Part shown: in pieces, positions 1 through 64,000 of the stretch
Layout of the letters: each line of letters opens with the position of its first letter
Numbering within the stretch: position 1 is the stretch's first letter
Assembly: GCA_043732705.1 (NCBI GenBank)
Contig: JAYTHE010000029.1
Location: 70,445-134,444 of the forward strand
Length of the DNA: 64,000 nucleotides
Origin: Candidatus Omnitrophota bacterium
Lineage (GTDB): Bacteria; Omnitrophota; Omnitrophia; Omnitrophales; Aquincolibacteriaceae
Direction of reading: 5' to 3'
Program-made: the position numbers and the translations under genes
The notes under the pieces: generated by a model
Seen by the model: the letters and a program-made list of their open reading frames with translations, nothing else
The model's database searches: none
What the model was told of the DNA's origin: nothing

Positions 1-438
1 TTCTTTTTTACCTTGGTCTTCCAATGTTTTGAGACCCAGAAATTTTCCGATGCCGTATTTTGAATGCACGACATAATCACCACGCTCCAAATCTTTCGCG
101 CGAAAAACCGGCTCAAAAAGCGCGAACTGCTCTTCCAGCTTATCAAGTTTCTTTTGAAAAAAATCAGAAACGGGAATCAAAAAGACTTCGTCAAAGTGAG
201 TCATATTGCGGCCGTCGGAAAGCGTAAAATCGCGGATATTCATCACCTTATCGTCCGCGATACGAATACGCACCGGTAAACGGTAAGAAACAGGAAAAAT
301 ATCAAAAGCCGCGCCGCGTTGGGCATATTGGCCGGGCGCCGAGACAGCGCTTACGGGTTGATAGTGTAAAACGCCTAGCTTCTGCTCAAGCTCCTCCACC
401 CGAACTGAATCGCCCACTTGTAAACGGTAAACATCCAT
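1..438 (-). CDS. mfd: Mfd-like transcription-repair coupling factor, N-terminal portion (ORF starts at ATG 438-436; 3' end runs off window start)
   Basis: Manual translation of minus strand: MDVYRLQVGD...GQYAQRGAAFDIFP...GDYVVHSKYGIGKFLGL matches Mfd D2/D3 and RNAP-interaction (CarD-like) motifs; in-frame TAG 4 codons upstream of the Met. Confidence 0.5.
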   Translation of the reverse strand, partial: MDVYRLQVGDSVRVEELEQKLGVLHYQPVSAVSAPGQYAQRGAAFDIFPVSYRLPVRIRIADDKVMNIRDFTLSDGRNMTHFDEVFLIPVSDFFQKKLDKLEEQFALFEPVFRAKDLERGDYVVHSKYGIGKFLGLKTLEDQGKKE

Positions 439-505
439 GCGGTTAATCTAGCAAAAGCGGAAAATTATTAAATCGGGGAAATGGATGTGATTATGCGTGA
501 GCGCC

Positions 506-580
506 GGTTGCACCTTAACAGGGCAGAATATAACTATGCGTGAGTACCGGTTGCGCCTTGGCGCAGAGGTAAAATAAACT
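506..580. repeat. palindromic element (PE) family GGTTGNGC-loop-GCN'CAGAG: one degenerate copy (506-533) + one full copy (546-580) inside aspC-like 3' end
   Basis: ccggttgcgc cttg gcgcagaggtaaaataaac. Confidence 0.7.
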
Positions 581-1739
581 GTGCCATACGGCGAACGGCT
601 TCTTCAATATCTTTTTCGCTCGTCGCATAACTGACGCGAATATGTTTAGCACTCCCAAAGGGTTCGCCCGGCACCACCGCCAAATGCGCTTTCTCAAGCA
701 GTAATTCAGAGAGCTGCAATCCGGTCATGCCGGTATCCGCGATATTAATAAAAAGATAAAAAGCTCCTTCGGGACGAAAAGGTTTCAAAGAAGGAATCGC
801 TTTCAACAAATTGATGAAAAGATCCCGGCGCTTTTCATAAACCGCGCACATTTTTGCGGCTTCCGTATCGCCTTGATCAAGCGCCGTAATGCCGCCGGCC
901 TGCGCGAAAGAATTGGGGTTGGATGTTGAATGGCTTTGAAAGCTGGCGACGGCTTTGGCAAGCGGTTTATCGGGAATACCGGCATAACCCAAACGCCAGC
1001 CGGTCATCGCATAGGCCTTGCTATGGCCGTTTACAACGATGGTACGGGCGGCAATCTCCGCATCCAACGAAGCGATCGAAACGGCTTTAATTCCGCCAAA
1101 AGTAAGCTTCTCATAAATTTCATCACTCAAAATCTGGACATGCGGATTTTTTTTCAAAACGGGAATTAAAGCCCGCAATTCTTTTTCGGAATAAACTGCG
1201 CCCGTCGGATTAGACGGCGAATTTAAAATTAAAAGTTTGGTCTGAGGTGTAATACTTTTTTCAAGCATCGCAGGCGTGATTTTAAACCCGGTAGCTTCCG
1301 TTGTTTCAATCAAAACACTTTTAGCGCCGCACAAAATGGCCATTTCCGGGTAGCTGAGCCAAAACGGCGAAGGAATCAGAACTTCATCACCGGGATTAAG
1401 CATGGCATAAAACACATTAAAAATAACATGCTTCGCTCCGCAGCCAACCACAACTTGTTCGGGTTCAAAAGTAAGGCCTTGGTCGCGCTTAAATTTACGA
1501 ATGACCGCCTGTTTAATTTCAGGAGTACCGGTTTCGGGAGTATATTTTGTGGCGCCTTTTTGAAGGGCTTGAATCGCTGAATCTTTGATGAATTGCGGTG
1601 TATCGAAATCCGGCTCACCCGCGCTGAGAGAGATGACATCCAAACCTTGTGCGCGCATCGCTTTCGCTTTGGCAGCAATACCCAGGGTGAGAGAAGGCTT
1701 TACGGCTGTAACACGGTCCGAAAGTCTAATTGAACTCAT
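534..1739 (-). CDS. PLP-dependent class I/II aminotransferase (aspartate aminotransferase family)
   Basis: 401-aa ORF; motifs SLSAGEPDFDTP, NPSNPTG, SKAYAMTGWRLGY typical of AspC-family; last ~12 codons encoded by a palindromic repeat element. Confidence 0.85.
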   Translation of the reverse strand: MSSIRLSDRVTAVKPSLTLGIAAKAKAMRAQGLDVISLSAGEPDFDTPQFIKDSAIQALQKGATKYTPETGTPEIKQAVIRKFKRDQGLTFEPEQVVVGCGAKHVIFNVFYAMLNPGDEVLIPSPFWLSYPEMAILCGAKSVLIETTEATGFKITPAMLEKSITPQTKLLILNSPSNPTGAVYSEKELRALIPVLKKNPHVQILSDEIYEKLTFGGIKAVSIASLDAEIAARTIVVNGHSKAYAMTGWRLGYAGIPDKPLAKAVASFQSHSTSNPNSFAQAGGITALDQGDTEAAKMCAVYEKRRDLFINLLKAIPSLKPFRPEGAFYLFINIADTGMTGLQLSELLLEKAHLAVVPGEPFGSAKHIRVSYATSEKDIEEAVRRMAQFILPLRQGATGTHA

Positions 1740-1764
1740 GACTTAACCACCCGTTAAAATTAAA

Positions 1765-1816
1765 CTGCTCTGGGCTTCTCCAACCTTGCGGTTGGGTGGA
1801 AACCCAGAGCAATAAC
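1765..1816. repeat. PE, composite inverted pair (rplQ-aminotransferase spacer)
   Basis: ctgctctgggcttctccaacc / gcggttgggtggaaacccagagc. Confidence 0.8.
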
Positions 1817-1825
1817 AAATCGTGC

Positions 1826-2377
1826 TTACTGTTCGCGTTTGAAGAACTTGCGCAGATTACCGACAAAACCCTTTTTCTTTTCAGGGTCTTTATCTGCCGT
1901 TTTCTCAGAAACTTGCGTTTCTTCGGCCTTTTTGGATTTCTTGTCTGTCGTCGTTACTTCGGCTGCGACTTCTTTTTTAGCAGCAGCTTTTTTAGCTTTT
2001 TTCTTATACACAGGCGCATCAAAAATCTCCGTGAATTCAAGTAAAGCACGCTGCGCACCATCGCCTGTCCGTACTGTCGTTTTCAAAACACGGGTATAAC
2101 CGCCTTTGCGCTCACCGAATTTTGGCAAGATTTGAGTGACAACTTGTTCAGCGGCACGTGCGCATCCCAATTTTGAAATCAGTAAACGGCGTGCATGTAA
2201 ACCACCGCGTTTGGCAAGCGTCACCAAACTATCCACAAAGGCGCTGGTTTCACGCGCTTTGGCATAAGTCGTCACTATGCTTTTGCGATGGATAAGGCTT
2301 TTCGCCAGATTGCGCAAAAGTGCGGTACGGTGATCGGTTGTAACCCCTAATTTTCTTCTCATTTTACGATGGCGCAT
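1826..2377 (-). CDS. rplQ: 50S ribosomal protein L17 with ~50-aa Lys/Ala/Glu-rich C-terminal extension
   Basis: N-terminus MRHRKMRRKLGVTTDHRTALLRNL matches L17; tail KKKAKKAAAKKEVAAE... Confidence 0.95.
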   Translation of the reverse strand: MRHRKMRRKLGVTTDHRTALLRNLAKSLIHRKSIVTTYAKARETSAFVDSLVTLAKRGGLHARRLLISKLGCARAAEQVVTQILPKFGERKGGYTRVLKTTVRTGDGAQRALLEFTEIFDAPVYKKKAKKAAAKKEVAAEVTTTDKKSKKAEETQVSEKTADKDPEKKKGFVGNLRKFFKREQ

Positions 2378-2412
2378 GTCGATACCCTTTTATTTACTGA
2401 CAGTCTAAGCTA

Positions 2413-2478
2413 CGCGGTTGAGCGAAGCTCAGAGCATTAATGGCGGCTGAGACAACGTCTCAGAGCCAAAATATTTAC
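2413..2478. repeat. PE x2 tandem (rpoA-rplQ spacer)
   Basis: cggttgagcgaagctcagagc + ggctgagacaacgtctcagagccaaaatatttac. Confidence 0.8.
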
Positions 2479-2484
2479 TACTGA

Positions 2485-3516
2485 TTACTCCTGTGTCGCG
2501 TTTGCCGTTTCGTTACTTGCGGCAGGCGCTTCAGAAGAAGCTTTGCCCGCGAGGCGCGCGTCCACGTCCATTCCGAGTGAAAGCTGCATCGTCACGAGAA
2601 TAGCATTAATTTCGTTCAGGGATTTTTTGCCGAAATTTTTGTACTTCAGCATTTGCGCTTCGGACTTACGGATCAAATCACCGATAGTCTTGATGTTCGC
2701 GGCCTCTAAACAATTAGCGCTGCGCACGGAAAGCTCAAGTTCGCTGATCGGTTTCGCAACCAAGTCACGGAACCCCTTATCTTCCTCTTCTTCCTCTTCC
2801 TCTTCTTCAGGAATTTCGCCATAGTTGACGAAAATATCGAGGTGGCGCTGAAGAATATTCGAAGCGTAAAGCATCGCTTCTTCAGGATTCATCGCACCAT
2901 TTGTCCAAATTTCGAACGTCAGCTTGTCATAGTCTGTCATTTGACCGACACGTGTGTCTTCAACATTGAAGTTCACTTTTATTACAGGCGAATAAATAGA
3001 GTCGACTGGAACAATTCCGATTGTATCGTCTTCTTTTTTATTTCGTTCAGCGGCAACATATCCACGGCCGCGGCCGATTTCAAGCTCCATTCTAAAAGGA
3101 CGGTCTTTTGAAAGTGTGCAGATCACAAGATCTTTATTCACAATTTCAACGGTTTCGTCAGCTTGAATATCACCCGCTGTAATAGGACCTTCTTTTTTTG
3201 CTTCAAGGATGAGCTTCTTGGCTCCTTTGCCGTGATACTTTAAAACTAACTTTTTGATATTAAGAACGATCTGTGTGCCATCTTCGTAAACGCCATCAAG
3301 CGTTGCGAATTCATGCAGCATCCCGTCAATCTTAATGCTCGTAACTGCAGCACCATCAATCGATGAAATTAAAACACGGCGCAAAGAATTGCCGATGGTT
3401 GTGCCATAACCACGTTCAAAAGGTTCAGCAACAAACTTACCGTATGTCTTGGTCAAAGTTGATTTTTCAACTTCCAGACGCTTTGGCAATTCAAAAGTTT
3501 TCCAACGAATACCCAT
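2485..3516 (-). CDS. rpoA: DNA-directed RNA polymerase alpha subunit (with poly-Glu linker insertion)
   Basis: 343 aa; alpha NTD/CTD motifs; position after rpsD and before rplQ. Confidence 0.95.
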   Translation of the reverse strand: MGIRWKTFELPKRLEVEKSTLTKTYGKFVAEPFERGYGTTIGNSLRRVLISSIDGAAVTSIKIDGMLHEFATLDGVYEDGTQIVLNIKKLVLKYHGKGAKKLILEAKKEGPITAGDIQADETVEIVNKDLVICTLSKDRPFRMELEIGRGRGYVAAERNKKEDDTIGIVPVDSIYSPVIKVNFNVEDTRVGQMTDYDKLTFEIWTNGAMNPEEAMLYASNILQRHLDIFVNYGEIPEEEEEEEEEDKGFRDLVAKPISELELSVRSANCLEAANIKTIGDLIRKSEAQMLKYKNFGKKSLNEINAILVTMQLSLGMDVDARLAGKASSEAPAASNETANATQE

Positions 3517-3540
3517 AACAAACCTCCTAGTACTATTAAA

Positions 3541-3568
3541 TTTTTGCTCTGAGGCTACGCCTCAATCG
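3541..3568. repeat. PE, inverted orientation (rpsD-rpoA spacer)
   Basis: tttttgctctgaggctacgcctcaatcg. Confidence 0.7.
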
Positions 3569-3615
3569 CACTGAAACTATCTAATCTTTTATTTAAAAAA
3601 TCTGTCCGCTCAAAA

Positions 3616-4242
3616 TTATTTAGAGTACAACTCAACAATCATCGACTCTTCAACTGGCAGATTCGCATCCGCTTTAGTCGGCTGACGAAGCACTTCGCCT
3701 TCTAACTTAGAAGCATTAAATGAAAGCCATTCTGGAATCTTCAGGTCATTCCATTTTTCCAAATAATCTTTCACGCGCTTTTGTGTTTTTTCTTTTTCTT
3801 TGACCGAAATTTTATCTCCGGGTTTGACCTGGTAAGAAGGAATGTTAACTTTCTTGCCATTCACTGTTACATGTCCGTGATTCACAAACTGACGTGCTTC
3901 ACGGCGTGTCGTCGCAAAAAGTAAACGGTATGTGACGTTATCCAAACGGCATTCAAGCCGGCGGATCAAATTTTCACCAGTCACGCCTTTTTCACGCGCG
4001 GCACGAACAAAGAAAAGATGAAATTGGCGTTCAAGCAAGCCATAAATTCTCTTCAACTTTTGCTTTTCACGAAACTGAACACCGTAGTCAGACTGCTTGC
4101 GTTGACGTCCTGCGCCATGCTGACCAGGTTTTTTGTCCAGACGCTTTGTGTGCTTATCATCCGTGTCACGGCGGCCTTTAAGCCCAAGATTAATCCCTTC
4201 TGCGCGATGAAGCCGGACAACCGGTCCAATATACTTAGCCAT
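3616..4242 (-). CDS. rpsD: 30S ribosomal protein S4
   Basis: MAKYIGPVVRLHRAEGINL... ; internal Met chosen so that the start abuts the rpsK stop (ORF-track start 4275 judged too long). Confidence 0.9.
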   Translation of the reverse strand: MAKYIGPVVRLHRAEGINLGLKGRRDTDDKHTKRLDKKPGQHGAGRQRKQSDYGVQFREKQKLKRIYGLLERQFHLFFVRAAREKGVTGENLIRRLECRLDNVTYRLLFATTRREARQFVNHGHVTVNGKKVNIPSYQVKPGDKISVKEKEKTQKRVKDYLEKWNDLKIPEWLSFNASKLEGEVLRQPTKADANLPVEESMIVELYSK

Positions 4243-4244
4243 GT

Positions 4245-4613
4245 TCAGACTCTCCTTTTCTTGGGAGGACGGCATCCATTGTGAGGTACCGGCGTAATGT
4301 CGGTAATTGAACTCACATTCAGACCCGCGAGCTGTAATGCACGAATCGCTGATTCACGCCCGCCGCCCGGACCCTTAATAAAAACTTCCACTTCTTTCAT
4401 GCCGAATTCCATCGCTTTTTTAGCCGCTTTTTCAGAAGCAACCTGTGCGGCAAACGGAGTGGATTTTTTTGAACCCGCAAAACCATTCGCACCGGAAGAA
4501 GACCAGCAAACTGTCTGCCCCTTCGGGTCAGAGATAGTCACAATCGTATTATTAAAACTTGCGAAAATATGCACTACACCTTTGGTCAAGTGCTTAATCT
4601 TTTTCTTAGCCAT
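4245..4613 (-). CDS. rpsK: 30S ribosomal protein S11
   Basis: [15 protein letters not shown] motif. Confidence 0.95.
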
Positions 4614-4636
4614 TCTGCATCACTCCTGTTGCGATT

Positions 4637-4670
4637 ATATTTTGCCTCTGAGCCTGACGGCTCAACCGGC
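4637..4670. repeat. PE, inverted orientation (rpsM-rpsK spacer)
   Basis: atattttgcctctgagcctgacggctcaaccggc. Confidence 0.8.
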
Positions 4671-4681
4671 AATCAACTAAA

Positions 4682-5065
4682 TTATTTAGCTACGGGTTTC
4701 TTCGTCAGCCCGCCGATTGTCTTGCGCTTACCCTTGCGAGTACGTGCGTTGGTATGCGTGCGCTGTCCGCGAACCGGAAGCCCTTTAAGATGTCTTAATC
4801 CGCGATAAGTGCGAATATCCATCAAACGCTTGATGTTCTGGTGAATATCACGGCGCAAATCACCTTCGATTTTGCAGTCGCGCTGAAGCACGCCTGTAAT
4901 TGCCGAAAGTTCTGCTTCCGTTAAATCTTTGGCGCGCTTATCAGGATCGACTTTCGCCTTTTCCAAAATTTTGTAGGAAAGCGTGCGGCCTACACCAAAC
5001 AAATACGTAAGAGAGATAAAAGTTTTTTTGTCTCTCGGAATATCGACACCCAAAATACGCGGCAT
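4682..5065 (-). CDS. rpsM: 30S ribosomal protein S13
   Basis: [14 protein letters not shown]... Confidence 0.95.
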
Positions 5066-5076
5066 AGTTTCTCCTG

Positions 5077-5190
5077 TTATCCTTGACGTTGCTTATGCTT
5101 CGGATTTGTGCAAATCACATAAACCCGACGCTCGCGTCTTACAATTTTACAATTTTCACAAATTCTTTTTACTGACGAACGTACTTTCAT
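5077..5190 (-). CDS. rpmJ: 50S ribosomal protein L36
   Basis: Manual translation [37 protein letters not shown] (Cys4 zinc ribbon); not in ORF track because <60 aa. Confidence 0.85.
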
Positions 5191-5237
5191 TTTAAACCCC
5201 TTAACCTAACTTATTTTATCTTTACCCAGGCAACCTG

Positions 5238-5268
5238 CCGATTGCGCCGGCGGCGCAGAGGCAAAATG
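5238..5268. repeat. PE (infA-rpmJ spacer), tail overlaps infA stop
   Basis: ccgattgcgccggcggcgcagaggcaaaatg. Confidence 0.75.
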
Positions 5269-5487
5269 TCATTTCACGCGGTAAGTAATTCGCCCGCGGC
5301 TTAAATCATACGGTGAAAGTTCCACCTTAACCGAATCTCCCGGTAAAATGCGGATATAATTCATACGCATTTTTCCCGAAATATGCGCAAGAATAATGTG
5401 CCCATTTTCAAGTTGAACACGAAAGCGAGCATTAGGCAGCGGTTCCACCACTTTACCTTCTACTTCAATCGCTTCTTCTTTGGCCAT
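5269..5487 (-). CDS. infA: translation initiation factor IF-1
   Basis: 72 aa, S1-like fold sequence [30 protein letters not shown]. Confidence 0.95.
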
Positions 5488-5539
5488 TATTCTTACTTAT
5501 CTCTCTGTTTCGGCGACTACAACAGTTAAAACTGCTTTG

Positions 5540-6325
5540 CTATTTGACGGTTGGGCATCGCCCAGAGCCAAAGTTGTAATAGCCGCCTGTTAAATTTATA
5601 AATCCGTTTTCCGTAAACGCTATCGTATCTTCATAATGGCTTGCCCAGGAACGGTCTTTCGTTACCACGGTCCAGCCATCCGCTAAAATCTGTACTTCAT
5701 GCGAACCCTGCGTCACCATCGGCTCAATCGCCAAAACTAACCCCGGCTCAATCTTTAACCCTCTGCCCGCTTTCCCATAATTTGGAACCTGCGGTTCTTC
5801 ATGCAAACTTTTTCCGATTCCGTGCCCGACAAAATCTCGCACAACACCGTAACCGCGTGATTCAATATGCGCTTGAATCGCTGCTGACAAATCACCGATT
5901 TGACAGCCCGGTTTATACGCTGCAAGTCCCGCTTCCATTCCACCTTTGGAAGCATCGATCAACTTCTGGGTTTTCGCATCGGCTCCGCCGACGCACCAGG
6001 ATCTTGCCGCATCCGAATAAAAACTTTTGTATATCACTCCAATATCAAAACTTACCAGGTCGCCTTTTTTCAACTTTTTATTTCCCGGAATTCCATGCAC
6101 CACTTCTTCGTTCACCGAGATGCAGGCTACCTTCGGAAAACCGCGATATCCTTTAAATGCGGATGTGCCGCCATTTGCACGAATTATTTTATCCGCAATC
6201 GCGTCCAAATCATTCGTTGTCGCGTTTTCCACAACCGTCGGCTGCACAGCGGCAAAGATCTTTTGTATGATCATCGCCGCTTCCTGCATAATTTCAATCT
6301 CGCGCTTAGATTTAAGCTCGATCAT
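5540..6325 (-). CDS. map: methionine aminopeptidase type I (C-terminal 10 aa encoded by a repeat element)
   Basis: 261 aa; metal-binding D/D/H/E/E motifs (FVGHGIG, LAIEPM); location between adk and infA. Confidence 0.9.
   Translation of the reverse strand: MIELKSKREIEIMQEAAMIIQKIFAAVQPTVVENATTNDLDAIADKIIRANGGTSAFKGYRGFPKVACISVNEEVVHGIPGNKKLKKGDLVSFDIGVIYKSFYSDAARSWCVGGADAKTQKLIDASKGGMEAGLAAYKPGCQIGDLSAAIQAHIESRGYGVVRDFVGHGIGKSLHEEPQVPNYGKAGRGLKIEPGLVLAIEPMVTQGSHEVQILADGWTVVTKDRSWASHYEDTIAFTENGFINLTGGYYNFGSGRCPTVK
5546..5580. repeat. PE inside map 3' coding end
   Basis: gacggttgggcatcgcccagagccaaagttgtaat encodes FGSGRCPTVK. Confidence 0.8.
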
Positions 6326-6981
6326 GCAATCAGACTGAGTTTTTCAAAGAGCTTCGTTATAATCGGCTGCAGTTCCGGAACGTCATAATCGCCCGGAATA
6401 TTTTGCAACAAACCACGTTTTTGATAAAAATTGATCAAAGGCGCTGTTTCATTCTGATAAACATTTAACCGGTTGCGAATCGTTTCCGGCGCGTCATCCT
6501 TGCGCTGAATTAACTTCTCGCCTGTATCATCACAAATACCTTCAACTTTCGGAGGCATATTGCGAATGTGATAAACGCGGCCCGTTGTCGGGTTAACGCG
6601 ACGGCCCGAGAGCCGCTCTAAAATTACTTTTTCCGACGTTTCAAAGTTTAAAACCAAATCCAACGGAATATTTTCTTTCTCAAGAAACTTTTCCAACGCT
6701 TCCGCTTGTCCGAGCGTGCGCGGGTAACCATCCAAAATAAAGCCTTTGCCGCTTGGAAGAGCATTAATCTCGGAAAACATCATTTCATTCACAAGATCAT
6801 CAGAAACTAATGCGCCTTTCTCAATCGTCGAACGCGCTTGAACGCCAAGCCCTGTGCCTTCTTTCATATGCCGCCGCAAAATATCGCCTGTCGCTAGCTG
6901 CGTTAGGTTATATTTGTCTTTCATCACTTTCGCGTGCGTACCTTTTCCCGCTCCCGGGGGGCCTAAAAGAACAATGCGCAT
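6322..6981 (-). CDS. adk: adenylate kinase (with zinc-lid CxxC...CDDTG)
   Basis: MRIVLLGPPGAGKGT P-loop; LID with C..C. Confidence 0.95.
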   Translation of the reverse strand: MRIVLLGPPGAGKGTHAKVMKDKYNLTQLATGDILRRHMKEGTGLGVQARSTIEKGALVSDDLVNEMMFSEINALPSGKGFILDGYPRTLGQAEALEKFLEKENIPLDLVLNFETSEKVILERLSGRRVNPTTGRVYHIRNMPPKVEGICDDTGEKLIQRKDDAPETIRNRLNVYQNETAPLINFYQKRGLLQNIPGDYDVPELQPIITKLFEKLSLIA

Positions 6982-6986
6982 GATGC

Positions 6987-8321
6987 TTAAGCCCGCCGCG
7001 ACTTCAATTTGCCGTGCTTAATGAAACCTTCATAGTGACGCATTAAAAGCTGTGATTCGATTGTTTTCATAGTGTCTAAAATAACACCCACAATAATTAA
7101 AAGCCCGGTGCCGCCGAAAAAACTCGCCACTAAGAAAGGCAATTTTAAAAAATGATTCGATGAAACAACGCTCGGGAAAATCGCGATAAAAAATAATGCG
7201 ATCGCGCCCGAGGCAGCGATACGCGTCACAACAAAATCTAAAAATTCGGCTGTGTTTTTTCCAGGACGAATACCCGGAACAAAGCCGCCTGATTTCTGTA
7301 AATGATCAGCTACTTCTATCGGATTGAAAGTGATCGCTGTATAGAAAAAAGTAAAAAACAAAATTAATGCGCCATAAATAATTGAGTAACCCAAGCTGCC
7401 GTAGCTTAGAAAATGCGCCACGGAAGTTAATGATCCAGCTTGCGGAAAAAATCCCGCGATGGTTGCAGGAAATAAAATAACAGACTGCGCAAAAATAATA
7501 GGGATAACTCCGGCCTGGTTTACCTTCAAAGGAATATAAGTGCTGTTCCCGCCATAAACCCGGCTGCCGCGAATTTGCTTCGCGTGCTGAACAGGAATTT
7601 TTCTTGTCCCCTGAATAATACAGATGACTCCAATAACCGTACCAAAGAAAAGCGCTACCATAATCACAAGCTTCCACCACTGTAACTGGCCGGTGTTAGC
7701 AAGCACAATCGTTTGACGCAAAGCTTCGGGAATCCCGTCGACAATACCCGCCGCAATCAAAATTGAAATTCCATTTCCAATTCCAAATTTATCGATTTGT
7801 TCGCCGAGCCACATAATAAACGCCGTACCCGTCGTCATCGTCAACATCGCCGTTAGACGAAAAGCCCAACCCGGATTCGGGACAATCACTTCATCTTGAA
7901 ACATACGCGGATTTTCAAGCCAAAGCGCAATAAAAAAAGTTTGAATCAATCCCAAAATTACCGTGCCATAACGTGTGTATTGAGTTATTTTTTTACGGCC
8001 TTCTTCGCCTTCCTTCGTCATTTTTTCCAATGCCGGAATAACAACCGCCAAAAGCTGTAAGATAATGGAGGAGGAAACATAGGGCATGATTCCCAAAGCA
8101 AAAATCGACGCCTTTTGAAGCGCTCCACCGGTAAACATGCCCATAAAGCCAAGTAAGTTGCCGCCGCCCATTTTTTGAAAAAAGGCCGCAAGCGCCGCTT
8201 CATCCACGCCCGGAACCGGAACGAAAACGCCCAAGCGATAAACCACAATCATCGCCAAGGTAAAAAGCACCTTGTTGCGAAGTTCGGGGATTTTGAAAAT
8301 ATTTTGAAAGGCTTGCAGCAT
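6987..8321 (-). CDS. secY: preprotein translocase subunit SecY
   Basis: 444 aa, 10 TM, location after rplO. Confidence 0.95.
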   Translation of the reverse strand: MLQAFQNIFKIPELRNKVLFTLAMIVVYRLGVFVPVPGVDEAALAAFFQKMGGGNLLGFMGMFTGGALQKASIFALGIMPYVSSSIILQLLAVVIPALEKMTKEGEEGRKKITQYTRYGTVILGLIQTFFIALWLENPRMFQDEVIVPNPGWAFRLTAMLTMTTGTAFIMWLGEQIDKFGIGNGISILIAAGIVDGIPEALRQTIVLANTGQLQWWKLVIMVALFFGTVIGVICIIQGTRKIPVQHAKQIRGSRVYGGNSTYIPLKVNQAGVIPIIFAQSVILFPATIAGFFPQAGSLTSVAHFLSYGSLGYSIIYGALILFFTFFYTAITFNPIEVADHLQKSGGFVPGIRPGKNTAEFLDFVVTRIAASGAIALFFIAIFPSVVSSNHFLKLPFLVASFFGGTGLLIIVGVILDTMKTIESQLLMRHYEGFIKHGKLKSRRA

Positions 8322-8334
8322 GAAAAGGCTCTTA

Positions 8335-8766
8335 TTACGCTTCGATTAAAACGGCTTTACCGCCGGCTGCTTCGATTTTTGTTTTTGCCGAAGCGCTAAA
8401 AGCATGCGCCTTTACTGTGATAGCTTTTTGAATTTCGCCTGTACCAAGAATTTTGACCGATGCATTCTTTTTACGGATCACGCCATTTTGTACCAAAATT
8501 TCGGGGCTGATATCAGAAACCGTCATTTCAGCCAGCTGATGCAAGTTGACCGCCAAATAGCGCTCCTTCAAATCTTCACGGCTGAATCCGCGTTTTGGCA
8601 GCTTGCGCCAAAGAGGATTTTGTCCACCTTCAAAACCAGCGCGACGGCTATAACCTGAACGCGCTTTTTGACCTTTATGTCCCCTAGTCGAAGTTCCGCC
8701 GTGTCCGGATGAACCTCCGCGGCCAAGACGTTTCGGTTTTTTTTGATACGGCTTTTTTGCTTTCAT
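8335..8766 (-). CDS. rplO: 50S ribosomal protein L15
   Basis: Gly/Arg-rich N-terminus, KLGRGGSSGHGGTSTRGHKG. Confidence 0.9.
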   Translation of the reverse strand: MKAKKPYQKKPKRLGRGGSSGHGGTSTRGHKGQKARSGYSRRAGFEGGQNPLWRKLPKRGFSREDLKERYLAVNLHQLAEMTVSDISPEILVQNGVIRKKNASVKILGTGEIQKAITVKAHAFSASAKTKIEAAGGKAVLIEA

Positions 8767-8782
8767 AATTTTCTTACGCCTT

Positions 8783-8815
8783 TACGGTTGGGCGAAGCCC
8801 AGAGTGAAATATCAC
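8783..8815. repeat. PE (rpsE-rplO spacer; where rpmD would be)
   Basis: tacggttgggcgaagcccagagtgaaatatcac. Confidence 0.8.
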
Positions 8816-9405
8816 AGGCCTTCATAACCAACATCACTTTCTTCTTTTCGAAGGCGCTTATTCACAAGCGATTTTAAACCTTCTACAGTTGCTTTAAAAA
8901 CATTGACTGAGTTATCGCTGCCGAGACTCTTGGTCAAAATATCTTTGATTCCGCAAGATTCACAAACGGCACGAACCGCGCCGCCGGCAATAATTCCCGT
9001 TCCGGGAGCCGCCGGTTTCAAAAGCACTCTTGCTGCGCCGAAACGGCCGACAACTTCATGAGGTATCGTCGTCCCTTTCATAATAATCTTAATCGAACGC
9101 TTACGTGCGGCGGTGACAGCCTTGCGAATTGCATCCGCAACTTCGCCCGCTTTACCCTGGCCAAAACCAAGCTCGCCGTGGCCATTTCCGACCACAACAA
9201 GCGCGCTAAAACTAAAACGCTTACCACCCTTAACAACTTTGGAGGAACGGTTAATATCAACAACCTTTTCAAAATTAGTTGATTTAGCTTCCGGTGTAGA
9301 TCCGTCCAAAACATCCACAACTGCCAATGTCGCAACCGAAGGCACCGCCAAACGTTTTGCGCGTTCTGCTTCGGATTCTTTTTTTGCTTTCAACTTATCT
9401 GCCAT
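8812..9405 (-). CDS. rpsE: 30S ribosomal protein S5 (with ~35-aa N-terminal extension)
   Basis: S5 dsRBD and C-domain motifs ([29 protein letters not shown]); start chosen at MADKLK with SD; L30 gene absent downstream. Confidence 0.9.
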
Positions 9406-9420
9406 ATTTCCTTCTTTATT

Positions 9421-9512
9421 TCTGCTCTGGGTTTCACCCAACCGCAAATTTTATTTTCTTACTTTATGTCTATTCCGCCGGTTGAGCTAAAGCTCAGAGG
9501 CAAAATTAATAG
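9421..9512. repeat. PE x2, opposite orientations (rplR-rpsE spacer)
   Basis: tctgctctgggtttcacccaaccgc ... gccggttgagctaaagctcagaggcaaaattaat. Confidence 0.8.
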
Positions 9513-9513
9513 A

Positions 9514-9876
9514 TCAGAACTGTATTCCGCCTTCGCGCAATCCGTCGGCCAAGGCTTTGATGCGGCCATGATACAAGTATCCTGCACGATCAAAGCTAAT
9601 ACTCGAAATTCCTTTTTCCTTCATTTTTGCCGCATAAAACAGACCCAAATTTTTTGCCAAACCTGTTTTATCCGCATCTTTCGGAGCTTGCTTTAAAAAA
9701 GCTTTATCCTGTGTGGAAAAAGAAATCAATGTGCGCTGTGCAAAATCATCCACCACTTGAGCCTGAAGGCTGCGAGCCGAGCGATGAACTGACAAACGAG
9801 GACGTTCCGGTGTTCCGGAAATTTTTTTGCGAACGCGCACATGCCGATGTTGTCTGCCAAATTCTCTTGTATTCAT
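9514..9876 (-). CDS. rplR: 50S ribosomal protein L18
   Basis: 120 aa, RLSVHRSARSLQAQVVDD. Confidence 0.9.
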   Translation of the reverse strand: MNTREFGRQHRHVRVRKKISGTPERPRLSVHRSARSLQAQVVDDFAQRTLISFSTQDKAFLKQAPKDADKTGLAKNLGLFYAAKMKEKGISSISFDRAGYLYHGRIKALADGLREGGIQF

Positions 9877-9923
9877 AAATCAATCCTCTTCGATTCTAAA
9901 TTTTTGCTTAACGTTGCTGCTAA

Positions 9924-9958
9924 CGGCGGTTGCGCTTCAGCGCAGAGCCAAAACGTTA
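9924..9958. repeat. PE (rplF-rplR spacer)
   Basis: cggcggttgcgcttcagcgcagagccaaaacgtta. Confidence 0.85.
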
Positions 9959-10495
9959 ACTGCCGACTTTCTTACCTTGTTTGCGGCGCACTTGCTCGCC
10001 GACATAACGAATTCCCTTGCCCTTATACGGCTCCGGAGGACTAAAACTGCGAATTTCAGCGGCAGCTTGCCCCACCGACTGCTTATCTGCACCTGTAATA
10101 ACAATACGTGTTGGACTTGGACACTTGATATCAAGACCTTCTTCGATTTGGTAATCACTCGGGTGAGTAAAGCCAAGTACCATACTTAACACTTTACCCT
10201 TGATCGCCGCCTTAAAACCAACACCGATAAGCTCCAACTCTTTAACATATCCTTCAGTGACACCTTGAATCATATTACGAATGACTGCACGCGTTGTACC
10301 ATGCAAAGAGCGGTCAAGCGGCTCATCCGAAGAGCGGGTCACCACAACTTCTTTATCTTTTGATTCAACTTTGATTTTCGAGTGCACATCAAAATTAAGC
10401 TCCCCCTTAGGCCCCTTGACTTTGATCTTTTGACCCTGAATCGTAATTTGTACTTTATCCAGAACTGATACTGGTTTTCTTCCTACTCTCGACAT
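9956..10495 (-). CDS. rplF: 50S ribosomal protein L6
   Basis: MSRVGRKPVSV... Confidence 0.95.
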   Translation of the reverse strand: MSRVGRKPVSVLDKVQITIQGQKIKVKGPKGELNFDVHSKIKVESKDKEVVVTRSSDEPLDRSLHGTTRAVIRNMIQGVTEGYVKELELIGVGFKAAIKGKVLSMVLGFTHPSDYQIEEGLDIKCPSPTRIVITGADKQSVGQAAAEIRSFSPPEPYKGKGIRYVGEQVRRKQGKKVGS

Positions 10496-10537
10496 AATTC
10501 TTTTCCTTAAACTTTACTTAACCTTTTTAGCACTTAT

Positions 10538-10570
10538 ACGATTGCGCTTTAGCGCAGAGCAAAACAATAC
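10538..10570. repeat. PE (rpsH-rplF spacer)
   Basis: acgattgcgctttagcgcagagcaaaacaatac. Confidence 0.8.
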
Positions 10571-10578
10571 AGACAGCG

Positions 10579-10977
10579 TTACCAAACTGTGCAAATAAAT
10601 TCGCCGCCAACATTCATTTCTTTGGCCTGACGATCGGTCATAAGACCTTTTGAAGTCGAAACAATCGCGACGCCAAAACCACCCTGAACATGCGGAACTT
10701 TTTTAACACCAACATAGCGGCGCAATCCGGGAGTCGAAATACGGCGGATCCCCTGAATCGCAGGCTTGCGGCCTTTAACATATTTTAAATGAACGCGCAC
10801 AAACTTCTTGGCGCCTTCTTCAAAAACCTTCGAGCCTTGAATAAAACCTTCTTTTTCAAGGATCTCAAGAATCTTGACCGCAACGTTCGAAGAAGGAGTG
10901 GTGACCTTGTCCAAACGCGCCTGAGATGCATTGCGCAAAACCGTTAAAAAATCACCTACAAAATCACTTTGAGACAT
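10579..10977 (-). CDS. rpsH: 30S ribosomal protein S8
   Basis: 132 aa, DFVGDFLTVLRNA... Confidence 0.95.
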   Translation of the reverse strand: MSQSDFVGDFLTVLRNASQARLDKVTTPSSNVAVKILEILEKEGFIQGSKVFEEGAKKFVRVHLKYVKGRKPAIQGIRRISTPGLRRYVGVKKVPHVQGGFGVAIVSTSKGLMTDRQAKEMNVGGEFICTVW

Positions 10978-10994
10978 GCGTTCTTTTTCTCCTA

Positions 10995-11090
10995 TTGCGG
11001 TTGTGCGCCTTTAAGCGCACAGAGCCAAATATCACTAACTCGATTTAATTACCTTTTTGCGCTTAAGCGCAAAAGAGGCGAAAAATTACA
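10995..11090. repeat. PE x2 (rpsZ-rpsH spacer)
   Basis: ttgcggttgtgcgcctttaagcgcacagagccaaatatcac ; tttttgcgcttaagcgcaaaagaggcgaaaaattac. Confidence 0.8.
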
Positions 11091-11092
11091 GG

Positions 11093-11278
11093 TTACCAGC
11101 TCGAGCGAACAACGCCCGGAATTAATCCGTCGTTAGCAAGCTCGCGAAAGCAAATTCGGCAAACCTGATATTTACCAATATATCCGCGCGCGCGGCCGCA
11201 ACGCTGACAACGATTATATTTTTGAACTTTAAATTTGGGTGTGAGCCGTTGCTTGACAACTAAACAGGTCTTTGCCAT
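11093..11278 (-). CDS. rpsZ: 30S ribosomal protein S14 type Z (zinc-binding, 61 aa)
   Basis: [10 protein letters not shown]...CRICFRELA Cys4 motif. Confidence 0.9.
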
Positions 11279-11296
11279 GAAATTCTCTTCCTCTTA

Positions 11297-11917
11297 TTAT
11301 CTTTTTTTGAATGGAAAACCGAGAAGCTCCAAAAGCTTTTTGGCTTCCTGGTTATTCGTTGCCGTTGTCACAAAAGTCACGTCCATACCCTGGACTTTTT
11401 TAACTTTATCAAATTGAACCTCGGAAAAAACGGTTTGTTCCGTGATTCCGATCGAAAAATTTCCGCGGCCGTCAAAGCTTCGGTCCGAATATCCTTGAAA
11501 ATCGCGGATACGCGGCATCGCTAAATTGAACAAACGGTCCATAAATTCATACATGCGCGCTTTGCGGAGAGTTACTTTCAAACCGATCGGAGAGTTTTCG
11601 CGCAGTTTAAACGCGGAAATCGCCTTCTTGGCGCGGCGCACAACCGGCTTTTGTCCGGTGATCAAAGAAAGTTCTTCAGCACATTGCTCAAAAATCTTGA
11701 TATCGGAAGGGCCTTCTTTAATACCCATATTCACAACGATTTTTTGAAGCTTCGGAATCTGCATCTTGTTCTTATAGCCAAATTCTTTAGCAAGCTGCGG
11801 AGAAATTTCCGCATCATACTTCGCCTTCAATCGCGGCGTATAATTTGATTTCTCATTTATTTTTTTTGCCGGTTGAGCGGAGCGCTCAGAGGCAGATTTT
11901 TTATCGTCCGTTGCCAT
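11297..11917 (-). CDS. rplE: 50S ribosomal protein L5 (N-terminal ~25-aa extension containing a repeat element)
   Basis: L5 core KLQKIVVNMGIKEG...; ATG 11917 preceded by AGGAGAGG SD and overlaps rplX stop (TAATATG). Confidence 0.9.
   Translation of the reverse strand: MATDDKKSASERSAQPAKKINEKSNYTPRLKAKYDAEISPQLAKEFGYKNKMQIPKLQKIVVNMGIKEGPSDIKIFEQCAEELSLITGQKPVVRRAKKAISAFKLRENSPIGLKVTLRKARMYEFMDRLFNLAMPRIRDFQGYSDRSFDGRGNFSIGITEQTVFSEVQFDKVKKVQGMDVTFVTTATNNQEAKKLLELLGFPFKKR
11868..11907. repeat. PE inside rplE 5' coding extension (inverted orientation)
   Basis: gccggttgagcggagcgctcagaggcag encodes SASERSAQPA on minus strand. Confidence 0.8.
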
Positions 11918-11918
11918 A

Positions 11919-12227
11919 TTAGAAAACCTCTCCTGACTTTTTAGCCAAGCGCTGCTTAGTGCCGTCTGCAAGCCGTGAATATCCTACGCGGGTGGGCTTA
12001 CCAGAACGCGGGCAAATCAATTTCACGTTTGAAACATGAAGTTTGCCCTCGACTTTGGAAATTCCGCCTTTGGGATTATCCTGGCTCTTTCTTAAATACA
12101 CCGTTTGATAATTAATTTTTTCAACGAGCAATCCCTGCTGCGCTGAAAAAACACGCATCACTTTACCTTTTTTACCTTTATCTTTACCCGCAATAACGAG
12201 CACTTCATCGCCTTTTCTGATCTTCAT
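11919..12227 (-). CDS. rplX: 50S ribosomal protein L24
   Basis: MKIRKGDEVLVIAGKDKGKKG KOW motif. Confidence 0.9.
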   Translation of the reverse strand: MKIRKGDEVLVIAGKDKGKKGKVMRVFSAQQGLLVEKINYQTVYLRKSQDNPKGGISKVEGKLHVSNVKLICPRSGKPTRVGYSRLADGTKQRLAKKSGEVF

Positions 12228-12229
12228 GA

Positions 12230-12598
12230 CTACACAACCTCCGGAGCCAATGAAATAATTTTTGTGAATGCGCAGTCGCGAAGTTCACGCGCTACGGGAC
12301 CGAAAATGCGTGTTCCGCGAGGGTTCTTCGCATTATCGATCAAAACAATAGCATTCGACGAAAAACGAACCGTTGATCCGTCTTTGCGCTGAATCGGAAA
12401 ACGTGTACGAACTACAACCGCCTTAACAACCTCACCCTTTTTAACGGCGGAAGTGGGAATAGCTTCTTTAACCGCAGCGGTAATAATGTCGCCCACTTCG
12501 GCAACCAAAGTTCCATGGCGCCCGATAACACCGATCATCGAGGCTTTTTTTGCGCCGCTATTATCGGCAATATCAAGAATAGAACGAATCTGAATCAT
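12230..12598 (-). CDS. rplN: 50S ribosomal protein L14
   Basis: [18 protein letters not shown]; internal Met chosen over ORF-track start. Confidence 0.9.
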
Positions 12599-12852
12599 GC
12601 TGCCACCACTTTCGTCACGCGCCAACGCTTACTCTTGGATGTCGGACTTGTTTCAACGATATGAACCTTGTCACCGGTTTTTGAAATATTTTTCTCATCA
12701 TGCGCATAGCATTTGATCTGACGCGAAATAACTTTTTTATATTCAGAATGTTGAAAAACCTTGGTTACTTCAATAACGCGAGTCTTGTTCATTTTGTCGC
12801 TTGTAACGACACCTTCTAAAATACTAGCTGATTTTTTTACGGCTTCGGACAT
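12595..12852 (-). CDS. rpsQ: 30S ribosomal protein S17
   Basis: 85 aa, OB fold sequence. Confidence 0.9.
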
Positions 12853-12853
12853 A

Positions 12854-13150
12854 TTACGACGCGCTCCTGCTGGTTATATTTTTACTCTGGGTCTTCGACC
12901 CAACCGCGGCCTTGCTCTGAGACTTCGTCTCAGTCGCACTTTGTTGAGACTTTGTCTCAACTGCTTTTTGCTGATTCGCCACTGTTAGAACTCTTGCAAT
13001 ATCACGGCGCATTTCTTTAATCGTGGAATGTTTTTCCAGCTTGCCCAATTTCGCATCAAAACGAAGCTGCATGAGTTGCTTTTTCAGCTGTGTTTCTTTT
13101 TCCGCTAATTCTTCTTTGCTTAAATTTTGGTAATCAGCTACTTTTGCCAT
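12854..13150 (-). CDS. rpmC: 50S ribosomal protein L29 with ~35-aa C-terminal tail encoded by three palindromic repeat units
   Basis: MAKVADYQNLSKEELAEKETQLKKQLMQLRF L29 core; TAATATG junction with rplP; tail AVETKSQQSATETKSQSK... Confidence 0.85.
   Translation of the reverse strand: MAKVADYQNLSKEELAEKETQLKKQLMQLRFDAKLGKLEKHSTIKEMRRDIARVLTVANQQKAVETKSQQSATETKSQSKAAVGSKTQSKNITSRSAS
12876..12964. repeat. PE x3 forming the rpmC C-terminal tail
   Basis: tactctgggtcttcgacccaaccgcgg ; ctgagacttcgtctcag ; ttgagactttgtctcaa. Confidence 0.8.
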
Positions 13151-13151
13151 A

Positions 13152-13568
13152 TTAGATTCCTTCACGCTTCACAAATTTGGTCCGGAACGGGATTTTATGC
13201 GCGCAGAGGCGAAAGGCAGACTTCGCGAGCAATTCCGGAATTCCTGACATTTCAAAAATAATGCGTCCCGGTTTAATAACACAAACATAAAACTCAGGCG
13301 AACCTTTACCCTTACCCATACGAGTTTCGGGCGGACGCTTGGTATACGGCTTATCCGGAAAAGCACGCAGCCACAATTTACCACTGCGTTTGACGTGACG
13401 TGAAAGAGCCACACGCGCCGCTTCAATTTGAATTGCTGTCAAATAACCGCGGTCGATTGCCTTTAAAGCATAATCTCCGAACGCCAAGCTTGATCCGCGG
13501 GTAGCAACACCGCCCATGGACCCACGCTGCATTTTTCTATATTTGACACGTTTCGGCATTAACGACAT
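13152..13568 (-). CDS. rplP: 50S ribosomal protein L16
   Basis: [13 protein letters not shown]... Confidence 0.95.
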
Positions 13569-13585
13569 AAATTCCTTTTCTTCTT

Positions 13586-13620
13586 TTGCCGCTGAGCGTT
13601 AGCTCAGAGGCAAATATTAC
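13586..13620. repeat. PE (rpsC-rplP spacer)
   Basis: ttgccgctgagcgttagctcagaggcaaatattac. Confidence 0.8.
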
Positions 13621-13622
13621 CC

Positions 13623-14351
13623 TTAGGCTTTGACCGCTGCGGTATCCGCTGAAGCAGCCGCATTTACTTCAGCTTCTTTGCTTGCTTGAAGCTCACGCTC
13701 CAAACGTTTTTCAGCCTGTTCTTTCTTAACTAAAATATCACCCTTATAGATCCAAACTTTGCAACCGATGGTTCCGTAAGCCGTGAAAGCTTCAATAAAA
13801 CCATAGTCAACATCGGCGCGAAAAGTTTGAAGCGGAACCTTGCCTTCATGATACCCTTCAGCACGCGCGATTTCCGCGCCGCCCAAGCGTCCCTTAACCT
13901 GCATCTTAATTCCAAGCGCGCCTTTTTGCATGGCAAGCTGCATTGCGCGTTTCATCGCGCGACGAAAGCCAATACGTTTTTCAAGCTGCTGAGCTACGTT
14001 TTCAGCCACAAGCTGCGCGTCAATCTGCGGAACCTTAACTTCCTTAATATCCAAAAAGATTTCGTTTTTTGTAATCTTAGATACATCGTCTTTGATCTTG
14101 TCAATTTCTTGTCCGCGACGCCCGATGATAACGCCGGGTTTTGCGGCGAAAATTCTTACGCGCACGCGTCCCTGTGAACGTTCGATTTCAACGCTGGAAA
14201 TTCCAGCTGGCCCAAGTTTCTTTTTAATGTACGTACGGATTTTCAAATCCTCGTGCAATAAAACACCCGCATTTTTATTGGAAAACCAGCGGGCTTTCCA
14301 AGTGCGGATGTATCCTAATCTGATTCCGTACGGATGAACTTTCTGGCCCAA
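13623..14351 (-). CDS. rpsC: 30S ribosomal protein S3
   Basis: [13 protein letters not shown]..., KH domain. Confidence 0.95.
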
Positions 14352-14401
14352 AACGTTTTCTCCTTTTACTCAAATTGTCTTTATGACAATTTGAAATTTA
14401 A

Positions 14402-14863
14402 TTACTGCGCCTTAGCGGCCGCTGATTTCTTGGTTGTCTTTTTTGCTTTTTCTTCGACAACCTGTGTATAAACTGGATTCACAACTTTCTTACCTTCAGC
14501 CACAATCACAGTCACGTGAGTTGTGCGCTTCAACATACGATCCATACGCCCCTGAGAACGCGGAAAAATACGTTTCATCGTCGGACCGTTGTCGGTCAAA
14601 ACTTCCTTAACGATCAGCTTGGATTCATCCAAACCCTTGACCTTTGCGTTGGCTAAAGCGCTGTTCAAAACTTTTGCAATAATACGTGCACCTTTTTTAT
14701 TAGTGACATGCAAAATCGCAACTGCATCGGATGCAGGCTTCTTACGCACAATGTCCGCAACCAAACCCATCTTACGGGTTGAAATTCTTGCGTACTGCCA
14801 ACTCGCAACCGCATGCTTTTCTGATACTGTTCTATTTTTTGCTAACGTTCCGCTATGGCTCAT
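14402..14863 (-). CDS. rplV: 50S ribosomal protein L22 (Lys/Ala-rich C-terminal extension)
   Basis: LVADIVRKKPASDAVAILHVTNKKGARII... Confidence 0.9.
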   Translation of the reverse strand: MSHSGTLAKNRTVSEKHAVASWQYARISTRKMGLVADIVRKKPASDAVAILHVTNKKGARIIAKVLNSALANAKVKGLDESKLIVKEVLTDNGPTMKRIFPRSQGRMDRMLKRTTHVTVIVAEGKKVVNPVYTQVVEEKAKKTTKKSAAAKAQ

Positions 14864-14912
14864 TTCTTTATCTCACTTTTTGTTCGTAATAATGCTTTTA
14901 TTACTGCTCCGT

Positions 14913-14948
14913 CTTGCGGTTGGGCAAAACCCAGAGCTAAAATTTAAC
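14913..14948. repeat. PE (rpsS-rplV spacer)
   Basis: cttgcggttgggcaaaacccagagctaaaatttaac. Confidence 0.85.
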
Positions 14949-14950
14949 TG

Positions 14951-15250
14951 CTATGTTTTAGCGACGGTACCAGCTGCCGCGGCTTTTTCGCCCGATTGAC
15001 CGTGACCGCGGAATTTCCGGGTTGGAGCAAATTCGCCGACGCGATGCCCCACCATTTCTTCCGTTACAAACAAACCTAAAAAATCTTTTCCATTGTGAAT
15101 CGAAAGCGTCGCCCCTACAAAATCAGCTGTGATAGTTGAACGGCGAGACCATGTTTTAATGGGCTTGCGGTCTTTCGTCTGAACAGCCTTTTGGACTTTC
15201 ATCAGTAACTTCTCGTCAACAAATACACCTTTTTTCGATGAACGGCTCAT
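14951..15250 (-). CDS. rpsS: 30S ribosomal protein S19
   Basis: [16 protein letters not shown]... Confidence 0.95.
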
Positions 15251-15297
15251 TTTATTTTTTCCCTATCTAATCTTGTTTTATCAATTCTTGCTTACAA

Positions 15298-15331
15298 CAG
15301 CGGTTGCGCTTTAGCGCAGAGCCAAATATTA
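15298..15331. repeat. PE (rplB-rpsS spacer), tail supplies rplB stop
   Basis: cagcggttgcgctttagcgcagagccaaatatta. Confidence 0.85.
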
Positions 15332-16156
15332 CTTTCTTCTGTCTTTCACAATAAACTTGTTCGTGATTTTCGATTTCTTACGAGTCTTAAGACCTTTGGA
15401 TTTTTGACCCCAAGGACTCTTCGGATGTTCATTCGACTTCGACTTCGCCTCACCACCACCCATCGGATGGTCAACAGGGTTACGAACAATCGCGCGCGTA
15501 ATTGGGCGACGGCCCATCCAACGTGTTTTTCCGGCTTTTCCGTATACTAATTTTTCATGTTCAAGATTTGAACATTGGCCGATTGTCGCGAAAGCATTGA
15601 CAGGAACCAAACGCACTTCACCCGAGGGCATTTTCACGTGAGCATAAGCGCCTTCTTTTGCAAGAATCTGTGCCATTCCGCCTGCGGCACGAACCATTTT
15701 TCCGCCGCGGCCGGCAAGAAGCTCAATATTATGAATCGGCGAGCCTTCAGGAATACGGCTCAAAGGAAGATGATTGCCAAGCTTTACTTCTGCTTCGGGG
15801 CCGCTCACAATTTTTTCGCCGACTTTCAAACCATCCGGGCAAATGATGTAGCGCTTTTCACCATCTTCATATTGGACAAGCGAAATACGCGAGCTGCGAT
15901 TGGGGTCATATTCCACGGTCAGCACAGTTGCGGGAATTCCAAAACGTTCGCGGCGAAAATCAACGATACGAATGCGGCGCTTATGCCCGCCTCCGCGGCC
16001 ACGCTTCGTGATATGTCCGTGATTGTTGCGGCCACCGGAAGAATGCTTGCTTAACGTCAACGGCCAATGCGGTTTGCTGACTGTTAATTCAGCAAAGTCT
16101 GATACCTGCTTGTAGCGCCCTGACGGCGTAATTGGTCTAAATTTTGTCAATCCCAT
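15329..16156 (-). CDS. rplB: 50S ribosomal protein L2
   Basis: 275 aa, GRNNHGHITKRGRGGGHKR. Confidence 0.95.
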   Translation of the reverse strand: MGLTKFRPITPSGRYKQVSDFAELTVSKPHWPLTLSKHSSGGRNNHGHITKRGRGGGHKRRIRIVDFRRERFGIPATVLTVEYDPNRSSRISLVQYEDGEKRYIICPDGLKVGEKIVSGPEAEVKLGNHLPLSRIPEGSPIHNIELLAGRGGKMVRAAGGMAQILAKEGAYAHVKMPSGEVRLVPVNAFATIGQCSNLEHEKLVYGKAGKTRWMGRRPITRAIVRNPVDHPMGGGEAKSKSNEHPKSPWGQKSKGLKTRKKSKITNKFIVKDRRK

Positions 16157-16197
16157 ATTTTTTTCTCTATTTTTTTCTCTATTTTTTTCTGTTACTT

Positions 16198-16235
16198 AAT
16201 CGCGGTTGGGCAAAGCCCAGAGCCAAAATATTACT
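16198..16235. repeat. PE (rplW-rplB spacer)
   Basis: tcgcggttgggcaaagcccagagccaaaatattac. Confidence 0.85.
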
Positions 16236-16236
16236 G

Positions 16237-16524
16237 TTACTTCGTAAAATCGATCTTCTCGCCCTTTTGGAGCGTGACCGTTGCTTTTTTCCAGCTGGCG
16301 GTAAGCCCGGGCTGAGCGCGTAAACGGCGCTGTTTTCCATCGTAATTAATCGTATTGATCTTAGTCACATGAACGTTATAAAACTTTTCTACAGCGGACT
16401 TGATCTGCTTCTTATTGCTCGCGCGGTGAACACGAAAAGAGTATTTTCCGAAAGACTCAGATTCACGCGTCGCTTTTTCGGTTACAACCGGCTCCAAAAT
16501 TACGTCGAACATATGCAGCTTCAT
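16237..16524 (-). CDS. rplW: 50S ribosomal protein L23
   Basis: MKLHMFDVILEPVVTEKAT; internal start chosen to avoid overlap with rplD. Confidence 0.85.
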   Translation of the reverse strand: MKLHMFDVILEPVVTEKATRESESFGKYSFRVHRASNKKQIKSAVEKFYNVHVTKINTINYDGKQRRLRAQPGLTASWKKATVTLQKGEKIDFTK

Positions 16525-16525
16525 A

Positions 16526-17185
16526 TTACTTCGCTCCTGCTTCTTTCGTGGACTTCGTTCCGACAACACGCGCTTCAATCGCAGCCAATGCATCCTGATC
16601 AATAATCAAACGATCGCGCTGCAAAACATCGTACGCGGTAAAGTTACGCGCTTCTTTGACATCAATCCATTCAAGCATATTGCGTGAAGCTTTCTTCAAA
16701 TTTGCATCACTTTCTTTCACCACGCAAAGTGCGCGGCGGCCATCTGTCGGCTGCGCCTTCATCAAGTCAACCCATTCTTTGGTTTTGGATGTTGAAAGCT
16801 TGATACTTTCCAAAACAACCAATTTCTTTTCAGCCGCTTTAAAACTTAAAGCTGAAGCCAAAGCCGAAGTTCTCATTGACTGTGACAAATGCACGGAATA
16901 ATCACGTGTCAAAGGTCCAAAAATTGTTCCGCCGCCTTTCCACAAAGGCGAACGATTGGAACCCGCACGAGCACGGCCCGTTCCTTTTTGCTTCCAGGGC
17001 TTCTTACCGCCGCCGCTCACATTACCGCGAGTTTTTGTATGCGCGGTACCGCTGCGCAAATTTGCAGCATAACCATTGCGAACTAAGTTCAAAAGACGCT
17101 GATTCACCCGAACTCCGAAAACTTCCGGATTCAGGACAACTTCACTTTTCTTTTTTCCCTCTTTAGAGTAAAGGGGTGCCTTCAT
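16526..17185 (-). CDS. rplD: 50S ribosomal protein L4
   Basis: 219 aa, position between rplC and rplW. Confidence 0.9.
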   Translation of the reverse strand: MKAPLYSKEGKKKSEVVLNPEVFGVRVNQRLLNLVRNGYAANLRSGTAHTKTRGNVSGGGKKPWKQKGTGRARAGSNRSPLWKGGGTIFGPLTRDYSVHLSQSMRTSALASALSFKAAEKKLVVLESIKLSTSKTKEWVDLMKAQPTDGRRALCVVKESDANLKKASRNMLEWIDVKEARNFTAYDVLQRDRLIIDQDALAAIEARVVGTKSTKEAGAK

Positions 17186-17211
17186 ATAATTTTCCTTAAT
17201 AATTTAGCGGT

Positions 17212-17940
17212 CTATTTTTTTTCCGCTTCAGTTTTCTCAATCGCCGGTTGAGCAGAAGGCTCAGAGGCAGAATTCGACTGGGCCGAATGAACTAGCCAAG
17301 ACTTTGCTTTCCCTTTTTTCAGAGAATTCTTAATTACAAGATATCCGCCGTTATGCCCCGGAATACTCCCGCGGACAATTAAAACGCCCTGCTCTTCATC
17401 AGCATCGACCACAAAGCAATTTGATTTGGTAATAGTATCTGTACCCATATGTCCGGCCATTTTACGTCCGCGATAAGTGCGGCCCGGGGTCGAGTTTTGT
17501 CCGGTTGATCCGGCTTCGCGGCCAAACTTAGAACCATGAGCGGCTTCGCCGCCCTTAAAACCGTGGCGCTTAATAACACTTTGAAACCCTTTACCTTTGG
17601 AAACTCCGGTCACATCAATATAGTCACCTGCTTCAAATTGCTTCACGGAAAGCTGCGCGCCCAGCGTCAAACCTTCGAGTTTTTCCGAACGGATTTCACG
17701 GATAAAATGCATCGCGTCTTTAACGCCGGATTTCTTAATGTGACCCATGAGGGCCTTGCCCAAATTCTTTTCTTTTGCCTTGCCATAAGCAAGCTGAACA
17801 GCCTGATAACCGTCTTTTTCTTTGGTGCGAATCGCCGTTACATAGCAAGGCGAGCAATCCAAAACCGTGACCGGAATTTGGCGGCCATCTTCATCAAACA
17901 CCTGTGTCATTCCAACTTTTTTTCCGAGCAAACCAATCAT
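17212..17940 (-). CDS. rplC: 50S ribosomal protein L3
   Basis: MIGLLGKKVGMTQVFDEDG. Confidence 0.95.
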   Translation of the reverse strand: MIGLLGKKVGMTQVFDEDGRQIPVTVLDCSPCYVTAIRTKEKDGYQAVQLAYGKAKEKNLGKALMGHIKKSGVKDAMHFIREIRSEKLEGLTLGAQLSVKQFEAGDYIDVTGVSKGKGFQSVIKRHGFKGGEAAHGSKFGREAGSTGQNSTPGRTYRGRKMAGHMGTDTITKSNCFVVDADEEQGVLIVRGSIPGHNGGYLVIKNSLKKGKAKSWLVHSAQSNSASEPSAQPAIEKTEAEKK

Positions 17941-17958
17941 TTTCTTTTCCTTTTATTA

Positions 17959-18034
17959 TTGATGCGCATCGTTCCCGATCGCAGAGCAAAATATTTTTTC
18001 ATTGCGCTTGAGCCAAAGGCTCAGAGCCCTTTAC
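17959..18034. repeat. PE-like x2, variants (rpsJ-rplC spacer)
   Basis: ttgatgcgcatcgttcccgatcgcagagcaaaatat ; attgcgcttgagccaaaggctcagagccc. Confidence 0.6.
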
Positions 18035-18345
18035 AATTTGATCTGTACGTCCACGCCCGCTGGTAAATCGAGCTTCTGGAGCGCATCCACCGTGCGGGAT
18101 GTCGGCTCTTCCAATTCAATCAAACGCTTGTGTGTACGAACTTCGTATTGGTCACGCGCCTTCTTATCAATATGCGGTCCGCGCAAAACAGTCGTCTTCC
18201 AAATGTGCGTCGGCAAAGGAATCGGGCCGATGATTTTAGCGCCGGTGCGGCGTGCTGTTCCGACAATTTCATGCACTGATTGATCCAGCACACGGCTGTC
18301 GTAAGCTTGCAGCTTAATTCTAATTTTTTCTTTTACTTGCGCCAT
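18031..18345 (-). CDS. rpsJ: 30S ribosomal protein S10
   Basis: [21 protein letters not shown]. Confidence 0.95.
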
Positions 18346-18413
18346 TTTTTTAAATCCTGTTTTATTTTTTTCGCGATTCGAGTTTTATCGAGAATCGCAT
18401 TTAAATCACTGGC

Positions 18414-20495
18414 TTAGACTGTAATAATTTTTTCTGCGACGTTGCGCGGAACTTCTTTATAACCCTGAGGCTCCATAGTGTAAGTTGCACGGCCCTGAGA
18501 AAGAGAACGGGACGCCATCGCATAACCAAACATTTCGCTCAAAGGAACATGTCCAATGATTGATTTCAAAATTCCGCGGTTTCCCATTTCCTGAATAACG
18601 CAACGGCGGGACTGCAAGTCACCGACAATGTCGCCCATATATTCATCCGGAACCACAACTTCAACTTTCATGATCGGCTCAAGCAAAATCGGGCTGGCTC
18701 TTCTGAAAGCTTCTTTGAAAGCAAAAATGCCGGCCATTTTAAACGCAATTTCTGAAGAGTCAACATCGTGATAGCTGCCATCGGTTACGGTGGCTTTAAC
18801 GTCAGTCACAGGAAAACCCGCCAAAACGCCGCCGCTGCAAGCGTCACGAACACCATCTTCAATTGCGGGAATAAATTCACGGGGAATGCGTCCACCGACA
18901 ACTTTATTAACAAACTCAATGCCTTTTCCGGATTCCAAGGGTTCAACTTCAAGGTAGCAATGGCCGTATTGCCCGCGTCCACCGGACTGCTTGATAAACT
19001 TACCTTCTGCCTCGGCTTTATTTGTAATCGTTTCCTTGTAAGCAACCTGCGGCTTACCGACATTTACTTCAACCGCGTATTCACGCTTCATGACATCAAC
19101 TTTAATATCAAGGTGCAATTCGCCCATGCCGCCGATAAGTGTTTGACCTGTTTCCATATCGCTACGTACGCGAAAAGTAGGATCTTCAGAAACAAGACGA
19201 CCCATAACATCCGACATACGGTCACGGTCAGCTTTAGTTTTCGGTTCAATGGAAAGCCAAACTACAGGTTCCGGGATAAACAAACTTTCAAGAATGATGG
19301 GGTGATCTTCGTCACAAATCGAATCGCCGGTTTTGGCTTCTTTGATACCGACAGCAGCAACAATATTACCTGCGCCAGCTTCTTCAATTTCTTCACGCTT
19401 GTTGGCATGCATCAAAACCAAACGGCCAAGGCGTTCTGTTTTGCGGGTACGCGGATTATAAATATAAGAACCGCTTTTAAGGGTTCCGGAATAAATGCGG
19501 ATATAAGTTAAAGAACCCACAAACTTATCACTTGCGATTTTAAACGCAAAACATGCGAGCGGTTCATTGTCACCGACTTTACGAATAATCGGCTTACCTT
19601 CATCGTTCGGATCTTTGCCTTCAAGCGGCGGAACGTCACAAGGCGCGGGCAAATAATTTACAACCGCATCAAGCAATTGCTGAACACCCTTGTTCTTAAG
19701 CGCTGAACCACAAATAACGGGCTGAACTTTAATATCAATTGTGGCTCTGCGAATTGCGCGGCGGATTTCTTCGATGTTGGGTTCTTTACCTTCGATAAAC
19801 TTATTCATTAATCCGTCATCATGCTCGGAAAACTTTTCGATCATGAATTCGCGCGCTTTTTTTGCGGCAGCTTGATATTCTGCGGGAATTTCTTGGACTG
19901 TATATTTTTCGCCTTTATCCGCGGTATCAAAAATATTGGCTTTCATTTCGACTAAATCAATTAAGCCAACAAAGTTTTCTTCAGCGCCCATCGGGATTTG
20001 AATCGGAACCGCATTTGCACCGAGCTGGTCGCGCATTTGTTGAACGTTTGGTTCAAAGGTCGCGCCGGTGCGGTCCATCTTATTAATGAAAGCGATACGG
20101 GGAACGCGGTAACGATCAGCCTGGCGCCAAACAGTTTCAGATTGCGGCTCAACGCCCTCAACCGCACCAAACACCGCAACACAGCCATCAAGAACGCGCA
20201 TGGAACGTTCAACTTCAATTGTGAAATCTACGTGGCCGGGAGTATCAATAATATTGAGACGGCAATCATTCCAAAAGCAAGTCGTCGCGGCAGATGTAAT
20301 CGTAATTCCGCGTTCCTGCTCTTGAACCATCCAGTCCATGACGGCTGTACCTTCATGAACTTCACCAATTTTATAGGTGCGGCCGGTGTAATAAAGAATA
20401 CGCTCAGTTGTTGTCGTTTTACCGGCATCGATATGCGCCGCAATTCCAAAGTTGCGGATTTTTTCCAGCGGATAATGTTTTTTGTCGTCTGCCAT
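18414..20495 (-). CDS. fusA: elongation factor G
   Basis: 693 aa; [13 protein letters not shown]1, DTPGHVDF G3, NKMD G4. Confidence 0.97.
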
Positions 20496-20525
20496 AATCT
20501 TCTATAACTATTTTTTTATTCTTTT

Positions 20526-20562
20526 AAAAATAAACGTTCGGTAAGTTTTAACTTACCGAACC
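20526..20562 (-). terminator. hairpin + U-tract between rpsG and fusA (attenuator-like)
   Basis: GTTCGGTAAGTTAAAACTTACCGAAC followed by GUUUAUUUUU on minus transcript. Confidence 0.45.
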
Positions 20563-20579
20563 AATATAACTGTCTCGTA

Positions 20580-21047
20580 TCACCAGCGGTAATGTGCAAA
20601 AGCGCGATTCGATTCCGCCATCTTATGCATATCTTCGCGTTTCTTAACCGAAGATCCCGTTTTCTGATAACTATCGATAATTTCCTGCGCAAGCTTTTGG
20701 CTCATCGGCTTGCCTTTACGCGAAGACGCGTAATCCTGCATCCATCGTAAGGCCAGTGCAATGCTGCGCGCTTCTTCCACATTTACAGGAACCTGATAAG
20801 TTGCTCCGCCAACGCGCCGCGACTTAGTTTCCAAAAATGGTCGGACATTCTCTACTGCCTGACGGAAAACTTCAAGAGGATTTTTGCCTGTTTTTTCTTT
20901 AACGATATCGAGGGCTTCGTATACAATTGCTTCAGCGGTTGGCTTTTTGCCGCATTTCATGACCATGTTGATCATTTTTGCAATGATAAGATCACTATAG
21001 CGCGGATCCGGATCGATTAATCTTTTAGCTGCTGTTCTTCTTCTCAT
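20580..21047 (-). CDS. rpsG: 30S ribosomal protein S7
   Basis: 155 aa, [17 protein letters not shown]. Confidence 0.95.
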
Positions 21048-21061
21048 GGTTTCCTATCCCC

Positions 21062-21472
21062 TTACTTCGCGGCCGGCTTAGCGGCAGCTTTAGCGTCTTT
21101 TTTGGGGGTTTTTGCCCCATACTTAGAACGTGAAACAGTACGCTTATCAACACCGGATGTATCCAGTTTGCCGCGTACAATATGGTAACGAACGCCCGGC
21201 AAATCCTTCACTTTGCCGCCGCGCACAAGAACAATTGAATGCTCCTGTAAGTTATGGCCTTCACCCGGGATATATGCCGTAATCTCATGCCCGTTGGTCA
21301 AACGGATACGGGCGATTTTGCGCAATGCAGAGTTCGGTTTCTTAGGAGTCTGTGTTCTAACAAGCAGACAAACACCTTTACGAAACGGTGCTTTTTGCAG
21401 CGCCGGTGATTTCGTTTTTACATTAACCGGTTTTCTACCTTTGCGAACAAGCTGATTAATCGTGGGTGCCAT
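21062..21472 (-). CDS. rpsL: 30S ribosomal protein S12 (short Lys/Ala C-terminal extension)
   Basis: [14 protein letters not shown]...; internal Met preferred over ORF-track start. Confidence 0.9.
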
Positions 21473-21497
21473 GAACTCTAAATTCTCCTTAGTACTA

Positions 21498-21571
21498 TTT
21501 GCGGTTGCGCCAAAGCGCAGAGCCAAAAGTTATCGTGCGGTTGTGCCAAAGGCACAGAGCCAAAAATATTA
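21498..21571. repeat. PE x2 tandem (rpoC-rpsL spacer)
   Basis: tgcggttgcgccaaagcgcagagccaaaag ; tgcggttgtgccaaaggcacagagccaaaaatatta. Confidence 0.85.
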
Positions 21572-24500
21572 TTGTTTCTCTTGAGCTGTCGCAACGCCTT
21601 CACTCGGCTCTGCTTCTTTGCGCGCAAGGCCGGGCAAAACGCCCGAAATATCTTTTTCGATTCTAAACTGTTGATGAATCTTGAAACCAGTTCCCGCCGG
21701 AATCAAATGTCCCATGATGACATTTTCTTTGAGTCCGCGCAGATAGTCGCGCTTGCCCGCAGCCGCAGCTTCGGTCAATACACGAGTAGTTTCCTGGAAA
21801 CTCGCCGCCGAAATAAAACTTTCCGTTGTGAGCGAGGCCTTGGTAATACCAAGGAGGATCGGAGTCGCCTTCGCGGGCTCTTTACCTTTCTTCACCATTT
21901 TTTCGTTTTCTTCTTTGAAGAGCTGCTTCTCAACATGAGAACCAACAAGGAAATCTGTGTCTCCGGAATCTTCAACGCGGACTTTGCGAAGCATCTGACG
22001 CACGATAATTTCAACGTGCTTATCGTTCAGCTTCACGCCCTGTAAACGGTAAACTTCCTGAACTTCGCGCACGAGATAATCCATCAGCGCACGCTCTCCG
22101 GATACTTTCAAAATATCCTGCGGAACAACCGGTCCGTCCACGAGCTGTTCGCCTGCTTGAACGCGATCGCCGGTATAAACGTTCAAATGTTTTCCGTGAG
22201 GAATGAGATACTCACAAACCATTCCCGCGGGACTCTTCACAATAATTTTGCGTTTACCTTTAACTACATCGCCGATTTCAACGATACCGTCGATTTCAGA
22301 AATAACAGAGGGGTTCTTCGGCTTGCGGGCTTCAAAAAGCTCGGCAACACGCGGCAAACCACCGGTGATATCGCGGGTTTTTGCAATCTTACGCGGTGTC
22401 TTCGCGATCATCATACCGCTTGTCAACTGCTGGCCGTCTTGGGCAACAATATGAGCGCCGGTAGGAATCGGATAAAACGCAAGCACGGCATCATTTGGAC
22501 CTACAATCAAAAGCTGCGGATGCAGATCTTCTTTGTGGTCAATAATGACTCGCTCAATCAAGCCAGTTGTAGCATCCATTTCTTCATTCATACTGACGCC
22601 GGCTTTAATATCTTCGTAGCGTACTTTTCCGGCAACTTCAGTCAAAATCGGAACCGTGTATGGATCCCACTTAACAAATGTTTCGCCTTTTTCAACTTTG
22701 CCGCCGTCTTTCGGAGCAATGATCGCACCGGTCGGAATAGTATATTTTTCCAACTCGCGGCCTGTTGCGTCATGAACGGTAATCTGTCCGTTACGATTTA
22801 ACACAACGACTTCTTTACCTTCAGTCACAACCGTTTTCAAGTTGTGAAATTTCACGACACCCGAATTACGTGCGCGAAAATAAGACTGCTCGATAACACG
22901 TGAAGCCGTACCACCGATGTGAAAGGTACGCATCGTCAACTGTGTTCCAGGTTCACCGATCGACTGCGCGGCGATAATGCCAGTTGCGGTTCCTAGCTCA
23001 ACCATGCGGCGGTTACCCAAGTCGCGACCGTAGCAATAAGCACAAATGCCTTTGACGGATTCACAGAAAAGCGGAGAACGAATGCGAATCTTTTCAATTC
23101 CGAATTCTGTTATTTTCTTAACTACATCTTCATCAATTAATTGACCTGTCTTTACAATTACCTTGTCTGTAATAACATCAACAACATTATCCAGCGCCAC
23201 GCGGCCAAGAATACGATCGCCCAACGAAACGATTTCTTCTTCACCTTCATAAACCGGCTCCATCACAATACCTTGCAAAGTGCCGCAATCAATTTCACTG
23301 ATGATCACGTCTTGCGCAACGTCAACGAGGCGGCGGGTCAAGTAACCGGAATCCGCTGTTTTAAGCGCGGTATCGGCCAAACCTTTACGCGCACCGTGAG
23401 TGGAAATAAAGTATTCCAAAACGGTCAACCCTTCACGGAAATTAGCCGTAATCGGACTCTCAATAATTTCACCTGATGGTTTTGCCATCAAACCACGCAT
23501 ACCGGCCAGCTGACGAATCTGCTGCTTTGAACCGCGGGCGCCGGAATCGGCCATCATGAAAATCGGATTAAAAGATTCAAGCTCTTCAAACATGGTGTCG
23601 GAAACACGATCCGTGATGTGCGTCCAAATATCGATAACCTTGTTATAGCGTTCACCTTCGGTAATAACACCCTGGCGATACTGACTCTCGATTGACTTCA
23701 CTTGCTTGTGACCTTCATCCAAAAACTTAATTTTGGACAATGGAATTTTTGCATCGTTAATGCCAATTGAAATTCCGGCAGCGGTCGCGTGCTGGAATCC
23801 AAGCTTCTTCAGGCGGTCGAGAAGCTGAATAACTTCAAAGTGACCGAATTGGTTGTAGCACTCAGCAATAACTTTTCCGAGCTTCGCTTTAGTCATAACT
23901 TCATTTACAAAGCGGAAGCCTTTTGGAAATTCATTATTGAAAAGAATACGTCCAAGATGCGTTTCAACAATTTCACCTTTTTCGAGGCGGATTTTTACTT
24001 TGGCATGCTTGTGAACCTGTCCGTCAAGAAAAGCAAGCTCGGCTTCTTCATAGCTGCCAAAAGTCAAACCTTCACCCAATACGCCAGCGCGCGATTTGGT
24101 GAGATAGTAAAGACCCAATACGATATCCTGCGTCGGAGCCACAATCGGCTGACCGTTTGCGGGATTAAAAATATTATTTGCCGAAAGCATCAACACACGG
24201 CATTCCATGATCGCTTCCATTGAAAGCGGAACGTGAACGGCCATCTGGTCACCGTCGAAGTCGGCGTTGAAAGCCGTACAAACGAGAGGATGAATACGGA
24301 TCGCTTTGCCTTCAATCAATACCGGCTCAAAAGCCTGGATACCGAGACGATGCAATGTCGGAGCGCGGTTGAGCATAATCGGATGCTCTTGAATGACTTC
24401 ATCCAAAATATCCCAAACTTCGGGGCGTACGCGTTCAACAATTTTCTTCGCTGAACGGATTGTATGCACATGCCCGCGGTCTTTTAACTTACGAATAATG

Positions 24501-25615
24501 AAAGGCTCGAAAAGCTCAAGCGCCATCTTCTTCGGCAAACCACATTGGTGAATTTTAAGTTCAGGGCCGACGACAATAACCGAGCGACCTGAATAGTCGA
24601 CGCGTTTACCGAGCAAATTCTGACGGAAACGGCCTTGCTTACCTTTCAACATATCGCTCAAAGATTTGAGCGGACGGTTGCCTGCGCCCAAAACTGGGCG
24701 GCCATGACGACCATTGTCAAAAAGTGCATCGACAGCTTCTTGAAGCATGCGTTTTTCGTTACGGATAATAACGTCCGGAGCTTTAAGATCGAGAAGCTTC
24801 TTCAAACGGTTATTACGGTTGATAACACGGCGATAAAGATCGTTAAGATCGGAAGTCGCAAAACGGCCGCCGTCCAAAGCAACAAGCGGACGAAGATCGG
24901 GCGGGATTACCGGCACGACGTTCAAAATCATCCATTCGGGCTTATTACCGGATTTGCGGAAAGCTTCAACGATTTTGAGAATCTTTGTTCCACGCGCACG
25001 AGTTTGTTTCGACTTCGCTGTGCGAACTTGACGCTGATATTTAACAGCCATCTTATCAAGCTCAAGACCTGACAAAAGATCTTGAACAGCAGCAGCACCC
25101 ATTCCAGCTTTGAAACTTTCAGCGCCGTATTGCTCAACTGCTTTTTGATATTCTTCTTCCGTTAAAAGCTGATGCGGCTTTAAAGGAGTTTCCTTCGGAT
25201 CGATCACGATAAATTCTTCATAATAAAGAACTTTTTCGAGCGAACGCACGCTTAGGTCTAGCAAGTTACCGATGCGTGAAGGCATGGTCTTAAAAAACCA
25301 AATATGCGAAACCGGAGTTACAAGGTCAATATGGCCCATGCGCTCACGACGAACACGCGACAATGTGATTTCAACGCCACAACGGTCGCAAATCACACCC
25401 TTGTACTTGATACGCTTATATTTTCCACAAGCGCATTCATAGTCTTTGGTTGGTCCAAAAATTTTCTCACAGAAAAGCCCGTCTTTTTCAGGCTTTAATG
25501 TGCGGTAATTAATGGTTTCAGGTTTTCTAACTTCGCCATGAGACCATCCGCGGACGATCTCCGGAGAAGCAATCTGAATGCTTACTGAATCGAAGGTATT
25601 GATATCGTATGTCAT
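21569..25615 (-). CDS. rpoC: DNA-directed RNA polymerase beta' subunit
   Basis: 1348 aa; [12 protein letters not shown] catalytic motif, zinc-binding CxxC. Confidence 0.97.
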
Positions 25616-28600
25616 ACTTTTAACTTCTCCTTCGCGTCCTGTTTTTCTTTTTCAGCGGCAATAGTAGCTGCTTCAGCTTCCTGTGACAAAGCCAAACCTA
25701 GCTTAGCCTTCGCGCCGTTCTTTTCAGGAACAATGTCGAGTCCGAGTGCTTGCAATTCTTTTACAAGAACGTTGAATGATTCAGGTGTACCAGCATGAAG
25801 CGCCGGCTCACCCTTAACAATCGCTTCATAAACTTTAGTGCGTCCGACAACATCGTCCGACTTCACTGTCAAAAGTTCCTGCAAAGTGAAAGCCGCGCCA
25901 TAAGCTTCAAGCGCCCAAACTTCCATTTCACCGAAACGCTGACCACCAAACTGCGCTTTACCACCCAGCGGCTGCTGAGTTACAAGCGAGTAAGGCCCGA
26001 TCGAACGAGCGTGAATCTTGTCATCCGCCAAATGCGCCAGCTTGAGCATATAAATTTGCCCAACAGTCACTTTTTCATCAAACTTCTGTCCTGTGCGGCC
26101 ATCAAAAAGATCGGTCTTACCTTCTTCAGGTAATTTCGCTTCTTTAAGCAAAGCTTTAATTTCAGCTTCAGTCGCACCGGAGAAAACCGGTGTTTCAATT
26201 TTAATTCCAAGAACTTTTGCAGCCCAACCCATATGCGTTTCGAGCAGCTGCCCAACGTTCATACGTGAAGGAACACCAAGCGGGTTCAAAACAATTTCAA
26301 CCGGCGATCCATCCGGAAGATACGGCATGTCTTCTTCGGGAAGAATTTTTGCGATAACACCCTTGTTACCGTGGCGTCCGGCCATTTTGTCACCCACAGA
26401 GATTTTTCTCTTCGAGCAAACATAAACAACCACTTTTTTAATAACGCCTGGAGGAAGCTCGTCGCCTTTTTTCACATGTTCGATTTCGCGTGTACGCTCA
26501 ATGACAAGCTCATCGATTTCGTCACTCCAAACACGTGCTAATTTTTTGACGGACTCCTCAGCTTCTTCGTCAGTCAAACGCAATGTATCCCAATCAGCCG
26601 TGTCGAATCTCTTCAGGTCGCCCTTACTAAGCGTGTGGCCTGACTTGATCAAAACTTCGCCGAGAACATCGTCTAAAAGATCATCCGCAAGCTTAGTACC
26701 GACCAAAAGCTCGGTTACTTTGCTGAGGCGAATATCTTTCAGAGAATCAATGCGTTGCTGATAGCGGTCTTTGATTTCCGCGATATTAGTCGCCTCTTCT
26801 TTTTTCTCTTCTTTTGTTTTCGCCTGAGATTCTTTGCGCGCGAACATTTTCACGTCCACAACGATTCCTTCCACACCGGGAGGAACAGTCAAAGATGCGT
26901 CACGAACGTCGCCGGCTTTTTCACCGAAGATTGCGCGTAAAAGTTTTTCTTCAGGGGAAAGTTCGATTTCTGACTTCGGAGTAATTTTACCGACAAGAAT
27001 ATCGCCAGGCTTCACTTCCGCACCAACACGAACCACACCTTCCAAATCAAGGTCTTTCAATGCTTCTTCGCCGACATTCGGAATGTCGCGCGTGATTTCT
27101 TCATTACCAAGCTTGGTATCACGAGCTTCGACTTCAAACTCTTCGATGTGAAGCGAAGTATAAACGTCTTCTTTTGAAAGACGTTCGCTCAAAATGATAG
27201 CGTCTTCAAAGTTGTATCCGCCCCACGGCATGAAAGCCACCATCACATTGCGGCCGAGCGCGAGCTCTCCACCCTGAGTTGCGGCACCGTCAGCGAGAGG
27301 ATCGCCTTTTTTAACTTTGTCGCCTTTTTTAACAAGCGGGCGCTGATTCAAACATGTTCCGGCATTGGAACGTTCAAACTTGTTCAGCTTATAGTTGATG
27401 TCATCTACGATGATTTCATCAGCAGAAACATACTTAACGGTTCCCTTTTGTTTAGAAATAACAACCGCACCTGAGTCGCGCGCGACATATTTTTCCATAC
27501 CGGTTCCGACAAGCGGAGAATCAGTAATTAAAAGAGGAACGGCCTGACGTTGCATGTTCGAACCCATGAGAGCGCGGTTAGCGTCGTCATGTTCAAGGAA
27601 CGGAATCAAAGATGCAGCAACAGAAACGAGCTGACGCGGAGAAACGTCCATGTAATCAATTTCCTCAGGCTTCTTTTTCAAGAAGTCACCACGGCAGCGG
27701 CAAGAAACAACGTCATTGACGAACTTGCCGGACTTTTCAATTTCCTCATTCGCCTGAGCGATAACATAACGATCTTCAACATCCGCTGTTAAATAATCAA
27801 TTTTTTCTGTTACTTTTCCATTCACCACTTTGCGGTACGGAGTTTCCAAAAAGCCGACTTCATTCACACGTGCAAAAGTTGAAAGCGACGCGATAAGACC
27901 GATATTCGGTCCTTCCGGCGTTTCAATCGGACAAACACGTCCATAATGCGAAGGATGCACGTCGCGAACTTCAAAGCCCGCGCGCTCACGTGAAAGACCG
28001 CCTGGCCCGAGAGCCGACAAACGGCGCTTATGCGTTAATTCCGCAAGAGGATTAGTTTGATCCATGAATTGAGAAAGCTGACTGCGGCCAAAGAAATCCT
28101 TGATCGCGGCAGAAATCAATTTTGGATTGATCAAATTGTGAGGCATCGCCGCATCAAGATCATAAATCGACATACGCTCAACACATGAACGCTTCATGCG
28201 CGCGAGACCGACGCGGAATTGATTTTGAAGCAGCTCACCTACGGAACGCACGCGGCGGTTTCCAAGATGGTCAATATCATCCACTTTGATTTCGCCCGAA
28301 CGAAGGCGGAGAAGCTGGCCCAAAACTTTGACCACGTCTTCGTAACCAAGCGTCGTCTTATCAGATTTACCTTCCATTCCAAGCTTACGATTAAGCATGA
28401 AACGTCCGACATTGCCGAGGTCATAACGCTGTTGGTCGAAAAACAACTTGTGAATCAAATCTTTAGCGGTTGATTCTGTTGGTGGATCACCGGGACGTAC
28501 ACGGCGATAAATCGCAAGCTGCGCATCGGCGCTTGTCTGATACGGATCGCGTTCAAGCGTATTCATGATGCAAAGATCATCGTTCGGCAACTTTGCAATC

Positions 28601-29409
28601 GTGAAAGACTTCACTTTACTTGCCGCAAAAACTTCGAGAATGTCTTTGGTCAAACGTGAACCGGCGAGCGCGATTGTTTCCTGATTTTCAGGATTAATAA
28701 CGTTGTCGGCAATAAAAGAACCTTCGAGCTTCGCAAACTTGGAACGGTCGAAACCTTTTACGTCTTCGATTTGATAAAAGCTTTCCAAGAGGGCGCGTGT
28801 TGAAGGACAGCCCAAAGCGCGGAGAAGCGTTGTCGCAAGAATCTTGCGCTTACGGTCAATGAAGGCATACATGACACCATTGATATCTGTTTCAAATTCA
28901 AGCCATGCACCACGATACGGAATAATGCGCACGCCATAGATTTTTTTACCGCTCGGATGAACAGACTCTTCCAAAGAAAGACCAGGAGAACGGTGCAGCT
29001 GACTGACGACAACGCGTTCAGCGCCGTTGATCACGAAAGTTCCGGTTTCAGTCATAAGCGGAAGCTCGCCGATATAAACTTCCTGCTCTTTTGAAACGCC
29101 TTTACGCACAAGACGCAGTTTGACCTTCAAAGGGGCAGCATAGGTCATTCCGCGGCGGTGACATTCTAAAATAGAATATTTGGGCTTACCGAGAACATAG
29201 CCGCTGTACTCGAGACGGCAAGTTCCGTCGAAACTTTCAATCGGAAAGCAATCCGCGAAAGCAGACTCTAACCCTTGGCGCTTGCGCTTGCGGGCAGAAC
29301 CCATCGACTGCAAAAACTCTTCGTATGAGTGAATTTGGATTTCAACCAAATTCGGCAGTTCAACCGTATCTAAAATTTTAGTGAAAACTTTTCTTTCAGT
29401 TAAAGGCAC
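25612..29409 (-). CDS. rpoB: DNA-directed RNA polymerase beta subunit
   Basis: 1265 aa; rifampicin-cluster and catalytic motifs; 4-nt overlap with rpoC. Confidence 0.97.
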
Positions 29410-29435
29410 AGTAGGCCCTCCCTGGAATGATCTCT

Positions 29436-29465
29436 GGAAAAATCAGGGGCTCGCACGAGCCCCTG
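29436..29465 (-). terminator. rplL-rpoB attenuator/partial terminator
   Basis: CAGGGGCTCGTGCGAGCCCCTG + AUUUUUCC on minus transcript; same position as the known rplL-rpoB attenuator in enterobacteria. Confidence 0.55.
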
Positions 29466-29487
29466 CTTAATACTGAACCGAAAGCGA

Positions 29488-29898
29488 TTACTTGATTTCG
29501 ACTTTAGCGCCGGCAGCTTCGAGCTGCTTCTTGATCTTTTCAGCTTCGTCTTTGGTCGCGCCTTCTTTAACAACCTTAGGAGCAGCTTCAACAAGGTCCT
29601 TAGCTTCTTTCAAGCCAAGGCTGGTTACAGCGCGAATTTCCTTAATAACATTGATTTTTTGTTCGCCAGCGCTGACAAGAACAACATTAAATGCTGTCTT
29701 TTCTTCAGCTGCGGCTGCACCGGCACCACCGCCAACTGCGGCAACTGCTGCTGGAGCTGCGGAAGCTGCGCTTACGCCAAACTTTTCTTCGAGAGCTTTA
29801 ACCAATGTGGCCAACTCAAGAACTGTAAGACCTTCAATAGTTGTTAATACGGATTGCAGTTTTTCGGATACTGCTGTTTTTTCTGCTGTTGCTGTCAT
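29488..29898 (-). CDS. rplL: 50S ribosomal protein L7/L12
   Basis: Ala-rich hinge, [11 protein letters not shown]... Confidence 0.95.
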
Positions 29899-29940
29899 TT
29901 GATTCGAGCCTCCTTGATGATGATTTCAAAAACGTTTTAC

Positions 29941-30063
29941 TTTTTGCTCTGCGTTATGCGCAACCGCGGTTGGGCTTTTGCCCAGAGCCTAAACTTTACA
30001 GTGCGCCCATTTTTTTGCTCTGCTTTAAACGCCGGTTGCGGCGATGTCGCAGAGGCAAAAATA
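29941..30063. repeat. PE x3 (rplJ-rplL spacer)
   Basis: tttttgctctgcgttatgcgcaaccgc ; cgcggttgggcttttgcccagagcc ; gccggttgcggcgatgtcgcagaggcaaaaatatta. Confidence 0.8.
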
Positions 30064-30600
30064 TTAATTCGAAGCCGGCGCCGCTTCCTTTTTCGTGCGG
30101 ATCTGATCCAGCGCGACAACAAGGCCGCGCATGGTATTCGCTAACACACAAACAAACCCGGTGATCGGAGAATTCATTCTCACAACCATCTGAGTTAAAA
30201 GCTCATGACGCGAAGGCAGCTTCGAAAGCTGCTGAACAAATTCAGCACCTTCTAATTTACCCTCGAAAAGAACACCTACGCATTTGATCTGCGGAGAAAC
30301 TTTTGTACCTTCAACCACATACTTGGAAATGTCTTGCGGCTCTTTATCACCAAAAGTCAAAATTACGGAGCCGGTTAAAAGCGATTCAACATTCGCTGTA
30401 ACGCCTCGGCCTTTTAAAATTTTGCGCGCCATCGCATGCTTCACAAGCATCGAACGGTTCGCTGCTTTATTCATCTTTGCACGGGCCCTGGAAAGATCCG
30501 AAACACTTACTTTTTCAAAGTTTGAAAAGAAAACGTAAGAACTCTTCGCGAATTCCTTTTCGATTTCCTGATACATCATTTCTTTATCAATCGACGGCAT
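30064..30600 (-). CDS. rplJ: 50S ribosomal protein L10
   Basis: 178 aa between rplA and rplL. Confidence 0.9.
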   Translation of the reverse strand: MPSIDKEMMYQEIEKEFAKSSYVFFSNFEKVSVSDLSRARAKMNKAANRSMLVKHAMARKILKGRGVTANVESLLTGSVILTFGDKEPQDISKYVVEGTKVSPQIKCVGVLFEGKLEGAEFVQQLSKLPSRHELLTQMVVRMNSPITGFVCVLANTMRGLVVALDQIRTKKEAAPASN

Positions 30601-30629
30601 ATTTTCCTCTATCTAACTTTGTTTGCTTT

Positions 30630-30667
30630 TCGCGGTTGCGCCTTCTGCGCAGAGCAAAAAAATGTTT
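30630..30667. repeat. PE (rplA-rplJ spacer / L10 leader position)
   Basis: tcgcggttgcgccttctgcgcagagcaaaaaaatg. Confidence 0.8.
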
Positions 30668-31354
30668 TTACAGACTGCTTAAGTTAAGTGTTAATCCCGG
30701 GCCCTGTGTCGGAGCAACAGTAATACTCTTTACGTATTCACCTTTGCTTGCTGCAGGCTTTGCATCACGCACTGCTTTAACAACGCTCTTGGCATTCTCA
30801 AGAATATTTTGCTCGGTGAATGAAATCTTGCCGCAAATTGCATGCAATCCGCCGGTCTTATCACTCTTAAATTCAACGCGCCCTGCTTTCAACTCTTTAA
30901 CCGCAGTCGCAACCTGAGGGGTCACACCGCCTGTTTTAGGCGTTGGCATTAGACCCTTAGGCCCAAGTACGCGGCCTAGTTTGGAAACTTCACGCATCAT
31001 GTCGGGATGTGCCACAACTGCGTCAAACTCAAACCAACCTGCCAAAACTTTAGCGACCAATTCTTCACCGCCGATATAATCAGCGCCAGCTGCTTTAGCT
31101 GCGTTGACTGCCTCACCTTTGCAAAAGCAAAGAACACGAACGCTTTTGCCACTGCCATGAGGAAGCGAAACCGTACCACGAACGTTTTCATCACCAGAAT
31201 CTGCTTTGATTCCGAGCTGAAAGTTCAACGTAATGGTTTCATCATATTTATTGTCGCTTACTTGCTTGATAACCTTCACAGCATCAGCGAGTGAATAAAC
31301 TTTTCCCGTTTCTACGAGAGCTGATCTTTTTACCTGACGTTTACTTTGCTTCAT
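30668..31354 (-). CDS. rplA: 50S ribosomal protein L1
   Basis: MKQSKRQVKRS... internal start preferred. Confidence 0.9.
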   Translation of the reverse strand: MKQSKRQVKRSALVETGKVYSLADAVKVIKQVSDNKYDETITLNFQLGIKADSGDENVRGTVSLPHGSGKSVRVLCFCKGEAVNAAKAAGADYIGGEELVAKVLAGWFEFDAVVAHPDMMREVSKLGRVLGPKGLMPTPKTGGVTPQVATAVKELKAGRVEFKSDKTGGLHAICGKISFTEQNILENAKSVVKAVRDAKPAASKGEYVKSITVAPTQGPGLTLNLSSL

Positions 31355-31363
31355 ACTGTTTCC

Positions 31364-31393
31364 TTTTAACTCTGCGCTTTCGCGCAACCGTTA
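31364..31393. repeat. PE, inverted orientation (rplK-rplA spacer)
   Basis: ttttaactctgcgctttcgcgcaaccgtta. Confidence 0.75.
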
Positions 31394-31819
31394 ACCTTCA
31401 ATAACTTCGATACCCATGCTCCGCGCTGTACCTTCGACTACTCTCATGGCACTTTCGAGCTTGGTCGCATTCATATCCACCATTTTCTTTTTGGCGATTT
31501 CAGCAACCTGGGATTTCTTAATTTGACCAATTTTTACTTTGCCAGCTTCACCGGATGCTTTTGCCAAACCAACCGCTTTTTTAATTGAAGCGGAAACCGG
31601 CGGCTGCTTAAGAATAAAATCAAAAGACTTATCTTTGTAAACCGTCATCACAACAGGGAAAACAGTTCCCATGTCTTTTTTTGTGCGTTCGTTGAACTGC
31701 TTACAGAACTCCATGATGTTAACACCATGTTGACCGAGCGCAGGACCTACCGGAGGAGCAGGATTCGCTTGTCCGCCCGGAAGCTGTAATTTGATATATG
31801 TTTTAATTTCTTTTGCCAT
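31391..31819 (-). CDS. rplK: 50S ribosomal protein L11
   Basis: [32 protein letters not shown]. Confidence 0.95.
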
Positions 31820-31826
31820 CTGTGTC

Positions 31827-31860
31827 TTTTTCGCTCTGAGCGTTTAAACGCTCAACCGCG
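31827..31860. repeat. PE, inverted orientation (nusG-rplK spacer)
   Basis: tttttcgctctgagcgtttaaacgctcaaccgcg. Confidence 0.8.
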
Positions 31861-31874
31861 ATTCCTTTTCTCGT

Positions 31875-32420
31875 TTAGATTCTTTCGACTTGCCAGTATT
31901 CAAGTTCAACCGGCGTTGCACGTCCAAAAATTGTTACTCGCACACGAAGCTTGCCGCGATCCGGATTGATTTGCTCAATCACTCCGTTAAAATTCGCAAA
32001 CGCACCCTCTTTAACACGAACGCTTTCACCTTCGCCAAATTCAACTTTAGGCTTCGGCTTGGAAGTTTTTTCTTCCTGGCCTTGAATAATCTCGCTGATT
32101 TCTTTTTCAGTAAGAGGAATCGGGCGCTTGCCAGTTCCAACAAACCCGGAAACCCCCGGGGTGTTCTTCACGAGATACCAAGTCTCATCGCTCAAATCCA
32201 TCTTCACAAAGATATAACCGGCAAAAAATTTACGGTCGCTGATACGTTTTTTTCCGCCCTTAACTTCACTTACCTTTTCTGTCGGAATCAAAACTTCCTG
32301 AATCTTGTCAGCCAAACCCTGCATTTGCGCGCGCACCAATAAACCGGAACGGGCCTTGCCTTCAAGACCTGTCTGCGTGTGCACTACATACCATTTAAGA
32401 TCTGCCATTGTAACCATCAA
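31875..32420 (-). CDS. nusG: transcription termination/antitermination factor NusG
   Basis: NGN + KOW domains (WYVVHTQTGLEGKA ...). Confidence 0.9.
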   Translation of the reverse strand: MMVTMADLKWYVVHTQTGLEGKARSGLLVRAQMQGLADKIQEVLIPTEKVSEVKGGKKRISDRKFFAGYIFVKMDLSDETWYLVKNTPGVSGFVGTGKRPIPLTEKEISEIIQGQEEKTSKPKPKVEFGEGESVRVKEGAFANFNGVIEQINPDRGKLRVRVTIFGRATPVELEYWQVERI

Positions 32421-32608
32421 CCCCGCCGGATCAACACGCTCAATAAAGAGGAGTTGCCAAAATCAATTACAAAAATTAAACCTGTCAAAAAAGCCGCCGC
32501 AATAATCACAACGATGCCAGCCTGAATCACTTCAGCGCGCGCAGGCCAAGTTACCTTTTTCAACTCTTGAACGATCTCACCGAAAAAACCGCCGATTTTC
32601 TGAATCAT
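32417..32608 (-). CDS. secE: preprotein translocase subunit SecE
   Basis: 63 aa single TM, overlaps nusG start by 4 nt, downstream of tRNA-Trp. Confidence 0.8.
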   Translation of the reverse strand: MIQKIGGFFGEIVQELKKVTWPARAEVIQAGIVVIIAAAFLTGLIFVIDFGNSSLLSVLIRRG

Positions 32609-32624
32609 TTAATCTCTCAACTAT

Positions 32625-32706
32625 TTTACGGTTGCGCCTTAGCGCAGAGCCAAATCTTTTACTGTGCGGCTGGGCATCATCACCCAGAGCCGAAACATAT
32701 CGTACG
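32625..32706. repeat. PE x2 (upstream of secE)
   Basis: tacggttgcgccttagcgcagagccaaatc ; gcggctgggcatcatcacccagagccgaaacatatcgtac. Confidence 0.8.
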
Positions 32707-32710
32707 ATAC

Positions 32711-32730
32711 AGGCCTGGTAGGTTCGGCAC
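32711..32730 (-). other. partial duplicate of tRNA-Trp 3' end (att-like direct repeat)
   Basis: aggcctggtaggttcg vs aggcctggtaggattcg at 32941. Confidence 0.55.
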
Positions 32731-32898
32731 CTTCCGTTCATGTCCGCTAGTCGCGGCATTCACTACAGGTTGCCACCCGCTTCGCCTGGCCTTCGCTATA
32801 CGCGAATCTGACATTAGTCAGATTCTTGCTCCGCTCAGCTTCGTCATTTGCGAAGCTCCCTTCGAAACCTACTTAACAATCGCTCTTGCCAACTCTTT

Positions 32899-32940
32899 CC
32901 GCCGGTTGCGCTGGCAACGCAGAGGCGAAATAATTCGTAC
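32899..32940. repeat. PE abutting tRNA-Trp 3' end
   Basis: ccgccggttgcgctggcaacgcagaggcgaaataattcgtac. Confidence 0.75.
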
Positions 32941-33014
32941 AGGCCTGGTAGGATTCGAACCTACAACAAGCGGTTTTGGAGACCGCCGCTCTAGCCAATT
33001 GGAGCTACAGGCCT
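32941..33014 (-). tRNA. trnW: tRNA-Trp (anticodon CCA)
   Basis: Cloverleaf by eye: acceptor AGGCCTG/CAGGCCT, D-loop AGCTCCAATTGGCTAGAGC, anticodon loop CTCCAAA, T-loop GGTTCGAATCC. Confidence 0.85.
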
Positions 33015-33038
33015 ATAAAACCTAAAACCCCGCATTCG

Positions 33039-33082
33039 CTTCGCGGTTGTGCCAAAAGCACAGAGCCAAAATAACTCGTTAC
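33039..33082. repeat. PE (rpmG-tRNA-Trp spacer), tail supplies rpmG stop
   Basis: cttcgcggttgtgccaaaagcacagagccaaaataactcgtta. Confidence 0.8.
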
Positions 33083-33234
33083 TTCTTCTCTTTGAAAAGA
33101 ATATGCTTGCGCAACGTCGGACAATATTTTTTTCTCTCAAGCCGTTCGGGATTCTGCTTCTTGTTCTTCCGAGTCATATAAGTCGTCGAACTCGCGGGAT
33201 CCGTCGAAACCAAAGTTATAATTTCACTAGCCAT
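33079..33234 (-). CDS. rpmG: 50S ribosomal protein L33
   Basis: Manual translation [51 protein letters not shown]; not in ORF track (<60 aa). Confidence 0.85.
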
Positions 33235-33252
33235 TTAAAACCTCTTGTTTTT

Positions 33253-33274
33253 ATCTGCAAATAAATTTGCAGAT
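33253..33274 (-). promoter_or_regulatory. perfect 9-bp hairpin ATCTGCAAA-TAAA-TTTGCAGAT just upstream of rpmG SD
   Basis: palindrome read directly. Confidence 0.35.
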
Positions 33275-33312
33275 AAAAAATCCCCGCTGATTTTTCAGCG
33301 GGGATTTAAAAA
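33275..33312 (-). terminator. intrinsic terminator after tuf (stem ATCCCCGCTG/CAGCGGGGAT + T6)
   Basis: 10-bp GC-rich stem followed by UUUUUU on minus-strand transcript. Confidence 0.7.
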
Positions 33313-33314
33313 AA

Positions 33315-34514
33315 CTATTCGACAATCTCGCTTACAACACCTGCGCCAACTGTTTTACCGCCTTCGCGAATCGCGAAGCGTAATTCCTTTTCCATGGCAA
33401 CGGGAGCAATCAATTCGCCCGTGATGGAAACGTTGTCACCAGGCATCACCATTTCGCGGCCGGCCGGCAACTCAACGATGCCGGTTACGTCGGTGGTACG
33501 GAAATAAAACTGAGGGCGATATCCCTTGAAGAAAGGGGTATGACGTCCGCCTTCTTCTTTGCTCAAGATATAAACTTCGGCTTTGAACTTTTTGTGAGGA
33601 GAAACAGAGTTCGGAGCGCAAATAACCATACCGCGCTGAATCTGATCTTTTTCAACACCGCGAAGCAAAAGACCTACGTTGTCGCCGGCTTGACCCTGAT
33701 CAAGCATCTTACGGAACATTTCAACGCCGGTTACAGTTGTCTTCAATTTTTGTTCCTGCATACCAACGATTTCAGCTTCATCACCCACTTTGATGATTCC
33801 GCGTTCAATACGTCCTGTCGCAACAGTACCGCGACCTGAGATTGAGAAAACGTCTTCAACTGACATCAAGAAAGGCTTGTCAATTTCGCGCTTCGGCTCA
33901 GGAATGTGCTGATCCAATGCATCCACCAACTCTTCAATGCACTTGATTGCAGCAGGATCTTTTGGATTTTGTGCAGCCGGGAGACCGGAACCGCGAATAA
34001 CCGGGATTTTATCTCCGGGAAACTTATACTTTGTTAAAAGATCGCGGACTTCCATTTCAACGAGATCAAGAAGTTCTTTGTCATCAACAAGGTCAATCTT
34101 GTTAAGAAAAACAACGATCGCAGGAACGCCAACCTGACGTGCAAGCAAAATGTGTTCACGTGTTTGCGGCATCGGACCGTCAACAGCGGAAACAACGAGA
34201 ATCGCTCCGTCCATCTGCGCGGCGCCGGTGATCATATTTTTAATATAGTCAGCGTGTCCCGGGCAGTCAATGTGAGCATAATGACGTGTCGCGGATGAGT
34301 ATTCAACGTGGGAAACAGCAATAGTAACGATTTTAGAATCGTCGCGAACAGTTCCGCCCTTTGCAATTTCAGCATACGTCTTAATATCAGCAAGACCTTT
34401 TGCATTTTGAACCATGCAAAGCGCTGTAGTTAACGTAGTTTTACCATGGTCGACGTGGCCAATTGTACCGACGTTTACGTGCGGTTTTGTTCTGTCAAAT
34501 TTTTCTTTTGCCAT
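33315..34514 (-). CDS. tuf: elongation factor Tu
   Basis: 399 aa; [22 protein letters not shown] motifs. Confidence 0.97.
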
Positions 34515-34547
34515 GGTCGTATCTCCTTCGATTATATTTTACAAATT

Positions 34548-34584
34548 TTATTTCGCTCTGCGAAACCGCACTACATATACTCGT
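34548..34584. repeat. degenerate half-PE upstream of tuf
   Basis: tttcgctctgcgaaaccgcac. Confidence 0.4.
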
Positions 34585-34594
34585 TCCGAAACCC

Positions 34595-34667
34595 AGCTGA
34601 AGATGGGAATCGAACCCACGACCTCGTCCTTACCAAGGACGTGCTCTACCAACTGAGCTACTTCAGC
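34595..34667 (-). tRNA. trnT: tRNA-Thr (anticodon GGT)
   Basis: GCTGAAGTAGCTCAGTTGGTAGAGC...CCTTGGTAAGG...GGTTCGATTCC cloverleaf by eye. Confidence 0.85.
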
Positions 34668-34754
34668 ACCAGCTGAAGGCAAAAAATCTCTCTCAACCTT
34701 TTTGGGGTAGAGAATACCCATAGGGACTCTGGTCCTGAGGATAAAAGAGCTGAC

Positions 34755-34782
34755 ATTCTATCCTCGGTTTTTCGCATGTCAA
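34755..34782 (-). promoter_or_regulatory. sigma70-like promoter (TTGACA-16-TAGAAT) directed at tRNA-Thr/tuf
   Basis: read on minus strand in AT-rich spacer with upstream A-tracts. Confidence 0.4.
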
Positions 34783-34980
34783 TTCTTTTTTAGGAAATTT
34801 TTTAACTTTTTTTTGAACACGTCCCAATCTAAAAATTAGGCTGTTAAACTGCCAAAAAACTTGAAAAGTATCGCTAAAAAAAGAATGTTTCCTTTTTTTA
34901 ATAATATTTATTTATAGTTAATTTTATATGTAAATTGATAGCGATAGATAGTTTTTGACATTTTTAATTTTTCCGGAAAC

Positions 34981-35008
34981 TTGACCGAATATTTTTACTG
35001 TATATAAT
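34981..35008 (+). promoter_or_regulatory. sigma70-like promoter (TTGACC-16-TATAAT) for gpmA
   Basis: hexamers ~45 nt upstream of gpmA ATG. Confidence 0.45.
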
Positions 35009-35054
35009 GCCGCGTCTTTCAAGCAATACCTGACTCAATATTAACGGAGAAACT

Positions 35055-35693
35055 ATGCCGACTTTAATTCTTATCCGCCATGGAGAATCACAATGGAATC
35101 TTGAAAACCGTTTCACCGGCTGGGTGGATGTCGAGCTTTCCGCAAAGGGCGTCAATGAAGCCAATGAGGCCGGCAAGAAATTGGCCGGCTATAAAATCGA
35201 TAAGGCTTATACTTCTATTCTTAAACGCGCGATCAATACGCTGGACCTTGCTCTTCAGTCAGCGGGAAAAACCGGCCTTCCGATCATACGCGATAAAGCT
35301 TTAAACGAACGCCATTACGGCGCCTTACAAGGTTTGAATAAAGCCGAAACCGCCAATTTATATAGTGATGAGCAGGTTCATATTTGGCGCCGCAGCTATG
35401 ATGTGCCGCCCCCAACAGAAAAAACAGATTTTAATCCGGAAGGCTTCAGCGAAAGCTTGAAAGATACCGCTGCGCGCGCCGTACCTTATTTTGAAAAAAA
35501 TATTGCCGCAGATTTAAAAGCCGGAAAAAATGTGATTGTTGCCGCGCATGGCAACAGCTTGCGCGCAATCGTCATGCACTTAGAAAAAATGACCAAAGAG
35601 CAAGTTTTGGAATTGAATATTCCAACCGCAACGCCGCTCGTTTATGAGCTCGATAATAATTTGAAAATTATTTCAAAAAAGATACTGAAGTGA
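35055..35693 (+). CDS. gpmA: 2,3-bisphosphoglycerate-dependent phosphoglycerate mutase
   Basis: LILIRHGESQWNLENRFTGWVDV catalytic His motif. Confidence 0.9.
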   Translation: MPTLILIRHGESQWNLENRFTGWVDVELSAKGVNEANEAGKKLAGYKIDKAYTSILKRAINTLDLALQSAGKTGLPIIRDKALNERHYGALQGLNKAETANLYSDEQVHIWRRSYDVPPPTEKTDFNPEGFSESLKDTAARAVPYFEKNIAADLKAGKNVIVAAHGNSLRAIVMHLEKMTKEQVLELNIPTATPLVYELDNNLKIISKKILK

Positions 35694-35730
35694 AATAAGC
35701 AAATCATTTACGGAACAACGTAAATGGTAT

Positions 35731-35783
35731 TGCGAATTTCATCCCCGCGAAAGCGGGAATCTAATCCCACTGGATTCCCGCCT
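35731..35783. repeat. two tandem hairpins ATCCCCGCG-AAA-GCGGGAAT and ATTCCCGC-CTGC-GCGGGAAT between convergent gpmA and hypothetical gene
   Basis: read directly; related stem to tuf terminator ATCCCCGCTG. Confidence 0.5.
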
Positions 35784-35819
35784 GCGCGGGAATGACAAAC
35801 AACCGGCTTTTAGCTCTAA

Positions 35820-36599
35820 CTAGTGAGTCGCAGAATTAGGGTTTGTTTCCGCGGCTTTAGACAGTACTTCGAATTCTGCTTCAGCCGCTTCGCGCCTGGC
35901 TTCATTGTCGGCGTGTTCGCGGATTTCCTCCTCTACAGAAGAGGCAATTCCATGATATTGCGGCGCGGGCAGAAGCGGCGCATTACCCTCTTCATTTAAA
36001 CCGATACGCTGAAAAAGTTCACGCGCGAAAATCTGCGCAACAACCCTGAAATTTGATTTTTCCCCGACGCTGAATTCTTTATTTTGGAAATCATATTTTT
36101 TCTTTTTTAGAAGCGGGGAAGTCGCGTCTGTTTCGACAACTTCATTAACTGAAATCCGCGTTTCAACCGGCGACAAACCAAGTCCCCGGTTTTTTTTGCG
36201 CGCGTCTTCCGGCTGCACCAGCAAATGGAAATTCAAATGGCCGCTGACCCGGCGCATGAGAGCAATTTTGTTGATTTGAATATCGAGCAAAACCGGCTTT
36301 AAATCGCCTTCGCTGAAGAAGCCCCTGCTCCTGTCAAAACGCATGTCCACCCGCTCAATTTCGAGCATGTCACCGCGCGGAAAACCATAGGGATTCCCAA
36401 CTTTGAGCTTCTCTAAAATAATGCCGGGTAAAGACAAGTCGATTTGCGCCTTCTGAATCGAGATATCGGTATCCCAATAAAGACCCAGCGAAGACGAAAG
36501 CGCGGTCTTCAAAAGGAGTCCGTTGAAAAGAATGCCGAGCGCAATGATCAAAAGAAATACCTGCACCCAAAAGATAAAAAAACGTACGATTTTGTTCAT
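35820..36599 (-). CDS. hypothetical membrane-anchored protein (N-terminal TM, acidic C-terminus)
   Basis: 259-aa ORF, no recognisable catalytic motif. Confidence 0.5.
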   Translation of the reverse strand: MNKIVRFFIFWVQVFLLIIALGILFNGLLLKTALSSSLGLYWDTDISIQKAQIDLSLPGIILEKLKVGNPYGFPRGDMLEIERVDMRFDRSRGFFSEGDLKPVLLDIQINKIALMRRVSGHLNFHLLVQPEDARKKNRGLGLSPVETRISVNEVVETDATSPLLKKKKYDFQNKEFSVGEKSNFRVVAQIFARELFQRIGLNEEGNAPLLPAPQYHGIASSVEEEIREHADNEARREAAEAEFEVLSKAAETNPNSATH

Positions 36600-36606
36600 G
36601 TATTAC

Positions 36607-36636
36607 TTGACAATTTACTTTCTTTCAGCATAATAT
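36607..36636 (+). promoter_or_regulatory. sigma70-like promoter (TTGACA-18-TAATAT) for atp operon
   Basis: hexamers ~60 nt upstream of atpZ-like ORF; -35 sits 8 nt beyond the start of the divergent gene. Confidence 0.45.
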
Positions 36637-36696
36637 TCGCGGTTTCATTTATTTTATAAATGCTTGAAGCCATTGGGGTTGTGACAATTATAATGT

Positions 36697-37002
36697 TTGG
36701 CACACCGTTCGTGTTTGGCCGCCAAGGACCAGCAAATTCTTAATAACTTAAAAATTTTCGGGCTCGCACTCACCATTCCTACGGTTTTGGTTTGCGGACC
36801 TCTGCTGGGATATGGCATTGCTTGTGCTTTAATCAAAAAGGGGATGTCCCCTTCTTTAGCCTTGCCTCTGCTAGTAGGTGCGGGATCTATTTTAGCATTA
36901 GTCCAAACTTTTAGAACGGTTAAATTGATTTCAAAAGCAGAGACGACCAGCGCTAAAGGGACAGAGGCTAAAGAAATTCATGACCGAGAGCATACAAAGT
37001 GA
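36697..37002 (+). CDS. AtpZ/AtpI-like small membrane protein preceding ATP synthase genes
   Basis: 101 aa, two TM helices, position immediately upstream of atpB. Confidence 0.45.
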   Translation: MAHRSCLAAKDQQILNNLKIFGLALTIPTVLVCGPLLGYGIACALIKKGMSPSLALPLLVGAGSILALVQTFRTVKLISKAETTSAKGTEAKEIHDREHTK

Positions 37003-37828
37003 ACATATTGCCGGAGCTGCAGCAAATCATGAAGCAGTTCACGAAGCGCACGAGTTCCCCAACTTCATCCACTTACTTTCCGACCGCTTCCACGATTCCG
37101 CCATTTTGCATTTTATGCATCAGTGGGAAAACCTTTTTTTCTCAGGAACAATTTTAGTTCTCATTTCCTCCATCCTTTTGATTGCTGCTGCGCGTGACAC
37201 ATTGATTCCGGATGTTTTTCGAAATGCGGTCGAAGCGCTTGTCGAAGGCATTGAAAATTTCATTGTCAGCATCTTGGGCGAAGAAGGCCGCAAGCATGTT
37301 CCTTTTTTAGGCACAACTTTTCTTTATATCTTCTTCATGAATTACTGCGGGTTGTTTCCTTTTTTTAAATCTCCGACTTCTTCTTTAAACACTACGATTC
37401 CTTTGGCTTTGATTGCGGTTTGTTATATTCAATATTGGGGGCTTCGCGAACTAGGTTTTAAAAAATATTTACTGCATATCGCCGGCAGCCCGGAAGGCAT
37501 CGCCTCGTGGATCATCGGCGTCATTCTGCTTTTCCCGCTTAATATCATGCTTGAGTTCCTCGCTGTTCCATTAAGTTTATCCGTTCGTCTCTTCGCGAAC
37601 GTCTCGAGTGAAGACTCTTTGCTTTATCAATTTTCGCGCATTGTTTTGCGTTCATATTTATTCGCTTTTCCGCTGCAGCTTTTTGGAAATGCCCTCGCGT
37701 TTCTTTTCAGCGGAATTCAAGCTTTCGTTTTTACTTTGCTGACAACCGTTTATATCAAAGCCATGATGCCCGGTGAACATGGCCCCGAACACTCTGAGTC
37801 TTTGACTCAACCGGTATCGGGACATTAA
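36980..37828 (+). CDS. atpB: F0F1 ATP synthase subunit a
   Basis: conserved LSLSVRLFANV (essential Arg) motif. Confidence 0.85.
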   Translation: MTESIQSEHIAGAAANHEAVHEAHEFPNFIHLLSDRFHDSAILHFMHQWENLFFSGTILVLISSILLIAAARDTLIPDVFRNAVEALVEGIENFIVSILGEEGRKHVPFLGTTFLYIFFMNYCGLFPFFKSPTSSLNTTIPLALIAVCYIQYWGLRELGFKKYLLHIAGSPEGIASWIIGVILLFPLNIMLEFLAVPLSLSVRLFANVSSEDSLLYQFSRIVLRSYLFAFPLQLFGNALAFLFSGIQAFVFTLLTTVYIKAMMPGEHGPEHSESLTQPVSGH

Positions 37829-37879
37829 GACAATAATTTTAGAAACAAATTTTTCAAATTAAATTAAGGAGATCAGACA

Positions 37880-38104
37880 ATGTTAACTAAAGAAATCGTA
37901 CTCGCTTTCGCAATTCCTCTCGGCCTCGGCATCGCTGCTTTGGGCTGCGGTATCGGCATCGGTAACGCCGTGAACGGCGCCATGCAGGCTATCGGCCGTC
38001 AACCTGAAGCTTCCGGAAAAATTATTCCGAATATGCTTATCGGATGCGCTTTGATCGAAGCTCTTACACTTTACGTGTTCGCGCTTGCACTCATGAAAAT
38101 CTGA
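37880..38104 (+). CDS. atpE: F0F1 ATP synthase subunit c
   Basis: 74 aa hairpin, GIGNAV...ALIEALTLYVF. Confidence 0.95.
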   Translation: MLTKEIVLAFAIPLGLGIAALGCGIGIGNAVNGAMQAIGRQPEASGKIIPNMLIGCALIEALTLYVFALALMKI

Positions 38105-38124
38105 TCTGAAACAAAAATGCACGT

Positions 38125-38610
38125 ATGAATATTGTTCCAGCAGAAATTTTAGTCCAGCTTGTCGCTTTTCTGATTGCGTTTTTCACGCTGAGAAAGTACG
38201 CGTGGATTCCGATGCAAAAATCACTCGCCGCGCGCCGTGACCACATCAAATGCAGTATTGAAGATGTGGAACGCGCTAAAGCCGAGATGGAAAAGCTGAA
38301 AGCGGAATACCAGGAACTTCTCAAGAGAATCGAAGATGAAGGCCGTATTAAAATGGCTGAAGTCGTCGAGGCCGGCCGCCTGATCGCGAAAGAGACCCAG
38401 GATAAAGCCCGTGAAGAAGCTCAGCGCACTTTTGATAAAACAAAAGCTGCGCTTGATTTGGAAGTCGCGAAAGCGCGCATCACCATGCGCCGTGAAATCG
38501 CCGATCTTTCGATTCATGTTGCTGAAAAAATTTTAGGCGATCATTTAAGTGACGGCAAACAGCGCGAAAAAGCTTCGCAGCTCGTAGATCAATTCGAAAA
38601 ATCATTATGA
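38125..38610 (+). CDS. atpF: F0F1 ATP synthase subunit b
   Basis: N-terminal TM + long charged helix. Confidence 0.85.
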   Translation: MNIVPAEILVQLVAFLIAFFTLRKYAWIPMQKSLAARRDHIKCSIEDVERAKAEMEKLKAEYQELLKRIEDEGRIKMAEVVEAGRLIAKETQDKAREEAQRTFDKTKAALDLEVAKARITMRREIADLSIHVAEKILGDHLSDGKQREKASQLVDQFEKSL

Positions 38611-39191
38611 AAGACGCAGGAATTATCGCCAAACGCTACGCGGAAGCCCTTTTCAACCTCTGCCTGAAGGAAAAGAACCTTGGGGTGGTTGAAAAGTCTT
38701 TTGATTCGTTTGTAAATGAAACCACGAAGAACACAACTTTCGTGCACTTCATGGAGAGCCCCGTGATTCCGCATAAAAGCAAAGAAGCTGTGCTTGAAAA
38801 AATTATTCCTCAAGGAATGCCGCCGCTCTTGGTGCTTTTTTTGAAACTGGTCCTGGCTAAAAAAAGGTTTGAAGTTTTGACTTTGATCGAAAAAACTTTT
38901 CAACAGCGCTCGGAACGCTATCGCGGTGTTCATCGGGCGGAATTAACCACGGCGGTTGCCGTGGAGCTCGCGGCAGAAAAAAAACTAACCGCACTGCTTG
39001 AAAAGAAATTTTCTCGAGAGAAAATTTCGGCTTCTGAGCCTTCGGCTCAACCGGAAGTTATTCTTACAAAAAAAGTTGATCCCAAAATATTGGGCGGATT
39101 TATTTTAAAATGGGATGAGCTCGTCGTTGATGCGAGCTATCAAACAAAATTACGCGAAATGAAGCAGCGGCTCTATGCCACCGCGATCTAA
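38607..39191 (+). CDS. atpH: F0F1 ATP synthase subunit delta
   Basis: position between b and alpha; OSCP-like length. Confidence 0.8.
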   Translation: MKDAGIIAKRYAEALFNLCLKEKNLGVVEKSFDSFVNETTKNTTFVHFMESPVIPHKSKEAVLEKIIPQGMPPLLVLFLKLVLAKKRFEVLTLIEKTFQQRSERYRGVHRAELTTAVAVELAAEKKLTALLEKKFSREKISASEPSAQPEVILTKKVDPKILGGFILKWDELVVDASYQTKLREMKQRLYATAI

Positions 39192-39367
39192 TACAATTTA
39201 AAATCTTGCCTTGCTGGAAGCAAACAGTTCAAAAAGCTTCAGATGCAAGGCGCAGACGAGCAACCGAGGAGGCGTACTGAAAACGTACGTCGCACGAGCG
39301 TTGCGAAGTTTGTAACGCAGCAGATGAATTTTTTCAACTGTTTGCGCAACAAAAGGAATGAACCATT

Positions 39368-40873
39368 ATGTTGAAGGCTGATGAAGTAACACAGGCGCTC
39401 GAAAAAGAAATCGCAAAGTATCAATCGAAGCTCGACATTGAATCGGTTGGATATGTGCTTCAAGTCGGCGACGGAATCGCGCGCGTGCACGGACTTGAAA
39501 CCGTCATGGCCGGCGAACTCGTCACATTCGAAGACGGCACCGCCGGGCTCGTTTTGAACCTTGAACCCAGCCAGGTCGGCGTGGTTATTCTCGGTGATGA
39601 CCGCAAGATTAAAGAAGGCGGCATGGTTAAACGTACGGGCAAAATCGCTGAAGTTCCCGTTGGCCCGGCATTAAAAGGCCGCGTAGTGAATCCGCTCGGC
39701 GAACCACTGGACGGCAAAGGCCCAATTGTTTCCAATAAAAAACGTCCGATTGAAACGCTGCCTCCATCAGTGATTCAACGCCAGCCCGTTAAAGAGCCTT
39801 TGCAAACAGGTATCAAAGCCGTCGATGCCATGATTCCAATCGGACGCGGACAACGCGAATTAATTATCGGTGACCGTCAAACCGGGAAAACCGCGATTAT
39901 TGTTGATACCATCATCAATCAGAAAGGCACAGGCATTCACTGTATTTATGTCGCGATCGGACAAAAACTTTCCAGCGTTCTCGCGCTTGCGAAAAAATTC
40001 GAAGAGCATGGCGCAATGGAATTCACGACCATTGTGTGCGCTTCTTCGAATGATCCCGCTCCGCTTCAATACTTAGCGCCTTATGCCGGCTGCGCAATCG
40101 GCGAAGAAGTCATGCATACGGGCGGTCATGCGCTTGTCGCGTTTGACGATCTTTCCAAGCACGCCGTCGCTTACCGTCAGTTGTCATTGCTTTTGCAGCG
40201 CCCGCCCGGACGTGAAGCTTATCCCGGAGACGTTTTCTATATTCACTCGCGACTGCTTGAACGCGCCGCGAAAATGCGTGAAGATTTGGGCGGCGGTTCT
40301 TTAACGGCTTTGCCCGTTATTGAAACTCAGCTCGGCGACGTCTCGGCTTATATTCCAACCAACGTAATTTCGATTACGGACGGACAGATTTATCTCGAAA
40401 CCGATTTGTTTTACGCGGGTGTTCGGCCGGCGATTAACGTCGGTCTTTCCGTTTCACGCGTGGGCGGTAATGCTCAAACCAAAGCGATGAAACAAGTTGC
40501 GGGAACTTTGCGTCTGGCGCTTGCGCAGTACCGCGAACTCGCGGCATTCGCCCAGCTTTCAACCGACCTTGATAAAGCAACGAAAGACCAGTTGACACGC
40601 GGTGAACGCATGGTTGAACTTTTGAAGCAAGACGTTTTTGAACCGCAGCCTTTCGAAAAGCAGGTTGCGATTCTTTTAGCCGGAAACGAAGGTATCTTGG
40701 ATGACATCCCGCTGAAACGTTTGCGTGATTTCGAAACCGGTTATTTCCAATTTTTGGATTCAAATTACGCTGATGCTGTCAAAGACATCCAAAAAAATAA
40801 AAAACTTTCGGATGAAGTCAAAACGAAATTAAAGCAAGCTGCGGTTACATTCAAACAATCATTCAAGCAGTAA
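39368..40873 (+). CDS. atpA: F0F1 ATP synthase subunit alpha
   Basis: GDRQTGKT Walker A. Confidence 0.97.
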
Positions 40874-40925
40874 CATTTGGGTGGTTTTACATAAAGTAAA
40901 ACCACCGTTTATAAAAAGCTAAATT

Positions 40926-41810
40926 ATGAGCGGTCAACTACGTACATTAAAAAATCGAATCCGCAGTATTTCCAGCACAAAGAAAATCACGCGTGCGATG
41001 GAAATGGTGTCGGCGTCCAAGCTCAAGCGCTATCAAAAAATGGTGCAGGACGGCGCTGCCTATGCGGAAGGCTTACTTAATCTTTTGAAACGTGTTAGCG
41101 CCAGCAGCGCCGAAGCGACTCATCCCCTTTTAGAAAAAAGGCCTGAGAAAAAGAAAGCATTAATCGTTTTTACTTCGGATGCGGGCCTTGCTGGTTCTTA
41201 TAATCAGGACTTAATTGGCGCTGCCGGAAAATTTTTAAAAAATGAAAAAGAAGCTCCGGTTCTGCTGGGTGTGGGAAAAATGGGCGTTCAATTTTTGAAG
41301 AAATCGGGCTCTGATTTCGAAAAAATCTTTATCGAAACCAAGGCCGCGGAAATTGAAAACGTTATTACATCTATTAAAGACACCACCCTGGAACTTTTCA
41401 TGTCAAAACGCGTGGATGCAATCTACGTCACTTACAGCCGCTTTATCAGCGCTTCCCGCTTTCAAGCAGTTACGGAAAAACTATTACCTTTCACGCTCGA
41501 TGCGGTAAAAACAAAATCCCCTGCCGAAGAAACTAAAAAACCTACGGAAGAAAATTACATCATGGAGCCTGACGCGAATGCTTTATTTGAAAAATTAGTG
41601 CCGGCGGTTTTCAGCATGCGTATCCGCAGTATTTTTCTTGAATCTTTTGTGAGCGAACAGATGGCACGCATGAACGCCATGCATCAAGCAACTGAAAACG
41701 CTTCGGAATTGATCGACGAACTTGTGCTTGAACGCAATAAAGCGCGTCAAGCCGCGATTACTAAAGAACTTATTGAAATTATTTCCGGTTCCAAAGCTAT
41801 GAAGGCTTGA
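40926..41810 (+). CDS. atpG: F0F1 ATP synthase subunit gamma
   Basis: 294 aa, KITRAMEMVSASK. Confidence 0.9.
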   Translation: MSGQLRTLKNRIRSISSTKKITRAMEMVSASKLKRYQKMVQDGAAYAEGLLNLLKRVSASSAEATHPLLEKRPEKKKALIVFTSDAGLAGSYNQDLIGAAGKFLKNEKEAPVLLGVGKMGVQFLKKSGSDFEKIFIETKAAEIENVITSIKDTTLELFMSKRVDAIYVTYSRFISASRFQAVTEKLLPFTLDAVKTKSPAEETKKPTEENYIMEPDANALFEKLVPAVFSMRIRSIFLESFVSEQMARMNAMHQATENASELIDELVLERNKARQAAITKELIEIISGSKAMKA

Positions 41811-41849
41811 GAGCCGCGCTAACATTTGGTTTTTAAATATAAAATTTAA

Positions 41850-43335
<1,486 letters not shown>

Positions 43336-43337
<2 letters not shown>

Positions 43338-43451
43338 TATTTGCCTCTGCGTTGTTTTTTAGTCTCTGCGTTTCACGCAACCGACAATAAAAATAACGCA
43401 ATTGGCAAAAACAAATTCCGGTTGCGCTTTGGCGCAGAGGAAAAAGAATAC
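43336..43451. repeat. PE x3 (one half, one inverted, one direct) in atpD-atpC spacer
   Basis: atatttgcctctgcg ; gtctctgcgtttcacgcaaccgac ; tccggttgcgctttggcgcagaggaaaaagaatac. Confidence 0.8.
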
Positions 43452-43453
43452 AG

Positions 43454-43714
43454 ATGAGCTACAACCTACAGATCATTACACCGCAGGGAAAAGTTTACGA
43501 TGCTGAGGTCGAGCATGCACAGGTTCCGGGCGATCCCGGCTCCTTCGGCGTGCTTTCCAATCATGCGGCGCTTATCTCCTCTTCAACGGGCGGCAAGCTG
43601 TCAATCCGCGAAAAAGGCGGCAAAAACAGCTCTTTTACCGTAGGCGCAGGATTTTTTGAAACCCGTAAGAATCAGGCCGTATTTTTGGCCGAATCTTTTG
43701 CGGAACGTACCTAA
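43454..43714 (+). CDS. atpC: F0F1 ATP synthase subunit epsilon, short form (N-terminal beta-sandwich only)
   Basis: 86 aa MSYNLQIITPQGKVYDAEVEHAQVPGDPGSFGVLSNHAAL; lacks C-terminal helical hairpin. Confidence 0.8.
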   Translation: MSYNLQIITPQGKVYDAEVEHAQVPGDPGSFGVLSNHAALISSSTGGKLSIREKGGKNSSFTVGAGFFETRKNQAVFLAESFAERT

Positions 43715-43717
43715 TCA

Positions 43718-44218
43718 ATGAAAGCGCTTTTCTTCTGGCTCTTTTCGGTCATTTCTGTCGTCAGTGCGCTGAGTATTTTATTTGTAAGACGGCCCACACG
43801 CGCTTTGCTCGGCCTTCTGGTTTCCATGCTTTGCTTAAGCGTACTTTATACTTTGCTGCATGCCTATTTCGTTGCCATCGTGCATTTGATTGTCTATGCC
43901 GGTGCGGTCATGGTACTTTTTCTTTTTGTGATCATGCTGCAAGGTTTAGGCGCTACAACACTTCCGCTTCTCGAGAGATTCAATAAAGGTCATTTGATTT
44001 TGACCGTTCTTTCTGGTGCGATATTTGTGACACTTTTAACCGTTATTTTTTCAAACGCCAAGCTGCCTGCCTTACAAAATCCGGAAGGCACGGTAGAAAA
44101 CTTAGGGCACATTTTGTTTTCCAATTATATTCTGCCCTTTGAACTTATTTCCGTTTTGGTTCTTCTGGGTATTTTTGCCGCCGTAACCTTAGCAAAAAAT
44201 GAAAGGGCGGCGGCATGA
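43718..44218 (+). CDS. nuoJ: NADH-quinone oxidoreductase subunit J
   Basis: 166 aa, 5 TM, NuoJ-like N-terminus. Confidence 0.85.
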   Translation: MKALFFWLFSVISVVSALSILFVRRPTRALLGLLVSMLCLSVLYTLLHAYFVAIVHLIVYAGAVMVLFLFVIMLQGLGATTLPLLERFNKGHLILTVLSGAIFVTLLTVIFSNAKLPALQNPEGTVENLGHILFSNYILPFELISVLVLLGIFAAVTLAKNERAAA

Positions 44219-44523
44219 CAACTATCCCTTCTGAATATTATTTAGTCTTGGCCGGCATTCTTTTTTCCATCGGTCTTTTCGGGATTTTACTGCGCCGTAA
44301 CATCCTGATTATTCTTTTGTGTCTGGAACTGATGCTGAATGCCGCAAATCTTGTTTTAGTCACCGCCTCTTCGGTTCATGGCCATACTGACGGCCAAATT
44401 ATGGCCTTTTTTGTGATGGTGATTGCCGCGGTGGAAGTCACTATCGGCCTCGCGATTGCTGTTTTACTTTTTAAAGAAAAAAATACCGTCGACACCGGAG
44501 AGATTACATCTCTCAAAGGTTAA
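44215..44523 (+). CDS. nuoK: NADH-quinone oxidoreductase subunit K
   Basis: 102 aa, LCLELMLNAANL motif. Confidence 0.9.
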   Translation: MTTIPSEYYLVLAGILFSIGLFGILLRRNILIILLCLELMLNAANLVLVTASSVHGHTDGQIMAFFVMVIAAVEVTIGLAIAVLLFKEKNTVDTGEITSLKG

Positions 44524-44615
44524 AACTTAAAAGTCAAAACTCAAAACCTAAAACTTGCTCGAACAACTTTGGGTTCCAAGCTATGGTTTTAAGATTTTAG
44601 ATTTAAATTTTGAGC
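44522..44615. repeat. ~90-bp palindromic MITE-like element (nuoK-nuoL spacer)
   Basis: aaaacttaaaagtcaaaactcaaaacc ... gctatggttttaagattttagatttaaatttt; arms mutually reverse-complementary. Confidence 0.6.
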
Positions 44616-44620
44616 TTATT

Positions 44621-46594
44621 ATGCTGAGTTTATGTTGGACAATTTTGGGATTGCCGCTTGCCGCTTCCGCGGTGATTTCGCTTTTATTAATTCCCGCCGA
44701 AAAGGCCGCTAAAGATAAACATTTTTTCCGCACAGCATCTGCCTTTTTGTCCGTTCTTTCGATGGCAGCCGCATTCGGCTTAAGTCTTTTGCTTCTGCAG
44801 AACTTCCGCAGCATTGAAAACCATAGCGAGGTTTTTGAAACTTCCCTGAATTGGATGACTTTACCGCAATTCCGGATTGAAATCGGTTTGCTTCTCAATA
44901 ATCTTACATTGCTGATGCTTTTAATTGTGACCGGCGTATCTTTACTCGTAGCACTATTCTCCTCCCGGTACATGAAAGGCGAAGAGGGCTATTCCCGTTA
45001 TTTTGCCGCGCTTTCTTTTTTTGCTTTTTCAATGCTCGGAATCGTGCTTTCCAATAATTTGATCCAGATTTTTATTTTTTGGGAATTGGTCGGTGTGGCT
45101 TCTTATCTTTTAATCGGTTTCTGGTTTGAAAAGCCTTCGGCCAGCATCGCATCAAAAAAAGCTTTTCTCGTAACGCGTATCGGTGACGTTGGCATGATGC
45201 TTGGCATTCTGCTTTTGCTCGGGCTATTACTCAAATCCGGCACTGGTACATTTAACTTTCTTGAGTTGGAAACAAGACTGCATCAGTCTGCTTTACCGGC
45301 CGGGCTTTTCACCTTGGCCTGCATTGGTATTTTTTTCGGAGCCGTTGGTAAATCGGCGCAGGTGCCTTTGCATGTTTGGCTGCCGGATGCGATGGAAGGT
45401 CCGACACCGGCCAGTGCATTAATCCACGCCGCGACCATGGTTGCTGCGGGCGTGTTCATGCTTGCCCGTCTTTTCTTTTTATTTGAAATGAGTCCAGTAA
45501 CACTGCAAATCATAGCTTGGACCGGTATTATCACCGCTTTTCTCGCGGCATCCATTGCTGTTGTTCAAAATGACATTAAAAAGGTACTCGCCTACTCCAC
45601 GCTTTCGCAGCTGGGATATATGGTCATGGCCGTCGGCCTTAAAAACCCCGAAGCCGGAATGTTTCATTTAACAACCCACGCTTTTTTCAAAGCCTTGCTC
45701 TTTCTTGGCGCCGGCAGTTTGATCCATGCTCTGCACACGCAGGATATATGGGAGATGTCGGCACTGGTCCGTTCCGACCAAAGTCATTCTGCCTCTGCGT
45801 CTTCGACGCAACCGGCACATCGCAGCTGGCTAAAAACTATTCCTATCACAGGTCTTACTTTTCTAATCGGAACTGCCGCGCTTGCAGGGCTTCCTTTTAC
45901 GAGCGGTTTTTTCAGCAAAGAAGAAATTCTCGGTGCGGCTTCGACCGGTCCCCGCATTGTTTTTGGAATGGCACTTGCGGTTGTTTTTCTGACAGCTTTC
46001 TACATGGGCCGCGCTGTTACAATTATCTTCTGGAGCTCCGCTCCAACCAGACACCCTCAAAAACATGTGGAAATACATGAAGATAATTGGATGATTACTG
46101 TTCCGCTGCTTATCCTCGCTGTTTTTTCTTTAATTGCCGGCTATTTACCTTTCAAATCATTTTTAGAGAATCAAACAGCGCATGCTGAAATTCATCCGCA
46201 GTGGCTGGCTGCGGCTTCAGTCACCCTTGCTTGCTGCGGACTTTTACTCAGTTTTGTTCTTTACCGCCGGTCTTCTTCGCCTCTGAGCCAAGGGCTCAAC
46301 CGGAAAAACCTCCTAACTCAACTCGTCACATTTCTTAAAGAAAAATATTATTTCGATAAATTCTATGACTGGTTCATCATTCATGTTCAGGAAAATATCG
46401 CGCGTGCCGCGGACAACTTCGAACGTGTCGTGCTTGAACGCGGCGGCAATCAAGGTTTGGCGGGTTTAACGCAATTTCTGGGAAATACAGCGCGTAAATT
46501 ACAAAACGGCTGGATCCAAAGCTATGCTCTTGTTTTCGCAATCGGCTTTATTGCATTGGTTGCTTATCTTGTATTTTGCGGAGCAAAGTTATGA
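44621..46594 (+). CDS. nuoL: NADH-quinone oxidoreductase subunit L
   Basis: WLPDAMEGPTPASALIHAATMVAAG motif; start moved to ATG 44621 after the MITE-like spacer element. Confidence 0.9.
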   Translation: MLSLCWTILGLPLAASAVISLLLIPAEKAAKDKHFFRTASAFLSVLSMAAAFGLSLLLLQNFRSIENHSEVFETSLNWMTLPQFRIEIGLLLNNLTLLMLLIVTGVSLLVALFSSRYMKGEEGYSRYFAALSFFAFSMLGIVLSNNLIQIFIFWELVGVASYLLIGFWFEKPSASIASKKAFLVTRIGDVGMMLGILLLLGLLLKSGTGTFNFLELETRLHQSALPAGLFTLACIGIFFGAVGKSAQVPLHVWLPDAMEGPTPASALIHAATMVAAGVFMLARLFFLFEMSPVTLQIIAWTGIITAFLAASIAVVQNDIKKVLAYSTLSQLGYMVMAVGLKNPEAGMFHLTTHAFFKALLFLGAGSLIHALHTQDIWEMSALVRSDQSHSASASSTQPAHRSWLKTIPITGLTFLIGTAALAGLPFTSGFFSKEEILGAASTGPRIVFGMALAVVFLTAFYMGRAVTIIFWSSAPTRHPQKHVEIHEDNWMITVPLLILAVFSLIAGYLPFKSFLENQTAHAEIHPQWLAAASVTLACCGLLLSFVLYRRSSSPLSQGLNRKNLLTQLVTFLKEKYYFDKFYDWFIIHVQENIARAADNFERVVLERGGNQGLAGLTQFLGNTARKLQNGWIQSYALVFAIGFIALVAYLVFCGAKL

Positions 46595-46613
46595 CACTGC
46601 ACGGGACACATTT

Positions 46614-48071
46614 ATGATTGCGGCATTACCTTTCATTCCTTATTTAGCAGCATTGGCAATTCTTTGCGTTCCGGCTGCAAAGGAAAAACTTTTACGCTGG
46701 CTTACGATCGGTGCAACCGGTGCTTGTTTGCTGATCACGCTGGTTTTAACGCAGCATTTTGACCGTACACTTCCAGGCTTTCAATTTGTTCATTCCTGGG
46801 ATTGCTTTGCAGAAATGGGCATCCGTTATCAGGTCGGACTTGACGGTATTAATCTTATTTTCTGCCTGTTGCTGGCCATTGTCGCTTTTGCCGGTGCTTT
46901 TATTGCTGTCAAAACAAAAAATCGCCTGAAAGAATATCTTTTTTATTATTTGATCTTAACGGGCAGCATGTTTGCCGTTTTTACAGTATTGAATGTTTTC
47001 TTCTTATATGTCTTTTATGAAATGACTTTGATCCCGGTTTTTGCAATGTTAGGAATCGCAGGTCATCCGGCGCTGAAAGAAAAAGGCGCGATGCATCTTG
47101 CGCTTTATATGATGGCCGGCGCAGTGATCGGCCTTTTCGCAATATTTAACTTATACGATATTCTCGGCCCGGCCTTCATGGACCTAACCCAGGCCAAGGC
47201 AGTTGCACTTTCTAATGCGCCATTATTAACGCCCGATGTTCAGAAGTGGCTCGCCGCGCTTTTGATTGTCGGTTTCGGCATCATGACTTCACTTTGGCCG
47301 CTTCATAACTGGTCGCCTTCCGCTTATGCCGCTGCGCCATCGTCTTTGTCCATGCTGCATGCCGGAGTAAAAATTGGTCCATATTTTCTGCTGCGCATTG
47401 CAATCGCTTATTTGCCGGCCGGCTTTCAGTTTTGGGCGCCTTCTTTAGCCGTTCTCGCGACCATCGGCGTAATCTACGGCGGTTTTGCAGCCATTCGCCA
47501 AAAGAGCTTGAATACGATGGCGGCTTTTTCAAGTGTCAGCCACATAGGCTATGTTTTGCTCGCTTTAGCGGCCCTCAATCTGACTTCATTATCCGCAGGA
47601 ATCCTGCTTATTTTTGGCCACGGGATCATGACCGCTTGTCTGTTCGGTTTGATCGGGCATTTAACCGCACAAGCCCATACGGACGGTATTCACGAATTCG
47701 GCGGACTCGGCAAATCACTCCCTTTCTTTTCTGTCTGTTTTATGCTGACCTCGCTGGCGTCATCGGGAATTCCGGGCTTTGCTAATTTTCCTGCGGAACT
47801 TTTAGTTTTTCTGAGCTCCTGGAAAAATTTTTCGGCCGCGGTTATTTTTGGAGTTTTTGGAGTTTTGATCACAGCGATTTATATGATCCGTGCGGTTCAG
47901 GCGCTTTGCTTCGGTACGGAAAGCAACCGCTCAAAAAACTTAACAGACATGACAACACTCTTTGATAAAACACCTTTTCTGATTTTATTGGCCGTGCTTT
48001 GCTTTTTCGGATTTTTTCCAAGCGCGCTCTTATCGATTATTCAACCGGCAGTCACAAGGCTTTTATCATGA
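46614..48071 (+). CDS. nuoM: NADH-quinone oxidoreductase subunit M
   Basis: antiporter-like; start MIAALPFIPYL. Confidence 0.9.
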   Translation: MIAALPFIPYLAALAILCVPAAKEKLLRWLTIGATGACLLITLVLTQHFDRTLPGFQFVHSWDCFAEMGIRYQVGLDGINLIFCLLLAIVAFAGAFIAVKTKNRLKEYLFYYLILTGSMFAVFTVLNVFFLYVFYEMTLIPVFAMLGIAGHPALKEKGAMHLALYMMAGAVIGLFAIFNLYDILGPAFMDLTQAKAVALSNAPLLTPDVQKWLAALLIVGFGIMTSLWPLHNWSPSAYAAAPSSLSMLHAGVKIGPYFLLRIAIAYLPAGFQFWAPSLAVLATIGVIYGGFAAIRQKSLNTMAAFSSVSHIGYVLLALAALNLTSLSAGILLIFGHGIMTACLFGLIGHLTAQAHTDGIHEFGGLGKSLPFFSVCFMLTSLASSGIPGFANFPAELLVFLSSWKNFSAAVIFGVFGVLITAIYMIRAVQALCFGTESNRSKNLTDMTTLFDKTPFLILLAVLCFFGFFPSALLSIIQPAVTRLLS

Positions 48072-49489
48072 GCAGCTTAGGCCTTTCTCATTTTATTCCG
48101 GATTTAATCAGCGTCGGACTGCTGGCTTATTTCCTGACTGAAGCCATCATCACGGGACAAAAAGACCACCGTTCTATTTTCAATCCTTTGGCCGTAGGAA
48201 CCGTAATTCTCGGCGCCGCGCTTTTCTTTTTCGGACGTAATACCGGCACGGGCTTCGGCGGAATGGTTTCAAACGATCTTTTTGCGCTTTATTTTAAAAC
48301 TTTCTTTACGCTGGTCTTTTTCGTGATTGTTTTCATATGCCGTGATTTCTTCAAGGATTCGGCCGCCAAACAGCAAGAATTCGGATTAATTCTCTGGTGC
48401 CCGTTGATCGGCCTTTATTTTCTCGCTTCCGCTTCCCATTTCTTGATGCTTTTCATAGCGCTTGAAATATTGACCATGGCTATTTACCTGCTTGCCGCTT
48501 ACAGCCGGCGGACGATTTCAGTTGAAGCAGGCCTTAAATATTTAATGATGGGATCAATCGCTTCGGGTTTTACGATTTTCGGAATCGCATTGCTTTATAT
48601 GCAAACCGGCACACTTTCATTCGCGGAAATCGCAGCCGTAAAACAAACTTTATTCGCCAGCCGCCTAGGTTTGCTGGCGCTGCTTTTTATTTTTGCGGGA
48701 TTGGGATTTAAAGCGGCAACCTTTCCTTTTCAGCTTTGGGTTCCGGACGTTTATCAAGGTTCGCCGGCGCCCGTTTCCGCACTCATGTCGGTTGCTTCCA
48801 AAGCCGCGGGATTTTTGCTGATCATTCGTTTTTTTGGCATGACAGTCGGGCCATTGAATGCGCATTGGAAAATGGCTTTGTCCGTGTTGTCTCTTTTTAC
48901 TTTGCTCTACGGTAATTTGGGTGCTTTGGCACAAACGAGCTTTAAGCGCCTCATGGGCTATTCCAGCATCGGCCATGCGGGTTATTTGATGCTTGCCATT
49001 GCCTCAGGCACAGCTTCAAGCACAGCGGCCATCTTGTATTACTTCACGGGTTACGCAGCAAGTACTTTGGCTGTTTTTTATGCCATTACCTTGGTTGAAA
49101 AAGCAATAGGCTCGGATTCAACCGAAAATTTTGAGGGCCTTTCAAAAACATCGCCTTTCCTTTCCGCTGTCCTTTTTATTGCACTTTTATCTTTAGCCGG
49201 TGTTCCACCGCTTGCAGGCTTTATGGGGAAATTCTGGATTCTCTTTTTAGGACTACAGGCAGGTTTAGGATGGCTTGTGTCGGCCGGACTGGTAATGGTT
49301 GTGGTAGGGCTCTATTATTATCTTTCGATCGCAATCAAAATGATTTTTCGCGAACCGAAACTTAAGGCGGAAATTCAAATTTCAATTTCAGCTAAATTAA
49401 TTCTTTGTGTTTTAACCCTTCTCTCGCTCAGCATGGGATTGTTGCAGGCGCCGCTAATTCGAATCGCCGCGGCCGCCATCGGCCGATAA
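48068..49489 (+). CDS. nuoN: NADH-quinone oxidoreductase subunit N
   Basis: antiporter-like; ATGA overlap with nuoM. Confidence 0.85.
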   Translation: MSSLGLSHFIPDLISVGLLAYFLTEAIITGQKDHRSIFNPLAVGTVILGAALFFFGRNTGTGFGGMVSNDLFALYFKTFFTLVFFVIVFICRDFFKDSAAKQQEFGLILWCPLIGLYFLASASHFLMLFIALEILTMAIYLLAAYSRRTISVEAGLKYLMMGSIASGFTIFGIALLYMQTGTLSFAEIAAVKQTLFASRLGLLALLFIFAGLGFKAATFPFQLWVPDVYQGSPAPVSALMSVASKAAGFLLIIRFFGMTVGPLNAHWKMALSVLSLFTLLYGNLGALAQTSFKRLMGYSSIGHAGYLMLAIASGTASSTAAILYYFTGYAASTLAVFYAITLVEKAIGSDSTENFEGLSKTSPFLSAVLFIALLSLAGVPPLAGFMGKFWILFLGLQAGLGWLVSAGLVMVVVGLYYYLSIAIKMIFREPKLKAEIQISISAKLILCVLTLLSLSMGLLQAPLIRIAAAAIGR

Positions 49490-49494
49490 TTTTC

Positions 49495-49872
49495 TCAAGC
49501 GTTACCGCGCGGCTTCCAAAACTGCGCCTGTGAAATTACGCCTTCGGCATGAAGCGCCTCGATTAATTCATTGCCTGTTTTTGGCAGTGCAATTACGCGT
49601 CCATTTTTAAAAAGAATCATGGCCGTTTCGGCGTATAAAAAATTACCGAGGCGGTATTCCCAAAGCTCATACGAATTGGGGCCATATGGCATCATCGAAA
49701 CAATATGCGGCGGGCCTTCTAAAGTATATTGAACCTGCTCGGGAGTATTGCCGATTTGAATACTGCGCATGCGGTCAAAAACATAGGCGCGCGTCGTGGC
49801 ATCAGGAATCATCGTGCAGCCTGAAAAAATGAAGTTTCCCAATAAAATTAACAATATAAATTTATTTTTCAT
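49495..49872 (-). CDS. putative lipoprotein
   Basis: MKNKFILLILLGNFIFSGC lipobox. Confidence 0.5.
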   Translation of the reverse strand: MKNKFILLILLGNFIFSGCTMIPDATTRAYVFDRMRSIQIGNTPEQVQYTLEGPPHIVSMMPYGPNSYELWEYRLGNFLYAETAMILFKNGRVIALPKTGNELIEALHAEGVISQAQFWKPRGNA

Positions 49873-50255
49873 GAAATAAGGCTGGAAACAATCAGCATAA
49901 AAATACCCGCCGCGGCCCCGCAACCCAAAATAATCGCGAAAATAATGCGTCGATCCCAAATATAAATAAAGGCCCGGCGCCAATGCAAATAAGAAATGTA
50001 AAAAAAAATAAACTTAGCGGCACTTAATGTCAGAATTCCCGCCGCAAGAAAAGATACGGGATGCGCGGCCTGATAAAAACAAGCCCAGGCCAAGAGCGCC
50101 AAGGTCATGTAAGCCCAGCAAATCAAACCTAACCAAATCGGCCGTTCCTCCGGGAAAACTTTTTCGCCAATAGTTCTCCCCAACAAACAAAAGCCTATGA
50201 CAGACCAGCTCAGTGTAATTAAACCCGCAATGAAAGTTAATAAAGACAATGTCAT
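49869..50255 (-). CDS. hypothetical 4-TM membrane protein
   Basis: 128-aa hydrophobic ORF, 4-nt overlap with downstream lipoprotein gene. Confidence 0.45.
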   Translation of the reverse strand: MTLSLLTFIAGLITLSWSVIGFCLLGRTIGEKVFPEERPIWLGLICWAYMTLALLAWACFYQAAHPVSFLAAGILTLSAAKFIFFYISYLHWRRAFIYIWDRRIIFAIILGCGAAAGIFMLIVSSLIS

Positions 50256-50326
50256 GCTATTTTAACTATTTGCTGAAATAAAAAAGGGGGATGGGTTAAA
50301 ACCCATCCCCCATTCTTTCAATTGAG

Positions 50327-50797
50327 TTAGGATTGTGCCGGGGCCACAGTTGTCAAGGCATCTGCGCTCGCGGAACTATCCGCGGCAGTCGCAGCGGCGT
50401 TTTCGGCAGCAGCAGCCGCATCTTTTTCAGCGGATTGTGTTTGTTCCGCGCTTGCTTTTTTAGCCGCATGTCGTTTCTTGGCATGTTTTTTCGTATGTTT
50501 TTTAGCTTTTCGCTTAGCAGCCGTCTTTTTCTTGCTTTTGCTCTTTTTAGGCTTTTTAGCTTCCGTCGTTGTAGTTGTCGTCGTCGCATTCGCTGTTGTC
50601 ACAGCAGGAGTCGTGGTCGTTGTTGTAGTCGTCGCGTCTGCGGCCGGAGCTGCATAAGGGTCATTTGAGTCTGCCGCAACAGTTGTTGTCGCTACCGCGG
50701 GCGCTGCAGCTGCATCCTCAGCAACCACGGGTGCCGGGACAGTCATAATAAGAACCCCAAAAATAACCGCTAAATTTTTCAAGAACTCGCTCTTCAT
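50327..50797 (-). CDS. secreted low-complexity Thr/Ala/Lys-rich protein
   Basis: signal peptide, poly-Thr runs, Lys-rich middle. Confidence 0.5.
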   Translation of the reverse strand: MKSEFLKNLAVIFGVLIMTVPAPVVAEDAAAAPAVATTTVAADSNDPYAAPAADATTTTTTTTPAVTTANATTTTTTTEAKKPKKSKSKKKTAAKRKAKKHTKKHAKKRHAAKKASAEQTQSAEKDAAAAAENAAATAADSSASADALTTVAPAQS

Positions 50798-50989
50798 AAT
50801 CTCTCCTGTTTGAATTAGTAATAGTGCGGGTTGAACGAAACGCCAAGCCTCGTCATTTCAGTTCTAACGAAGTGCTAGGCCACATCCGATTTATTTTGAG
50901 ATGTGGCACAGCACAGCGTATTATTTTGAAATAATGAACTCATTATTTCAATTTCAACGAAGCGCTAGTATAAAGATTCAGGCCAGAAA

Positions 50990-51223
50990 TTAAAGATTTT
51001 TTTCAATTTTTTTGCCGTTTTTAAGTCTTTTCCAGCCCTCGATAAGCAGCGAAACGGCAATCAAAAAAGTCCCTAAAAAGCCGGTTAAGGCAAATAACAA
51101 AGTCTTTTGGGATCCGCACCAAAAAGCGGCCGCCAACAATAAAACCGCCGGTACGGCATACCTGCATATATATTGTGAAAAAGTCACTTTTGCGACTGAA
51201 GCGCATGCCGGCAATGCGGGCAT
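50990..51223 (-). CDS. small 2-TM membrane ORF (overlaps upstream ORF; possibly frameshifted continuation)
   Basis: hydrophobic 77-aa ORF. Confidence 0.3.
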   Translation of the reverse strand: MPALPACASVAKVTFSQYICRYAVPAVLLLAAAFWCGSQKTLLFALTGFLGTFLIAVSLLIEGWKRLKNGKKIEKNL

Positions 51224-51558
51224 TCAAGCATCACCTTCAGAACGGGAATACTGCAGCGCGGGCAGCGACGATGCCCCTCGGGCGCAGGGCCATAATGCCA
51301 CCAAATCCACTTTACCAAGGCCGAAAGCAATCCAGCCATGAGAACTCCCAGGATGATCAGTTTCCAGATATTAAGCAATTCCGGATTAAGCTCAAAGTGA
51401 AAGATTTTTTTTACGAGCATGGGCATGAACCAAGCCCATGCCGCAACAACAAGCCACTTGATCACACGTAAAAGCGGCCGCGTGCTTAAATCAATCCACC
51501 CTGCCGCATCCGCGACAAGCAGCATCAGTCCCGCAACTAAAAAAGGCATCCACAGCAT
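51184..51558 (-). CDS. membrane protein with C-terminal Cys4 zinc ribbon
   Basis: CPRC...CPHC motif after 3 TM helices. Confidence 0.45.
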   Translation of the reverse strand: MLWMPFLVAGLMLLVADAAGWIDLSTRPLLRVIKWLVVAAWAWFMPMLVKKIFHFELNPELLNIWKLIILGVLMAGLLSALVKWIWWHYGPAPEGHRRCPRCSIPVLKVMLECPHCRHALQSQK

Positions 51559-51571
51559 AAAAACCTCATCT

Positions 51572-51670
51572 CAAAGGTTAAAAGTAAAATCTGAAAATAT
51601 AACTTAAAGGCCAAAATTATCCGGACAGTTTTTATTTTTGGGCTATGGTTTTAATCTTTAAGATTTAACC
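51572..51670. repeat. left ~100-bp inverted repeat flanking EVE gene (MITE-like family)
   Basis: ...ataacttaaaggccaaaattatccggacagtttttatttttgggctatggttttaatctttaagatttaacc. Confidence 0.7.
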
Positions 51671-52119
51671 TCTAACCTAGTAATAATTTGCCAATGTTTT
51701 TCGGAAACAGGCTGTACAGAAAGCCGGCTGCCTTTTTGTAAAAGCAGCATTCCCTCAAGCCCTGTCATTTTTTTAAGCTCTTCCAAAGATAAAAAACGTT
51801 TAAATTTTTTTACGAAATTTAGATCCACAAGATACCAAGTCGGATTTTCTTTTTTACTTTTGGGATCATAATGCACATCTTTTTTATCAAACGCCGTGGG
51901 GTCAGGATAAGGTTTCCCCGCGACTTTGGCAATGCCGGCAATACCTGATGGCTCAGCATTTGAATAATAAAAGAAAACAAGATCCCCTGGTTTCATTTGA
52001 TCGCGCATAAAATTACGCGCTTGATAATTGCGCACGCCGTCCCACATCGTTTTACCGTCACGGGCAAGATCCTCTATGGAATATACATCCGGCTCGGACT
52101 TCATCAGCCAATAATTCAT
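51658..52119 (-). CDS. EVE (PUA-like) domain protein
   Basis: MNYWLMKSEPDVYSIEDL...WDGVRNYQARNFMR typical EVE N-terminus; flanked by ~105-bp inverted repeats. Confidence 0.8.
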   Translation of the reverse strand: MNYWLMKSEPDVYSIEDLARDGKTMWDGVRNYQARNFMRDQMKPGDLVFFYYSNAEPSGIAGIAKVAGKPYPDPTAFDKKDVHYDPKSKKENPTWYLVDLNFVKKFKRFLSLEELKKMTGLEGMLLLQKGSRLSVQPVSEKHWQIITRLEVKS

Positions 52120-52123
52120 AACA

Positions 52124-52235
52124 ACTTAAAGGTTAAAGCTCAAAAGTCAAAACCATAGCCCGAAACTAAAAACTGTCCGGATAGTTTTGGCCTTTAAGTT
52201 ATAGTTTTAAGCTTTTACCTTTAACTTTTAACCTT
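52124..52235. repeat. right ~105-bp inverted repeat flanking EVE gene
   Basis: reverse complement ~85% identical to 51572-51670, 40-bp core with one mismatch. Confidence 0.7.
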
Positions 52236-52599
52236 TCTTAATTGCCCCTAAAATAAAAAATATCCATCCCGTCATCAAAAGTAGCCCGCCAATTGGCGTA
52301 ACAGCACCAAAGCCGCGAATACCCGTTAGCGCTAATATATAGAGACTGCCCGAAAAAACAATAACCCCAGCCGTAAAACAAGTTCCCGCACGAGAAATAA
52401 GTTTCGAATCGAAAACAGAAACAGCCCAAGAAGCGGCAAGCAGGGCAAAAGCATGATAAGTCTGATAACGCACGCCGGTTTCAAAAATGAGGAGCATTTC
52501 AGAGGACAAATGTTGTTTTAGGGCATGGGCGCCAAAGGCTCCCAACAGAACGCTTAAAAACCCAAACACTGTGCCTGTAATAAACAACATTTTTTGCAT
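52228..52599 (-). CDS. DUF423-family small membrane protein
   Basis: GAFGAHAL motif, 4 TM. Confidence 0.6.
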   Translation of the reverse strand: MQKMLFITGTVFGFLSVLLGAFGAHALKQHLSSEMLLIFETGVRYQTYHAFALLAASWAVSVFDSKLISRAGTCFTAGVIVFSGSLYILALTGIRGFGAVTPIGGLLLMTGWIFFILGAIKKG

Positions 52600-52706
52600 G
52601 GAAGCATTATACAGAAAATATGGAAACCCTGATAGACGACAGCTCCATTTTTGGTTTAAAATATTCGAGATCGTTTTAACCATCTTTTCATCGAGGGAGA
52701 TTCATA

Positions 52707-53072
52707 ATGAAAAATTCACCCGTTCTTAAACTTTTAGCTCTTTTGCTCGCCTTTGGCATGGCTTTATCAGGCTGCAGCACAACCAAGGTCGCCAAGGATT
52801 GGAATGGCGTTTCATCCCCGGATGGTAAGCCACTTGCTCATGTCAGCACATCCAATATGGCGATCCATTTGTTGCTGGGGAAAAATCCGGCCTGGGGCAA
52901 TGCAAGTCTTGAACAAACCGTTTCAGACTTCACAGCCGCTGCCAAAGCTCAGGGCGCGTCCAAAGTGCGCATTGTTCAATCGAACAGCACTTCATGGTGG
53001 TTCATATTCTTCCCGTTCTCCTTGCTTGTTACTCCTGTAACCAGCAATGTAGCCGGAGACGCGATCGCCTAA
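52707..53072 (+). CDS. putative lipoprotein
   Basis: LLAFGMALSGCSTT lipobox; GAGGGAGA SD. Confidence 0.55.
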   Translation: MKNSPVLKLLALLLAFGMALSGCSTTKVAKDWNGVSSPDGKPLAHVSTSNMAIHLLLGKNPAWGNASLEQTVSDFTAAAKAQGASKVRIVQSNSTSWWFIFFPFSLLVTPVTSNVAGDAIA

Positions 53073-53089
53073 GCGGTTTCTTTTCGCAA

Positions 53090-53128
53090 ATAAAAAACGC
53101 GGGGTCAGAAATGACCTCGCGTTTTTCT
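53090..53128. terminator. bidirectional intrinsic terminator between convergent lipoprotein gene and nuoI
   Basis: A6-ACGCGGGGTCA-GAAA-TGACCTCGCGT-T5. Confidence 0.65.
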
Positions 53129-53153
53129 TTTACGGTATTGAAAGAATAAAATT

Positions 53154-53224
53154 AACCGTTTGCGGTCAGGTGTAATCCAGAGCAAAAGCTACGGTTGCGC
53201 GAAGCGCAGAGTAAAAAGATGCGG
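53154..53224. repeat. PE x2 (variant + canonical) downstream of nuoI
   Basis: tttgcggtcaggtgtaatccagagcaaaagc ; tacggttgcgcgaagcgcagagtaaaaagatgcgg. Confidence 0.7.
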
Positions 53225-53824
53225 TTACTGCGAGAGAACTTTTTGGAGATCGCGCTTCGCGACAACTTGCGCATAAAGCGGATTGGGATTAAGCAGCTCA
53301 ACAATATCGAGTTTCATACCTTCGCGCGTATAAGACGCCATATCAAGAATCTGCGTATCCATGCGAATCGCGTCTTCGGGACAAGCCTCAACACAAAATC
53401 CGCAAAAAACACATTTTCCAAGATCAATATCAAAACTCTTGGGACGTTTTTCAATATTTACGTCGGGATGTTCCTCCGCCACAATCGTGATGCACTTTGC
53501 GGGACAAACTGTTTCACACATCATGCACGCCACACAGCGCGGTGAATTATCCACGCGTTTGGTTAAACGATGCCGTGTGCGTAATCGCGAAGGTGGCTTG
53601 CGTCGCTCTTCGGGGTACATGATGGTTACACCCGCGCGAATTAATTTAAAAAGCCCAATCGCATGCATCGTGTGAAAAAAAAGATTTTTCCAGAAATGCC
53701 CGCCGGTAATCCATACGCCGCGGATGATTTCAGGAACATAAATCTGCTGCCAGAAGTTGAGTACAGGCCGGTCAACGACCTTGGTTTTTATCGTCATAGG
53801 GATTGGAATTGTAGCACAACTCAC
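53225..53824 (-). CDS. nuoI: NADH-quinone oxidoreductase subunit I (2x[4Fe-4S] ferredoxin)
   Basis: CVACMMCETVCP and CVFCGFCVEACP motifs; GTG start at 53824 or ATG at 53797. Confidence 0.85.
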   Translation of the reverse strand: MSCATIPIPMTIKTKVVDRPVLNFWQQIYVPEIIRGVWITGGHFWKNLFFHTMHAIGLFKLIRAGVTIMYPEERRKPPSRLRTRHRLTKRVDNSPRCVACMMCETVCPAKCITIVAEEHPDVNIEKRPKSFDIDLGKCVFCGFCVEACPEDAIRMDTQILDMASYTREGMKLDIVELLNPNPLYAQVVAKRDLQKVLSQ

Positions 53825-53832
53825 GCTTGGCG

Positions 53833-56800
53833 TTAAGCAGCAGAAAGCGTTAATTGGACGCCAAAGATTTGGGCTGCCAGGGCATCCAAGCCCACACTGT
53901 GAAACAGTTTGGCAATACCTTGGTCCGTGAGAATTCGATAGTCACCCATTTGCCGTAGTAAAGTAACCGTCTCAGAAGAATCATCCTGGCTCATCAAAGC
54001 TGAACGACGCGCATATTTTCCATGCGTTTGTGCGGCTAAGTCTTGCGGACTGACAAAGACCAGGCCTTGTCCCTTGAACCCTTTCGCCTCGATTAAATTT
54101 TTGAATTCCAGCCGTTGCTGTTCGTTTTCAGCATAAATCGCAAACAGTTTATCGCCCAATACTCGTTTATCTTGTAAGAATCCCTTTTGATGCACAAGTG
54201 CAGGACTTAAAACAACCAAATCCGCCGGTGATTTCATAATTTTATCCATAACAGTCGGCAACACCGGAGCACCAAAATATTGCCCATAAAACCTACTAAA
54301 CTCGGAACGCGTCATAGTATTAACAAATGACACTGAAAAAATATTCCTAGCCATTCTGGTGACTTCAATCTGAGATTGCGGCGAAACTATCAGTTCTTTT
54401 GTCCGCATTTCCGAGCGTAGCACTTTATCGGCAGCAACTGCGTTGTCTGGCAAATTCCACCTATAAATTAGTTCACGAATAAGAATACGATTGACCATTG
54501 ACTGCCTTGAAAATTCACGCTGCTGGCCTGGGTTTTTGACTTGTCTCATCAAAGTGAGCGACAACTCTCTGCTGAATGGATTAACAACGTGGTGCACAAG
54601 ACCCATTGCACCATCTTCACTCATTCTATTAAGAACCTCTTCGAGAGATATTCCTCGAAGATCTTGCATTGTTTTCAGCAAAGTCTGAACCTCTTGATCA
54701 TTCAAAAGCTCCGTATTTTTCATGCCATGAAAACGATCCGCCAATGTTTTTTCATCGTCGGAGCCATAAATCCATTGATCTCGAGCCACCAACGAATCTA
54801 AATATTTAGAAAAATTAAACTCCGTTTTTCTTTTTTCTTTTGCATCCCAAGCAAAAAATGATTTTGTTGTAAATGTTGTGTCTCGAGAAGCCGCTTTTAA
54901 GCGTGCCAAAACTAAAGAGAAACTTTGATCTTCGCTGTTTCTCAAAACCTCTTGCGATTCGGAGCGTGGAACGGTCACAGCTGGCGCAGTTTTTATTTCA
55001 AGTGGTTCAATAAAGCCGGTTTGCAAGCTATCACCACTTGGTATCACATGAACTAAAAATCCTTTGCGGGCTCCATCGCTAGCTAGATTTTCTTTCAACT
55101 GCATTTTTAAATTGCCTTTCACACCACTTTTTAGTTTGATTTCTACTGCCTCCTGGTCAACGCTATTGATTTTGATACGAACCAATTTCAAAATCTTTCC
55201 GGTATGGCTCAAATCTTTCCTTTGATCACGCTCAAGCTCTGCTGTAAAAGAAACTTCGAAGCGCGCAGCTTGGGTCCGCACTCCCGGGATAATTCCAAAT
55301 TGATAAATGCCGCTAACCTTAACACGTTTTCCAGGACGAAATAGTCCGCGGCTCGCTACTTGATTATGTAACTCTTCATCACGCGAATTATCGGGGCGCA
55401 AAGTCATAACAACACCAAATCTGTCCGGCGGTTCGCCTCTCGGTCCTTCTCCGTCCCGCGCTTCTGAACGGACACGCTTTGCAATAGCTCTTTTTATTTT
55501 TCCGAATAAAACTTTCCCATCTGGCGATGCAAGATAATGCAAGGTATGCGAATATTCTCCGGGATGTTTCCAAATATCAGTCTCAAAAAAATTAACGGAC
55601 ACGAGGTGAAACTCTTCGATTTCGTTAAGATTGTAATTTTCTTTTATTTTTTTCAACTCGGCATCAGAAACAAAATATAAATACGCCGTTGTAAACTCGC
55701 GATTGACCCCGTCTTCAAGATCATATTCACGATATATACCATTTTGTTTAGTAAGCGGAATGAACCGGTCTGAGTCAATACGAATACCCACTTCCTCTTC
55801 CGCTTCGCGGCCTGCGGCCGCAATCGGCAATTCGCCGAAATCAACATGGCCGTTCACCGAAACCTGCCATTTCCCCTTGGACGAAGCTTTATTCTGACTG
55901 CGTTTTTGAAACAACAATCTTCCTTTTGAGTCTACAAAATAAATATGTGCCGACATGTGATAAAAACCCTTTTTATGCGCCTCGTCTTTCTTTGCTTTGC
56001 GCCCGGAAAGAATATTGCCATGCTTGTCAGTTAAAGCCACCCCTTCAACGGCTTCGCTTGACTCCACCCCCATTTTTCCGCCCTTTAAAATTAAAACATC
56101 CTGCCGCATTTCGGAGCGCGGTGCTGCAAGCCCTTGGCTCGTGAAACCTTCCTGTCTTACGCTCTTTTCTGGTCTCACCTCAGACGGAGGAAGAATGAGA
56201 TCCGCGGGTTCTGCTTGCCGCAATAAATCAAATTGCTGCAGCGCATCCATCAACCCTTGAAATAAACTTTCTTCCTTTTTTTCTTCGGCGCTTAACGCTT
56301 CCATTTGCTGCCGAAAAGCACGGATTTTTTCTTCGACCTGGCGCTGTGCTTCTAAATCGGCTTTGTAGTCTTCATAATCGGCGCGGCCATGCAGATTTTC
56401 GATCATTCGGTTTTGATAATAATCCCGCTGCCATTGCAACTCAGACAGAGAGCCTTCTTTTGGGGCCGCTTGCCTTGCTTGAGTAGATTTTTCTGATTCA
56501 GTCATGTGTTTACGTACCGCTGCCTTTAATGCTTCTTGCCTTTGGTTTGTGAAATTAATATGAAACGGCCCACGAAGAGCTAGGTGACGGACCAAATCTA
56601 AATATTCAACTGTTTCATCCGACAAAGACCGCAGCCAATCTGCGATTCGTTTAAGTCTGGGCAAAGTGTCTTGCAGGAGAGGTTCAAACGAGTCAACCGG
56701 AAAAAATCCACGATTCATATAAGGTGTGGCAAAAAGCGTTGGCTGTCCGACCTTATTTAAAGCAAAGAATACGCCCCGCCCAAACTCGTCTTCTTTCCAC

Positions 56801-59800
56801 AGAGGTACATGGCTGCGAAGCCATTGCGCCGTGTTACGAATCGAAAAATAATTTTTTTTCAACCAACTATTAAGTAATTCAAACTCATGCTGATAAATGT
56901 CAGCCGCTAAAAATTCAAACCATACCGCTCGTCCTCCTTTAAATTGAAACGCATGGTTGTTTGAGCGATGCGCAGAGAAAACAACTTCCCATAAAGGCAT
57001 CAAACAAGCTTGCAGCAGCTGCCCGTCTGCCAATAATCCTTTTGCGGCAATTTGGAACGCAGTCATCGCGGGATTCGCCGTAAGAGCAGCGAATGCCCCT
57101 ATTAAATTTTGCATAAAAATTCGCCGCGTTTGGGAACGATCTAAATAATCTGCCGTGTGCAAAAACAAATCCTCCGCTAGCATCGGAATGCTTTCCACGA
57201 AACGCTGCGGCGACACAATTCGCCGCGCAGGTTCGTTTGCATTCTCGGCCTTTATTTTTTCAAAAACGGGCTGCCAATACGCAAACGCAAAGGGCTGTTT
57301 TGAAAGAAACTCTGAAAATTCTTCCGCAAGAGCGTCCTTCACTTCAAGCTTGGGCATTTTGAAACGCAGCCATTTCACTAAAAACTTGTTTTCTTCCCTT
57401 TGAATTTTTTCATGAATAAACCTTTCCGCGAGCTTAAGCAATGCCTGTTTATTCCCGACATCATCTCCCCCAACAATCAGCTCATTACGCATTTCGGAGC
57501 GTGCCATTTCCCGGTAAAGCGCAAAATGCTTTTCGGCATTCGCTTGCTGCGAAAAACTTTGAACTGCAAAAGCGCGCCCCGCTTTCCCCATAGCTCTGCG
57601 TTTTTCCGGATGATCCGCCAAATCCAAAATTGCTTCGGCCATCGCTTCTCTATCGCCTTGCTTCACAAAAACTCCCGCATCCGGGCTCAACGCTTGATCA
57701 ACGCCTTCGGCCTCATAGCTCACAACCGGAACTTCCATCGCTCCCGCCTCGATCGCCATCAATCCCAAAGATTCATAGCGCGTCGGAAACACGACTAAAT
57801 CGCTTGCGCGATAACCTTCGCGCACTACCGTTGGCGATCCCGCCGGCAGTATTTGAAAACAATCTTCTAAGTTTTCTCTTCTGATCCCTACAGCAACCGC
57901 GAGATTAATCTCACGGTTTTCATCTTGAGGCCCCATCAATACAAACTGGAATTTAAAATCAGGCCGCTTCTCCCTCAAAATTCTGGCGACTTCAATCAAT
58001 TCTGGCTGGTTTTTTTGTTTGCTGAACCGTGCAGGATAGAAAATCATGAATCGGTCTTTTTTATCGCCCAACATCTTTTCTCTGGCTTTCGCGCGATCTA
58101 CTTTTGCCGGATCTTCAAAATCAGTATCAATGCTGGCTTTGATTAAACGGGTCCTTGAGTCCCGCAATCGCGGAAGAGCAACGGTCGTATACCCGACCAA
58201 AACAGGCACAAGCCATGGCGCGGCCAAATTAAAAATCAAACGGATAACCCATTTAAGCGGCCAAAACCAACGCGCTTTGCCGGCATATAATCGATAAGGC
58301 ATATGATTGGTCGTCACAACCGGGATGCGCTTAATCCCAAAAAGCGCAAAATCAAAAGGCGAGTTCATTTGATGTGAATGAATCACATCGACAGGCTCAG
58401 ATCGCGCAATCTCAGAAACAACCGCGCGGATTTTTTTCATCCATCGAAAATCTCCCAATGGAGTATTGGGATAAGATTCAAAATCAGAAATCGGATGAAA
58501 AATCAATGTCCCTTGACCGTGTTTGAGTTCACCCCCTACTGTGTTGGCTTTTTCGGCGCGGTAAACAATATGAATGCGCACGGGATAACGCCGCGTCAGC
58601 TCTTCGTTAAGGCGGTGCACATAAGTCATCATGCCACCTTTGCGTAAAATTTCCCAATCCATGACCTGAACAATTGTCAGTTCGCGAACGGACGAACCTG
58701 CTCTCCGCATTTCGGAGCGGGCGTCCCATTTTTTTCGAAATTCAATCCATGGCTGAAACTGATTGAATTCAAAATGATCGGGAGCGGCGTCCACCCCGCT
58801 TGCTAAGCTCTGAACGGCAGCAATATCACGCCGGTTGGAATGTCCCGAATCCGCGTCCATTGTCCCTTCGATTAAATCAATAATCGCTTTAAAGCTTAAA
58901 TTTGAATTATCCAAATCAATCCAAAACTCGGTTTTGTAATTTGTCATTTCATCGCTCTGATTACCAACTTGAATCCCACGGCGACCATAACGATCGATTA
59001 GTATTCTTTGTTGTTCGGTGGGCAGTCCTGATGAACGGTAATAACTTTCAACTTCTACTTTCGGCTTAATTACATAACTAAACTCATATGCTGAGGGACC
59101 AAAACCGGTCACAATTTCATCGGTATTCAATAGTAGGTTTAACTCCCTAAAAAAATCTTTAACTGCTCCTTCGGTGATCCGTGATTCGGAACGACGATCA
59201 GAAGCTTTTTGATATTTCCAGCGAATTGCATGATCACGCGACACATTGATTAATTTACCTTCCGGCCGGCCTTGTGTATTAAGCAATTTCACCGGAATCA
59301 TTTCCGGCCCGCCGGCTGTGTCTTCTGAAACTTCCAGAACGATGAGTGCATCCACAGTGCCAATAATGATGCGGTCACCCATTTTAAAATCAGTATCAGC
59401 CTCTATATTATAAACGGGGCTATCAGACAAAAATCCATACCGTGATCGTTTAGTAAGAAAACTTATCTTTTCAATTTGGGCCGATGAGCTGTAATCCGCA
59501 TTGCTTTTTTGAGCGCGCGTATCACGATGCAAAAAAAGCAATCGATGCTCAGCGACTGACTTACGGCCTTGGCGCTGATAGGGATTTTCAAGATACCACT
59601 TCGCTAATTTTCTCTGCGGTTCAAGGCTCAGATTTTGAGCCGCCCAAGCAAGCGCGTTATCACGCGCCTTGCGGTCCGCGGGAGAAAACATCTGACCCAA
59701 ATAAATTGCCTCTAAAAGAATTTCAATATACGCAACTGACCAATGATTGTTACGTTTCGCATTTTTCCAAACCTCATCTTTCAGCGGCTTCAATTCATCA

Positions 59801-62800
59801 AAAAGGAATTGAATCGCCTTTTTCCCGCCTGCAAAAGACTGCATCAATGTCCAAGCCCACTTGTCTTCATAATAATCTTCAAGACTTACTACTTTAGACG
59901 GAATAGAAAATTCTAAAATCGCATCCGCGAACGAAAGCGCCTGTTGCGAGATTTGAAACGCAGGACTCATTGCTATTCCGGAGGTAAGATTTGAAGTAAT
60001 CGCTGACAACAAAGCCGTGCGGTCTTTTTTTAAAAATATTTTTTCAAATTTTCTGATGTTTGCTGCCTGTTCAGGAAAAGTTTTTTTAACTCGTTCTATA
60101 TAAGCCCAGTCAACATCACGCATTTCGGAACGACTCACCACACCAGATCTCGGATCTAACGAAACAGATCCGGGATCTGGGGGGGCCAACCGCATTTCGG
60201 AGCGGTCGTTTTGTTTTTTGGAAAGTGATTTGATTTCGTTCCATCGCGGCGGTCGGTTAATAAGGTTCGCAGCAATTGCGGCGAGTCCGTACCCTATAAA
60301 ATCTTTGGGGTCATAAGTCGTCCAAATAAATGCGCTTGGTAGCTGCACATATTTAGTCATTAACTCTTCGAGAGCAAACACAAGCGGAACTCCAACATTC
60401 GAAAGCAATAAGGCTGTCCGCAAATCGGCAAGCCATCCTTTATAAACGAAAATAATTGCGGTCACGCCATACCCAAACAAACTGCACGAAAGAGGGAACA
60501 ATAAATCCGGCAGCCAATCGAGCCATGTCCAATAATTTTCTTTCCCGATCGTTTGGGATCGAAGAACAAGAAGCATCTGATCCCACATTAAAAACGCTCC
60601 GCCGAAGCCCAACATCTTGATTGCATGGCTCAACTGGGTCGAAAAAAGCGCGCGACTCACCGAACTAGATCCCGGATCTAACGGAACAGATCCGGGATCT
60701 GGGGGGGCCAACCGCATTTCGGAACGGGTCCTTTGTTCTTTAAAAAGAGCTTTGATTTCGTTCCATCGCGGTGGCCGGTTAATAAGGTTCGCGGCAATTG
60801 CGGCGAGTCCGTACCCTATAAAATCTTTGGGGTCATAAGCTGTTCCAAGACCCCATTCCGGAACAGGCACCCACTTCGTCACGAGTTCTTCGATCGCAAA
60901 GGCAACTGGAACTCCAATGTTCGTAAGCAATAAGATAGCCCGTAAATCAGCGACCCATCCTTTAAATAAGGCAAAAATGGCTCCCCCGCTATATCCAATT
61001 AAGCTACAACTAAGAGGCACAAATAAATCTGGCAACCAATCAAGCCATGTCCAATAGTTTTCTCTCCCTATCGTTTGGCGCCGTAGCAAGCAAAGCGCTT
61101 CATCGAACACAAAAATGAGCCCACCCCACGTCATCATCCGAATGGCATGTTTAAGTTGCGCAATCGAAAGAGAGCGAATATCTTTGGCTTCTCCTTTGCT
61201 CGGTTTTTTACGCGATTCGGAACGAACGAAGCCGGGTGATGTGATTGAATCTAACCCTCTTATTTCTGATCGGAACTGATAAGCCGTAATGAGCTGCTGC
61301 ATCTGTTCGCCGGGACTTAGTTGTCCGGCCAGTATATTTAAAAATTGTCTTTCGCTTGCATGAAGTTTGTTCAACTCCGCATAAGCCTTTTGCGCCCATT
61401 CCTCGACTGTCCCCGGACTCTCCGCTAAATGAATCTCTCTTAGGGCAGCCTCCGCTCTTATAACCGCATCAATTTGTTTCAATGCGTACGCATGCGAAAA
61501 TTCGGACTCAGAGTGTCCAATCGCGGCCCCTTCGTCTTGTAGCAAATGGAGAATCGCGCGGACCACTGGTAACCTTGCCCATCCGTCCAGGATCTCTTGG
61601 ATGCCGGAAGCGTACACATACCATCGGATGTCACTTTCTGACCAATCCGCACTGCCGGTCCAATCTTTAAACCACTGCCTTAGAAGGTCGTAGCCGTCGG
61701 GGTTGATTTTAAAACCCAGTCCATATTCTGACTGGGTCTCCGGAAAATCAGTTTCGGCTTCGGCAGGTAATTTACTGCGATAGAGCGCGACAGCATCCAA
61801 TATTTTTTTCCGCAATTTTAAATCACCAAGCGCCTCCTCGGCTTTTCGTTTCTGGAGATCTTTTTTAACTTCAGCCGCATACAGTTTTCTATCTTGTTCG
61901 ACCTGCCTGACGTTTACGCAAATACTCACAACAATTCCGGTTTCAGCATGAAGGTAATAGATGCGCCCACCATCTTTTGAAAGCGCGATTTTTTTCCAAA
62001 TATGTCCGTTCGTTTTAAATATTTTTGCGCGCTCCAGACTTTTCACAACCCATAAATTGCCAAAAGATTGGGGCATGTTTTTCGATTGGTTTTGTATTGA
62101 TCCGGAAATAAATTCCCCTTCCTTTATAAACTCACCGGTATCATCCGCTTTGATTTTTAATTCCTGTAATTTTCCTGAAAAAACAGGCGTCTGGACCGTG
62201 GGCAAATAACCAATATAAGTGATTTGCATCATCCCAATACCGGCCGGCCACAAACCATATTTTTGCCCCGCGGCCGCTTGATGCTGAGTTAACGCCGCTA
62301 AAAGCTGCGGGCTAACAAGAGCGGGCGAGGCCGAATTTTCCAATTTCCAATCACGCATTTGCGGTAAAAAGTGATACAGCCGATCCGAGTTTTGGCCTTG
62401 CATGTAAAGATGCACAAGCAAAGTGCGATAAACCAACAAGTCTTGTGCGGATAATTGGTTTAAATCATGCGGATGCCAGCCTGTCGGGTACATGGCATAC
62501 AAAGCAAAGATTTTGGGATCGGTCCGAGTCCAGGTTAAATCATTTGATTGAACGGCAAATCGAAGACGTTTATAGCCTGAAAGATCGGGCCGGCCCGCAT
62601 AAGACTGCATTTCATTTAAAATGGCCAAAACTTGCTTTCTTTTGGGTTCATCCAACTTTTCAAAAAGGTCAATTCCAAACAAGCCTATTTTTAATCTCTT
62701 CAGAATTTCTACGGAATCAAAATGAGTTTGATTATTAAATATGGTTTGCAACTCATGGGCGCGCTCTTCCGGATAAGCCGTGACATACTGCCGCACTTCA

Positions 62801-63969
62801 TTAGATTCAGGAGAATTGAAGGGAATGGTTGCTAAATAATAACCCGCAACAATTCTCGCTTTTGCTTCTGAAAATTCTGAAATGTTTTGAAAATACTTCC
62901 TCAAAGCGGCCGGAGACGCACCCATGACTGCCGATAATAATGCGATGGTTTTGGCGCCAAAAATTTCGAAATGCATCAGAATGAGCCCATGATAACCTTC
63001 GAACATTTGTTCTGCGTTAAATCGATTCATCGGGTCATCACTCGCGCCTTGCTGAAGATCAACAACATGCTTTTTAAATTCTTCATATGCCGTTAAAAGG
63101 CTCCCAGCCGACAGATTGTCTTTCACTTCCAAAAGCCTGAAAAAATCTTCGTGGGCGTTTTTTTTGCGCTCGATTCCGGCGGCTTTAAAAAATGGCTCCG
63201 CCTCTTGCACATAGCCGCGAAGCCTTTCGATTTGCAATTTCTCCGAAAAGCGCTCTTCCGAAAAACTTTGACTATGATGATCTTCCGCGATTTTTTTTAA
63301 ATTATTTGTAAGCTGAGCATATTCGACAAGATTCATGATTTTGCTTACCAAGATAGCCAGCTTTGCTAAATGCGGGCCCGCCGCACCCCATCGCCCCCGC
63401 CCTTTGGTTGTTTGGGAAGCGAGATAGTTTTTAACTTGGACATAAGTGACACGCGTACCCAAATTCCGCCATAAACTAAAAAGTGTTTCCAGCTCTTTTA
63501 AAATTAAATCATCACGGGCAGAATGAATATTTAGCTCAGCCAATAAATCTAAGGCGCTATAAATTTCTTCCGTCGTTGGAATCGCTTGCCTCTCCGCGTT
63601 TTTGACAAAAGCAGCCGCTATTTCCACTGTATGGACATGAGCCGAAACAGCTTGAGAACTACTTTGTTTTTGGATTCTTTCACGCATATCCCACGCACGT
63701 TGATACTCACTCTTTTGTTTCCAATTCTTTTCTCCTGGGCCGGCAGATATAACAACGTTCAATGCCTCAAGAATATCCGTATCGCCGGCTTGAATCCTTT
63801 CAGAATAAAGCTTGGCAACAAGATCGCGGGGATCGGGAACATGAATTTGCCGTTCAACTAAATTGCTTCTGTTACCGTAAAACGTCATGGCGCTGACCCA
63901 TGCCGCGACTTGGTCAACTGTCTCGCGCCGCAAACCATTTGCACTTTCCAGAGCAAGCCACTCGGACAT
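53833..63969 (-). CDS. giant multidomain protein (3378 aa as read from ATG 63969; no in-frame stop upstream before window end): GT4 glycosyltransferase + Nudix hydrolase + duplicated 4-TM modules + recurrent RSEMR linkers
   Basis: single uninterrupted ORF; GT4 C-domain motif YESLGLMAIEAGAMEVPVV...EAEG; Nudix box GHVDFGELPIAAAGREAEEEVGI; tandem ~175-aa hydrophobic repeats. Confidence 0.8.
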   Translation of the reverse strand: MSEWLALESANGLRRETVDQVAAWVSAMTFYGNRSNLVERQIHVPDPRDLVAKLYSERIQAGDTDILEALNVVISAGPGEKNWKQKSEYQRAWDMRERIQKQSSSQAVSAHVHTVEIAAAFVKNAERQAIPTTEEIYSALDLLAELNIHSARDDLILKELETLFSLWRNLGTRVTYVQVKNYLASQTTKGRGRWGAAGPHLAKLAILVSKIMNLVEYAQLTNNLKKIAEDHHSQSFSEERFSEKLQIERLRGYVQEAEPFFKAAGIERKKNAHEDFFRLLEVKDNLSAGSLLTAYEEFKKHVVDLQQGASDDPMNRFNAEQMFEGYHGLILMHFEIFGAKTIALLSAVMGASPAALRKYFQNISEFSEAKARIVAGYYLATIPFNSPESNEVRQYVTAYPEERAHELQTIFNNQTHFDSVEILKRLKIGLFGIDLFEKLDEPKRKQVLAILNEMQSYAGRPDLSGYKRLRFAVQSNDLTWTRTDPKIFALYAMYPTGWHPHDLNQLSAQDLLVYRTLLVHLYMQGQNSDRLYHFLPQMRDWKLENSASPALVSPQLLAALTQHQAAAGQKYGLWPAGIGMMQITYIGYLPTVQTPVFSGKLQELKIKADDTGEFIKEGEFISGSIQNQSKNMPQSFGNLWVVKSLERAKIFKTNGHIWKKIALSKDGGRIYYLHAETGIVVSICVNVRQVEQDRKLYAAEVKKDLQKRKAEEALGDLKLRKKILDAVALYRSKLPAEAETDFPETQSEYGLGFKINPDGYDLLRQWFKDWTGSADWSESDIRWYVYASGIQEILDGWARLPVVRAILHLLQDEGAAIGHSESEFSHAYALKQIDAVIRAEAALREIHLAESPGTVEEWAQKAYAELNKLHASERQFLNILAGQLSPGEQMQQLITAYQFRSEIRGLDSITSPGFVRSESRKKPSKGEAKDIRSLSIAQLKHAIRMMTWGGLIFVFDEALCLLRRQTIGRENYWTWLDWLPDLFVPLSCSLIGYSGGAIFALFKGWVADLRAILLLTNIGVPVAFAIEELVTKWVPVPEWGLGTAYDPKDFIGYGLAAIAANLINRPPRWNEIKALFKEQRTRSEMRLAPPDPGSVPLDPGSSSVSRALFSTQLSHAIKMLGFGGAFLMWDQMLLVLRSQTIGKENYWTWLDWLPDLLFPLSCSLFGYGVTAIIFVYKGWLADLRTALLLSNVGVPLVFALEELMTKYVQLPSAFIWTTYDPKDFIGYGLAAIAANLINRPPRWNEIKSLSKKQNDRSEMRLAPPDPGSVSLDPRSGVVSRSEMRDVDWAYIERVKKTFPEQAANIRKFEKIFLKKDRTALLSAITSNLTSGIAMSPAFQISQQALSFADAILEFSIPSKVVSLEDYYEDKWAWTLMQSFAGGKKAIQFLFDELKPLKDEVWKNAKRNNHWSVAYIEILLEAIYLGQMFSPADRKARDNALAWAAQNLSLEPQRKLAKWYLENPYQRQGRKSVAEHRLLFLHRDTRAQKSNADYSSSAQIEKISFLTKRSRYGFLSDSPVYNIEADTDFKMGDRIIIGTVDALIVLEVSEDTAGGPEMIPVKLLNTQGRPEGKLINVSRDHAIRWKYQKASDRRSESRITEGAVKDFFRELNLLLNTDEIVTGFGPSAYEFSYVIKPKVEVESYYRSSGLPTEQQRILIDRYGRRGIQVGNQSDEMTNYKTEFWIDLDNSNLSFKAIIDLIEGTMDADSGHSNRRDIAAVQSLASGVDAAPDHFEFNQFQPWIEFRKKWDARSEMRRAGSSVRELTIVQVMDWEILRKGGMMTYVHRLNEELTRRYPVRIHIVYRAEKANTVGGELKHGQGTLIFHPISDFESYPNTPLGDFRWMKKIRAVVSEIARSEPVDVIHSHQMNSPFDFALFGIKRIPVVTTNHMPYRLYAGKARWFWPLKWVIRLIFNLAAPWLVPVLVGYTTVALPRLRDSRTRLIKASIDTDFEDPAKVDRAKAREKMLGDKKDRFMIFYPARFSKQKNQPELIEVARILREKRPDFKFQFVLMGPQDENREINLAVAVGIRRENLEDCFQILPAGSPTVVREGYRASDLVVFPTRYESLGLMAIEAGAMEVPVVSYEAEGVDQALSPDAGVFVKQGDREAMAEAILDLADHPEKRRAMGKAGRAFAVQSFSQQANAEKHFALYREMARSEMRNELIVGGDDVGNKQALLKLAERFIHEKIQREENKFLVKWLRFKMPKLEVKDALAEEFSEFLSKQPFAFAYWQPVFEKIKAENANEPARRIVSPQRFVESIPMLAEDLFLHTADYLDRSQTRRIFMQNLIGAFAALTANPAMTAFQIAAKGLLADGQLLQACLMPLWEVVFSAHRSNNHAFQFKGGRAVWFEFLAADIYQHEFELLNSWLKKNYFSIRNTAQWLRSHVPLWKEDEFGRGVFFALNKVGQPTLFATPYMNRGFFPVDSFEPLLQDTLPRLKRIADWLRSLSDETVEYLDLVRHLALRGPFHINFTNQRQEALKAAVRKHMTESEKSTQARQAAPKEGSLSELQWQRDYYQNRMIENLHGRADYEDYKADLEAQRQVEEKIRAFRQQMEALSAEEKKEESLFQGLMDALQQFDLLRQAEPADLILPPSEVRPEKSVRQEGFTSQGLAAPRSEMRQDVLILKGGKMGVESSEAVEGVALTDKHGNILSGRKAKKDEAHKKGFYHMSAHIYFVDSKGRLLFQKRSQNKASSKGKWQVSVNGHVDFGELPIAAAGREAEEEVGIRIDSDRFIPLTKQNGIYREYDLEDGVNREFTTAYLYFVSDAELKKIKENYNLNEIEEFHLVSVNFFETDIWKHPGEYSHTLHYLASPDGKVLFGKIKRAIAKRVRSEARDGEGPRGEPPDRFGVVMTLRPDNSRDEELHNQVASRGLFRPGKRVKVSGIYQFGIIPGVRTQAARFEVSFTAELERDQRKDLSHTGKILKLVRIKINSVDQEAVEIKLKSGVKGNLKMQLKENLASDGARKGFLVHVIPSGDSLQTGFIEPLEIKTAPAVTVPRSESQEVLRNSEDQSFSLVLARLKAASRDTTFTTKSFFAWDAKEKRKTEFNFSKYLDSLVARDQWIYGSDDEKTLADRFHGMKNTELLNDQEVQTLLKTMQDLRGISLEEVLNRMSEDGAMGLVHHVVNPFSRELSLTLMRQVKNPGQQREFSRQSMVNRILIRELIYRWNLPDNAVAADKVLRSEMRTKELIVSPQSQIEVTRMARNIFSVSFVNTMTRSEFSRFYGQYFGAPVLPTVMDKIMKSPADLVVLSPALVHQKGFLQDKRVLGDKLFAIYAENEQQRLEFKNLIEAKGFKGQGLVFVSPQDLAAQTHGKYARRSALMSQDDSSETVTLLRQMGDYRILTDQGIAKLFHSVGLDALAAQIFGVQLTLSAA

Positions 63970-64000
63970 CGCGAGCGTTTTAACATAATCATTCTCAGAG

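Follow-up and report, generated by a model that had tools for sequence, protein, structure and literature searches.

The window analysed here, a 64-kb stretch of DNA from a Candidatus Omnitrophota bacterium, carries a ribosomal superoperon on its minus strand (1-34.6 kb) and atp and nuo genes in a plus-strand operon. Short palindromic repeats are scattered through both. With covariance model R1 and a cut-off of E<0.01, 43 copies were found in the window, and the pattern GGTTG-NGC-N3-12-GCN-CAGAG had 23 exact matches against 0 expected from shuffles. Thus, the repeat family of about 40 copies proposed in a preliminary description of this DNA is real. A scan for the flanks only, in which the middle was ignored, returned 35 CTCTG..CAACC sites; in 29 of these, three or more base pairs were perfect. 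The superoperon contained 35 of the 43 copies, 27 direct (in the orientation of this minus-strand operon) and 8 inverted; its enrichment was about 10-fold, both in the window and in relatives. Only eight copies were found in the remaining 29 kb, in line with the earlier statement that few lie outside the superoperon. Most junctions from tuf to the aminotransferase gene were occupied (about 25 of about 37), although not "almost every" spacer as had been claimed, and operon junctions held up to three copies each. At least 10 copies lie within ORFs, not spacers. Together with related loci, 134 distinct copies were collected.

Within the superoperon, direct and sense copies are on the minus strand, and inverted and antisense copies on the plus strand. 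At its 3′ end, the aminotransferase ORF contains a sense copy (544..580, 37.3 bits) that encodes the C-terminal ..ILPLRQGATG.., according to the protein alignment. The rplQ-aminotransferase spacer has a direct copy (1785..1821, 37.1 bits), and the rpoA-rplQ spacer has a direct tandem pair, composed of a CAGCC variant (2440..2477, 40.7 bits) and a second copy without the TTTTG tail (2414..2435, 25 bits). Inverted copies are present in the rpsD-rpoA (3535..3572, 39.9 bits) and rplR-rpsE (9413..9448) spacers and at nusG-rplK (31822..31862), and another fills the rplK-rplA spacer (31358..31394). Further direct copies were located at rpsH-rplF (10535..10571, CAATC variant), rpsC-rplP (13586..13621, degenerate with CAGCG, 25.8 bits), rpsS-rplV (14913..14948, whose stem has a U.G pair), rplW-rplB (16199..16234, full consensus) and rpsJ-rplC (18001..18038, CAAGC variant), and after rpmG (33040..33077, 45.1 bits). 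Between rplJ and rplL, an inverted copy (29935..29970) and a direct copy (29963..29999) face each other with their 3′ ends, which share a few bases. The final ~25 codons of rplC include a sense copy (17241..17278), identified from the window sequence alone.

In the rest of the window, plus-strand copies comprise a weak sense copy in the last codons of atpB (37780..37817, 26.1 bits), a sense copy within atpH, again identified from the window sequence alone (39020..39057), and a direct copy after atpD (43352..43387). An inverted copy lies on the minus strand between atpD and atpC (43415..43451). Besides two sense copies described below, nuoL contains a doubtful weak match (46016..46053, plus strand, 20.5 bits, E 0.0036). 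A direct copy immediately follows the stop codon of a nuoI-like gene (53188..53223, minus strand).

Sequence and fold of the repeat unit

On the strand carried by most mRNAs, the unit is about 30-38 nt long and consists of TTTTG-S-CTCTG, a variable stem of 3-5 bp with a loop of 3-7 nt, and CAACCG-S′. In the fold, TTTTG is followed by a 2-bp clamp (S:S′ and C:G), an internal loop, TG:CA and the variable stem. The internal loop inside the clamp, TC opposite ACC, is conserved. In the outer helix, next to the invariant C:G, the nucleotide that precedes CTCTG is paired with the one that follows CAACCG. This S:S′ pair (GC 16, CG 10, AU 3, UA 1, GU 3) is a second co-varying pair, which the preliminary description had overlooked. 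The co-variation of the stem pair N:N′ that it did report stood on alignment (CG 13, AU 12, GC 7, UA 3). In copies detected without regard to the stem, 525 of 568 stem cells were Watson-Crick.

The earlier view that the hairpin and not its sequence is selected was half right: CTCTG and CAACCG on the flanks, as well as two unpaired stretches, hardly vary in sequence. The full AT-rich tail CAAAATATTAC, described as conserved, had just three matches at up to two mismatches, and only the TTTTG adjacent to the hairpin is conserved. As had been proposed, the GGTTG strand formed the more stable fold (125 of 134 copies); the mRNA mostly carries the weaker CUCUG..CAACC form. A strand-specific function, as suggested earlier, is no more than possible; an unbiased set of copies had 19 wobble pairs on one strand against 12 on the opposite one. 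Orthologous copies differed by several paired changes at once. From these alignments, it looks as if such copies were replaced by another family member and did not evolve slowly by compensation.

Placement relative to genes

Of 69 direct copies, 42 had a stop codon 5-19 nt before CTCTG, which agrees with the earlier remark that copies often adjoin or supply stop codons. The tail begins immediately past the stop codons of rplB (15297..15333) and rpoC (21535..21571), both on the minus strand; the latter copy forms a tandem pair with a second direct copy in the rpoC-rpsL spacer (21498..21534, minus strand, 46.3 bits). A CAATC variant starts 8 nt past the infA stop codon (5235..5272, minus strand). 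TAA/TAG was moderately enriched at copy flanks, in a minority of copies. Relative to flanking tandem genes, 63 copies were co-oriented and 17 anti-oriented. Co-orientation with transcription extended to the plus-strand atp/nuo operon, and transcription-linked orientation was seen even inside coding sequence. Nearly all intergenic contexts were ++, -- or convergent. About 100 of 138 copies were solitary, and neighbours within 120 nt were tandem in 13 cases and inverted in six.

This placement could reflect a host RNA signal, in which selection keeps the hairpin UUUUG-S-CUCUG..CAACCG-S′ just behind the cistrons of strongly expressed operons. In that position it would stop 3′ exonucleases, flag a processing site in the U-rich stretch or interact with terminating ribosomes, and so tune the relative output of neighbouring genes, with mobility merely the means of spread. 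The roughly 10-fold enrichment in the superoperon, the 79% of copies co-oriented with transcription and the tight stop-to-CTCTG gap all favor such a signal. So does the identity between the window and the related genome GFS_12873, which was 92.6% at motif positions and 78% at other intergenic positions. The conserved unpaired bases suggest a protein partner, and the REPs of E. coli are 3′UTR stabilisers and partial terminators (bioRxiv 10.64898/2026.03.23.713779). However, the copies translated within genes, at least 10 in number, would be senseless for such a signal, and inverted copies adjoin stop codons too. Copies also flip or vanish among close relatives with no sign of compensation, G.U over A.C on the mRNA strand is not clearly in excess by the wobble counts above, and the strand form usually carried by mRNA is the less stable one. 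We regard this explanation as possible but somewhat unlikely.

Unusual transcription terminators or attenuators that punctuate the operons would also be G+C-rich hairpins located after genes. However, in neither orientation is the hairpin followed by a U-tract; the U-rich stretch precedes it. A terminator scan reported no copy, yet it found canonical hairpin-plus-U structures after tuf, rplL and rpsG. Identity with intrinsic terminators was rejected on these grounds. In addition, up to three copies stand between genes of operons that need read-through, and some lie within coding sequence. A terminator role of any kind is thus extremely improbable.

Variation among related genomes

The window shared 82-89% nucleotide identity with its nearest relative, and individual copies were present in some of the five relatives compared and missing in others. 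Indels between the window and GFS_12873 coincided with copies. On the minus strand of the window, direct copies at rplR-rpsE (9475..9511), rplF-rplR (9923..9959) and immediately past the rplJ stop codon (30029..30066) correspond in GFS_12873 to a missing copy, a 5-nt spacer and a 53-nt indel, respectively. Relatives L001, L003 and L005 lack the direct copy at rpsE-rplO (8781..8816, minus strand), and their genes overlap there. A direct copy with a 5-bp stem at rpsN-rpsH (10994..11036, minus strand) has orthologs in L003 and GFS_12873 and none in L001 or L005. The sense copy in the last codons of map (5544..5579, minus strand) is decayed at the same site in GFS_12873. Two sites had flipped between relatives: the direct copy at rplA-rplJ (30629..30666, minus strand) is inverted in GFS_12873, and the inverted copy in the rpsM-rpsK spacer (4634..4672, plus strand), identical in GFS_12873, is direct in L001, L003 and L005. 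A nested copy occurs in L001, and tandem copies in GFS_12873.

Insertions were also observed in coding sequence. The copy in the aminotransferase adds 12 amino acids; L008 has 54 additional amino acids and L007 none. A sense copy in the 5′ end of rplE (11866..11903, minus strand) adds 18 amino acids to L5 in frame. Of the two plus-strand sense copies in nuoL, one (45781..45818) is a 15-amino-acid in-frame insertion missing from GFS_12873, and the other (46269..46306) a local replacement with five more amino acids than GFS_12873. NuoM of GFS_12873 has in-frame insertions of 11 and 8 amino acids, with a cleanest insert of 33 nt, and its uvrA contains two copies. The single-hairpin insertions in NuoM and NuoL measured 33 nt and 24-48 nt. 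An antisense copy (12873..12910, plus strand) and a second, weaker one (12912..12940, plus strand, 19.3 bits) lie in the extended 3′ end of rpmC, which by DNA comparison only has ~99 nt more than in UBA2337. The filled and empty sites yielded neither a consistent target-site duplication nor a sharp boundary of insertion.

These sequence comparisons show that copies were gained, lost, flipped and stacked in tandem after the window genome and its nearest relative split, and that copies landing in frame in protein-coding sequence survive. Because filled and empty sites, flips, tandem and nested copies and in-frame insertions were all seen among relatives, the element is mobile, or was so until recently. 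The same observations bear out the earlier comparison with REP/BIME- or RPE-type dispersed hairpins.

Upstream of secE, a window-specific insertion of 250 nt contains a direct copy (32625..32661, minus strand) and a degenerate direct copy (32663..32701, minus strand, CAGCC, 22 bits). Here the 3′ end of tRNA-Trp is duplicated ~230 nt downstream, with an element after each; a direct copy begins 3 nt past tRNA-Trp (32899..32936, minus strand). Similarly, L022 has three repeats of the last 36 nt of a gene, separated by elements. Such duplications would be scars if the hairpins were recognised by a site-specific recombinase or an integrating element, on the model of the Neisseria dRS3 repeats that serve phages, which Di Nocera et al. 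equate with CGTC-1 REPs (PMC3733652). However, only two such duplications were seen among >180 copies, no integrase or prophage remnant adjoined any examined copy, and the viral contigs searched gave 0 matches. The clean 33-nt intragenic insertions are not integration products either. We consider recombination or integration sites very unlikely.

Affinity and origin of the family

The family is present in at least four related Omnitrophota MAGs. Exact matches among 185,579 species genomes numbered 48, of which 45 were in four related Omnitrophota MAGs. A more distant Omnitrophota relative (L17 identity 55%) had no copies. Genuine contigs of Hyphomicrobiales and other high-GC genomes have the same motif at low density, again with variable stems. 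Searching Rfam release 15 with the whole window and six other loci gave only tRNAs even at E<=5, and no paper describing the repeat family was found. The preliminary description had likewise not assigned it to a described family.

REPs as surveyed by Di Nocera et al. (2013, PMC3733652) share many features with this repeat: they are palindromes of 20-40 nt in many dispersed copies, with conserved unpaired bases at the stem foot and sub-families distinguished by complementary stem changes. They lie mainly between co-directional or convergent genes, <20 bp from the end of the upstream ORF, for which they may supply the stop codon; occasional in-frame intragenic copies occur, including in uvrA, and some families are common to distant taxa (PMC3733652). 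In the same survey, REP super-families are tagged by GTAG or CGTC at the unpaired stem foot, and RPE-4 and RPE-6 are counted among CGTC REPs. In contrast, these tags and their complements are missing from the stem foot of the Omnitrophota repeat, both of its flanks are conserved and joined by the 2-bp clamp around the internal loop, and its stem is shorter (5-7 bp plus clamp). Most of its copies stand alone or in head-to-tail tandems, in contrast to the inverted dimers that prevail among REPs, and the strong excess in the ribosomal-protein superoperon also sets it apart. The eight phyla with tagged REPs in PMC3733652 do not include Omnitrophota, the phylum of its host.

The short hairpin also resembles the REPIN/RAYT system (Bertels and Rainey 2011, PMC3116915; Nunvar et al. 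2010, PMC2817692), and its within-genome dynamics suggest that a single-copy enzyme mobilises it in trans. However, a REPIN is an inverted doublet with a short spacer, and the mobile unit here is apparently one hairpin, since a 33-nt insertion is enough. No transposase was seen in the window. With three approximate sequences, of IS200, IS608 and E. coli RAYT, as probes, and within ~650 kb of element-bearing loci only, no Y1/RAYT-like ORF was found near the copies and no probe matched at E<0.4. The weak transposase-probe matches turned out to be LTXXQ and PAPS-reductase proteins.

Like Rickettsia palindromic elements (RPEs; Ogata et al.), the repeat is a palindrome inserted in frame that adds short hydrophilic peptides to conserved proteins, here L5, the aminotransferase, NuoL and NuoM, at sites that differ among related genomes. 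RPE-1 is ~100-150 bp long, and the hosts of RPEs are Rickettsiales. The present unit is only ~33 nt, has no sequence relation to them and is mostly intergenic, and its hosts are Omnitrophota, a free-living or epibiotic candidate phylum, and Hyphomicrobiales. A MITE shares its terminal inverted repeats with a parent IS and has a target-site duplication of fixed length. Correia/NEMIS elements of this type are similar in being small and non-autonomous, lying in operon spacers and being transcribed together with the genes on either side; here, however, neither a parent IS nor a consistent duplication was seen.

We conclude that no new kind of system is involved: the repeats form a new family of miniature mobile palindromes, in the class already known from REPs and RPEs. 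Non-autonomous mobile palindromes of REP class, RPE-like within genes, are our preferred explanation, with a probability of roughly 0.6. The element would move as a folded single strand, and a trans-acting enzyme, by analogy with REP/RAYT an HUH tyrosine transposase, might read the invariant unpaired bases. Its concentration in ribosomal, ATP-synthase and nuo operons and its transcription-linked orientation could mean that heavily transcribed DNA is its preferred target for insertion, or else that selection acts on the effect of the hairpin on the transcript. Effects on mRNA stability or termination would be secondary, an argument also made for the REPs of E. coli. Any role at the RNA level, such as the mRNA punctuation proposed earlier, is a possibility, and so is the earlier idea of a RAYT substrate. 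The higher conservation of the motif than of other intergenic positions is unexpected for a purely selfish, locally neutral element.

On another, rather improbable reading, the element is no RAYT-driven REP but a single hairpin that inserts into non-template strands exposed by heavy transcription, or that persists there as an RNA mark recognised by a protein. That reading would jointly explain the ~10-fold excess in the ribosomal, ATP-synthase and nuo operons, the transcription-linked orientation even within coding sequence and the occurrence in two unrelated phyla without a visible transposase. If it were true, a novel mobilising or binding protein would be expected, one that reads the invariant TC/ACC internal loop.

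Structure and copy number of the repeat

A family of dispersed palindromes was present in the window. Its core pattern gave 23 exact matches and none in shuffled sequences, and a scan with the flanks only gave 35 sites, 29 of which had a perfectly paired stem of 3 bp or more. The preliminary description had counted about 40 copies. A covariance model trained on 35 copies agreed with this number, finding 43 in the window at E<0.01. The repeat matched no Rfam family, and literature searches on Omnitrophota repeats and on the motif string turned up no relevant paper.

In the orientation carried by most mRNAs, the unit reads (weak GTRATA)-TTTTG-S-CTCTG-NGC(N)-loop-(N')GCN'-CAACCG-S'. The covariation claimed earlier for the variable stem pair N:N' held among 134 distinct copies (CG 64, AT 36, GC 24, TA 9). 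We found that the outer positions S and S' also co-vary in these copies (GC 63, CG 51, AT 5, TA 3). This pair adjoins an invariant C:G, and the resulting 2-bp clamp shuts a conserved internal loop in which TC faces ACC. With detection blind to the stem, Watson-Crick pairs filled 525 of 568 stem cells. The inner sequences were highly diverse, with 100 distinct ones among the 134 copies. The preliminary description had also included a longer AT-rich tail in the element. As the full consensus with this tail (CAGAGSCAAAATATTAC) matched only three times, the tail beyond TTTTG was removed; TTTTG alone is conserved.

The complementary GGTTG..CAGAG strand had been proposed to be the better folder, and it was so in 125 of the 134 copies. 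GAA or AAA loops occurred in 43 copies on that strand versus 11 on the other. In a mismatch test with unbiased detection, G.T outnumbered A.C by 19 to 12, a wobble asymmetry that is uninformative about the strand folded in vivo. Several known elements were judged from sequence and rejected: attC sites (the flanks of the repeat are not mutually complementary as attC flanks are), CRISPR repeats (no regular array), K-turns (tandem G.A pairs absent) and boxA.

Position relative to genes

The ribosomal superoperon occupies about 34.7-0.5 kb of the minus strand, in the order tRNA-Thr, tuf, rpmG, tRNA-Trp, secE-nusG, rplKAJL, rpoBC, rpsLG-fusA, the S10-spc-alpha genes through rplQ, and an aminotransferase gene. 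Genes for the F-type ATP synthase and nuoJKLMN lie on the plus strand at 35-49.5 kb. The best sigma-70-like site of the region, at 34755-34782 on the minus strand (TTGACA, 16 nt, TAGAAT; 11/12 match), sits just upstream of tRNA-Thr and tuf and could plausibly act as promoter for the first genes of the superoperon. A single ORF of 3378 aa occupies 53833-63969 on the minus strand. It has GT4 glycosyltransferase domains at residues ~1780-2150 and a NUDIX domain at ~2670-2795, and Pfam matched nothing in the greater part of the ORF. ARAGORN called a 94-nt tRNA-Ser within this ORF (57120-57213) that Rfam does not support; it is probably a false positive.

The ribosomal region carried 35 copies, 27 direct (co-oriented with transcription of their operon) and 8 inverted, and the rest of the window carried eight. 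Many direct copies had been described as abutting stop codons. This was borne out: a stop codon lay 5-19 nt upstream of CTCTG in 42 of the 69 direct copies that adjoin a long ORF, which places it 0-13 nt before the start of the TTTTG tail. A second group of copies lay within the ORF close to its end. Stop codons also had inverted copies next to them. Between tandem genes, 63 copies were co-oriented with transcription and 17 were not. Minus-strand copies outnumbered plus-strand copies 27 to 8 in the minus-strand ribosomal genes, and plus-strand copies prevailed 6 to 1 in the plus-strand atp/nuo genes. GC skew tracks the coding strand, and crude gene calls gave too few mixed-strand loci. Orientation to transcription and orientation to replication were not separable in these data, except in the atp/nuo operon, where the copies follow transcription.

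We rejected the copies as terminators; canonical ones exist after tuf, rplL and rpsG in the same window. These hairpin-plus-U terminator or attenuator sites are at 33278-33307 (tuf), 29444-29465 (rplL, before rpoB) and 20536-20561 (rpsG), all on the minus strand. Therefore, the genome uses ordinary terminators alongside the repeat. Hairpins outside the family were also seen in the fusA-rpsJ and rplV-rpsC spacers.

Outside the ribosomal region the density dropped to about one per 5-10 kb. The superoperon, which we estimated at roughly 1.5% of a genome, held about 10 of the 45 exact Omnitrophota matches, so the excess there is about ten-fold. Further genes with a copy downstream were pnp, recJ, ftsK, dut, gltB and glnA. 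The string TTAGATA was not enriched between copies and the next start codon (5 found, 4.6 expected).

Gain, loss and possible replacement of copies

The best matches of the L17 protein of the window were Candidatus Omnitrophota MAGs, and the nearest genome found was MAG GFS_12873 (JAYSWD01), with 82-89% nucleotide identity to the window. When the two were aligned, indels coincided with copies, in both directions. The rplF-rplR spacer has a copy in the window and is only 5 nt long in GFS_12873; other cases were rplR-rpsE and an extra window copy after rplJ. Orientation varied as well. At rplA-rplJ, a direct copy in the window corresponds to an inverted one in GFS_12873, and the rpsM-rpsK copy, inverted in both genomes, is direct in three other relatives. 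Tandem pairs were frequent, and in one relative (L001) a copy was nested inside the loop of another. In the rpsN-rpsH spacer (11040-11085), a decayed copy (ttttcgCCTCTtttgcgcttaagcgcaaaaagg) lies upstream of an intact one, and the same was noted in this spacer of another relative (L003), which shows that some copies erode in place beside intact neighbours.

Copies also occurred inside coding sequences. Protein alignments revealed in-frame insertions of 18 aa close to the N-terminus of L5, 15 aa in NuoL of the window, and, in GFS_12873 NuoM, 11 and 8 aa. All carriers had a 12-aa insertion at the C-terminus of the aminotransferase (54 aa for L008), and the non-carrier had none. Relative to UBA2337, two antisense copies lengthen the L29 ORF of the window by ~33 codons. 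In GFS_12873, uvrA has two internal copies. The cleanest insert was 33 nt, CATCG-TTTTGC-CTCTG-AGCC-TTC-GGCT-CAACCG; thus, a single hairpin appears to be the mobile unit. TAA flanks were seen at many ribosomal copies. TAA as a target-site duplication was rejected, as its enrichment over 142 copies was modest and the coding insertions lack it.

Motif positions were 92.6% identical between the window and GFS_12873, compared with 78% for other intergenic bases, which hints at local constraint on the motif. A role of the RNA in the host, on top of a mobile hairpin or in its place, is the main rival explanation, and we consider it rather unlikely. Orthologous copies frequently differed by several paired changes simultaneously, a pattern better explained by one family member taking the place of another than by stepwise compensation.

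Other insertions also distinguished the two genomes. GFS_12873 has 255- and 167-nt insertions relative to the window at its atpC-nuoJ and nuoJ-nuoK junctions (L043 1281-1535 and 2065-2231), and the hairpin family was absent from both. The window in turn has a 250-nt stretch between tRNA-Trp and secE (32611-32860, minus strand) that GFS_12873 lacks. Within it, the final 15 nt of tRNA-Trp (cctaccaggcctgta) recur and are followed by a copy of the repeat, as at the tRNA itself. The stretch had no Rfam match; it resembles a scar left by integration or duplication, or else a small RNA that is not annotated.

Distribution and relation to REPs

An exact 20-base pattern was searched in 185,579 species, one genome per species. 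Among 48 matches, 45 were in four Omnitrophota MAGs (GFS_12873, SRP300315_co1_21, UBA2337 and SRP135725_co2_92). Viral contigs had no match to this pattern, and no copy occurred in 20 kb of the same operon in an Omnitrophota relative whose L17 is only 55% identical. The same motif with other stems was also found in contigs of 56-61% G+C, and five of 26 metagenome stretches were high-GC too. In a Hyphomicrobiales MAG, the motif lies 3' of a glyoxylate reductase gene; the nearest homologues of this gene are in Cohaesibacteraceae, Kaistiaceae, Amorphus and Stappia. Among its orthologs, one of 90% identity has a copy at the matching position, and one of 87% identity lacks it. At the Hyphomicrobiales locus L022 (Ske_MAG15; 3640-3900), the last ~36 nt of the gene, stop codon included, are repeated three times, separated by a ~75-nt hairpin-bearing unit. 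Two database proteins (P0121 and P0122; 437 and 440 aa) look like read-through ORFs over a region of this type.

RAYT genes are normally single-copy. Using phmmer with approximate probe sequences, we found no Y1/RAYT-type gene in ~650 kb around copies. The only recurrent weak matches to Y1 probes were an LTXXQ protein and a PAPS reductase and were rejected.

REPs sit <20 bp from the upstream ORF end, can supply stop codons with their termini, form sub-families defined by complementary stem variants, occur in frame within genes, conspicuously in uvrA, and in some families are common to distant taxa (Di Nocera et al., PMC3733652). Our family has all five traits. However, it lacks the GTAG or CGTC tag of REPs and instead has conserved flanks on both sides plus the clamp; it also differs in consisting mostly of singletons and head-to-tail tandems and in being concentrated in the ribosomal superoperon. 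A REP-class mobile hairpin is the best explanation, to which we give a probability of about 0.6. The repeat adds to the REP class a family outside both tagged super-families; its host phylum is a candidate one, known almost exclusively through metagenomes.

The core ribosomal-protein superoperon, and L5, L29, NuoL and NuoM themselves, tolerate repeated invasion by a ~33-nt palindrome. In these MAGs, ORF calls are inflated and fused by copies (extended L29, L3, Map and aminotransferase), and apparently so are the database 'glyoxylate reductases' of 437-440 aa. The copies are likely assembly break points and provide a strain-level marker. To our knowledge, the mobiliser of the CGTC super-family REPs is still unknown. 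As the motif occurs in both Omnitrophota and Hyphomicrobiales, it offers a tractable case for what mobilises untagged REPs.

Follow-up and report, generated by a model that had tools for sequence, protein, structure and literature searches.

How does the coding sequence of an aminotransferase gene come to end in a palindromic repeat, and is it the encoded peptide or the nucleic acid that has been kept? We examined this for an aspC-like gene of Candidatus Omnitrophota in the window, i.e. the whole 64,000-nt stretch of DNA that was analysed. The closest database relatives of the gene product are metagenome proteins with 83–95% identity, and the named relatives are recorded as aspartate aminotransferase or pyridoxal phosphate-dependent aminotransferase of Candidatus Omnitrophota. 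In the window, as in each relative whose DNA was compared, rplQ and an mfd-like gene flank aspC, and the gene after aspC contains CarD_TRCF_RID, UvrB_inter, DEAD and Helicase_C domains in every relative.

In gene sense, aspC ends with CAG TTT ATT TTA CCT CTG CGC CAA GGC GCA ACC GGT ACT CAC GCA TAG, which translates to QFILPLRQGATGTHA and includes ...PLRQGATGTHA. The string quoted in the original prediction, ccggttgcgccttggcgcagagg, is located at 547–569 on the + strand. The core of this repeat unit, CTCTG...CAACC, runs from 568 to 549 (GGTTG...CAGAG when 549–568 is read on the + strand). As sense RNA the copy folds at −11.7 kcal/mol (z = −2.8) into a hairpin with an internal loop and an outer helix, and the end of the hairpin is 12 nt before the stop codon. 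Among solved aspartate aminotransferase structures, PDB 1j32 aligns to residues 5–389 only and ends at ...RRMAQFI, indicating that the aminotransferase fold ends at I389 (codon 573–575). In the alignment of AspC orthologues, those with about 70% identity stop 2–10 residues past the ...RRMAQFI helix.

The original prediction held that the C-terminus of the aminotransferase is written by a palindromic element. This agrees with a tail that lies beyond the fold and holds a consensus copy, and about F388–G398 can be regarded as written by the repeat. The claim has to be narrowed at its very end, where the last three codons and the stop appear not to have been supplied by the repeat and resemble the tails of repeat-less relatives. 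The tail F388–G398 is thus read as an in-frame repeat insert ahead of a terminus of three codons and stop that is probably ancestral, with a homology to the repeat-less tails that rests on about 9 nt. The coordinates are collected in the Table.

Table. Repeat copies and associated features of the window (columns: feature, position, strand, remarks)
Downstream gene, 5' part, mfd/TRCF-like	1..438	-	assigned by synteny; start 95 nt past the aspC stop
Degenerate second unit	491..533	-	TTATATT-CTGCCCTGTTAAGGTGCAACC-GGCGCTCACGCATAA; core 506–526; non-coding now
Last three codons and stop of aspC (ACT CAC GCA TAG)	534..545	-	outside the repeat consensus; like the tails of repeat-less relatives
aspC-like PLP-dependent aminotransferase ORF	534..1739	-	401 aa, uninterrupted; class-I aminotransferase, PF00155
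Full repeat unit no. 1	546..578	-	gene sense TTTATTTTA-CCTCTG-CGCC-AA-GGCG-CAACC-GGT; encodes F388–G398
Inverted repeat pair, rplQ-aspC spacer	1768..1809	.	sense-form 1790–1809, antisense-form 1768–1785; conserved in L091
Repeat in map	5549..5567	-	in the last 9 codons, …FGSGRCPTVK*; frame other than in aspC
Repeat in rplE N-terminal extension	11871..11891	-	MATDDKKSASERSAQPAKK...
Repeat in rpmC C-terminal extension	12860..12905	-	12885–12905 antisense form, plus A-rich flank
Repeat in rplC C-terminal tail	17246..17266	-	…SASEPSAQP…
Repeat in atpB tail	37792..37812	+	…HSESLTQP…
Repeat inside atpH	39032..39052	+	1 mismatch; aa 142–149 (SASEPSAQP)
Repeat inside nuoL, first site	45793..45813	+	13-aa insertion (HSASASSTQPAHR)
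Repeat inside nuoL, third site	46281..46301	+	…SSPLSQGLNR…; segment common to only two relatives

The copy in aspC is a member of a large family. The exact 23-mer has 3 matches in the window when up to 3 mismatches are allowed (the others at 32628 and 43418), while the number in shuffles is 0.00. The pattern GGTTG-N8-16-CAGAG matches 35 times in the 64 kb, compared with 0.55 expected and a highest shuffle value of 3. When a hairpin is required and at most one flank mismatch is allowed, 42 sites are found, compared with 0–6 in 20 shuffles. The consensus of the copies is gc(C)GGTTG-NGC... ...GCN'-CAGAG-(g/c)cAAAATATTA. Read in gene sense, a unit takes up about 36 nt (TATTTTG-S-CTCTG-NGC(n)-loop-(n)GCN'-CAACC-G-S') around a core of 18–26 nt; its fold combines a short hairpin, an asymmetric internal loop that is conserved, and an outer helix of 2–3 bp.

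In the 37 copies used to assess the fold, pairing is kept in 87.8% of cells (shuffles: 71.6%), with a covariation score of 0.370 (0.096 when shuffled; 0 of 500 shuffles reach 0.370). The signal of covariation is lost when the stem partners are slid. The first stem pair is found as all four Watson-Crick types (CG 16, AU 9, GC 9, UA 3), and the pair spanning the conserved internal loop covaries as well (GC 16, CG 11, AU 3), indicating that the outer helix exists. In the strand-of-folding test, 20 G-U wobbles on the mRNA strand were counted versus 10 on the other strand, a difference that is not significant.

Searched with Rfam at the gathering threshold, the whole window gave two tRNAs only and no match on a repeat, and no repeat in region 400–2600 was matched at E<=1. 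We rejected an intrinsic (Rho-independent) terminator, for the T-rich stretch precedes the hairpin in gene sense and CAACCGC follows it without a U tract. The terminator scan reported 30 sites compared with 29.7 expected, none on a repeat copy, and a further point against terminators is that copies stand between genes of single operons. Likeness to attC sites (RYYYAAC / GTTRRRY) was dropped as well, because the conserved flanks are not mutually complementary and the unit is far too short.

In summary, the family consists of REP-like miniature palindromic repeats that are dense in this Candidatus Omnitrophota genome, on a census of the 64 kb window and fragments of relatives. In contigs of distant AspC orthologues (44–51% identity), which served as negative control, the motif is found at most 1–2 times per 13 kb, i.e. 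at chance level. In an Omnitrophota genome further away, whose AspC is 71% identical, the gene junctions are tight and 21 kb contain 0 copies. The strict-pattern scan of a metagenome collection returned 44 stretches only, mostly from the samples that gave the relatives.

In order to place the aspC tail among relatives, we compared the DNA of the eight closest ones (L081, L083, L085, L087–L091), and others as proteins. Half of the eight (L081, L088, L089 and L090) lack both the repeat and a PL..TG segment, and the repeat-less ends read QWIKQPAARA*, QWIKSPVRA*, KWIPVSNTAAQR and KWIPSAGVSSAR. Close relatives without the repeat and without the PLRQGATG segment are 90–94% identical to the window AspC, so the copy is absent in related strains, and a search among the relatives for repeat-less orthologues with this tail found none. 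The ends of the repeat-bearing L087, L083 and L091, together with the proteins P0265, P0259, P0263 and P0005, follow Q[FHY]I[LS]PL[RS]xx[AS]TG[TA][HR]A*. In L085 (5250–5357; AspC P0008), three tandem 36-nt units are all translated in one frame, giving a protein of 441 aa that ends with …PLRQGATGYSTSAPGGTGYSASGPGSTSVKV*; units two and three are already degenerating.

The terminal codons are GTC CGC GCA TAA in L089 and GCG CGA GCG TGA in L081, both without a repeat, and GCC CGC GCT TAA in L087. These xRA* codons are alike in repeat-less and repeat-bearing genes, indicating that the old stop lies downstream of the insert. Moreover, the tryptophan of repeat-less relatives and outgroups is replaced by Y, H or F in repeat-bearing genes, since the 5' flank of the repeat (TAT ATT TTG CCT CTG) encodes those residues. 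The simplest reading would be that the repeat entered in frame ahead of the ancestral stop, by insertion or by replacement, and added six codons net. The AspC tree does not unite the repeat-bearing genes in one clade, at modest bootstraps (57–73%). This patchy distribution appears compatible with a single insertion, several insertions at a hot spot, loss or recombination, among which the tree does not discriminate.

As judged from the protein, the AspC tail of P0260 ends with ...GSVLRPTAG, which resembles the repeat in a second frame and, if it is the repeat, would imply an independent event. The tails of P0260 and P0262 (ELIGSVLRPTAG; QHIQPNLALGR) perhaps represent the repeat in a different frame, or what is left of a copy after partial deletion.

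Behind the aspC stop lies a second unit, which repeats the last four codons of the gene together with the stop. In a pairwise alignment at a spacing of 43 nt, 24 of its 3' 27 nt agree with the coding unit, and the matching stretch includes the 10 nt CTCACGCATA, which are outside the family consensus and hold the copy of the stop. The proposed local duplication with a degenerate second copy is therefore upheld, and the second unit is evidently the product of a 43-nt tandem duplication that took in the repeat, the last four codons and the stop. TRF did not score this 43-nt duplication, which is too diverged. The arrangement of two units is also present in the 95%-identical L091 and missing in L087 and L083. 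The intergenic sequence past the second unit (ATC.CATTTCCC.GAT) aligns with the sequence past the L085 stop, indicating that the arrays are related.

The codons of the tail tell which level has been constrained. Across five lineages (window, L091, L087, L083 and L085), all third-codon positions of the core are invariant (8 of 8), while upstream of the tail 83 of 100 such positions vary in the same lineages, which points to selection or homogenisation acting on the nucleic acid rather than the peptide. For example, the first stem pair changes from C-G to A-T in L083, by which R and A become S and S and the hairpin is kept. The peptides written by the repeat also differ from gene to gene: PLSQGLNR and ASASSTQP in nuoL, (S)ASEPSAQP in rplC and atpH, SASERSAQP in rplE, HSESLTQP in atpB and GSGRCPT in map. 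They depend on the frame, with PLxxxxTG/NR in aspC and nuoL and (S)ASxxSxQP in rplC, rplE, atpH, atpB and nuoL. Since the same repeat gives other peptides in other genes, the aspC tail peptide is likely a by-product.

The in-frame overlap that had been claimed for map, rplE and rpmC was found at all three genes, in rpmC with a partner copy and in rplE within an N-terminal extension. In rpmC (12854–13165), L29 is 103 aa and its Pfam domain ends at residue 65, leaving an extension of about 38 aa, in which a further degenerate copy in opposite orientation stands just upstream (~12906–12930). This extension reads through the inverted repeat pair and stops right at the rpsQ start. The apparent start of rplE, ATG at 11917, is 1 nt past the rplX stop (TAATATG), which gives a 27-aa N-terminal extension containing the repeat; L5 of the more distant relative L092 is 179 aa long. 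The gene nuoL (44555–46594), encoding a complex-I membrane subunit, contains two clear copies and one doubtful one. Its 13-aa insertion is missing from 76%-identical orthologues in the alignment. Other nuoL relatives have the repeat-like peptides ASGSPSQP or ASGTSSQP in this loop, only a few residues off, and insertion thus seems to have occurred there several times independently.

Generally, most copies are intergenic (about 30 of about 42), typically 4–19 nt past a stop codon, and about 10 are within ORFs, those of essential genes, a share above that usual for REPs. The usual layout in gene sense is (stop)-N4-19-TATTTTG-S-CTCTG-stem-loop-stem-CAACC-G-S'. There are 35 sense-form copies (CUCUG...CAACC in the mRNA) and 10 antisense-form copies in the window, a ratio of about 3:1, and 23 and 5, respectively, in relatives. 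Where the gene strand switches, near 35 kb and near 49.5 kb, the orientation of the copies switches with it. GC skew is close to −0.13 where genes are on the minus strand, rises to about −0.02 over the plus-gene region and falls back to about −0.12 behind it, a profile that fits a single replichore plus a gene-strand effect, indicating that the orientation bias tracks transcription. A replication origin as the cause of the orientation switch near 35 kb was ruled out by the same profile. Given its position inside operons, the repeat is very likely transcribed.

Antisense-form copies are mostly the second partner of an inverted pair, or stand just 5' of the ribosome-binding site of the next gene. 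Inverted pairs resembling REPINs are found at 1768/1790, 9425/9480, 29947/29968 and 43364/43420. The first of them occupies the rplQ-aspC spacer, and the same spacer in L083, L088, L089, L087 and L090 contains long perfect hairpins bordered by T and A runs, similar in appearance to classical bidirectional terminators. In L087 and L090 it reads CTCTGAGCTTCG...CGAAGCTCAGAG and then TTTTT, as if made from the end motifs of the repeat. At junctions of the ribosomal-protein operon, orthologous sites in relatives either lack a copy or have copies whose stems differ and whose orientation is sometimes reversed. For the rpsM-rpsK spacer (window 4646–4667, compared with L081, L083 and L085) and the rpsD-rpoA spacer (window 3547–3567, compared with L081 and L083), the repeat is in opposite orientation and the flanks are inverted too.

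Two other features of the window were recorded. A second, AT-rich repeated motif (CTCAAAGGTTAAAACTTAAAAGTCAAAAC and variants) is located at the gene junctions 44512–44554, 51570–51598 and 52125–52153 and is unrelated to the palindromic family. A very long ORF of at least 3378 aa (53833–63969, − strand) has 0 repeat copies; it contains an internal direct repeat of 196 nt, whose copies at 60131–60326 and 60653–60848 are 89% identical, and related motifs of 30 nt lie at 58705, 60190 and 60712.

Taken together, we consider it likely that a REP-like hairpin repeat was inserted in frame at aspC, with the peptide tolerated as a by-product and the hairpin conserved. One unit would have replaced about 15 nt of a dispensable C-terminal tail, with a net gain of six codons, so that F388–G398 would be translated repeat, and the three codons and the stop after it would be those of the old gene end. 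The decaying copy downstream would stem from a tandem duplication of 43 nt at a later time, and between close relatives copies would have been gained, lost, tandemly duplicated and inverted. In the transcript, the hairpin might act as an intercistronic or 3'-end hairpin, e.g. by protecting the upstream mRNA segment. It may have spread by transposition through a RAYT-like ssDNA enzyme, or by slippage or gene conversion.

An orientation linked to transcription, and a core that stays frozen at an orthologous site, lean towards the hairpin having a role in the transcript or being coupled to it. In another account the repeat is a purely DNA-level selfish REP, non-autonomous and moved on ssDNA by a RAYT-type Y1 transposase, with no transcript role and an orientation bias that comes from the insertion mechanism, e.g. 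an exposed non-template strand. Such an origin is possible, though we hold it to be doubtful. The architecture is indeed that of a REP, with a hairpin and conserved unpaired bases, the GTTG is one base off the GTAG tag (whose second and third positions vary), and REPIN-like pairs are present in the window. Intragenic insertions at places where a 3'-end hairpin would be useless, and the same flanks in an unrelated alphaproteobacterial contig, agree with it too. However, orientation follows transcription and not the inferred replication direction, and the core is invariant at an orthologous site while nearby synonymous sites are near saturation, which argues for constraint at the level of the locus. 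The enzyme was sought in three ways: the Y1_Tnp Pfam search gave no match among the unknown ORFs of the window; tblastn with approximate IS200 TnpA and YafM queries gave none in 0.51 Mb of window and related DNA; and ORFs flanked by inverted repeat copies include no transposase candidate. Covering a fraction of the genome, these searches are a weak test for a RAYT. A stronger version of the transcript role, which we regard as unlikely, would make the repeat a lineage-specific, transcription-oriented RNA signal at cistron ends, 4–19 nt past stop codons. Its hairpin, in which the UC/ACC internal loop is fixed, would be recognised by a factor of its own, e.g. a protein for processing or protection, and would be under selection strong enough to overwrite the termini and loops of essential proteins.

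The tail could also have arisen by read-through, if an intergenic copy stood behind the original aspC stop, which was then lost by mutation or small deletion so that the ORF ran to the next stop. That most copies are 4–19 nt after stops speaks for this course, as do the ORF of L085, which crosses three units and whose stop aligns with the stop of the non-coding unit in the window, and the end of P0260, which at the protein level is like the repeat in another frame. But the xRA* codons of repeat-less genes resemble those after the repeat and place the old stop downstream of the insert, and the W codon is overwritten by the 5' flank of the repeat to give [YHF]-I-[LS]-P-L; we therefore find read-through improbable. 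Selection on the protein, by which PLRQGATG(T/A)(H/R)A would be a functional C-terminal peptide and its likeness to the repeat secondary, could explain why the tail is common to at least 7 relatives. It is nevertheless highly improbable, because the tail is outside the solved fold and missing from 90–94%-identical orthologues, the R->S and A->S stem changes are compensatory at the nucleotide level, the frozen third positions are the opposite of what would be expected, and the same DNA yields other peptides elsewhere. A chance resemblance, or an artefact of assembly or annotation, can be practically dismissed in view of the excess of the pattern over expectation and of identical or near-identical tails in independent NCBI, JGI, ENA and Logan assemblies.

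If in-frame insertion of a conserved hairpin is the right reading, a 36-nt hairpin repeat of a little-studied phylum has entered the operons that are most conserved, those for ribosomal proteins, ATP synthase and complex I, and has rewritten protein ends and loops in frame. Automatic annotation will then give spurious 'novel' termini and length variants, and marker-protein alignments and phylogenies from such MAGs include repeat-encoded segments. The frozen third-codon positions would be a clean case of selection on nucleic-acid structure overriding the coding sequence. As orientation follows transcription, the family offers a simple system to ask what REP-type hairpins do in the transcript.

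The repeat, in the form GGTTG-stem-GAA-stem-CAGAG-CAAA, was also observed in L135 (contig Ga0189290_100046, 4605–12820) and L130 (687–741), on a GC-rich contig (56–59%). On contig Ga0189290_100046 the density is 9 copies per 12.9 kb, four of them in one tandem run, and its proteins cluster with Hyphomicrobiales/Devosiaceae-like Pseudomonadota. The copies after its sdhA have an orientation to the gene opposite to the preference in Omnitrophota. If the repeat were a cistron-end signal, the near-identical alphaproteobacterial flanks would point to a shared or transferred trans-acting partner.

The literature was searched for a described repeat family of Omnitrophota, and none was found. Compared with known systems, the repeat corresponds to REPs sensu lato (PMC12306157), being a short palindromic stem-loop in many copies with a consensus, mostly extragenic and near gene ends. 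The distance of REPs from the preceding ORF is typically <20 bp; some REPs lie within genes, a tenth of these at ORF ends (Di Nocera et al. 2013, PMC3733652). The same study found particularly large numbers in Opitutus terrae, which belongs to the same PVC superphylum, and in Rickettsia conorii. The Omnitrophota repeat shares with them an imperfect palindrome of 20–40 nt with a common consensus and high copy number, the position mostly <20 bp behind ORFs, the occurrence as singletons, tandems and inverted dimers, and the translation of some copies. However, it lacks the terminal tag of the GTAG/CGTC superfamilies and does not belong to them, and its flank GTTG, one base from GTAG, is absent from the variants listed (PMC3733652). 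Unlike REPs, it has conserved GGTTG and CAGAG on both sides of the stem, forming an internal loop closed by an outer helix; it is also very dense at ribosomal-protein operon junctions, and shows a 3:1 orientation bias with respect to transcription, and no associated RAYT gene was seen in the DNA searched.

MITEs, with terminal inverted repeats, target-site duplications and usually 100–500 bp, were rejected, as the unit is about 36 nt and no flanking direct repeats are found at the aspC and nuoL copies. The MIRUs that Supply and colleagues described in 1997 are reportedly intercistronic operon repeats oriented with transcription, whose frames overlap the ends of flanking genes; they are said to be direct repeats of 40–100 bp. 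By this description they are not hairpins with covarying stems, unlike the Omnitrophota repeat.

REPs close to stop codons in E. coli stall terminating ribosomes (cited in PMC12306157). The aspC copy is similar in having a stable hairpin within about 15 nt of the stop, but this hairpin is upstream of the stop and would have to be unwound and translated. In-frame fusions of Rickettsia palindromic elements (RPE) are documented (PMC10969869), and these elements resemble the present case in the in-frame insertion of a palindrome into unrelated essential genes with a tolerated added peptide. RPE are about 100–150 bp with a conserved peptide of tens of residues, whereas the Omnitrophota unit is 21–39 nt (7–13 residues), is read in at least 2 frames and is mostly intergenic, so it falls outside the RPE. 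The repeat-written tail of aspC is a new example of a type of event that is already known for other bacterial repeats.

Follow-up and report, generated by a model that had tools for sequence, protein, structure and literature searches.

The last ten amino acids of the methionine aminopeptidase (MAP) encoded in the stretch of DNA analyzed here (64 kb, referred to as the window) are encoded by one copy of a short hairpin repeat, which is read in frame at the 3' end of the map gene. Comparison with the other copies of the family confirmed that this copy is a true repeat member and not a chance palindrome. On the basis of homology and structural modeling, the product is predicted to be a normal type I MAP followed by a disordered tail of roughly 12 residues. 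We consider it probable that a REP-like hairpin repeat landed in map before the ancestral stop codon and gave rise to a tail that is tolerated by the protein.

The map gene and the fold of its product

In the window, map is part of the minus-strand gene order secY-adk-map-infA-rpmJ-rpsM-rpsK-rpsD (coordinates of all features are shown in Table 1), and the best homologs of its product were found in Candidatus Omnitrophota MAGs. The whole catalytic core is homologous to solved type I MAPs, which places the protein among the type I methionine aminopeptidases (peptidase M24A). The Pfam family Peptidase_M24 (PF00557) matched residues 11-239 (1.2e-47, 162.8 bits), and 49 solved MAP sequences were matched at E<=1e-30 using phmmer, with alignments that stopped at residues 242-247; for example, 1o0x_A could be aligned with residues 1-245 (E=9e-65). 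In the AF2 model (mean pLDDT 90, pTM 0.88), the last strand was formed by residues 241-244, and residues 250-261 had pLDDT values below 50 and no secondary structure. Residues N244, L245 and T246 were invariant across 26 aligned homologs, in which the distant Omnitrophota MAPs stopped 2-6 residues past this NLT motif, and had no tail like that of the window MAP. The condition under which the initial annotation would have been refuted, an extended C-terminus of this sequence conserved in unrelated MAPs, was not observed. Pfam, the PDB alignments and AF2 all agreed with the initial annotation in placing the end of the canonical type I MAP fold at ..FINLT(GG).

The 3' codons of map are, in the sense direction, TTT GGC TCT GGG CGA TGC CCA ACC GTC AAA TAG (FGSGRCPTVK and the stop codon), and the full ending of the protein is ..FTENGFINLTGGYYNFGSGRCPTVK before the stop. 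An assembly frameshift is unlikely because a separate Logan assembly (L008) carries the identical sequence (100% identity over 4524 nt).

Table 1 Positions of map, its hairpin repeat copy and related features in the window
Feature	Position	Strand	Basis or remark
map (type I methionine aminopeptidase)	5540..6325	minus	261 aa; stop TAG 5540-5542; ORF list
Conserved MAP catalytic fold, residues 1-247 (..FINLTG)	5585..6325	minus	PDB alignments, AF2, homologs
Ten tail codons F G S G R C P T V K	5543..5572	minus	Translation
Hairpin repeat copy at map 3' end	5545..5574	minus	R1 33.1 bits; R2 31.2 bits
5' lower stem GGC (5567-5569) and internal-loop UC (5565-5566)	5565..5569	minus	Columns 6-8 pair with 30-32
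Upper stem 5' arm, sense TGGGC	5560..5564	minus	Alignment columns 11-15
Loop, sense GAT	5557..5559	minus	Alignment A3
Upper stem 3' arm, sense GCCCA	5552..5556	minus	Alignment columns 22-26
Internal-loop ACC (5549-5551) and 3' lower stem GTC (5546-5548)	5546..5551	minus	Structure alignment
map-infA spacer, outside repeat	5488..5539	minus	Model match stops short of spacer
Next family copy after map	5236..5267	minus	R1 40.0 bits; core starts 6 nt past infA stop
Aminotransferase tail, in-frame copy (..LPLRQGATGTHA, stop)	545..575	minus	R1
L29 tail, in-frame copy, orientation opposite to gene	12878..12909	plus	In-frame copy
Ribosomal protein L3, near end, ASEPSAQP then 11 residues	17242..17273	minus	In-frame copy
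ATP synthase a tail (HSESLTQPVSGH, stop)	37785..37816	plus	In-frame copy
ATP synthase delta, internal, ASEPSAQP	39025..39056	plus	In-frame copy
NuoL-like subunit, internal, ASASSTQP	45786..45817	plus	In-frame copy
NuoL-like subunit, second internal copy, SPLSQGLNR	46274..46305	plus	R1

A family of hairpin repeats in the window

The repeat was first noticed as many copies of CGGTTG-NGC-loop-GCN-CAGAGCC-AAAA. With a loose definition of this motif, 34 copies could be identified in the 64-kb window versus none in 20 shuffles, and 43 copies, or about one in every 1.5 kb, were recovered at E<0.02 using a covariance model (R1). On the strand usually present in the mRNA, the consensus of 37 aligned copies was nTTTT-G(G/C)C-TC-TGNGC-loop-GCNCA-ACC-G(C/G)n. 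The element is thus approximately 30 nt long and consists of a TTTT run, a lower stem of 3 bp, an asymmetric internal loop (UC/ACC), an upper stem of 5-6 bp and a terminal loop, the last of which varies among copies (3-6 nt). The T run belongs to the unit, since inverted copies carry it too.

The proposed structure was supported by the alignment. Across the 37 copies, 94.3% of the cells could pair, and none of 500 shuffles equaled either the pairing or the covariation score; when the 3' partners were shifted by 1-3 columns, pairing dropped to only 22-40%. Almost all cells of the upper stem (99.5%; columns 11-15 versus 22-26) were paired. Covariation was observed in both stems, for example, at column pair 7-31 of the lower stem (GC 15, CG 12, AU 3, GU 3 and UA 1) and at column pair 13-24 of the upper stem (CG 15, AU 12, GC 8 and UA 2). 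CTCTG was invariant or nearly so across copies, and CAACCG mostly so, whereas the top pairs of the upper stem were free to vary with complementarity kept. When orthologous copies were compared, both partners had changed in 9 of 45 stem pairs, and there was no pair in which just one partner had changed. The flanks of these copies differed at 3 of 165 positions, a figure that is inflated by ascertainment and hence not usable as proof of purifying selection, since the comparison was limited to copies still matching the motif. As a separate observation, the copies were not near-identical, unlike the products of a recent copy-and-paste burst, and their stems and loops differed at most sites.

The map copy fits this family well. 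Its sense strand is ACTTT GGC TC TGGGC GAT GCCCA ACC GTC A, with a G.U at column pair 7-31 and a predicted fold energy of -8.7 kcal/mol, and it was recovered (E=3e-7) by a second covariance model (R2), which was built in leave-one-out manner from the other 36 copies only. The 24-mer at the map end had no match in 100 shuffles. Codons 1-9 of the tail lie inside the element, and the K codon and the stop codon lie just 3' of it. The initial annotation had attributed FGSGRCPTVK to a palindromic element at 5546-5580, and the matches of both models bear this out: the plus-strand string that it quoted, gacggttgggcatcgcccagagcc, was found exactly at 5546-5569, and the place was right, with both ends a few bases away from those of the tail and of the element (Table 1). 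Its further suggestion that the element also supplied the downstream spacer was not supported, as the element ends 3 nt before the stop codon and other copies have no counterpart of that spacer.

Either strand of the element may be the functional one. The mean fold energy was -10.3 kcal/mol for the strand antisense to most genes versus -9.0 kcal/mol for the sense strand (p=3e-6), and the antisense strand folds more stably because an invariant T.G there corresponds to C.A on the sense strand. On the other hand, wobble pairs at the variable positions slightly favored the sense strand (10 G.U versus 3 A.C).

We also searched for known families. Scans of the whole window and eight loci at the Rfam gathering threshold detected only tRNAs (two of them in the window), and Rfam scans at permissive settings, which covered the surroundings of window elements and of those in the alphaproteobacterial locus L018, gave no match at the elements. 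Integron attC sites, K-turns and group II intron domain V were also considered and rejected, as the order of conserved blocks and the pairing do not fit. A literature search on palindromic repeats of Omnitrophota returned nothing relevant, and no paper was found for the motif. The family appears to be undescribed so far, and a repeat-derived C-terminal extension as such is a known phenomenon.

Placement of the elements and in-frame copies

Of the 43 copies, 34 shared the transcribed orientation (p=1.7e-4). This orientation flips together with the gene strand at approximately 35 kb and 49.5 kb, which disfavors a rule based on the replication strand. Among the sense-oriented intergenic copies (n=18), the hairpin core started 2-25 nt past the upstream stop codon (median 11), and in 16 of them within 17 nt. 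Many cistrons within ribosomal-protein operons have a copy directly behind them; a typical arrangement is the 6-nt gap between the stop codon of infA (5269-5487, minus) and the core of the copy that follows it. Another copy (32900-32931) follows a tRNA gene (32940-33014). Inverted doublets were present at 9418/9476, 43357/43416 and 29940/29964. Given their position inside operons, the elements are likely transcribed within mRNAs.

Eight of the approximately 43 copies overlapped coding sequence, which is more than usual for REPs. Besides the map copy, seven were found in frame in conserved genes (an aminotransferase, L29, L3, ATP synthase a and delta, and twice a NuoL-like subunit; Table 1), in line with the remark of the initial annotation that map was not the only such case. 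When compared with solved OSCP/delta chains, ATP synthase delta has 8-10 additional residues at its copy, and the first NuoL-like copy lies in a region that is gapped against cyanobacterial NdhF. No clear length insertion versus PDB homologs could be observed for the second NuoL-like copy.

Turnover of the element among relatives

Most close relatives of the window MAP (85-92% identity) end in GGYAKKFA, GGYAKKIA, GGYEKKFA or GGYAKQF directly before the stop codon. The same short endings, with no tail, were found within the 90% cluster to which the query itself belongs. In the DNA of loci L001, L005, L006 and L007, map has the short ending without a hairpin and is followed by infA after 8-35 nt, compared with 52 nt in the window. 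The L001 spacer (TTTTGAATGTGTGCGGGCGCTAATTAGG) was considered as a decayed element, and the similarity was too weak to call. The ancestral map ending, TTCGCCTGA, may itself be an element remnant.

An element at the site and in the frame of the window copy was identified in P0005 (L002/L003; TTC GGT TCT GGG CGT TTC CCA ACC GCG .., encoding FGSGRFPTANAVKS and stop) and in P0007 (L004; TTT GGC TCT GGG GTG AGT ACC CCA ACC GCT CGA TAG, encoding FGSGVSTPTAR and stop). Their stems differ (GGG/CCC and GGGGT/ACCCC, respectively) and are still complementary. The sister genome L022 (MAG GFS_12873), which grouped with the window at 100% bootstrap, has the map end GTC GGC TCT CAG CGA ATC TCA ACC GCC and the MAP tail VGSQRISTADKKDKQE before the stop; here the flanks GGCTCT..CAACCGCC were kept and the pairing was lost. 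This decay shows that the map copy is not strongly maintained. Overall, base pairing at the map site was kept in three of the four element-bearing lineages while the peptide varied: the tails (FGSGRFPT.., FGSGVSTPT.. and VGSQRIST..) differ among lineages and track the hairpin, with no conserved peptide, and tails of the FGSG..PT type were confined to close relatives whose DNA carries the element.

The Phe codon of the ancestral ..KKFA ending aligns with the T run of the element, so that the junction lies immediately 3' of AAG TT(T/C) and two codons upstream of the old stop. In the tree, L004 grouped with the element-free L001 (86% bootstrap), and the remainder of the tree was poorly resolved. 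As the element-bearing map lineages were non-monophyletic, one has to assume either that the element was gained three times at a single nucleotide position or that it was gained once and then lost several times.

Turnover was also evident at other sites when genomes that are about 80% identical were compared. The infA-rpmJ junction was empty in L001 and L002, where the spacer measures 8-11 nt, whereas four other loci, including L005 and L006, have a copy there; the rpsM-rpsK copy in the window has the orientation opposite to that in L001 and L002; and the sister genome L022 lacks equivalents of several of the copies found in the window. The alignments of filled and empty sites revealed no target-site duplication and no terminal inverted repeats, and inserted DNA beyond the hairpin was not conserved between lineages. 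Two more distant Omnitrophota, at 67-70% MAP identity, together had no copy in 41.5 kb of the syntenic cluster, and their intergenic spacers were tiny.

Occurrence of the motif in other phyla

A 21-base pattern, for which approximately one chance match was expected, was used to scan a genome collection. Matches in Omnitrophota MAGs were found in GFS_12873 (11 loci), SRP300315_co1_21 (5), UBA2337 (3) and SRP135725_co2_92 (2). In addition, the pattern matched MAGs of Hyphomicrobiales, Cohaesibacteraceae and Rhizobiaceae and one MAG of Caldilineaceae (Chloroflexota). The motif outside Omnitrophota (for example, TTTTGGCTCTGGGCCTTCGGCCCAACCGC) occurred several times per locus, and its R1 scores were as high as those of window copies. 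A metagenome scan gave the same picture, with GC content of 43-70%, and no match was detected in the viral contigs scanned with the motif. In alphaproteobacterial contigs, the element was located 5 nt past a stop codon and in the opposite orientation in two clear cases (L079 and L083); it should be noted that orientation is clear only for these two, because the longest-ORF rule is unreliable in GC-rich DNA.

This recurrence across phyla is the most interesting lead of the analysis. One idea, which we consider unlikely, is that TTTT-GGCUCUG-(variable stem-loop)-CAACCG would be the recognition site of one putative trans-acting factor that has moved between phyla; it is drawn from the shared motif itself. 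Such a factor could be a new class of HUH/RAYT-like single-strand DNA enzymes or an RNA-binding or RNA-processing protein. If this were true, recognition by the factor would depend on the conserved asymmetric internal loop and not on the sequence of the stem. The factor would seed or maintain hairpins directly behind stop codons, and core proteins would routinely have their C-termini and loops rewritten in steps of 8-10 residues.

Comparison with known repeats

RAYT-associated REPs (sensu Nunvar / Ton-Hoang) are characterized by a conserved 5' head, GT(A/G)G, and by a cognate gene for RAYT (a Y1 HUH transposase) that has REPs on its flanks. With REPs (repetitive extragenic palindromic sequences of E. 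coli and other bacteria), the window element shares its small size (14-40 nt in REPs), an imperfectly palindromic sequence able to fold into a stem-loop, a high copy number with a common consensus and a location at gene 3' ends and between cistrons. The distance from the preceding stop codon is often no more than approximately 15 nt, and inverted doublets occur occasionally. Unlike REPs, the window element has no GTAG-type head in its consensus, and its conserved parts are the internal loop and the 5' T run, with variation at the tops of the stems. The family is also much denser (43 copies in 64 kb), is biased in orientation with transcription and has frequent coding copies. No RayT homolog could be detected by tblastn and phmmer with E. 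coli RayT in 641 kb (the window and the other loci analyzed), which is a very partial sample of the genomes. With regard to function, REPs of E. coli that lie within 15 nt of a stop codon reportedly stall ribosomes at termination, shield mRNA from 3' exonucleases and stabilize the mRNA upstream (PMC12306157 and PMC5082802, with reference to Liang et al. 2015 and Khemici & Carpousis 2004).

A second resemblance is to Rickettsia palindromic elements (RPEs), which are inserted in frame into unrelated conserved genes, where they contribute peptide segments and leave the ORF intact (PMC10969869, citing Ogata et al. 2000, 2002). The window element is likewise read in frame in conserved protein genes with the ORF preserved. 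However, RPEs are approximately 100-150 bp long and encode a conserved peptide of 30-50 residues, whereas the window element is approximately 30 nt long, about five times shorter, and contributes 8-10 residues, the sequence of which varies with stem and frame. The two have no sequence similarity and occur in different phyla, and most window copies are intergenic, right after stop codons. Other small non-autonomous repeats, such as MITEs, ERIC, BOX, Correia and QMITE, can also produce in-frame fusions or new C-termini (PMC10969869). Elements of the MITE type are 100-300 bp long and are bounded by terminal inverted repeats, usually together with target-site duplications; the window element showed none of these features. 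Intrinsic terminators share with it a GC-rich hairpin downstream of genes, but the element lacks a 3' U tract on either strand and is found inside operons and ORFs.

Origin of the MAP tail and alternative explanations

The explanation that we favor is as follows. This Omnitrophota lineage would accumulate REP-like hairpin repeats just behind stop codons, and in the ancestor of the window genome and L022, a copy may have come to lie two codons inside map. Placed right after the Phe codon of ..GGYAKKFA, it would have removed the old stop, so that the ribosome would read the hairpin in a stop-free frame as the small and polar residues GSGRCPTV and halt at the next TAG. The event was presumably an insertion rather than evolution in situ. 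By comparison with E. coli REPs, which influence mRNA decay and termination when they are close to stop codons, the family might act in mRNA as a 3' or intercistronic stem-loop that is read through its conserved internal loop, and it would spread by some mechanism of copying or conversion.

A different possibility, to which we give appreciable although less than even weight, is that the repeats are nothing more than selfish mobile DNA comparable to REP/REPIN elements or MITEs, mobilized by a RAYT- or IS200-like single-strand transposase encoded elsewhere in the genome, with no host function and with the map tail as tolerated damage. The restriction to a lineage, with no copies in the two more distant Omnitrophota, would be expected in that case, as would junctions that are filled or empty among genomes of about 80% identity, the copy that is inverted at its junction, the inverted doublets and the decay of the map copy in L022. 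In-frame insertions in the NuoL-like subunit, ATP synthase delta and other proteins, where a regulatory hairpin is unexpected, point in the same direction, and the motif in unrelated phyla fits an enzyme and substrate that travel together. However, targeting by replication strand would not produce an orientation that tracks transcription in 34 of 43 copies and flips twice within 15 kb, and stems and loops that are diverse yet always paired do not resemble a young copy-and-paste family. The missing 5' GTAG head, the lack of matches in viral contigs and, as weak evidence, the lack of a RayT-like ORF in 641 kb also speak against it.

Two further readings were considered. Transcription terminators or attenuators, one of which would overlap the end of map by chance, are very unlikely to account for the elements: GC-rich hairpins do occur right after genes, including one tRNA gene, but the transcribed strand has its T run ahead of the hairpin and the other strand has an A run behind it, so that neither carries a U tract after the hairpin; moreover, a terminator scan of 1-20 kb gave 30 sites versus 29.7 expected, none of them at an element, and copies follow cistrons within ribosomal-protein operons and sit inside ORFs. 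Still less credible, and largely refuted, is the idea that FGSGRCPTVK is a selected functional extension of MAP, for example, for ribosome docking, with the resemblance to the repeat being secondary. It could draw on the variable C-termini of type I MAPs (E. coli MAP extends 17 residues past the aligned core) and on the four lineages that keep the ORF open through the element. Nevertheless, the tail DNA matches a model of structure and sequence derived from 36 other loci, its residues differ (RC, RF, VST and QRIS) while the nucleotides are complementary in three of four lineages, the nearest homologs (at least 90% identity) have no tail, the tail is predicted to be disordered, and similar peptides (ASEPSAQP and HSESLTQP) are found in unrelated proteins at every place where translation passes through the repeat in that frame. 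We infer that the tail is tolerated and neutral and that it is not selected as a peptide.

Implications

For genome annotation, our data indicate that, in this Omnitrophota lineage, short tails or insertions derived from the repeat are present in MAP and in at least six further core proteins, and these segments should not be taken for functional domains or frameshift errors. From an evolutionary point of view, this is a very compact case of a repeat adding to proteins, in which a hairpin of 8-10 codons becomes a disordered peptide rich in Gly, Ser, Pro and Thr, and in which genomes that have diverged by only approximately 20% already differ by gains, decay and flips in orientation. With regard to mechanism, covarying stems around a conserved internal loop, tight placement behind stop codons and a motif shared across phyla make the family a good system for studying the recognition and placement of REP-like elements, and it is suited to asking whether REP-like elements tune translation termination or mRNA processing in ribosomal-protein operons.

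Hairpin repeat copies within the window

Several copies of the hairpin repeat occurred in pairs (see table below). In one pair, two copies were arranged head to head and shared the palindromic junction CAACCG|CGGTTG, forming a doublet that resembled a REPIN but had no spacer. Two further inverted doublets, with copies approximately 30 nt apart, and one tandem pair were also observed. Between the L11 and L1 genes, a copy in inverted orientation followed the L11 stop codon with a gap of 0 nt and extended over the region where L1 is predicted to start; this orientation was kept in two other genomes (L015 and L019), and only the loop differed.

The minus strand carried a giant ORF, at least 3388 aa long and with glycosyltransferase GT4/GT1 and NUDIX domains, that continued past the end of the window. 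Over these 10 kb, the hairpin repeat had no copy that could be called with confidence, whereas elsewhere in the window there was approximately one per 1.5 kb. Within the ORF, a stretch of 196 nt was directly repeated, the two copies being 89% identical and 522 nt apart, and a related 30-nt block was also present. The direct repeat probably reflects internal protein repeats. In addition, a 153-aa ORF was flanked by a 116-nt inverted repeat (78% complementary) made up of A-rich units such as CTCAAAGGTTAAAAC, which recurred at two other positions. This is a second repeat family that has no relation to the hairpin repeat.

Locations of repeat features in the window and in loci of other genomes or metagenome contigs (L numbers)
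Feature	Location
Head-to-head pair	window 29940-29994
Inverted doublets	window 9418-9506, 43357-43446
Tandem pair	window 12878-12941
L11-L1 junction copy	window 31363-31393
Giant ORF	window 53833-63999
196-nt direct repeat	window 60131-60326, 60653-60848
Related 30-nt block	window 58705
116-nt inverted repeat	window 51573-51688, 52113-52228
153-aa ORF	window 51658-52119
Recurring A-rich units	window 44512-44554, 44560
Hairpin motifs in other MAGs and in metagenome contigs	L018:3718-3859, L026:5153-5219, L023:4949-5014, L027:4378-4409, L011:4518-4547, L087:12690-12824, L077:2914-3057, L069:57-131
L022 palindromes, for example GCTTTGCGA..TCGCAAAGC; GCATGCC..GGCATGC	orthologous to window 5180-5290 and 10480-10600
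L005 rpsM end	orthologous to window about 4682-4700

Hairpin motifs and junctions in other genomes

The motif TTTT-GGCTCTG-hairpin-CAACCGC was also present, with multiple copies at each locus, in MAGs of Hyphomicrobiales, Cohaesibacteraceae and Rhizobiaceae, in one Caldilineaceae MAG and in metagenome contigs with a GC content of 52-70%, and scored up to 42.8 bits with the covariance model of the repeat (R1). Two clear copies lay 5 nt after stop codons, in reversed orientation compared with the Omnitrophota copies, and one copy came immediately after a tRNA gene.

With regard to orthologous junctions, the last codons of rpsM (S13) in the relative L005 (AAG CCG GTT GCG AAA TAA, KPVAK*) contained CCGGTTGCG, identical to the flank and first part of the stem of the hairpin repeat, at the exact place of the copy in the window and in the relatives L001 and L002. 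This could be a coincidence or a hint of a target or seed sequence. In the sister genome (L022), some junctions that carry the family hairpin in the window held a different, perfect palindrome that lacked the conserved flanks; thus, other kinds of intercistronic hairpin also take these sites.

Follow-up and report, generated by a model that had tools for sequence, protein, structure and literature searches.

We put at about 85% the probability that a dispersed hairpin repeat, restricted to one clade, lies in frame within the rplE gene and is translated from the ancestral start codon, the ATG at 11917, as an N-terminal tail of ribosomal protein uL5, a reading that rests on comparison of sequences. 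A covariance model built from 35 copies of this repeat (family D3) detected 40 copies (E < 1e-4), including five new ones, in the window, as we call the whole 64,000-nucleotide (64-kb) stretch that was analysed. The family has a core of ~40 nt and resembles REP or MITE elements.

The rplE coding sequence (minus strand, 11297-11917; 206 codons plus stop) was delimited by its open reading frame and by the two uL5 Pfam domains, Ribosomal_L5 at residues 50-106 (8.9e-24) and Ribosomal_L5_C at residues 110-203 (1.2e-37). It is situated between rplX and rpsN in the spc operon, among ribosomal protein genes that are all on the minus strand, and its 206-aa product has an identical counterpart (P0001) in public collections. 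The product begins MATDDKKSASERSAQPAKKINEKSNYTPRLKAKY, and the frame from the ATG at 11915-11917 is open to 11297. This ATG is separated by one T from the rplX stop codon TAA (11919-11921, minus strand), leaving no spacer between the two genes (TAAtATG), and the Shine-Dalgarno sequence AGGAGAGG (11927-11934, minus strand) is found 9 nt upstream of the ATG within the last rplX codons, in columns that were invariant in the alignment of related loci. A sequence-only reading of the same DNA had proposed that rplE starts at 11917 behind a good Shine-Dalgarno sequence and a TAATATG junction, all of which was borne out. The same reading had claimed that no in-frame start occurs ahead of the L5 core, and the frame in fact contains no ATG, GTG or TTG until codon 30, a TTG (11828-11830, minus strand) within the conserved core that specifies the Leu of RLKAKY and is the sole canonical in-frame start downstream.

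The rplE copy of the repeat occupies 11862-11901 on the minus strand, in the sense orientation, and is read as K-S-A-S-E-R-S-A-Q-P-A-K; it scored 41.4 bits (E = 2e-10) under the covariance model, a score obtained for one of the model's 35 training copies, and it also matched a pattern composed of the flanks only. The T-run of the copy is kept only partly (AAATCTGC versus TATTTTGC). Folded as mRNA, the hairpin (nucleotides +24 to +51 of the coding sequence) had a free energy of -13.0 kcal/mol (z = -4.6), with a predicted outer stem of UGCC (11891-11894) and GGCA (11867-11870) and a predicted inner stem of UGAGCG (11883-11888) and CGCUCA (11874-11879), both on the minus strand, closing on the loop CUC (11880-11882); an internal loop separates the stems, with UC (11889-11890) next to the 5' outer arm and ACC (11871-11873) before the 3' outer arm. 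The sequence-only reading had placed an inverted element at 11868-11907, translated as SASERSAQPA. The peptide was confirmed as rplE codons 8-17 and the string quoted for the element, GCCGGTTGAGCGGAGCGCTCAGAGGCAG, is present at 11868-11895 on the plus strand, but the element proper extends over 11862-11901, and the inverted orientation proved wrong, the rplE copy having the majority sense orientation common to 32 of the 40 copies. Alignment and comparison of N-termini place the copy within a lineage-specific N-terminal segment, DDKKSASERSAQPAKKINEKSN (approximately 11843-11908, minus strand; codons 4 or 5 to 25), which amounts to 54-60 nt of additional sequence relative to relatives without the insert.

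The best matches to this uL5 were proteins of Candidatus Omnitrophota. In near relatives the protein was 186-189 aa long and started MATAQ(E/D)KYTPRLK or MATDKYVPRLK, and the MAT N-terminus was found in nearly all of them; extended N-termini were seen in P0002 (206 aa, MATDDKKLAPEHSVQPAKKANMKSNY), in P0003, P0006 and P0008 (199 aa, MATTDKNKSSSQAAAGNY in P0003 with close variants in the other two) and in P0010 (207 aa, MVTDSNKKTSAGSPQSATNKY). An insert was present in five lineages (the window, L081, L001, L084 and, as a remnant, L083) and absent from six (L002, L086, L003, L004, L087 and L088), which had a short N-terminus of the type MATAQEKYTPRLK or MATDKY; in L002, L003 and L004, ATG GCA ACN led directly into the core. 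The inserts differed in length (about +54-60, +99, +42 and +30 nt), and the frame was kept in all five insert-bearing lineages. L081, which encodes P0002, carried the same insert as the window, L001 had a tandem pair of elements that kept this frame (KASETASQPATSNIKASGTSSQPAKKNINLKS), in L084 the flanks had decayed around an in-frame hairpin, TGCGG-GTTCA-CCGCA, and L083 had only a remnant without the hairpin. The N-termini accordingly read MATD...NY with the insert versus MATAQEKY or MATDKY without it, and the N-terminus MATD-KY, found in L002 and L086, resembles a deletion derivative of MATD..NY. All sequences compared were MAGs or metagenome contigs, and a metagenome scan for further insert-bearing rplE genes returned three close loci, all three without the insert.

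Eight loci (the window, L081, L001, L083, L084, L002, L003 and L004) were aligned at the nucleotide level, and tcaGGAGAGGttttcTAAnATGgcaac was conserved in all eight, with or without the insert. ATG-GCA-AC was conserved to the nucleotide in L001-L004, L081, L083 and L084; this ATG was the only one ahead of MATAQEKYTPRLK in relatives without the insert, and the gap between the L24 and L5 genes was 1 nt across all insert-bearing loci. Because the start region, SD-TAAnATG-GCA-AC, has been kept to the nucleotide whether or not an insert follows, the comparison supports the ATG at 11917 as the ancestral start and the element as translated sequence; the lack of a spacer between rplX and rplE would explain why this copy is coding. 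The conserved start and the frame-keeping inserts of the relatives thus support the earlier claim that the repeat has been absorbed into the rplE coding sequence and translated, and the comparison of L5 N-termini, with the same MAT start in proteins with and without the insert, likewise favors initiation at 11917.

In addition to the covariance model, the family was recovered by its flanks alone: a search with CTCTG N7-22 CAACCG gave 33 matches in 64 kb versus 0.18 expected, and a stem was present between the flanks in every one of the 33. The mRNA-sense consensus is tATTTTG(G/C)-C-TC-TGNGC-loop-GCNCA-ACC-G-(C/G)-a-A, and both stems covary across copies. Paired cells made up 86% versus 71% in shuffles and 31-44% when partner columns were slid; as the copies had been picked for pairing in the inner stem, the outer stem is the unbiased test, and it showed double changes in four of its five pairs (G-C, C-G, A-U and U-A). 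Neither an Rfam scan of the entire window at gathering thresholds nor one of 9350-13700 with E values of up to 5 gave a match, the only returns being tRNAs and chance matches, and a full-text literature search combining Omnitrophota with palindromic, repeat and stem-loop topics found no description of the family. An intrinsic terminator was considered for the hairpin and rejected, as the T-run precedes the hairpin in sense copies and an A-run follows it in antisense copies.

Most of the copies, 31 of 40, were intergenic and 9 were inside reading frames. The bias toward the sense orientation relative to local genes (32 of 40; binomial p = 1.8e-4) persisted across a change in gene strand at ~35 kb, where copy orientation flipped as well, and because it follows gene strand, whereas GC skew is never positive anywhere in the window, copy orientation appears linked to transcription rather than to replication. 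The core started 4-19 nt past the upstream stop codon in 17 of 24 sense intergenic copies, and that of the rplE copy starts 27 nt past the rplX stop. Three inverted pairs were noted (9415/9471, 43354/43411 and 29937/29959), in each of which the copies fold individually; one pair is a nested insertion, in which one copy lies inside the loop of another (43338-43410).

Translation through the repeat is, judging from copies that are internal to Pfam domains or that lie ahead of the conserved C-terminus of L29, common in this genome. The copy in uL3 forms a C-terminal tail, SASEPSAQPA, which is decayed but present in L003 and L004, and uL29 has three antisense copies ahead of its conserved C-terminal RSAS* (one of the three is counted among the 40, the other two being weaker matches to the model), making it 98 aa long here, as compared with 65 aa (four relatives) or 78-79 aa (two relatives). 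A copy lies within the OSCP domain of the ATP synthase delta subunit (AtpH) and another within the Proton_antipo_M domain of a NuoL-like subunit, which has a second copy further downstream; copies were also found at the C-termini of the ATP synthase a subunit, a methionine aminopeptidase and an aminotransferase. In four sense copies translated in the rplE frame (uL5, uL3, AtpH and the NuoL-like subunit) the Phe codon of the leader consensus, TTT, is replaced by TCT or TCG (Ser), and the T-run was intact in two of the eight sense copies within coding sequences versus about 24 of the 31 intergenic copies (Fisher p = 0.006 as computed with 25 of 31, a count that includes the mis-registered copy 9415; the value would be slightly weaker with ~24). 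Loss of the T-run together with the Phe-to-Ser changes is a likely sign of protein-level selection on the translated copies.

An explanation that we regard as unlikely, although several observations are in line with it, is that the hairpin is retained in early rplE for a function in RNA, as a processing or stability signal or as a brake on coupling to rplX, the peptide being a by-product. The orientation of 32 of 40 copies with transcription and its flip near ~35 kb, at a GC skew that is never above zero, would be expected of an RNA element, as would the excess of G.U-type over A.C-type pairs (21 versus 7) when the copies are read in the mRNA sense. The window and L081 also differ in their inner stems by one compensatory change from G-C to A-U and one change from G-C to G.U, tolerable only in the mRNA sense, and by one change in the loop, and four of the codons affected alter the amino acid. 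The window, L081 and the second L001 copy (L001b) share the architecture of the hairpin, L084 has a hairpin too, and the predicted energies were -13.0 kcal/mol for the window, -8.7 kcal/mol for L081, -12.7 kcal/mol for the second L001 copy and -10.2 kcal/mol for L084. The first L001 copy and L083 gave no significant energy, and the hairpin persists in three or four of the five insert-bearing lineages. Furthermore, the insert was 80% identical between the window and L081, no lower than the core, in which nearly all changes were silent; an insert that diverges no faster than the core while its peptide is unconstrained was not foreseen by a purely junk reading, and it hints at nucleotide-level constraint or at gene conversion from other copies. 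Against a function in RNA, L083 no longer has the hairpin, that of the first L001 copy is weak, the whole insert is missing from six close lineages, and no Rfam family matches. In addition, selection need not be invoked for compensatory changes in palindromes, since template-switch repair, a known alternative, or conversion from other copies can produce them.

The corresponding proposal for the family as a whole is that it constitutes more than selfish DNA, namely a hitherto undescribed, transcription-oriented RNA hairpin module that this Omnitrophota clade employs at the cistron boundaries of its most highly expressed operons, where it sets processing, stability or coupling, and that selection on RNA structure keeps it in coding sequences; we consider this doubtful. 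If it were true, the operons concerned would be those of the ribosomal proteins, rpoBC and ATP synthase, the module would lie inside coding sequence at abutting cistrons (rplX/rplE, L29/S17 and S5/L15) while the peptide drifts, and the rplE copy would be a regulatory hairpin within the first 17 codons of an essential gene.

It is also quite improbable, in our estimate, that the tail serves the ribosome as an adaptive extension of uL5, for example through an additional contact with rRNA or protein, and derives from a repeat only by coincidence. In favor of this, the tail has a basic, hydrophilic composition, unrelated Lys/Glu/Pro-rich N-terminal extensions occur in other Omnitrophota uL5 (P0090 and P0109), and the replacement of the consensus Phe codon by Ser in four in-frame copies would fit selection on the protein. 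The pattern of codon changes is less compatible with such a role. The window and L081 are collinear, which allowed the changes to be counted directly: the 181 codons of the core had 85 synonymous and 9 non-synonymous changes, whereas the 22 codons of the insert had 3 synonymous and 6 non-synonymous changes, which corresponds to non-synonymous/synonymous ratios of ~0.1 and ~2, respectively. Because the counts are 6:3 in the insert versus 9:85 in the core, the tail peptide is, on this comparison, evolving without constraint. Both the length and the sequence of the tail differ in every lineage, and it is absent from sister lineages. The tail is also predicted to be disordered: in an AlphaFold2 model based on 29 homologues, residues 1-24 lacked secondary structure and had pLDDT values of less than 50, and the first helix began at residue 29.

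A start downstream of the element, at the TTG at 11830 or at a non-canonical codon such as the ATA at codon 20, with the element lying in an rplX-rplE spacer whose frame is open by chance, was judged very improbable. The position of the rplE core, 27 nt past the rplX stop and hence near the usual spot of the intergenic copies, is compatible with such a spacer, and L081 has an in-frame ATG at codon 22. The ATG at 11917, its Shine-Dalgarno sequence and the MAT N-terminus are nevertheless conserved in relatives that have no other candidate start, and the frame has been kept in five lineages despite the differing lengths of their inserts. Codon 30 was rejected as a conserved alternative start because, in the order of the eight loci given above, it reads TTG, CTT, TTG, TTA, CTG, CTT, CTG and TTG, with CTT in L081 even though that locus carries the same insert; initiation there would moreover remove the conserved YTPR. 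None of the alternative codons is preceded by a Shine-Dalgarno sequence, and other copies of the family are unavoidably translated. Finally, although the window comes from a metagenome-assembled contig, the chance that the in-frame element is an artefact of assembly or binning is negligible, as independent assemblies share this insert: P0002 occurs in two ENA samples, and the insert is also present in L001, L084 and L085.

Matches to the covariance model were confined to loci whose L5 core was at least 86% identical to that of the window, and a scan of 21 more distant Omnitrophota loci with the model found no copy. Other junctions between ribosomal protein genes also occurred in filled and empty forms: the S14/S8 junction measured 86-132 nt when filled and 17-18 nt when empty, the L6/L18 junction 72-84 nt and 5-8 nt (29-38 nt in three loci), and the S19/L22 junction 82-87 nt and 19-23 nt, whereas at the S5/L15 junction the genes overlapped by 4-11 nt in the empty form and were separated by a gap of 45 nt in the filled form, in which S5 had a new C-terminus and stop codon. 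We infer from these differences in presence, and from the nesting of one copy in another, that the family behaves as insertional (mobile) DNA; no target-site duplication was visible in the alignment of filled and empty sites. A Pfam scan of 20 ORFs of the window detected no transposase or RAYT. A 153-aa ORF with flanking 116-nt inverted repeats was considered as a Y1 transposase and rejected, being an EVE-domain protein.

Relationships among the loci were estimated by neighbor joining from five proteins and, with bootstrapping, from 1,794 nt of DNA, L081 being too short to place. Three clades were firm, namely (window, L001), (L002, L086) and (L003, L004, L087, L088). L084 was the earliest branch in the protein tree, the sole tree with outgroups, and the DNA tree was rooted on L084; deep nodes had 37-74% support. 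To account for the distribution of the insert over these lineages, one has to assume either a single old insertion followed by two or more losses or repeated gains at the same site.

The preferred explanation, in which the repeat is translated as a uL5 tail from the ancestral start, would account for these observations as follows. Translation of rplE would start at the ATG at 11917, coupled to rplX via TAAtATG, and would cross the element to yield a Lys/Ser/Ala-rich tail of 18-20 residues. Copies would normally settle 4-19 nt past a stop codon, and a copy arriving 27 nt past the rplX stop would have fallen in the opening codons of rplE, as no spacer separates the two genes, where, in an essential gene, presumably only an in-frame version free of stop codons could survive. 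Selection would then have favored a hydrophilic, A-rich leader, with the consensus TAT-TTT becoming AAA-TCT. The tail is probably tolerated, since uL5 has repeatedly acquired N-terminal extensions in other lineages. The hairpin may keep a role at the RNA level, although none is needed to explain the data.

Among known systems, the closest parallel for repeats within genes is that of the Rickettsia palindromic elements, of which 44 insertions are described in R. conorii, close to half of these within ORFs (PMC10969869). As with those elements, dispersed palindromes are here found in frame in ORFs that include housekeeping genes, the host protein is not destroyed, a peptide segment is added and the insertions are polymorphic among relatives. 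The Rickettsia elements are, however, ~100-150 bp in size, encode conserved peptides of 30-50 aa and belong to Alphaproteobacteria, whereas the core here is ~40 nt, the peptide is not conserved and the host is Omnitrophota. The two are further set apart, by description, in that the inserts here are 54-100 nt and 31 of the 40 copies are intergenic, mostly just past stop codons, and no kinship in sequence between the two is expected.

REP sequences and REPINs, which are mobilised by RAYT (Y1) transposases, are imperfect palindromes of 20-40 nt that occur in high copy number, in intercistronic or 3' positions in operons, and are inherited within narrow clades (PMC3116915, PMC3337134). The present family is similar in size, copy number and position in operons and in forming inverted pairs on occasion (here 9415/9471 and 43354/43411). 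By definition, however, REP sequences lie outside genes, and their conserved sequence has a GTAG head, whereas the consensus flanks here are TTTTGG-CTCTG and CAACCG-C without a GTAG head, 9 of the 40 copies are translated, the stems vary by compensatory changes and there is a strong sense-strand bias; the copies of the inverted pairs appear to fold individually rather than into a single long hairpin of the REPIN type. The arms of the hairpin could count as the inverted repeats of a MITE, although no target-site duplication was found at the aligned filled and empty sites.

Some REP sequences of E. coli lie close to stop codons, with the hairpin within ~15 nt, which resembles the position of 17 of the 24 sense intergenic copies described here; the rplE copy, in contrast, follows a start codon and not only a stop. 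MIRU elements (mycobacterial interspersed repetitive units) are likewise short, intercistronic and oriented with transcription, and their reading frames join or overlap the flanking stop and start codons, but they are direct tandem repeats of 46-100 bp rather than hairpins and are not reported inside conserved domains. The hairpin family is regarded as new, behaving like the in-frame palindromes of Rickettsia at the size of REP sequences while failing the defining features of both.

Outside Rickettsia, and in an uncultivated phylum, a REP-sized repeat would thus have been absorbed into highly conserved proteins (uL5, uL3, uL29, the delta and a subunits of ATP synthase and a NuoL-like subunit) and have created peptide segments there. 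The filled, empty, decayed and duplicated sites provide a natural series in which the origin and shaping of a junk peptide tail, e.g. by Phe-to-Ser replacement, can be studied, and the repeat accounts for odd gene lengths and doubts over start codons in the annotation of MAGs. Its copies can serve as strain-level markers, and the ~40 hairpins, located a few bases past stop codons, are candidates for effects on operon expression. A pattern scan of viral contigs gave single, chance-like matches. Three weak matches of 20-22 bits were observed on L185, a viral contig of high GC content.

The hairpin repeat was found in ribosomal protein genes other than that for uL5. The minus-strand rpmC gene encodes a uL29 protein with a 33-residue insertion at 12854-12965 (AVETKSQQS-ATETKSQSK-AAVGSKTQSK-NITS), which was built of three tandem antisense copies of the repeat and was followed directly by the conserved C-terminal RSAS and the stop codon. 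The L29 protein was 65 aa long in four related loci (L003, L004, L084, and L087), while in two others, L083 and L086, it measured 78-79 aa and carried one copy. The C-terminal tail of uL3 likewise held a canonical sense copy at 17237-17276 within rplC (17212..17940, minus strand), read as SASEPSAQPA, a peptide nearly identical to that in uL5. The uL3 tails of L003 and L004 contained a decayed form of this copy, SESASASPAQEAA; either the copy in the window was refreshed or those of the relatives decayed. At rplQ (1826-2377), the 183-aa uL17 protein extended beyond its Pfam domain, which ended at residue 115, by a Lys/Ala/Glu-rich C-terminal extension of ~65 residues, for which a hairpin-repeat origin was not seen.

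A further copy, at 8777-8814, occupied the rpsE/rplO junction. The S5 and L15 genes overlapped by 4-11 nt in relatives, while in the window and the related locus L001 the inserted copy separated them by a 45-nt gap and supplied S5 with a new C-terminus, ..ESDVGYEGL, whose TGA stop, also new, lay immediately 5' of the element leader. Sense copies also formed the C-terminal residues of ATP synthase a (37782-37821; HSESLTQPVSGH and stop), methionine aminopeptidase (5540-5577; NFGSGRCPTVK and stop), and an aminotransferase (540-578; ILPLRQGATGTHA and stop).

Copies were present inside conserved domains as well. The atpH-like ORF (38607..39191, plus strand) contained an in-frame copy at 39022-39061, KISASEPSAQPEV, a truly internal insertion that fell within the Pfam OSCP domain of this ATP synthase delta protein. 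Two or three in-frame copies were observed in the plus-strand ORF at 44555..46594, a NuoL/Mrp-like membrane subunit, at 45783-45822 and 46271-46310 with an additional weak match at 46018-46057; the copies were read in two different frames, as HSASASSTQPAH and SSPLSQGLNRK, and the Proton_antipo_M domain held at least one of them. The atpD/atpC spacer was filled by a nested insertion (43338-43410) together with 43411-43449. Here the loop of an outer copy, GCC-TC-TGCGTT...AACGCA-ATT-GGC, contained another complete copy, and the nested element in its entirety folded at -26.3 kcal/mol (z = -4.8).

In the related locus L081, the closest relative bearing the uL5 insert, codon 22 of rplE (283-903, encoding the uL5 protein P0002) was an in-frame ATG (..KKANMKSNYTPRLK); the corresponding codon of the window is GAG. 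No obvious SD was seen for this ATG, which could be due to chance or could represent an emerging internal start 3' of the element. The high-GC viral contig L185 (IMG/VR contig IMGVR_UViG_3300043331_000358, 3190-6805) gave three weak matches to the covariance model of the repeat, all on the same strand and at 20-22 bits, which probably belong to an unrelated hairpin family.

Other repeats were also noted in the window. A minus-strand ORF of 153 aa with an EVE domain (51658..52119; Pfam E = 7e-61) was flanked by 116-nt inverted repeats at 51573-51688 and 52113-52228 that were 78% complementary, and a second short repeat family, CTCAAAGGTTAAAA..., occurred in the 51573-52228 region and at 44512-44554. 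The giant minus-strand ORF at 53833-63969 (3,378 codons) was essentially free of hairpin-repeat copies; it contained an internal 196-nt direct repeat, the two units of which (60131-60326 and 60653-60848) were 89% identical.
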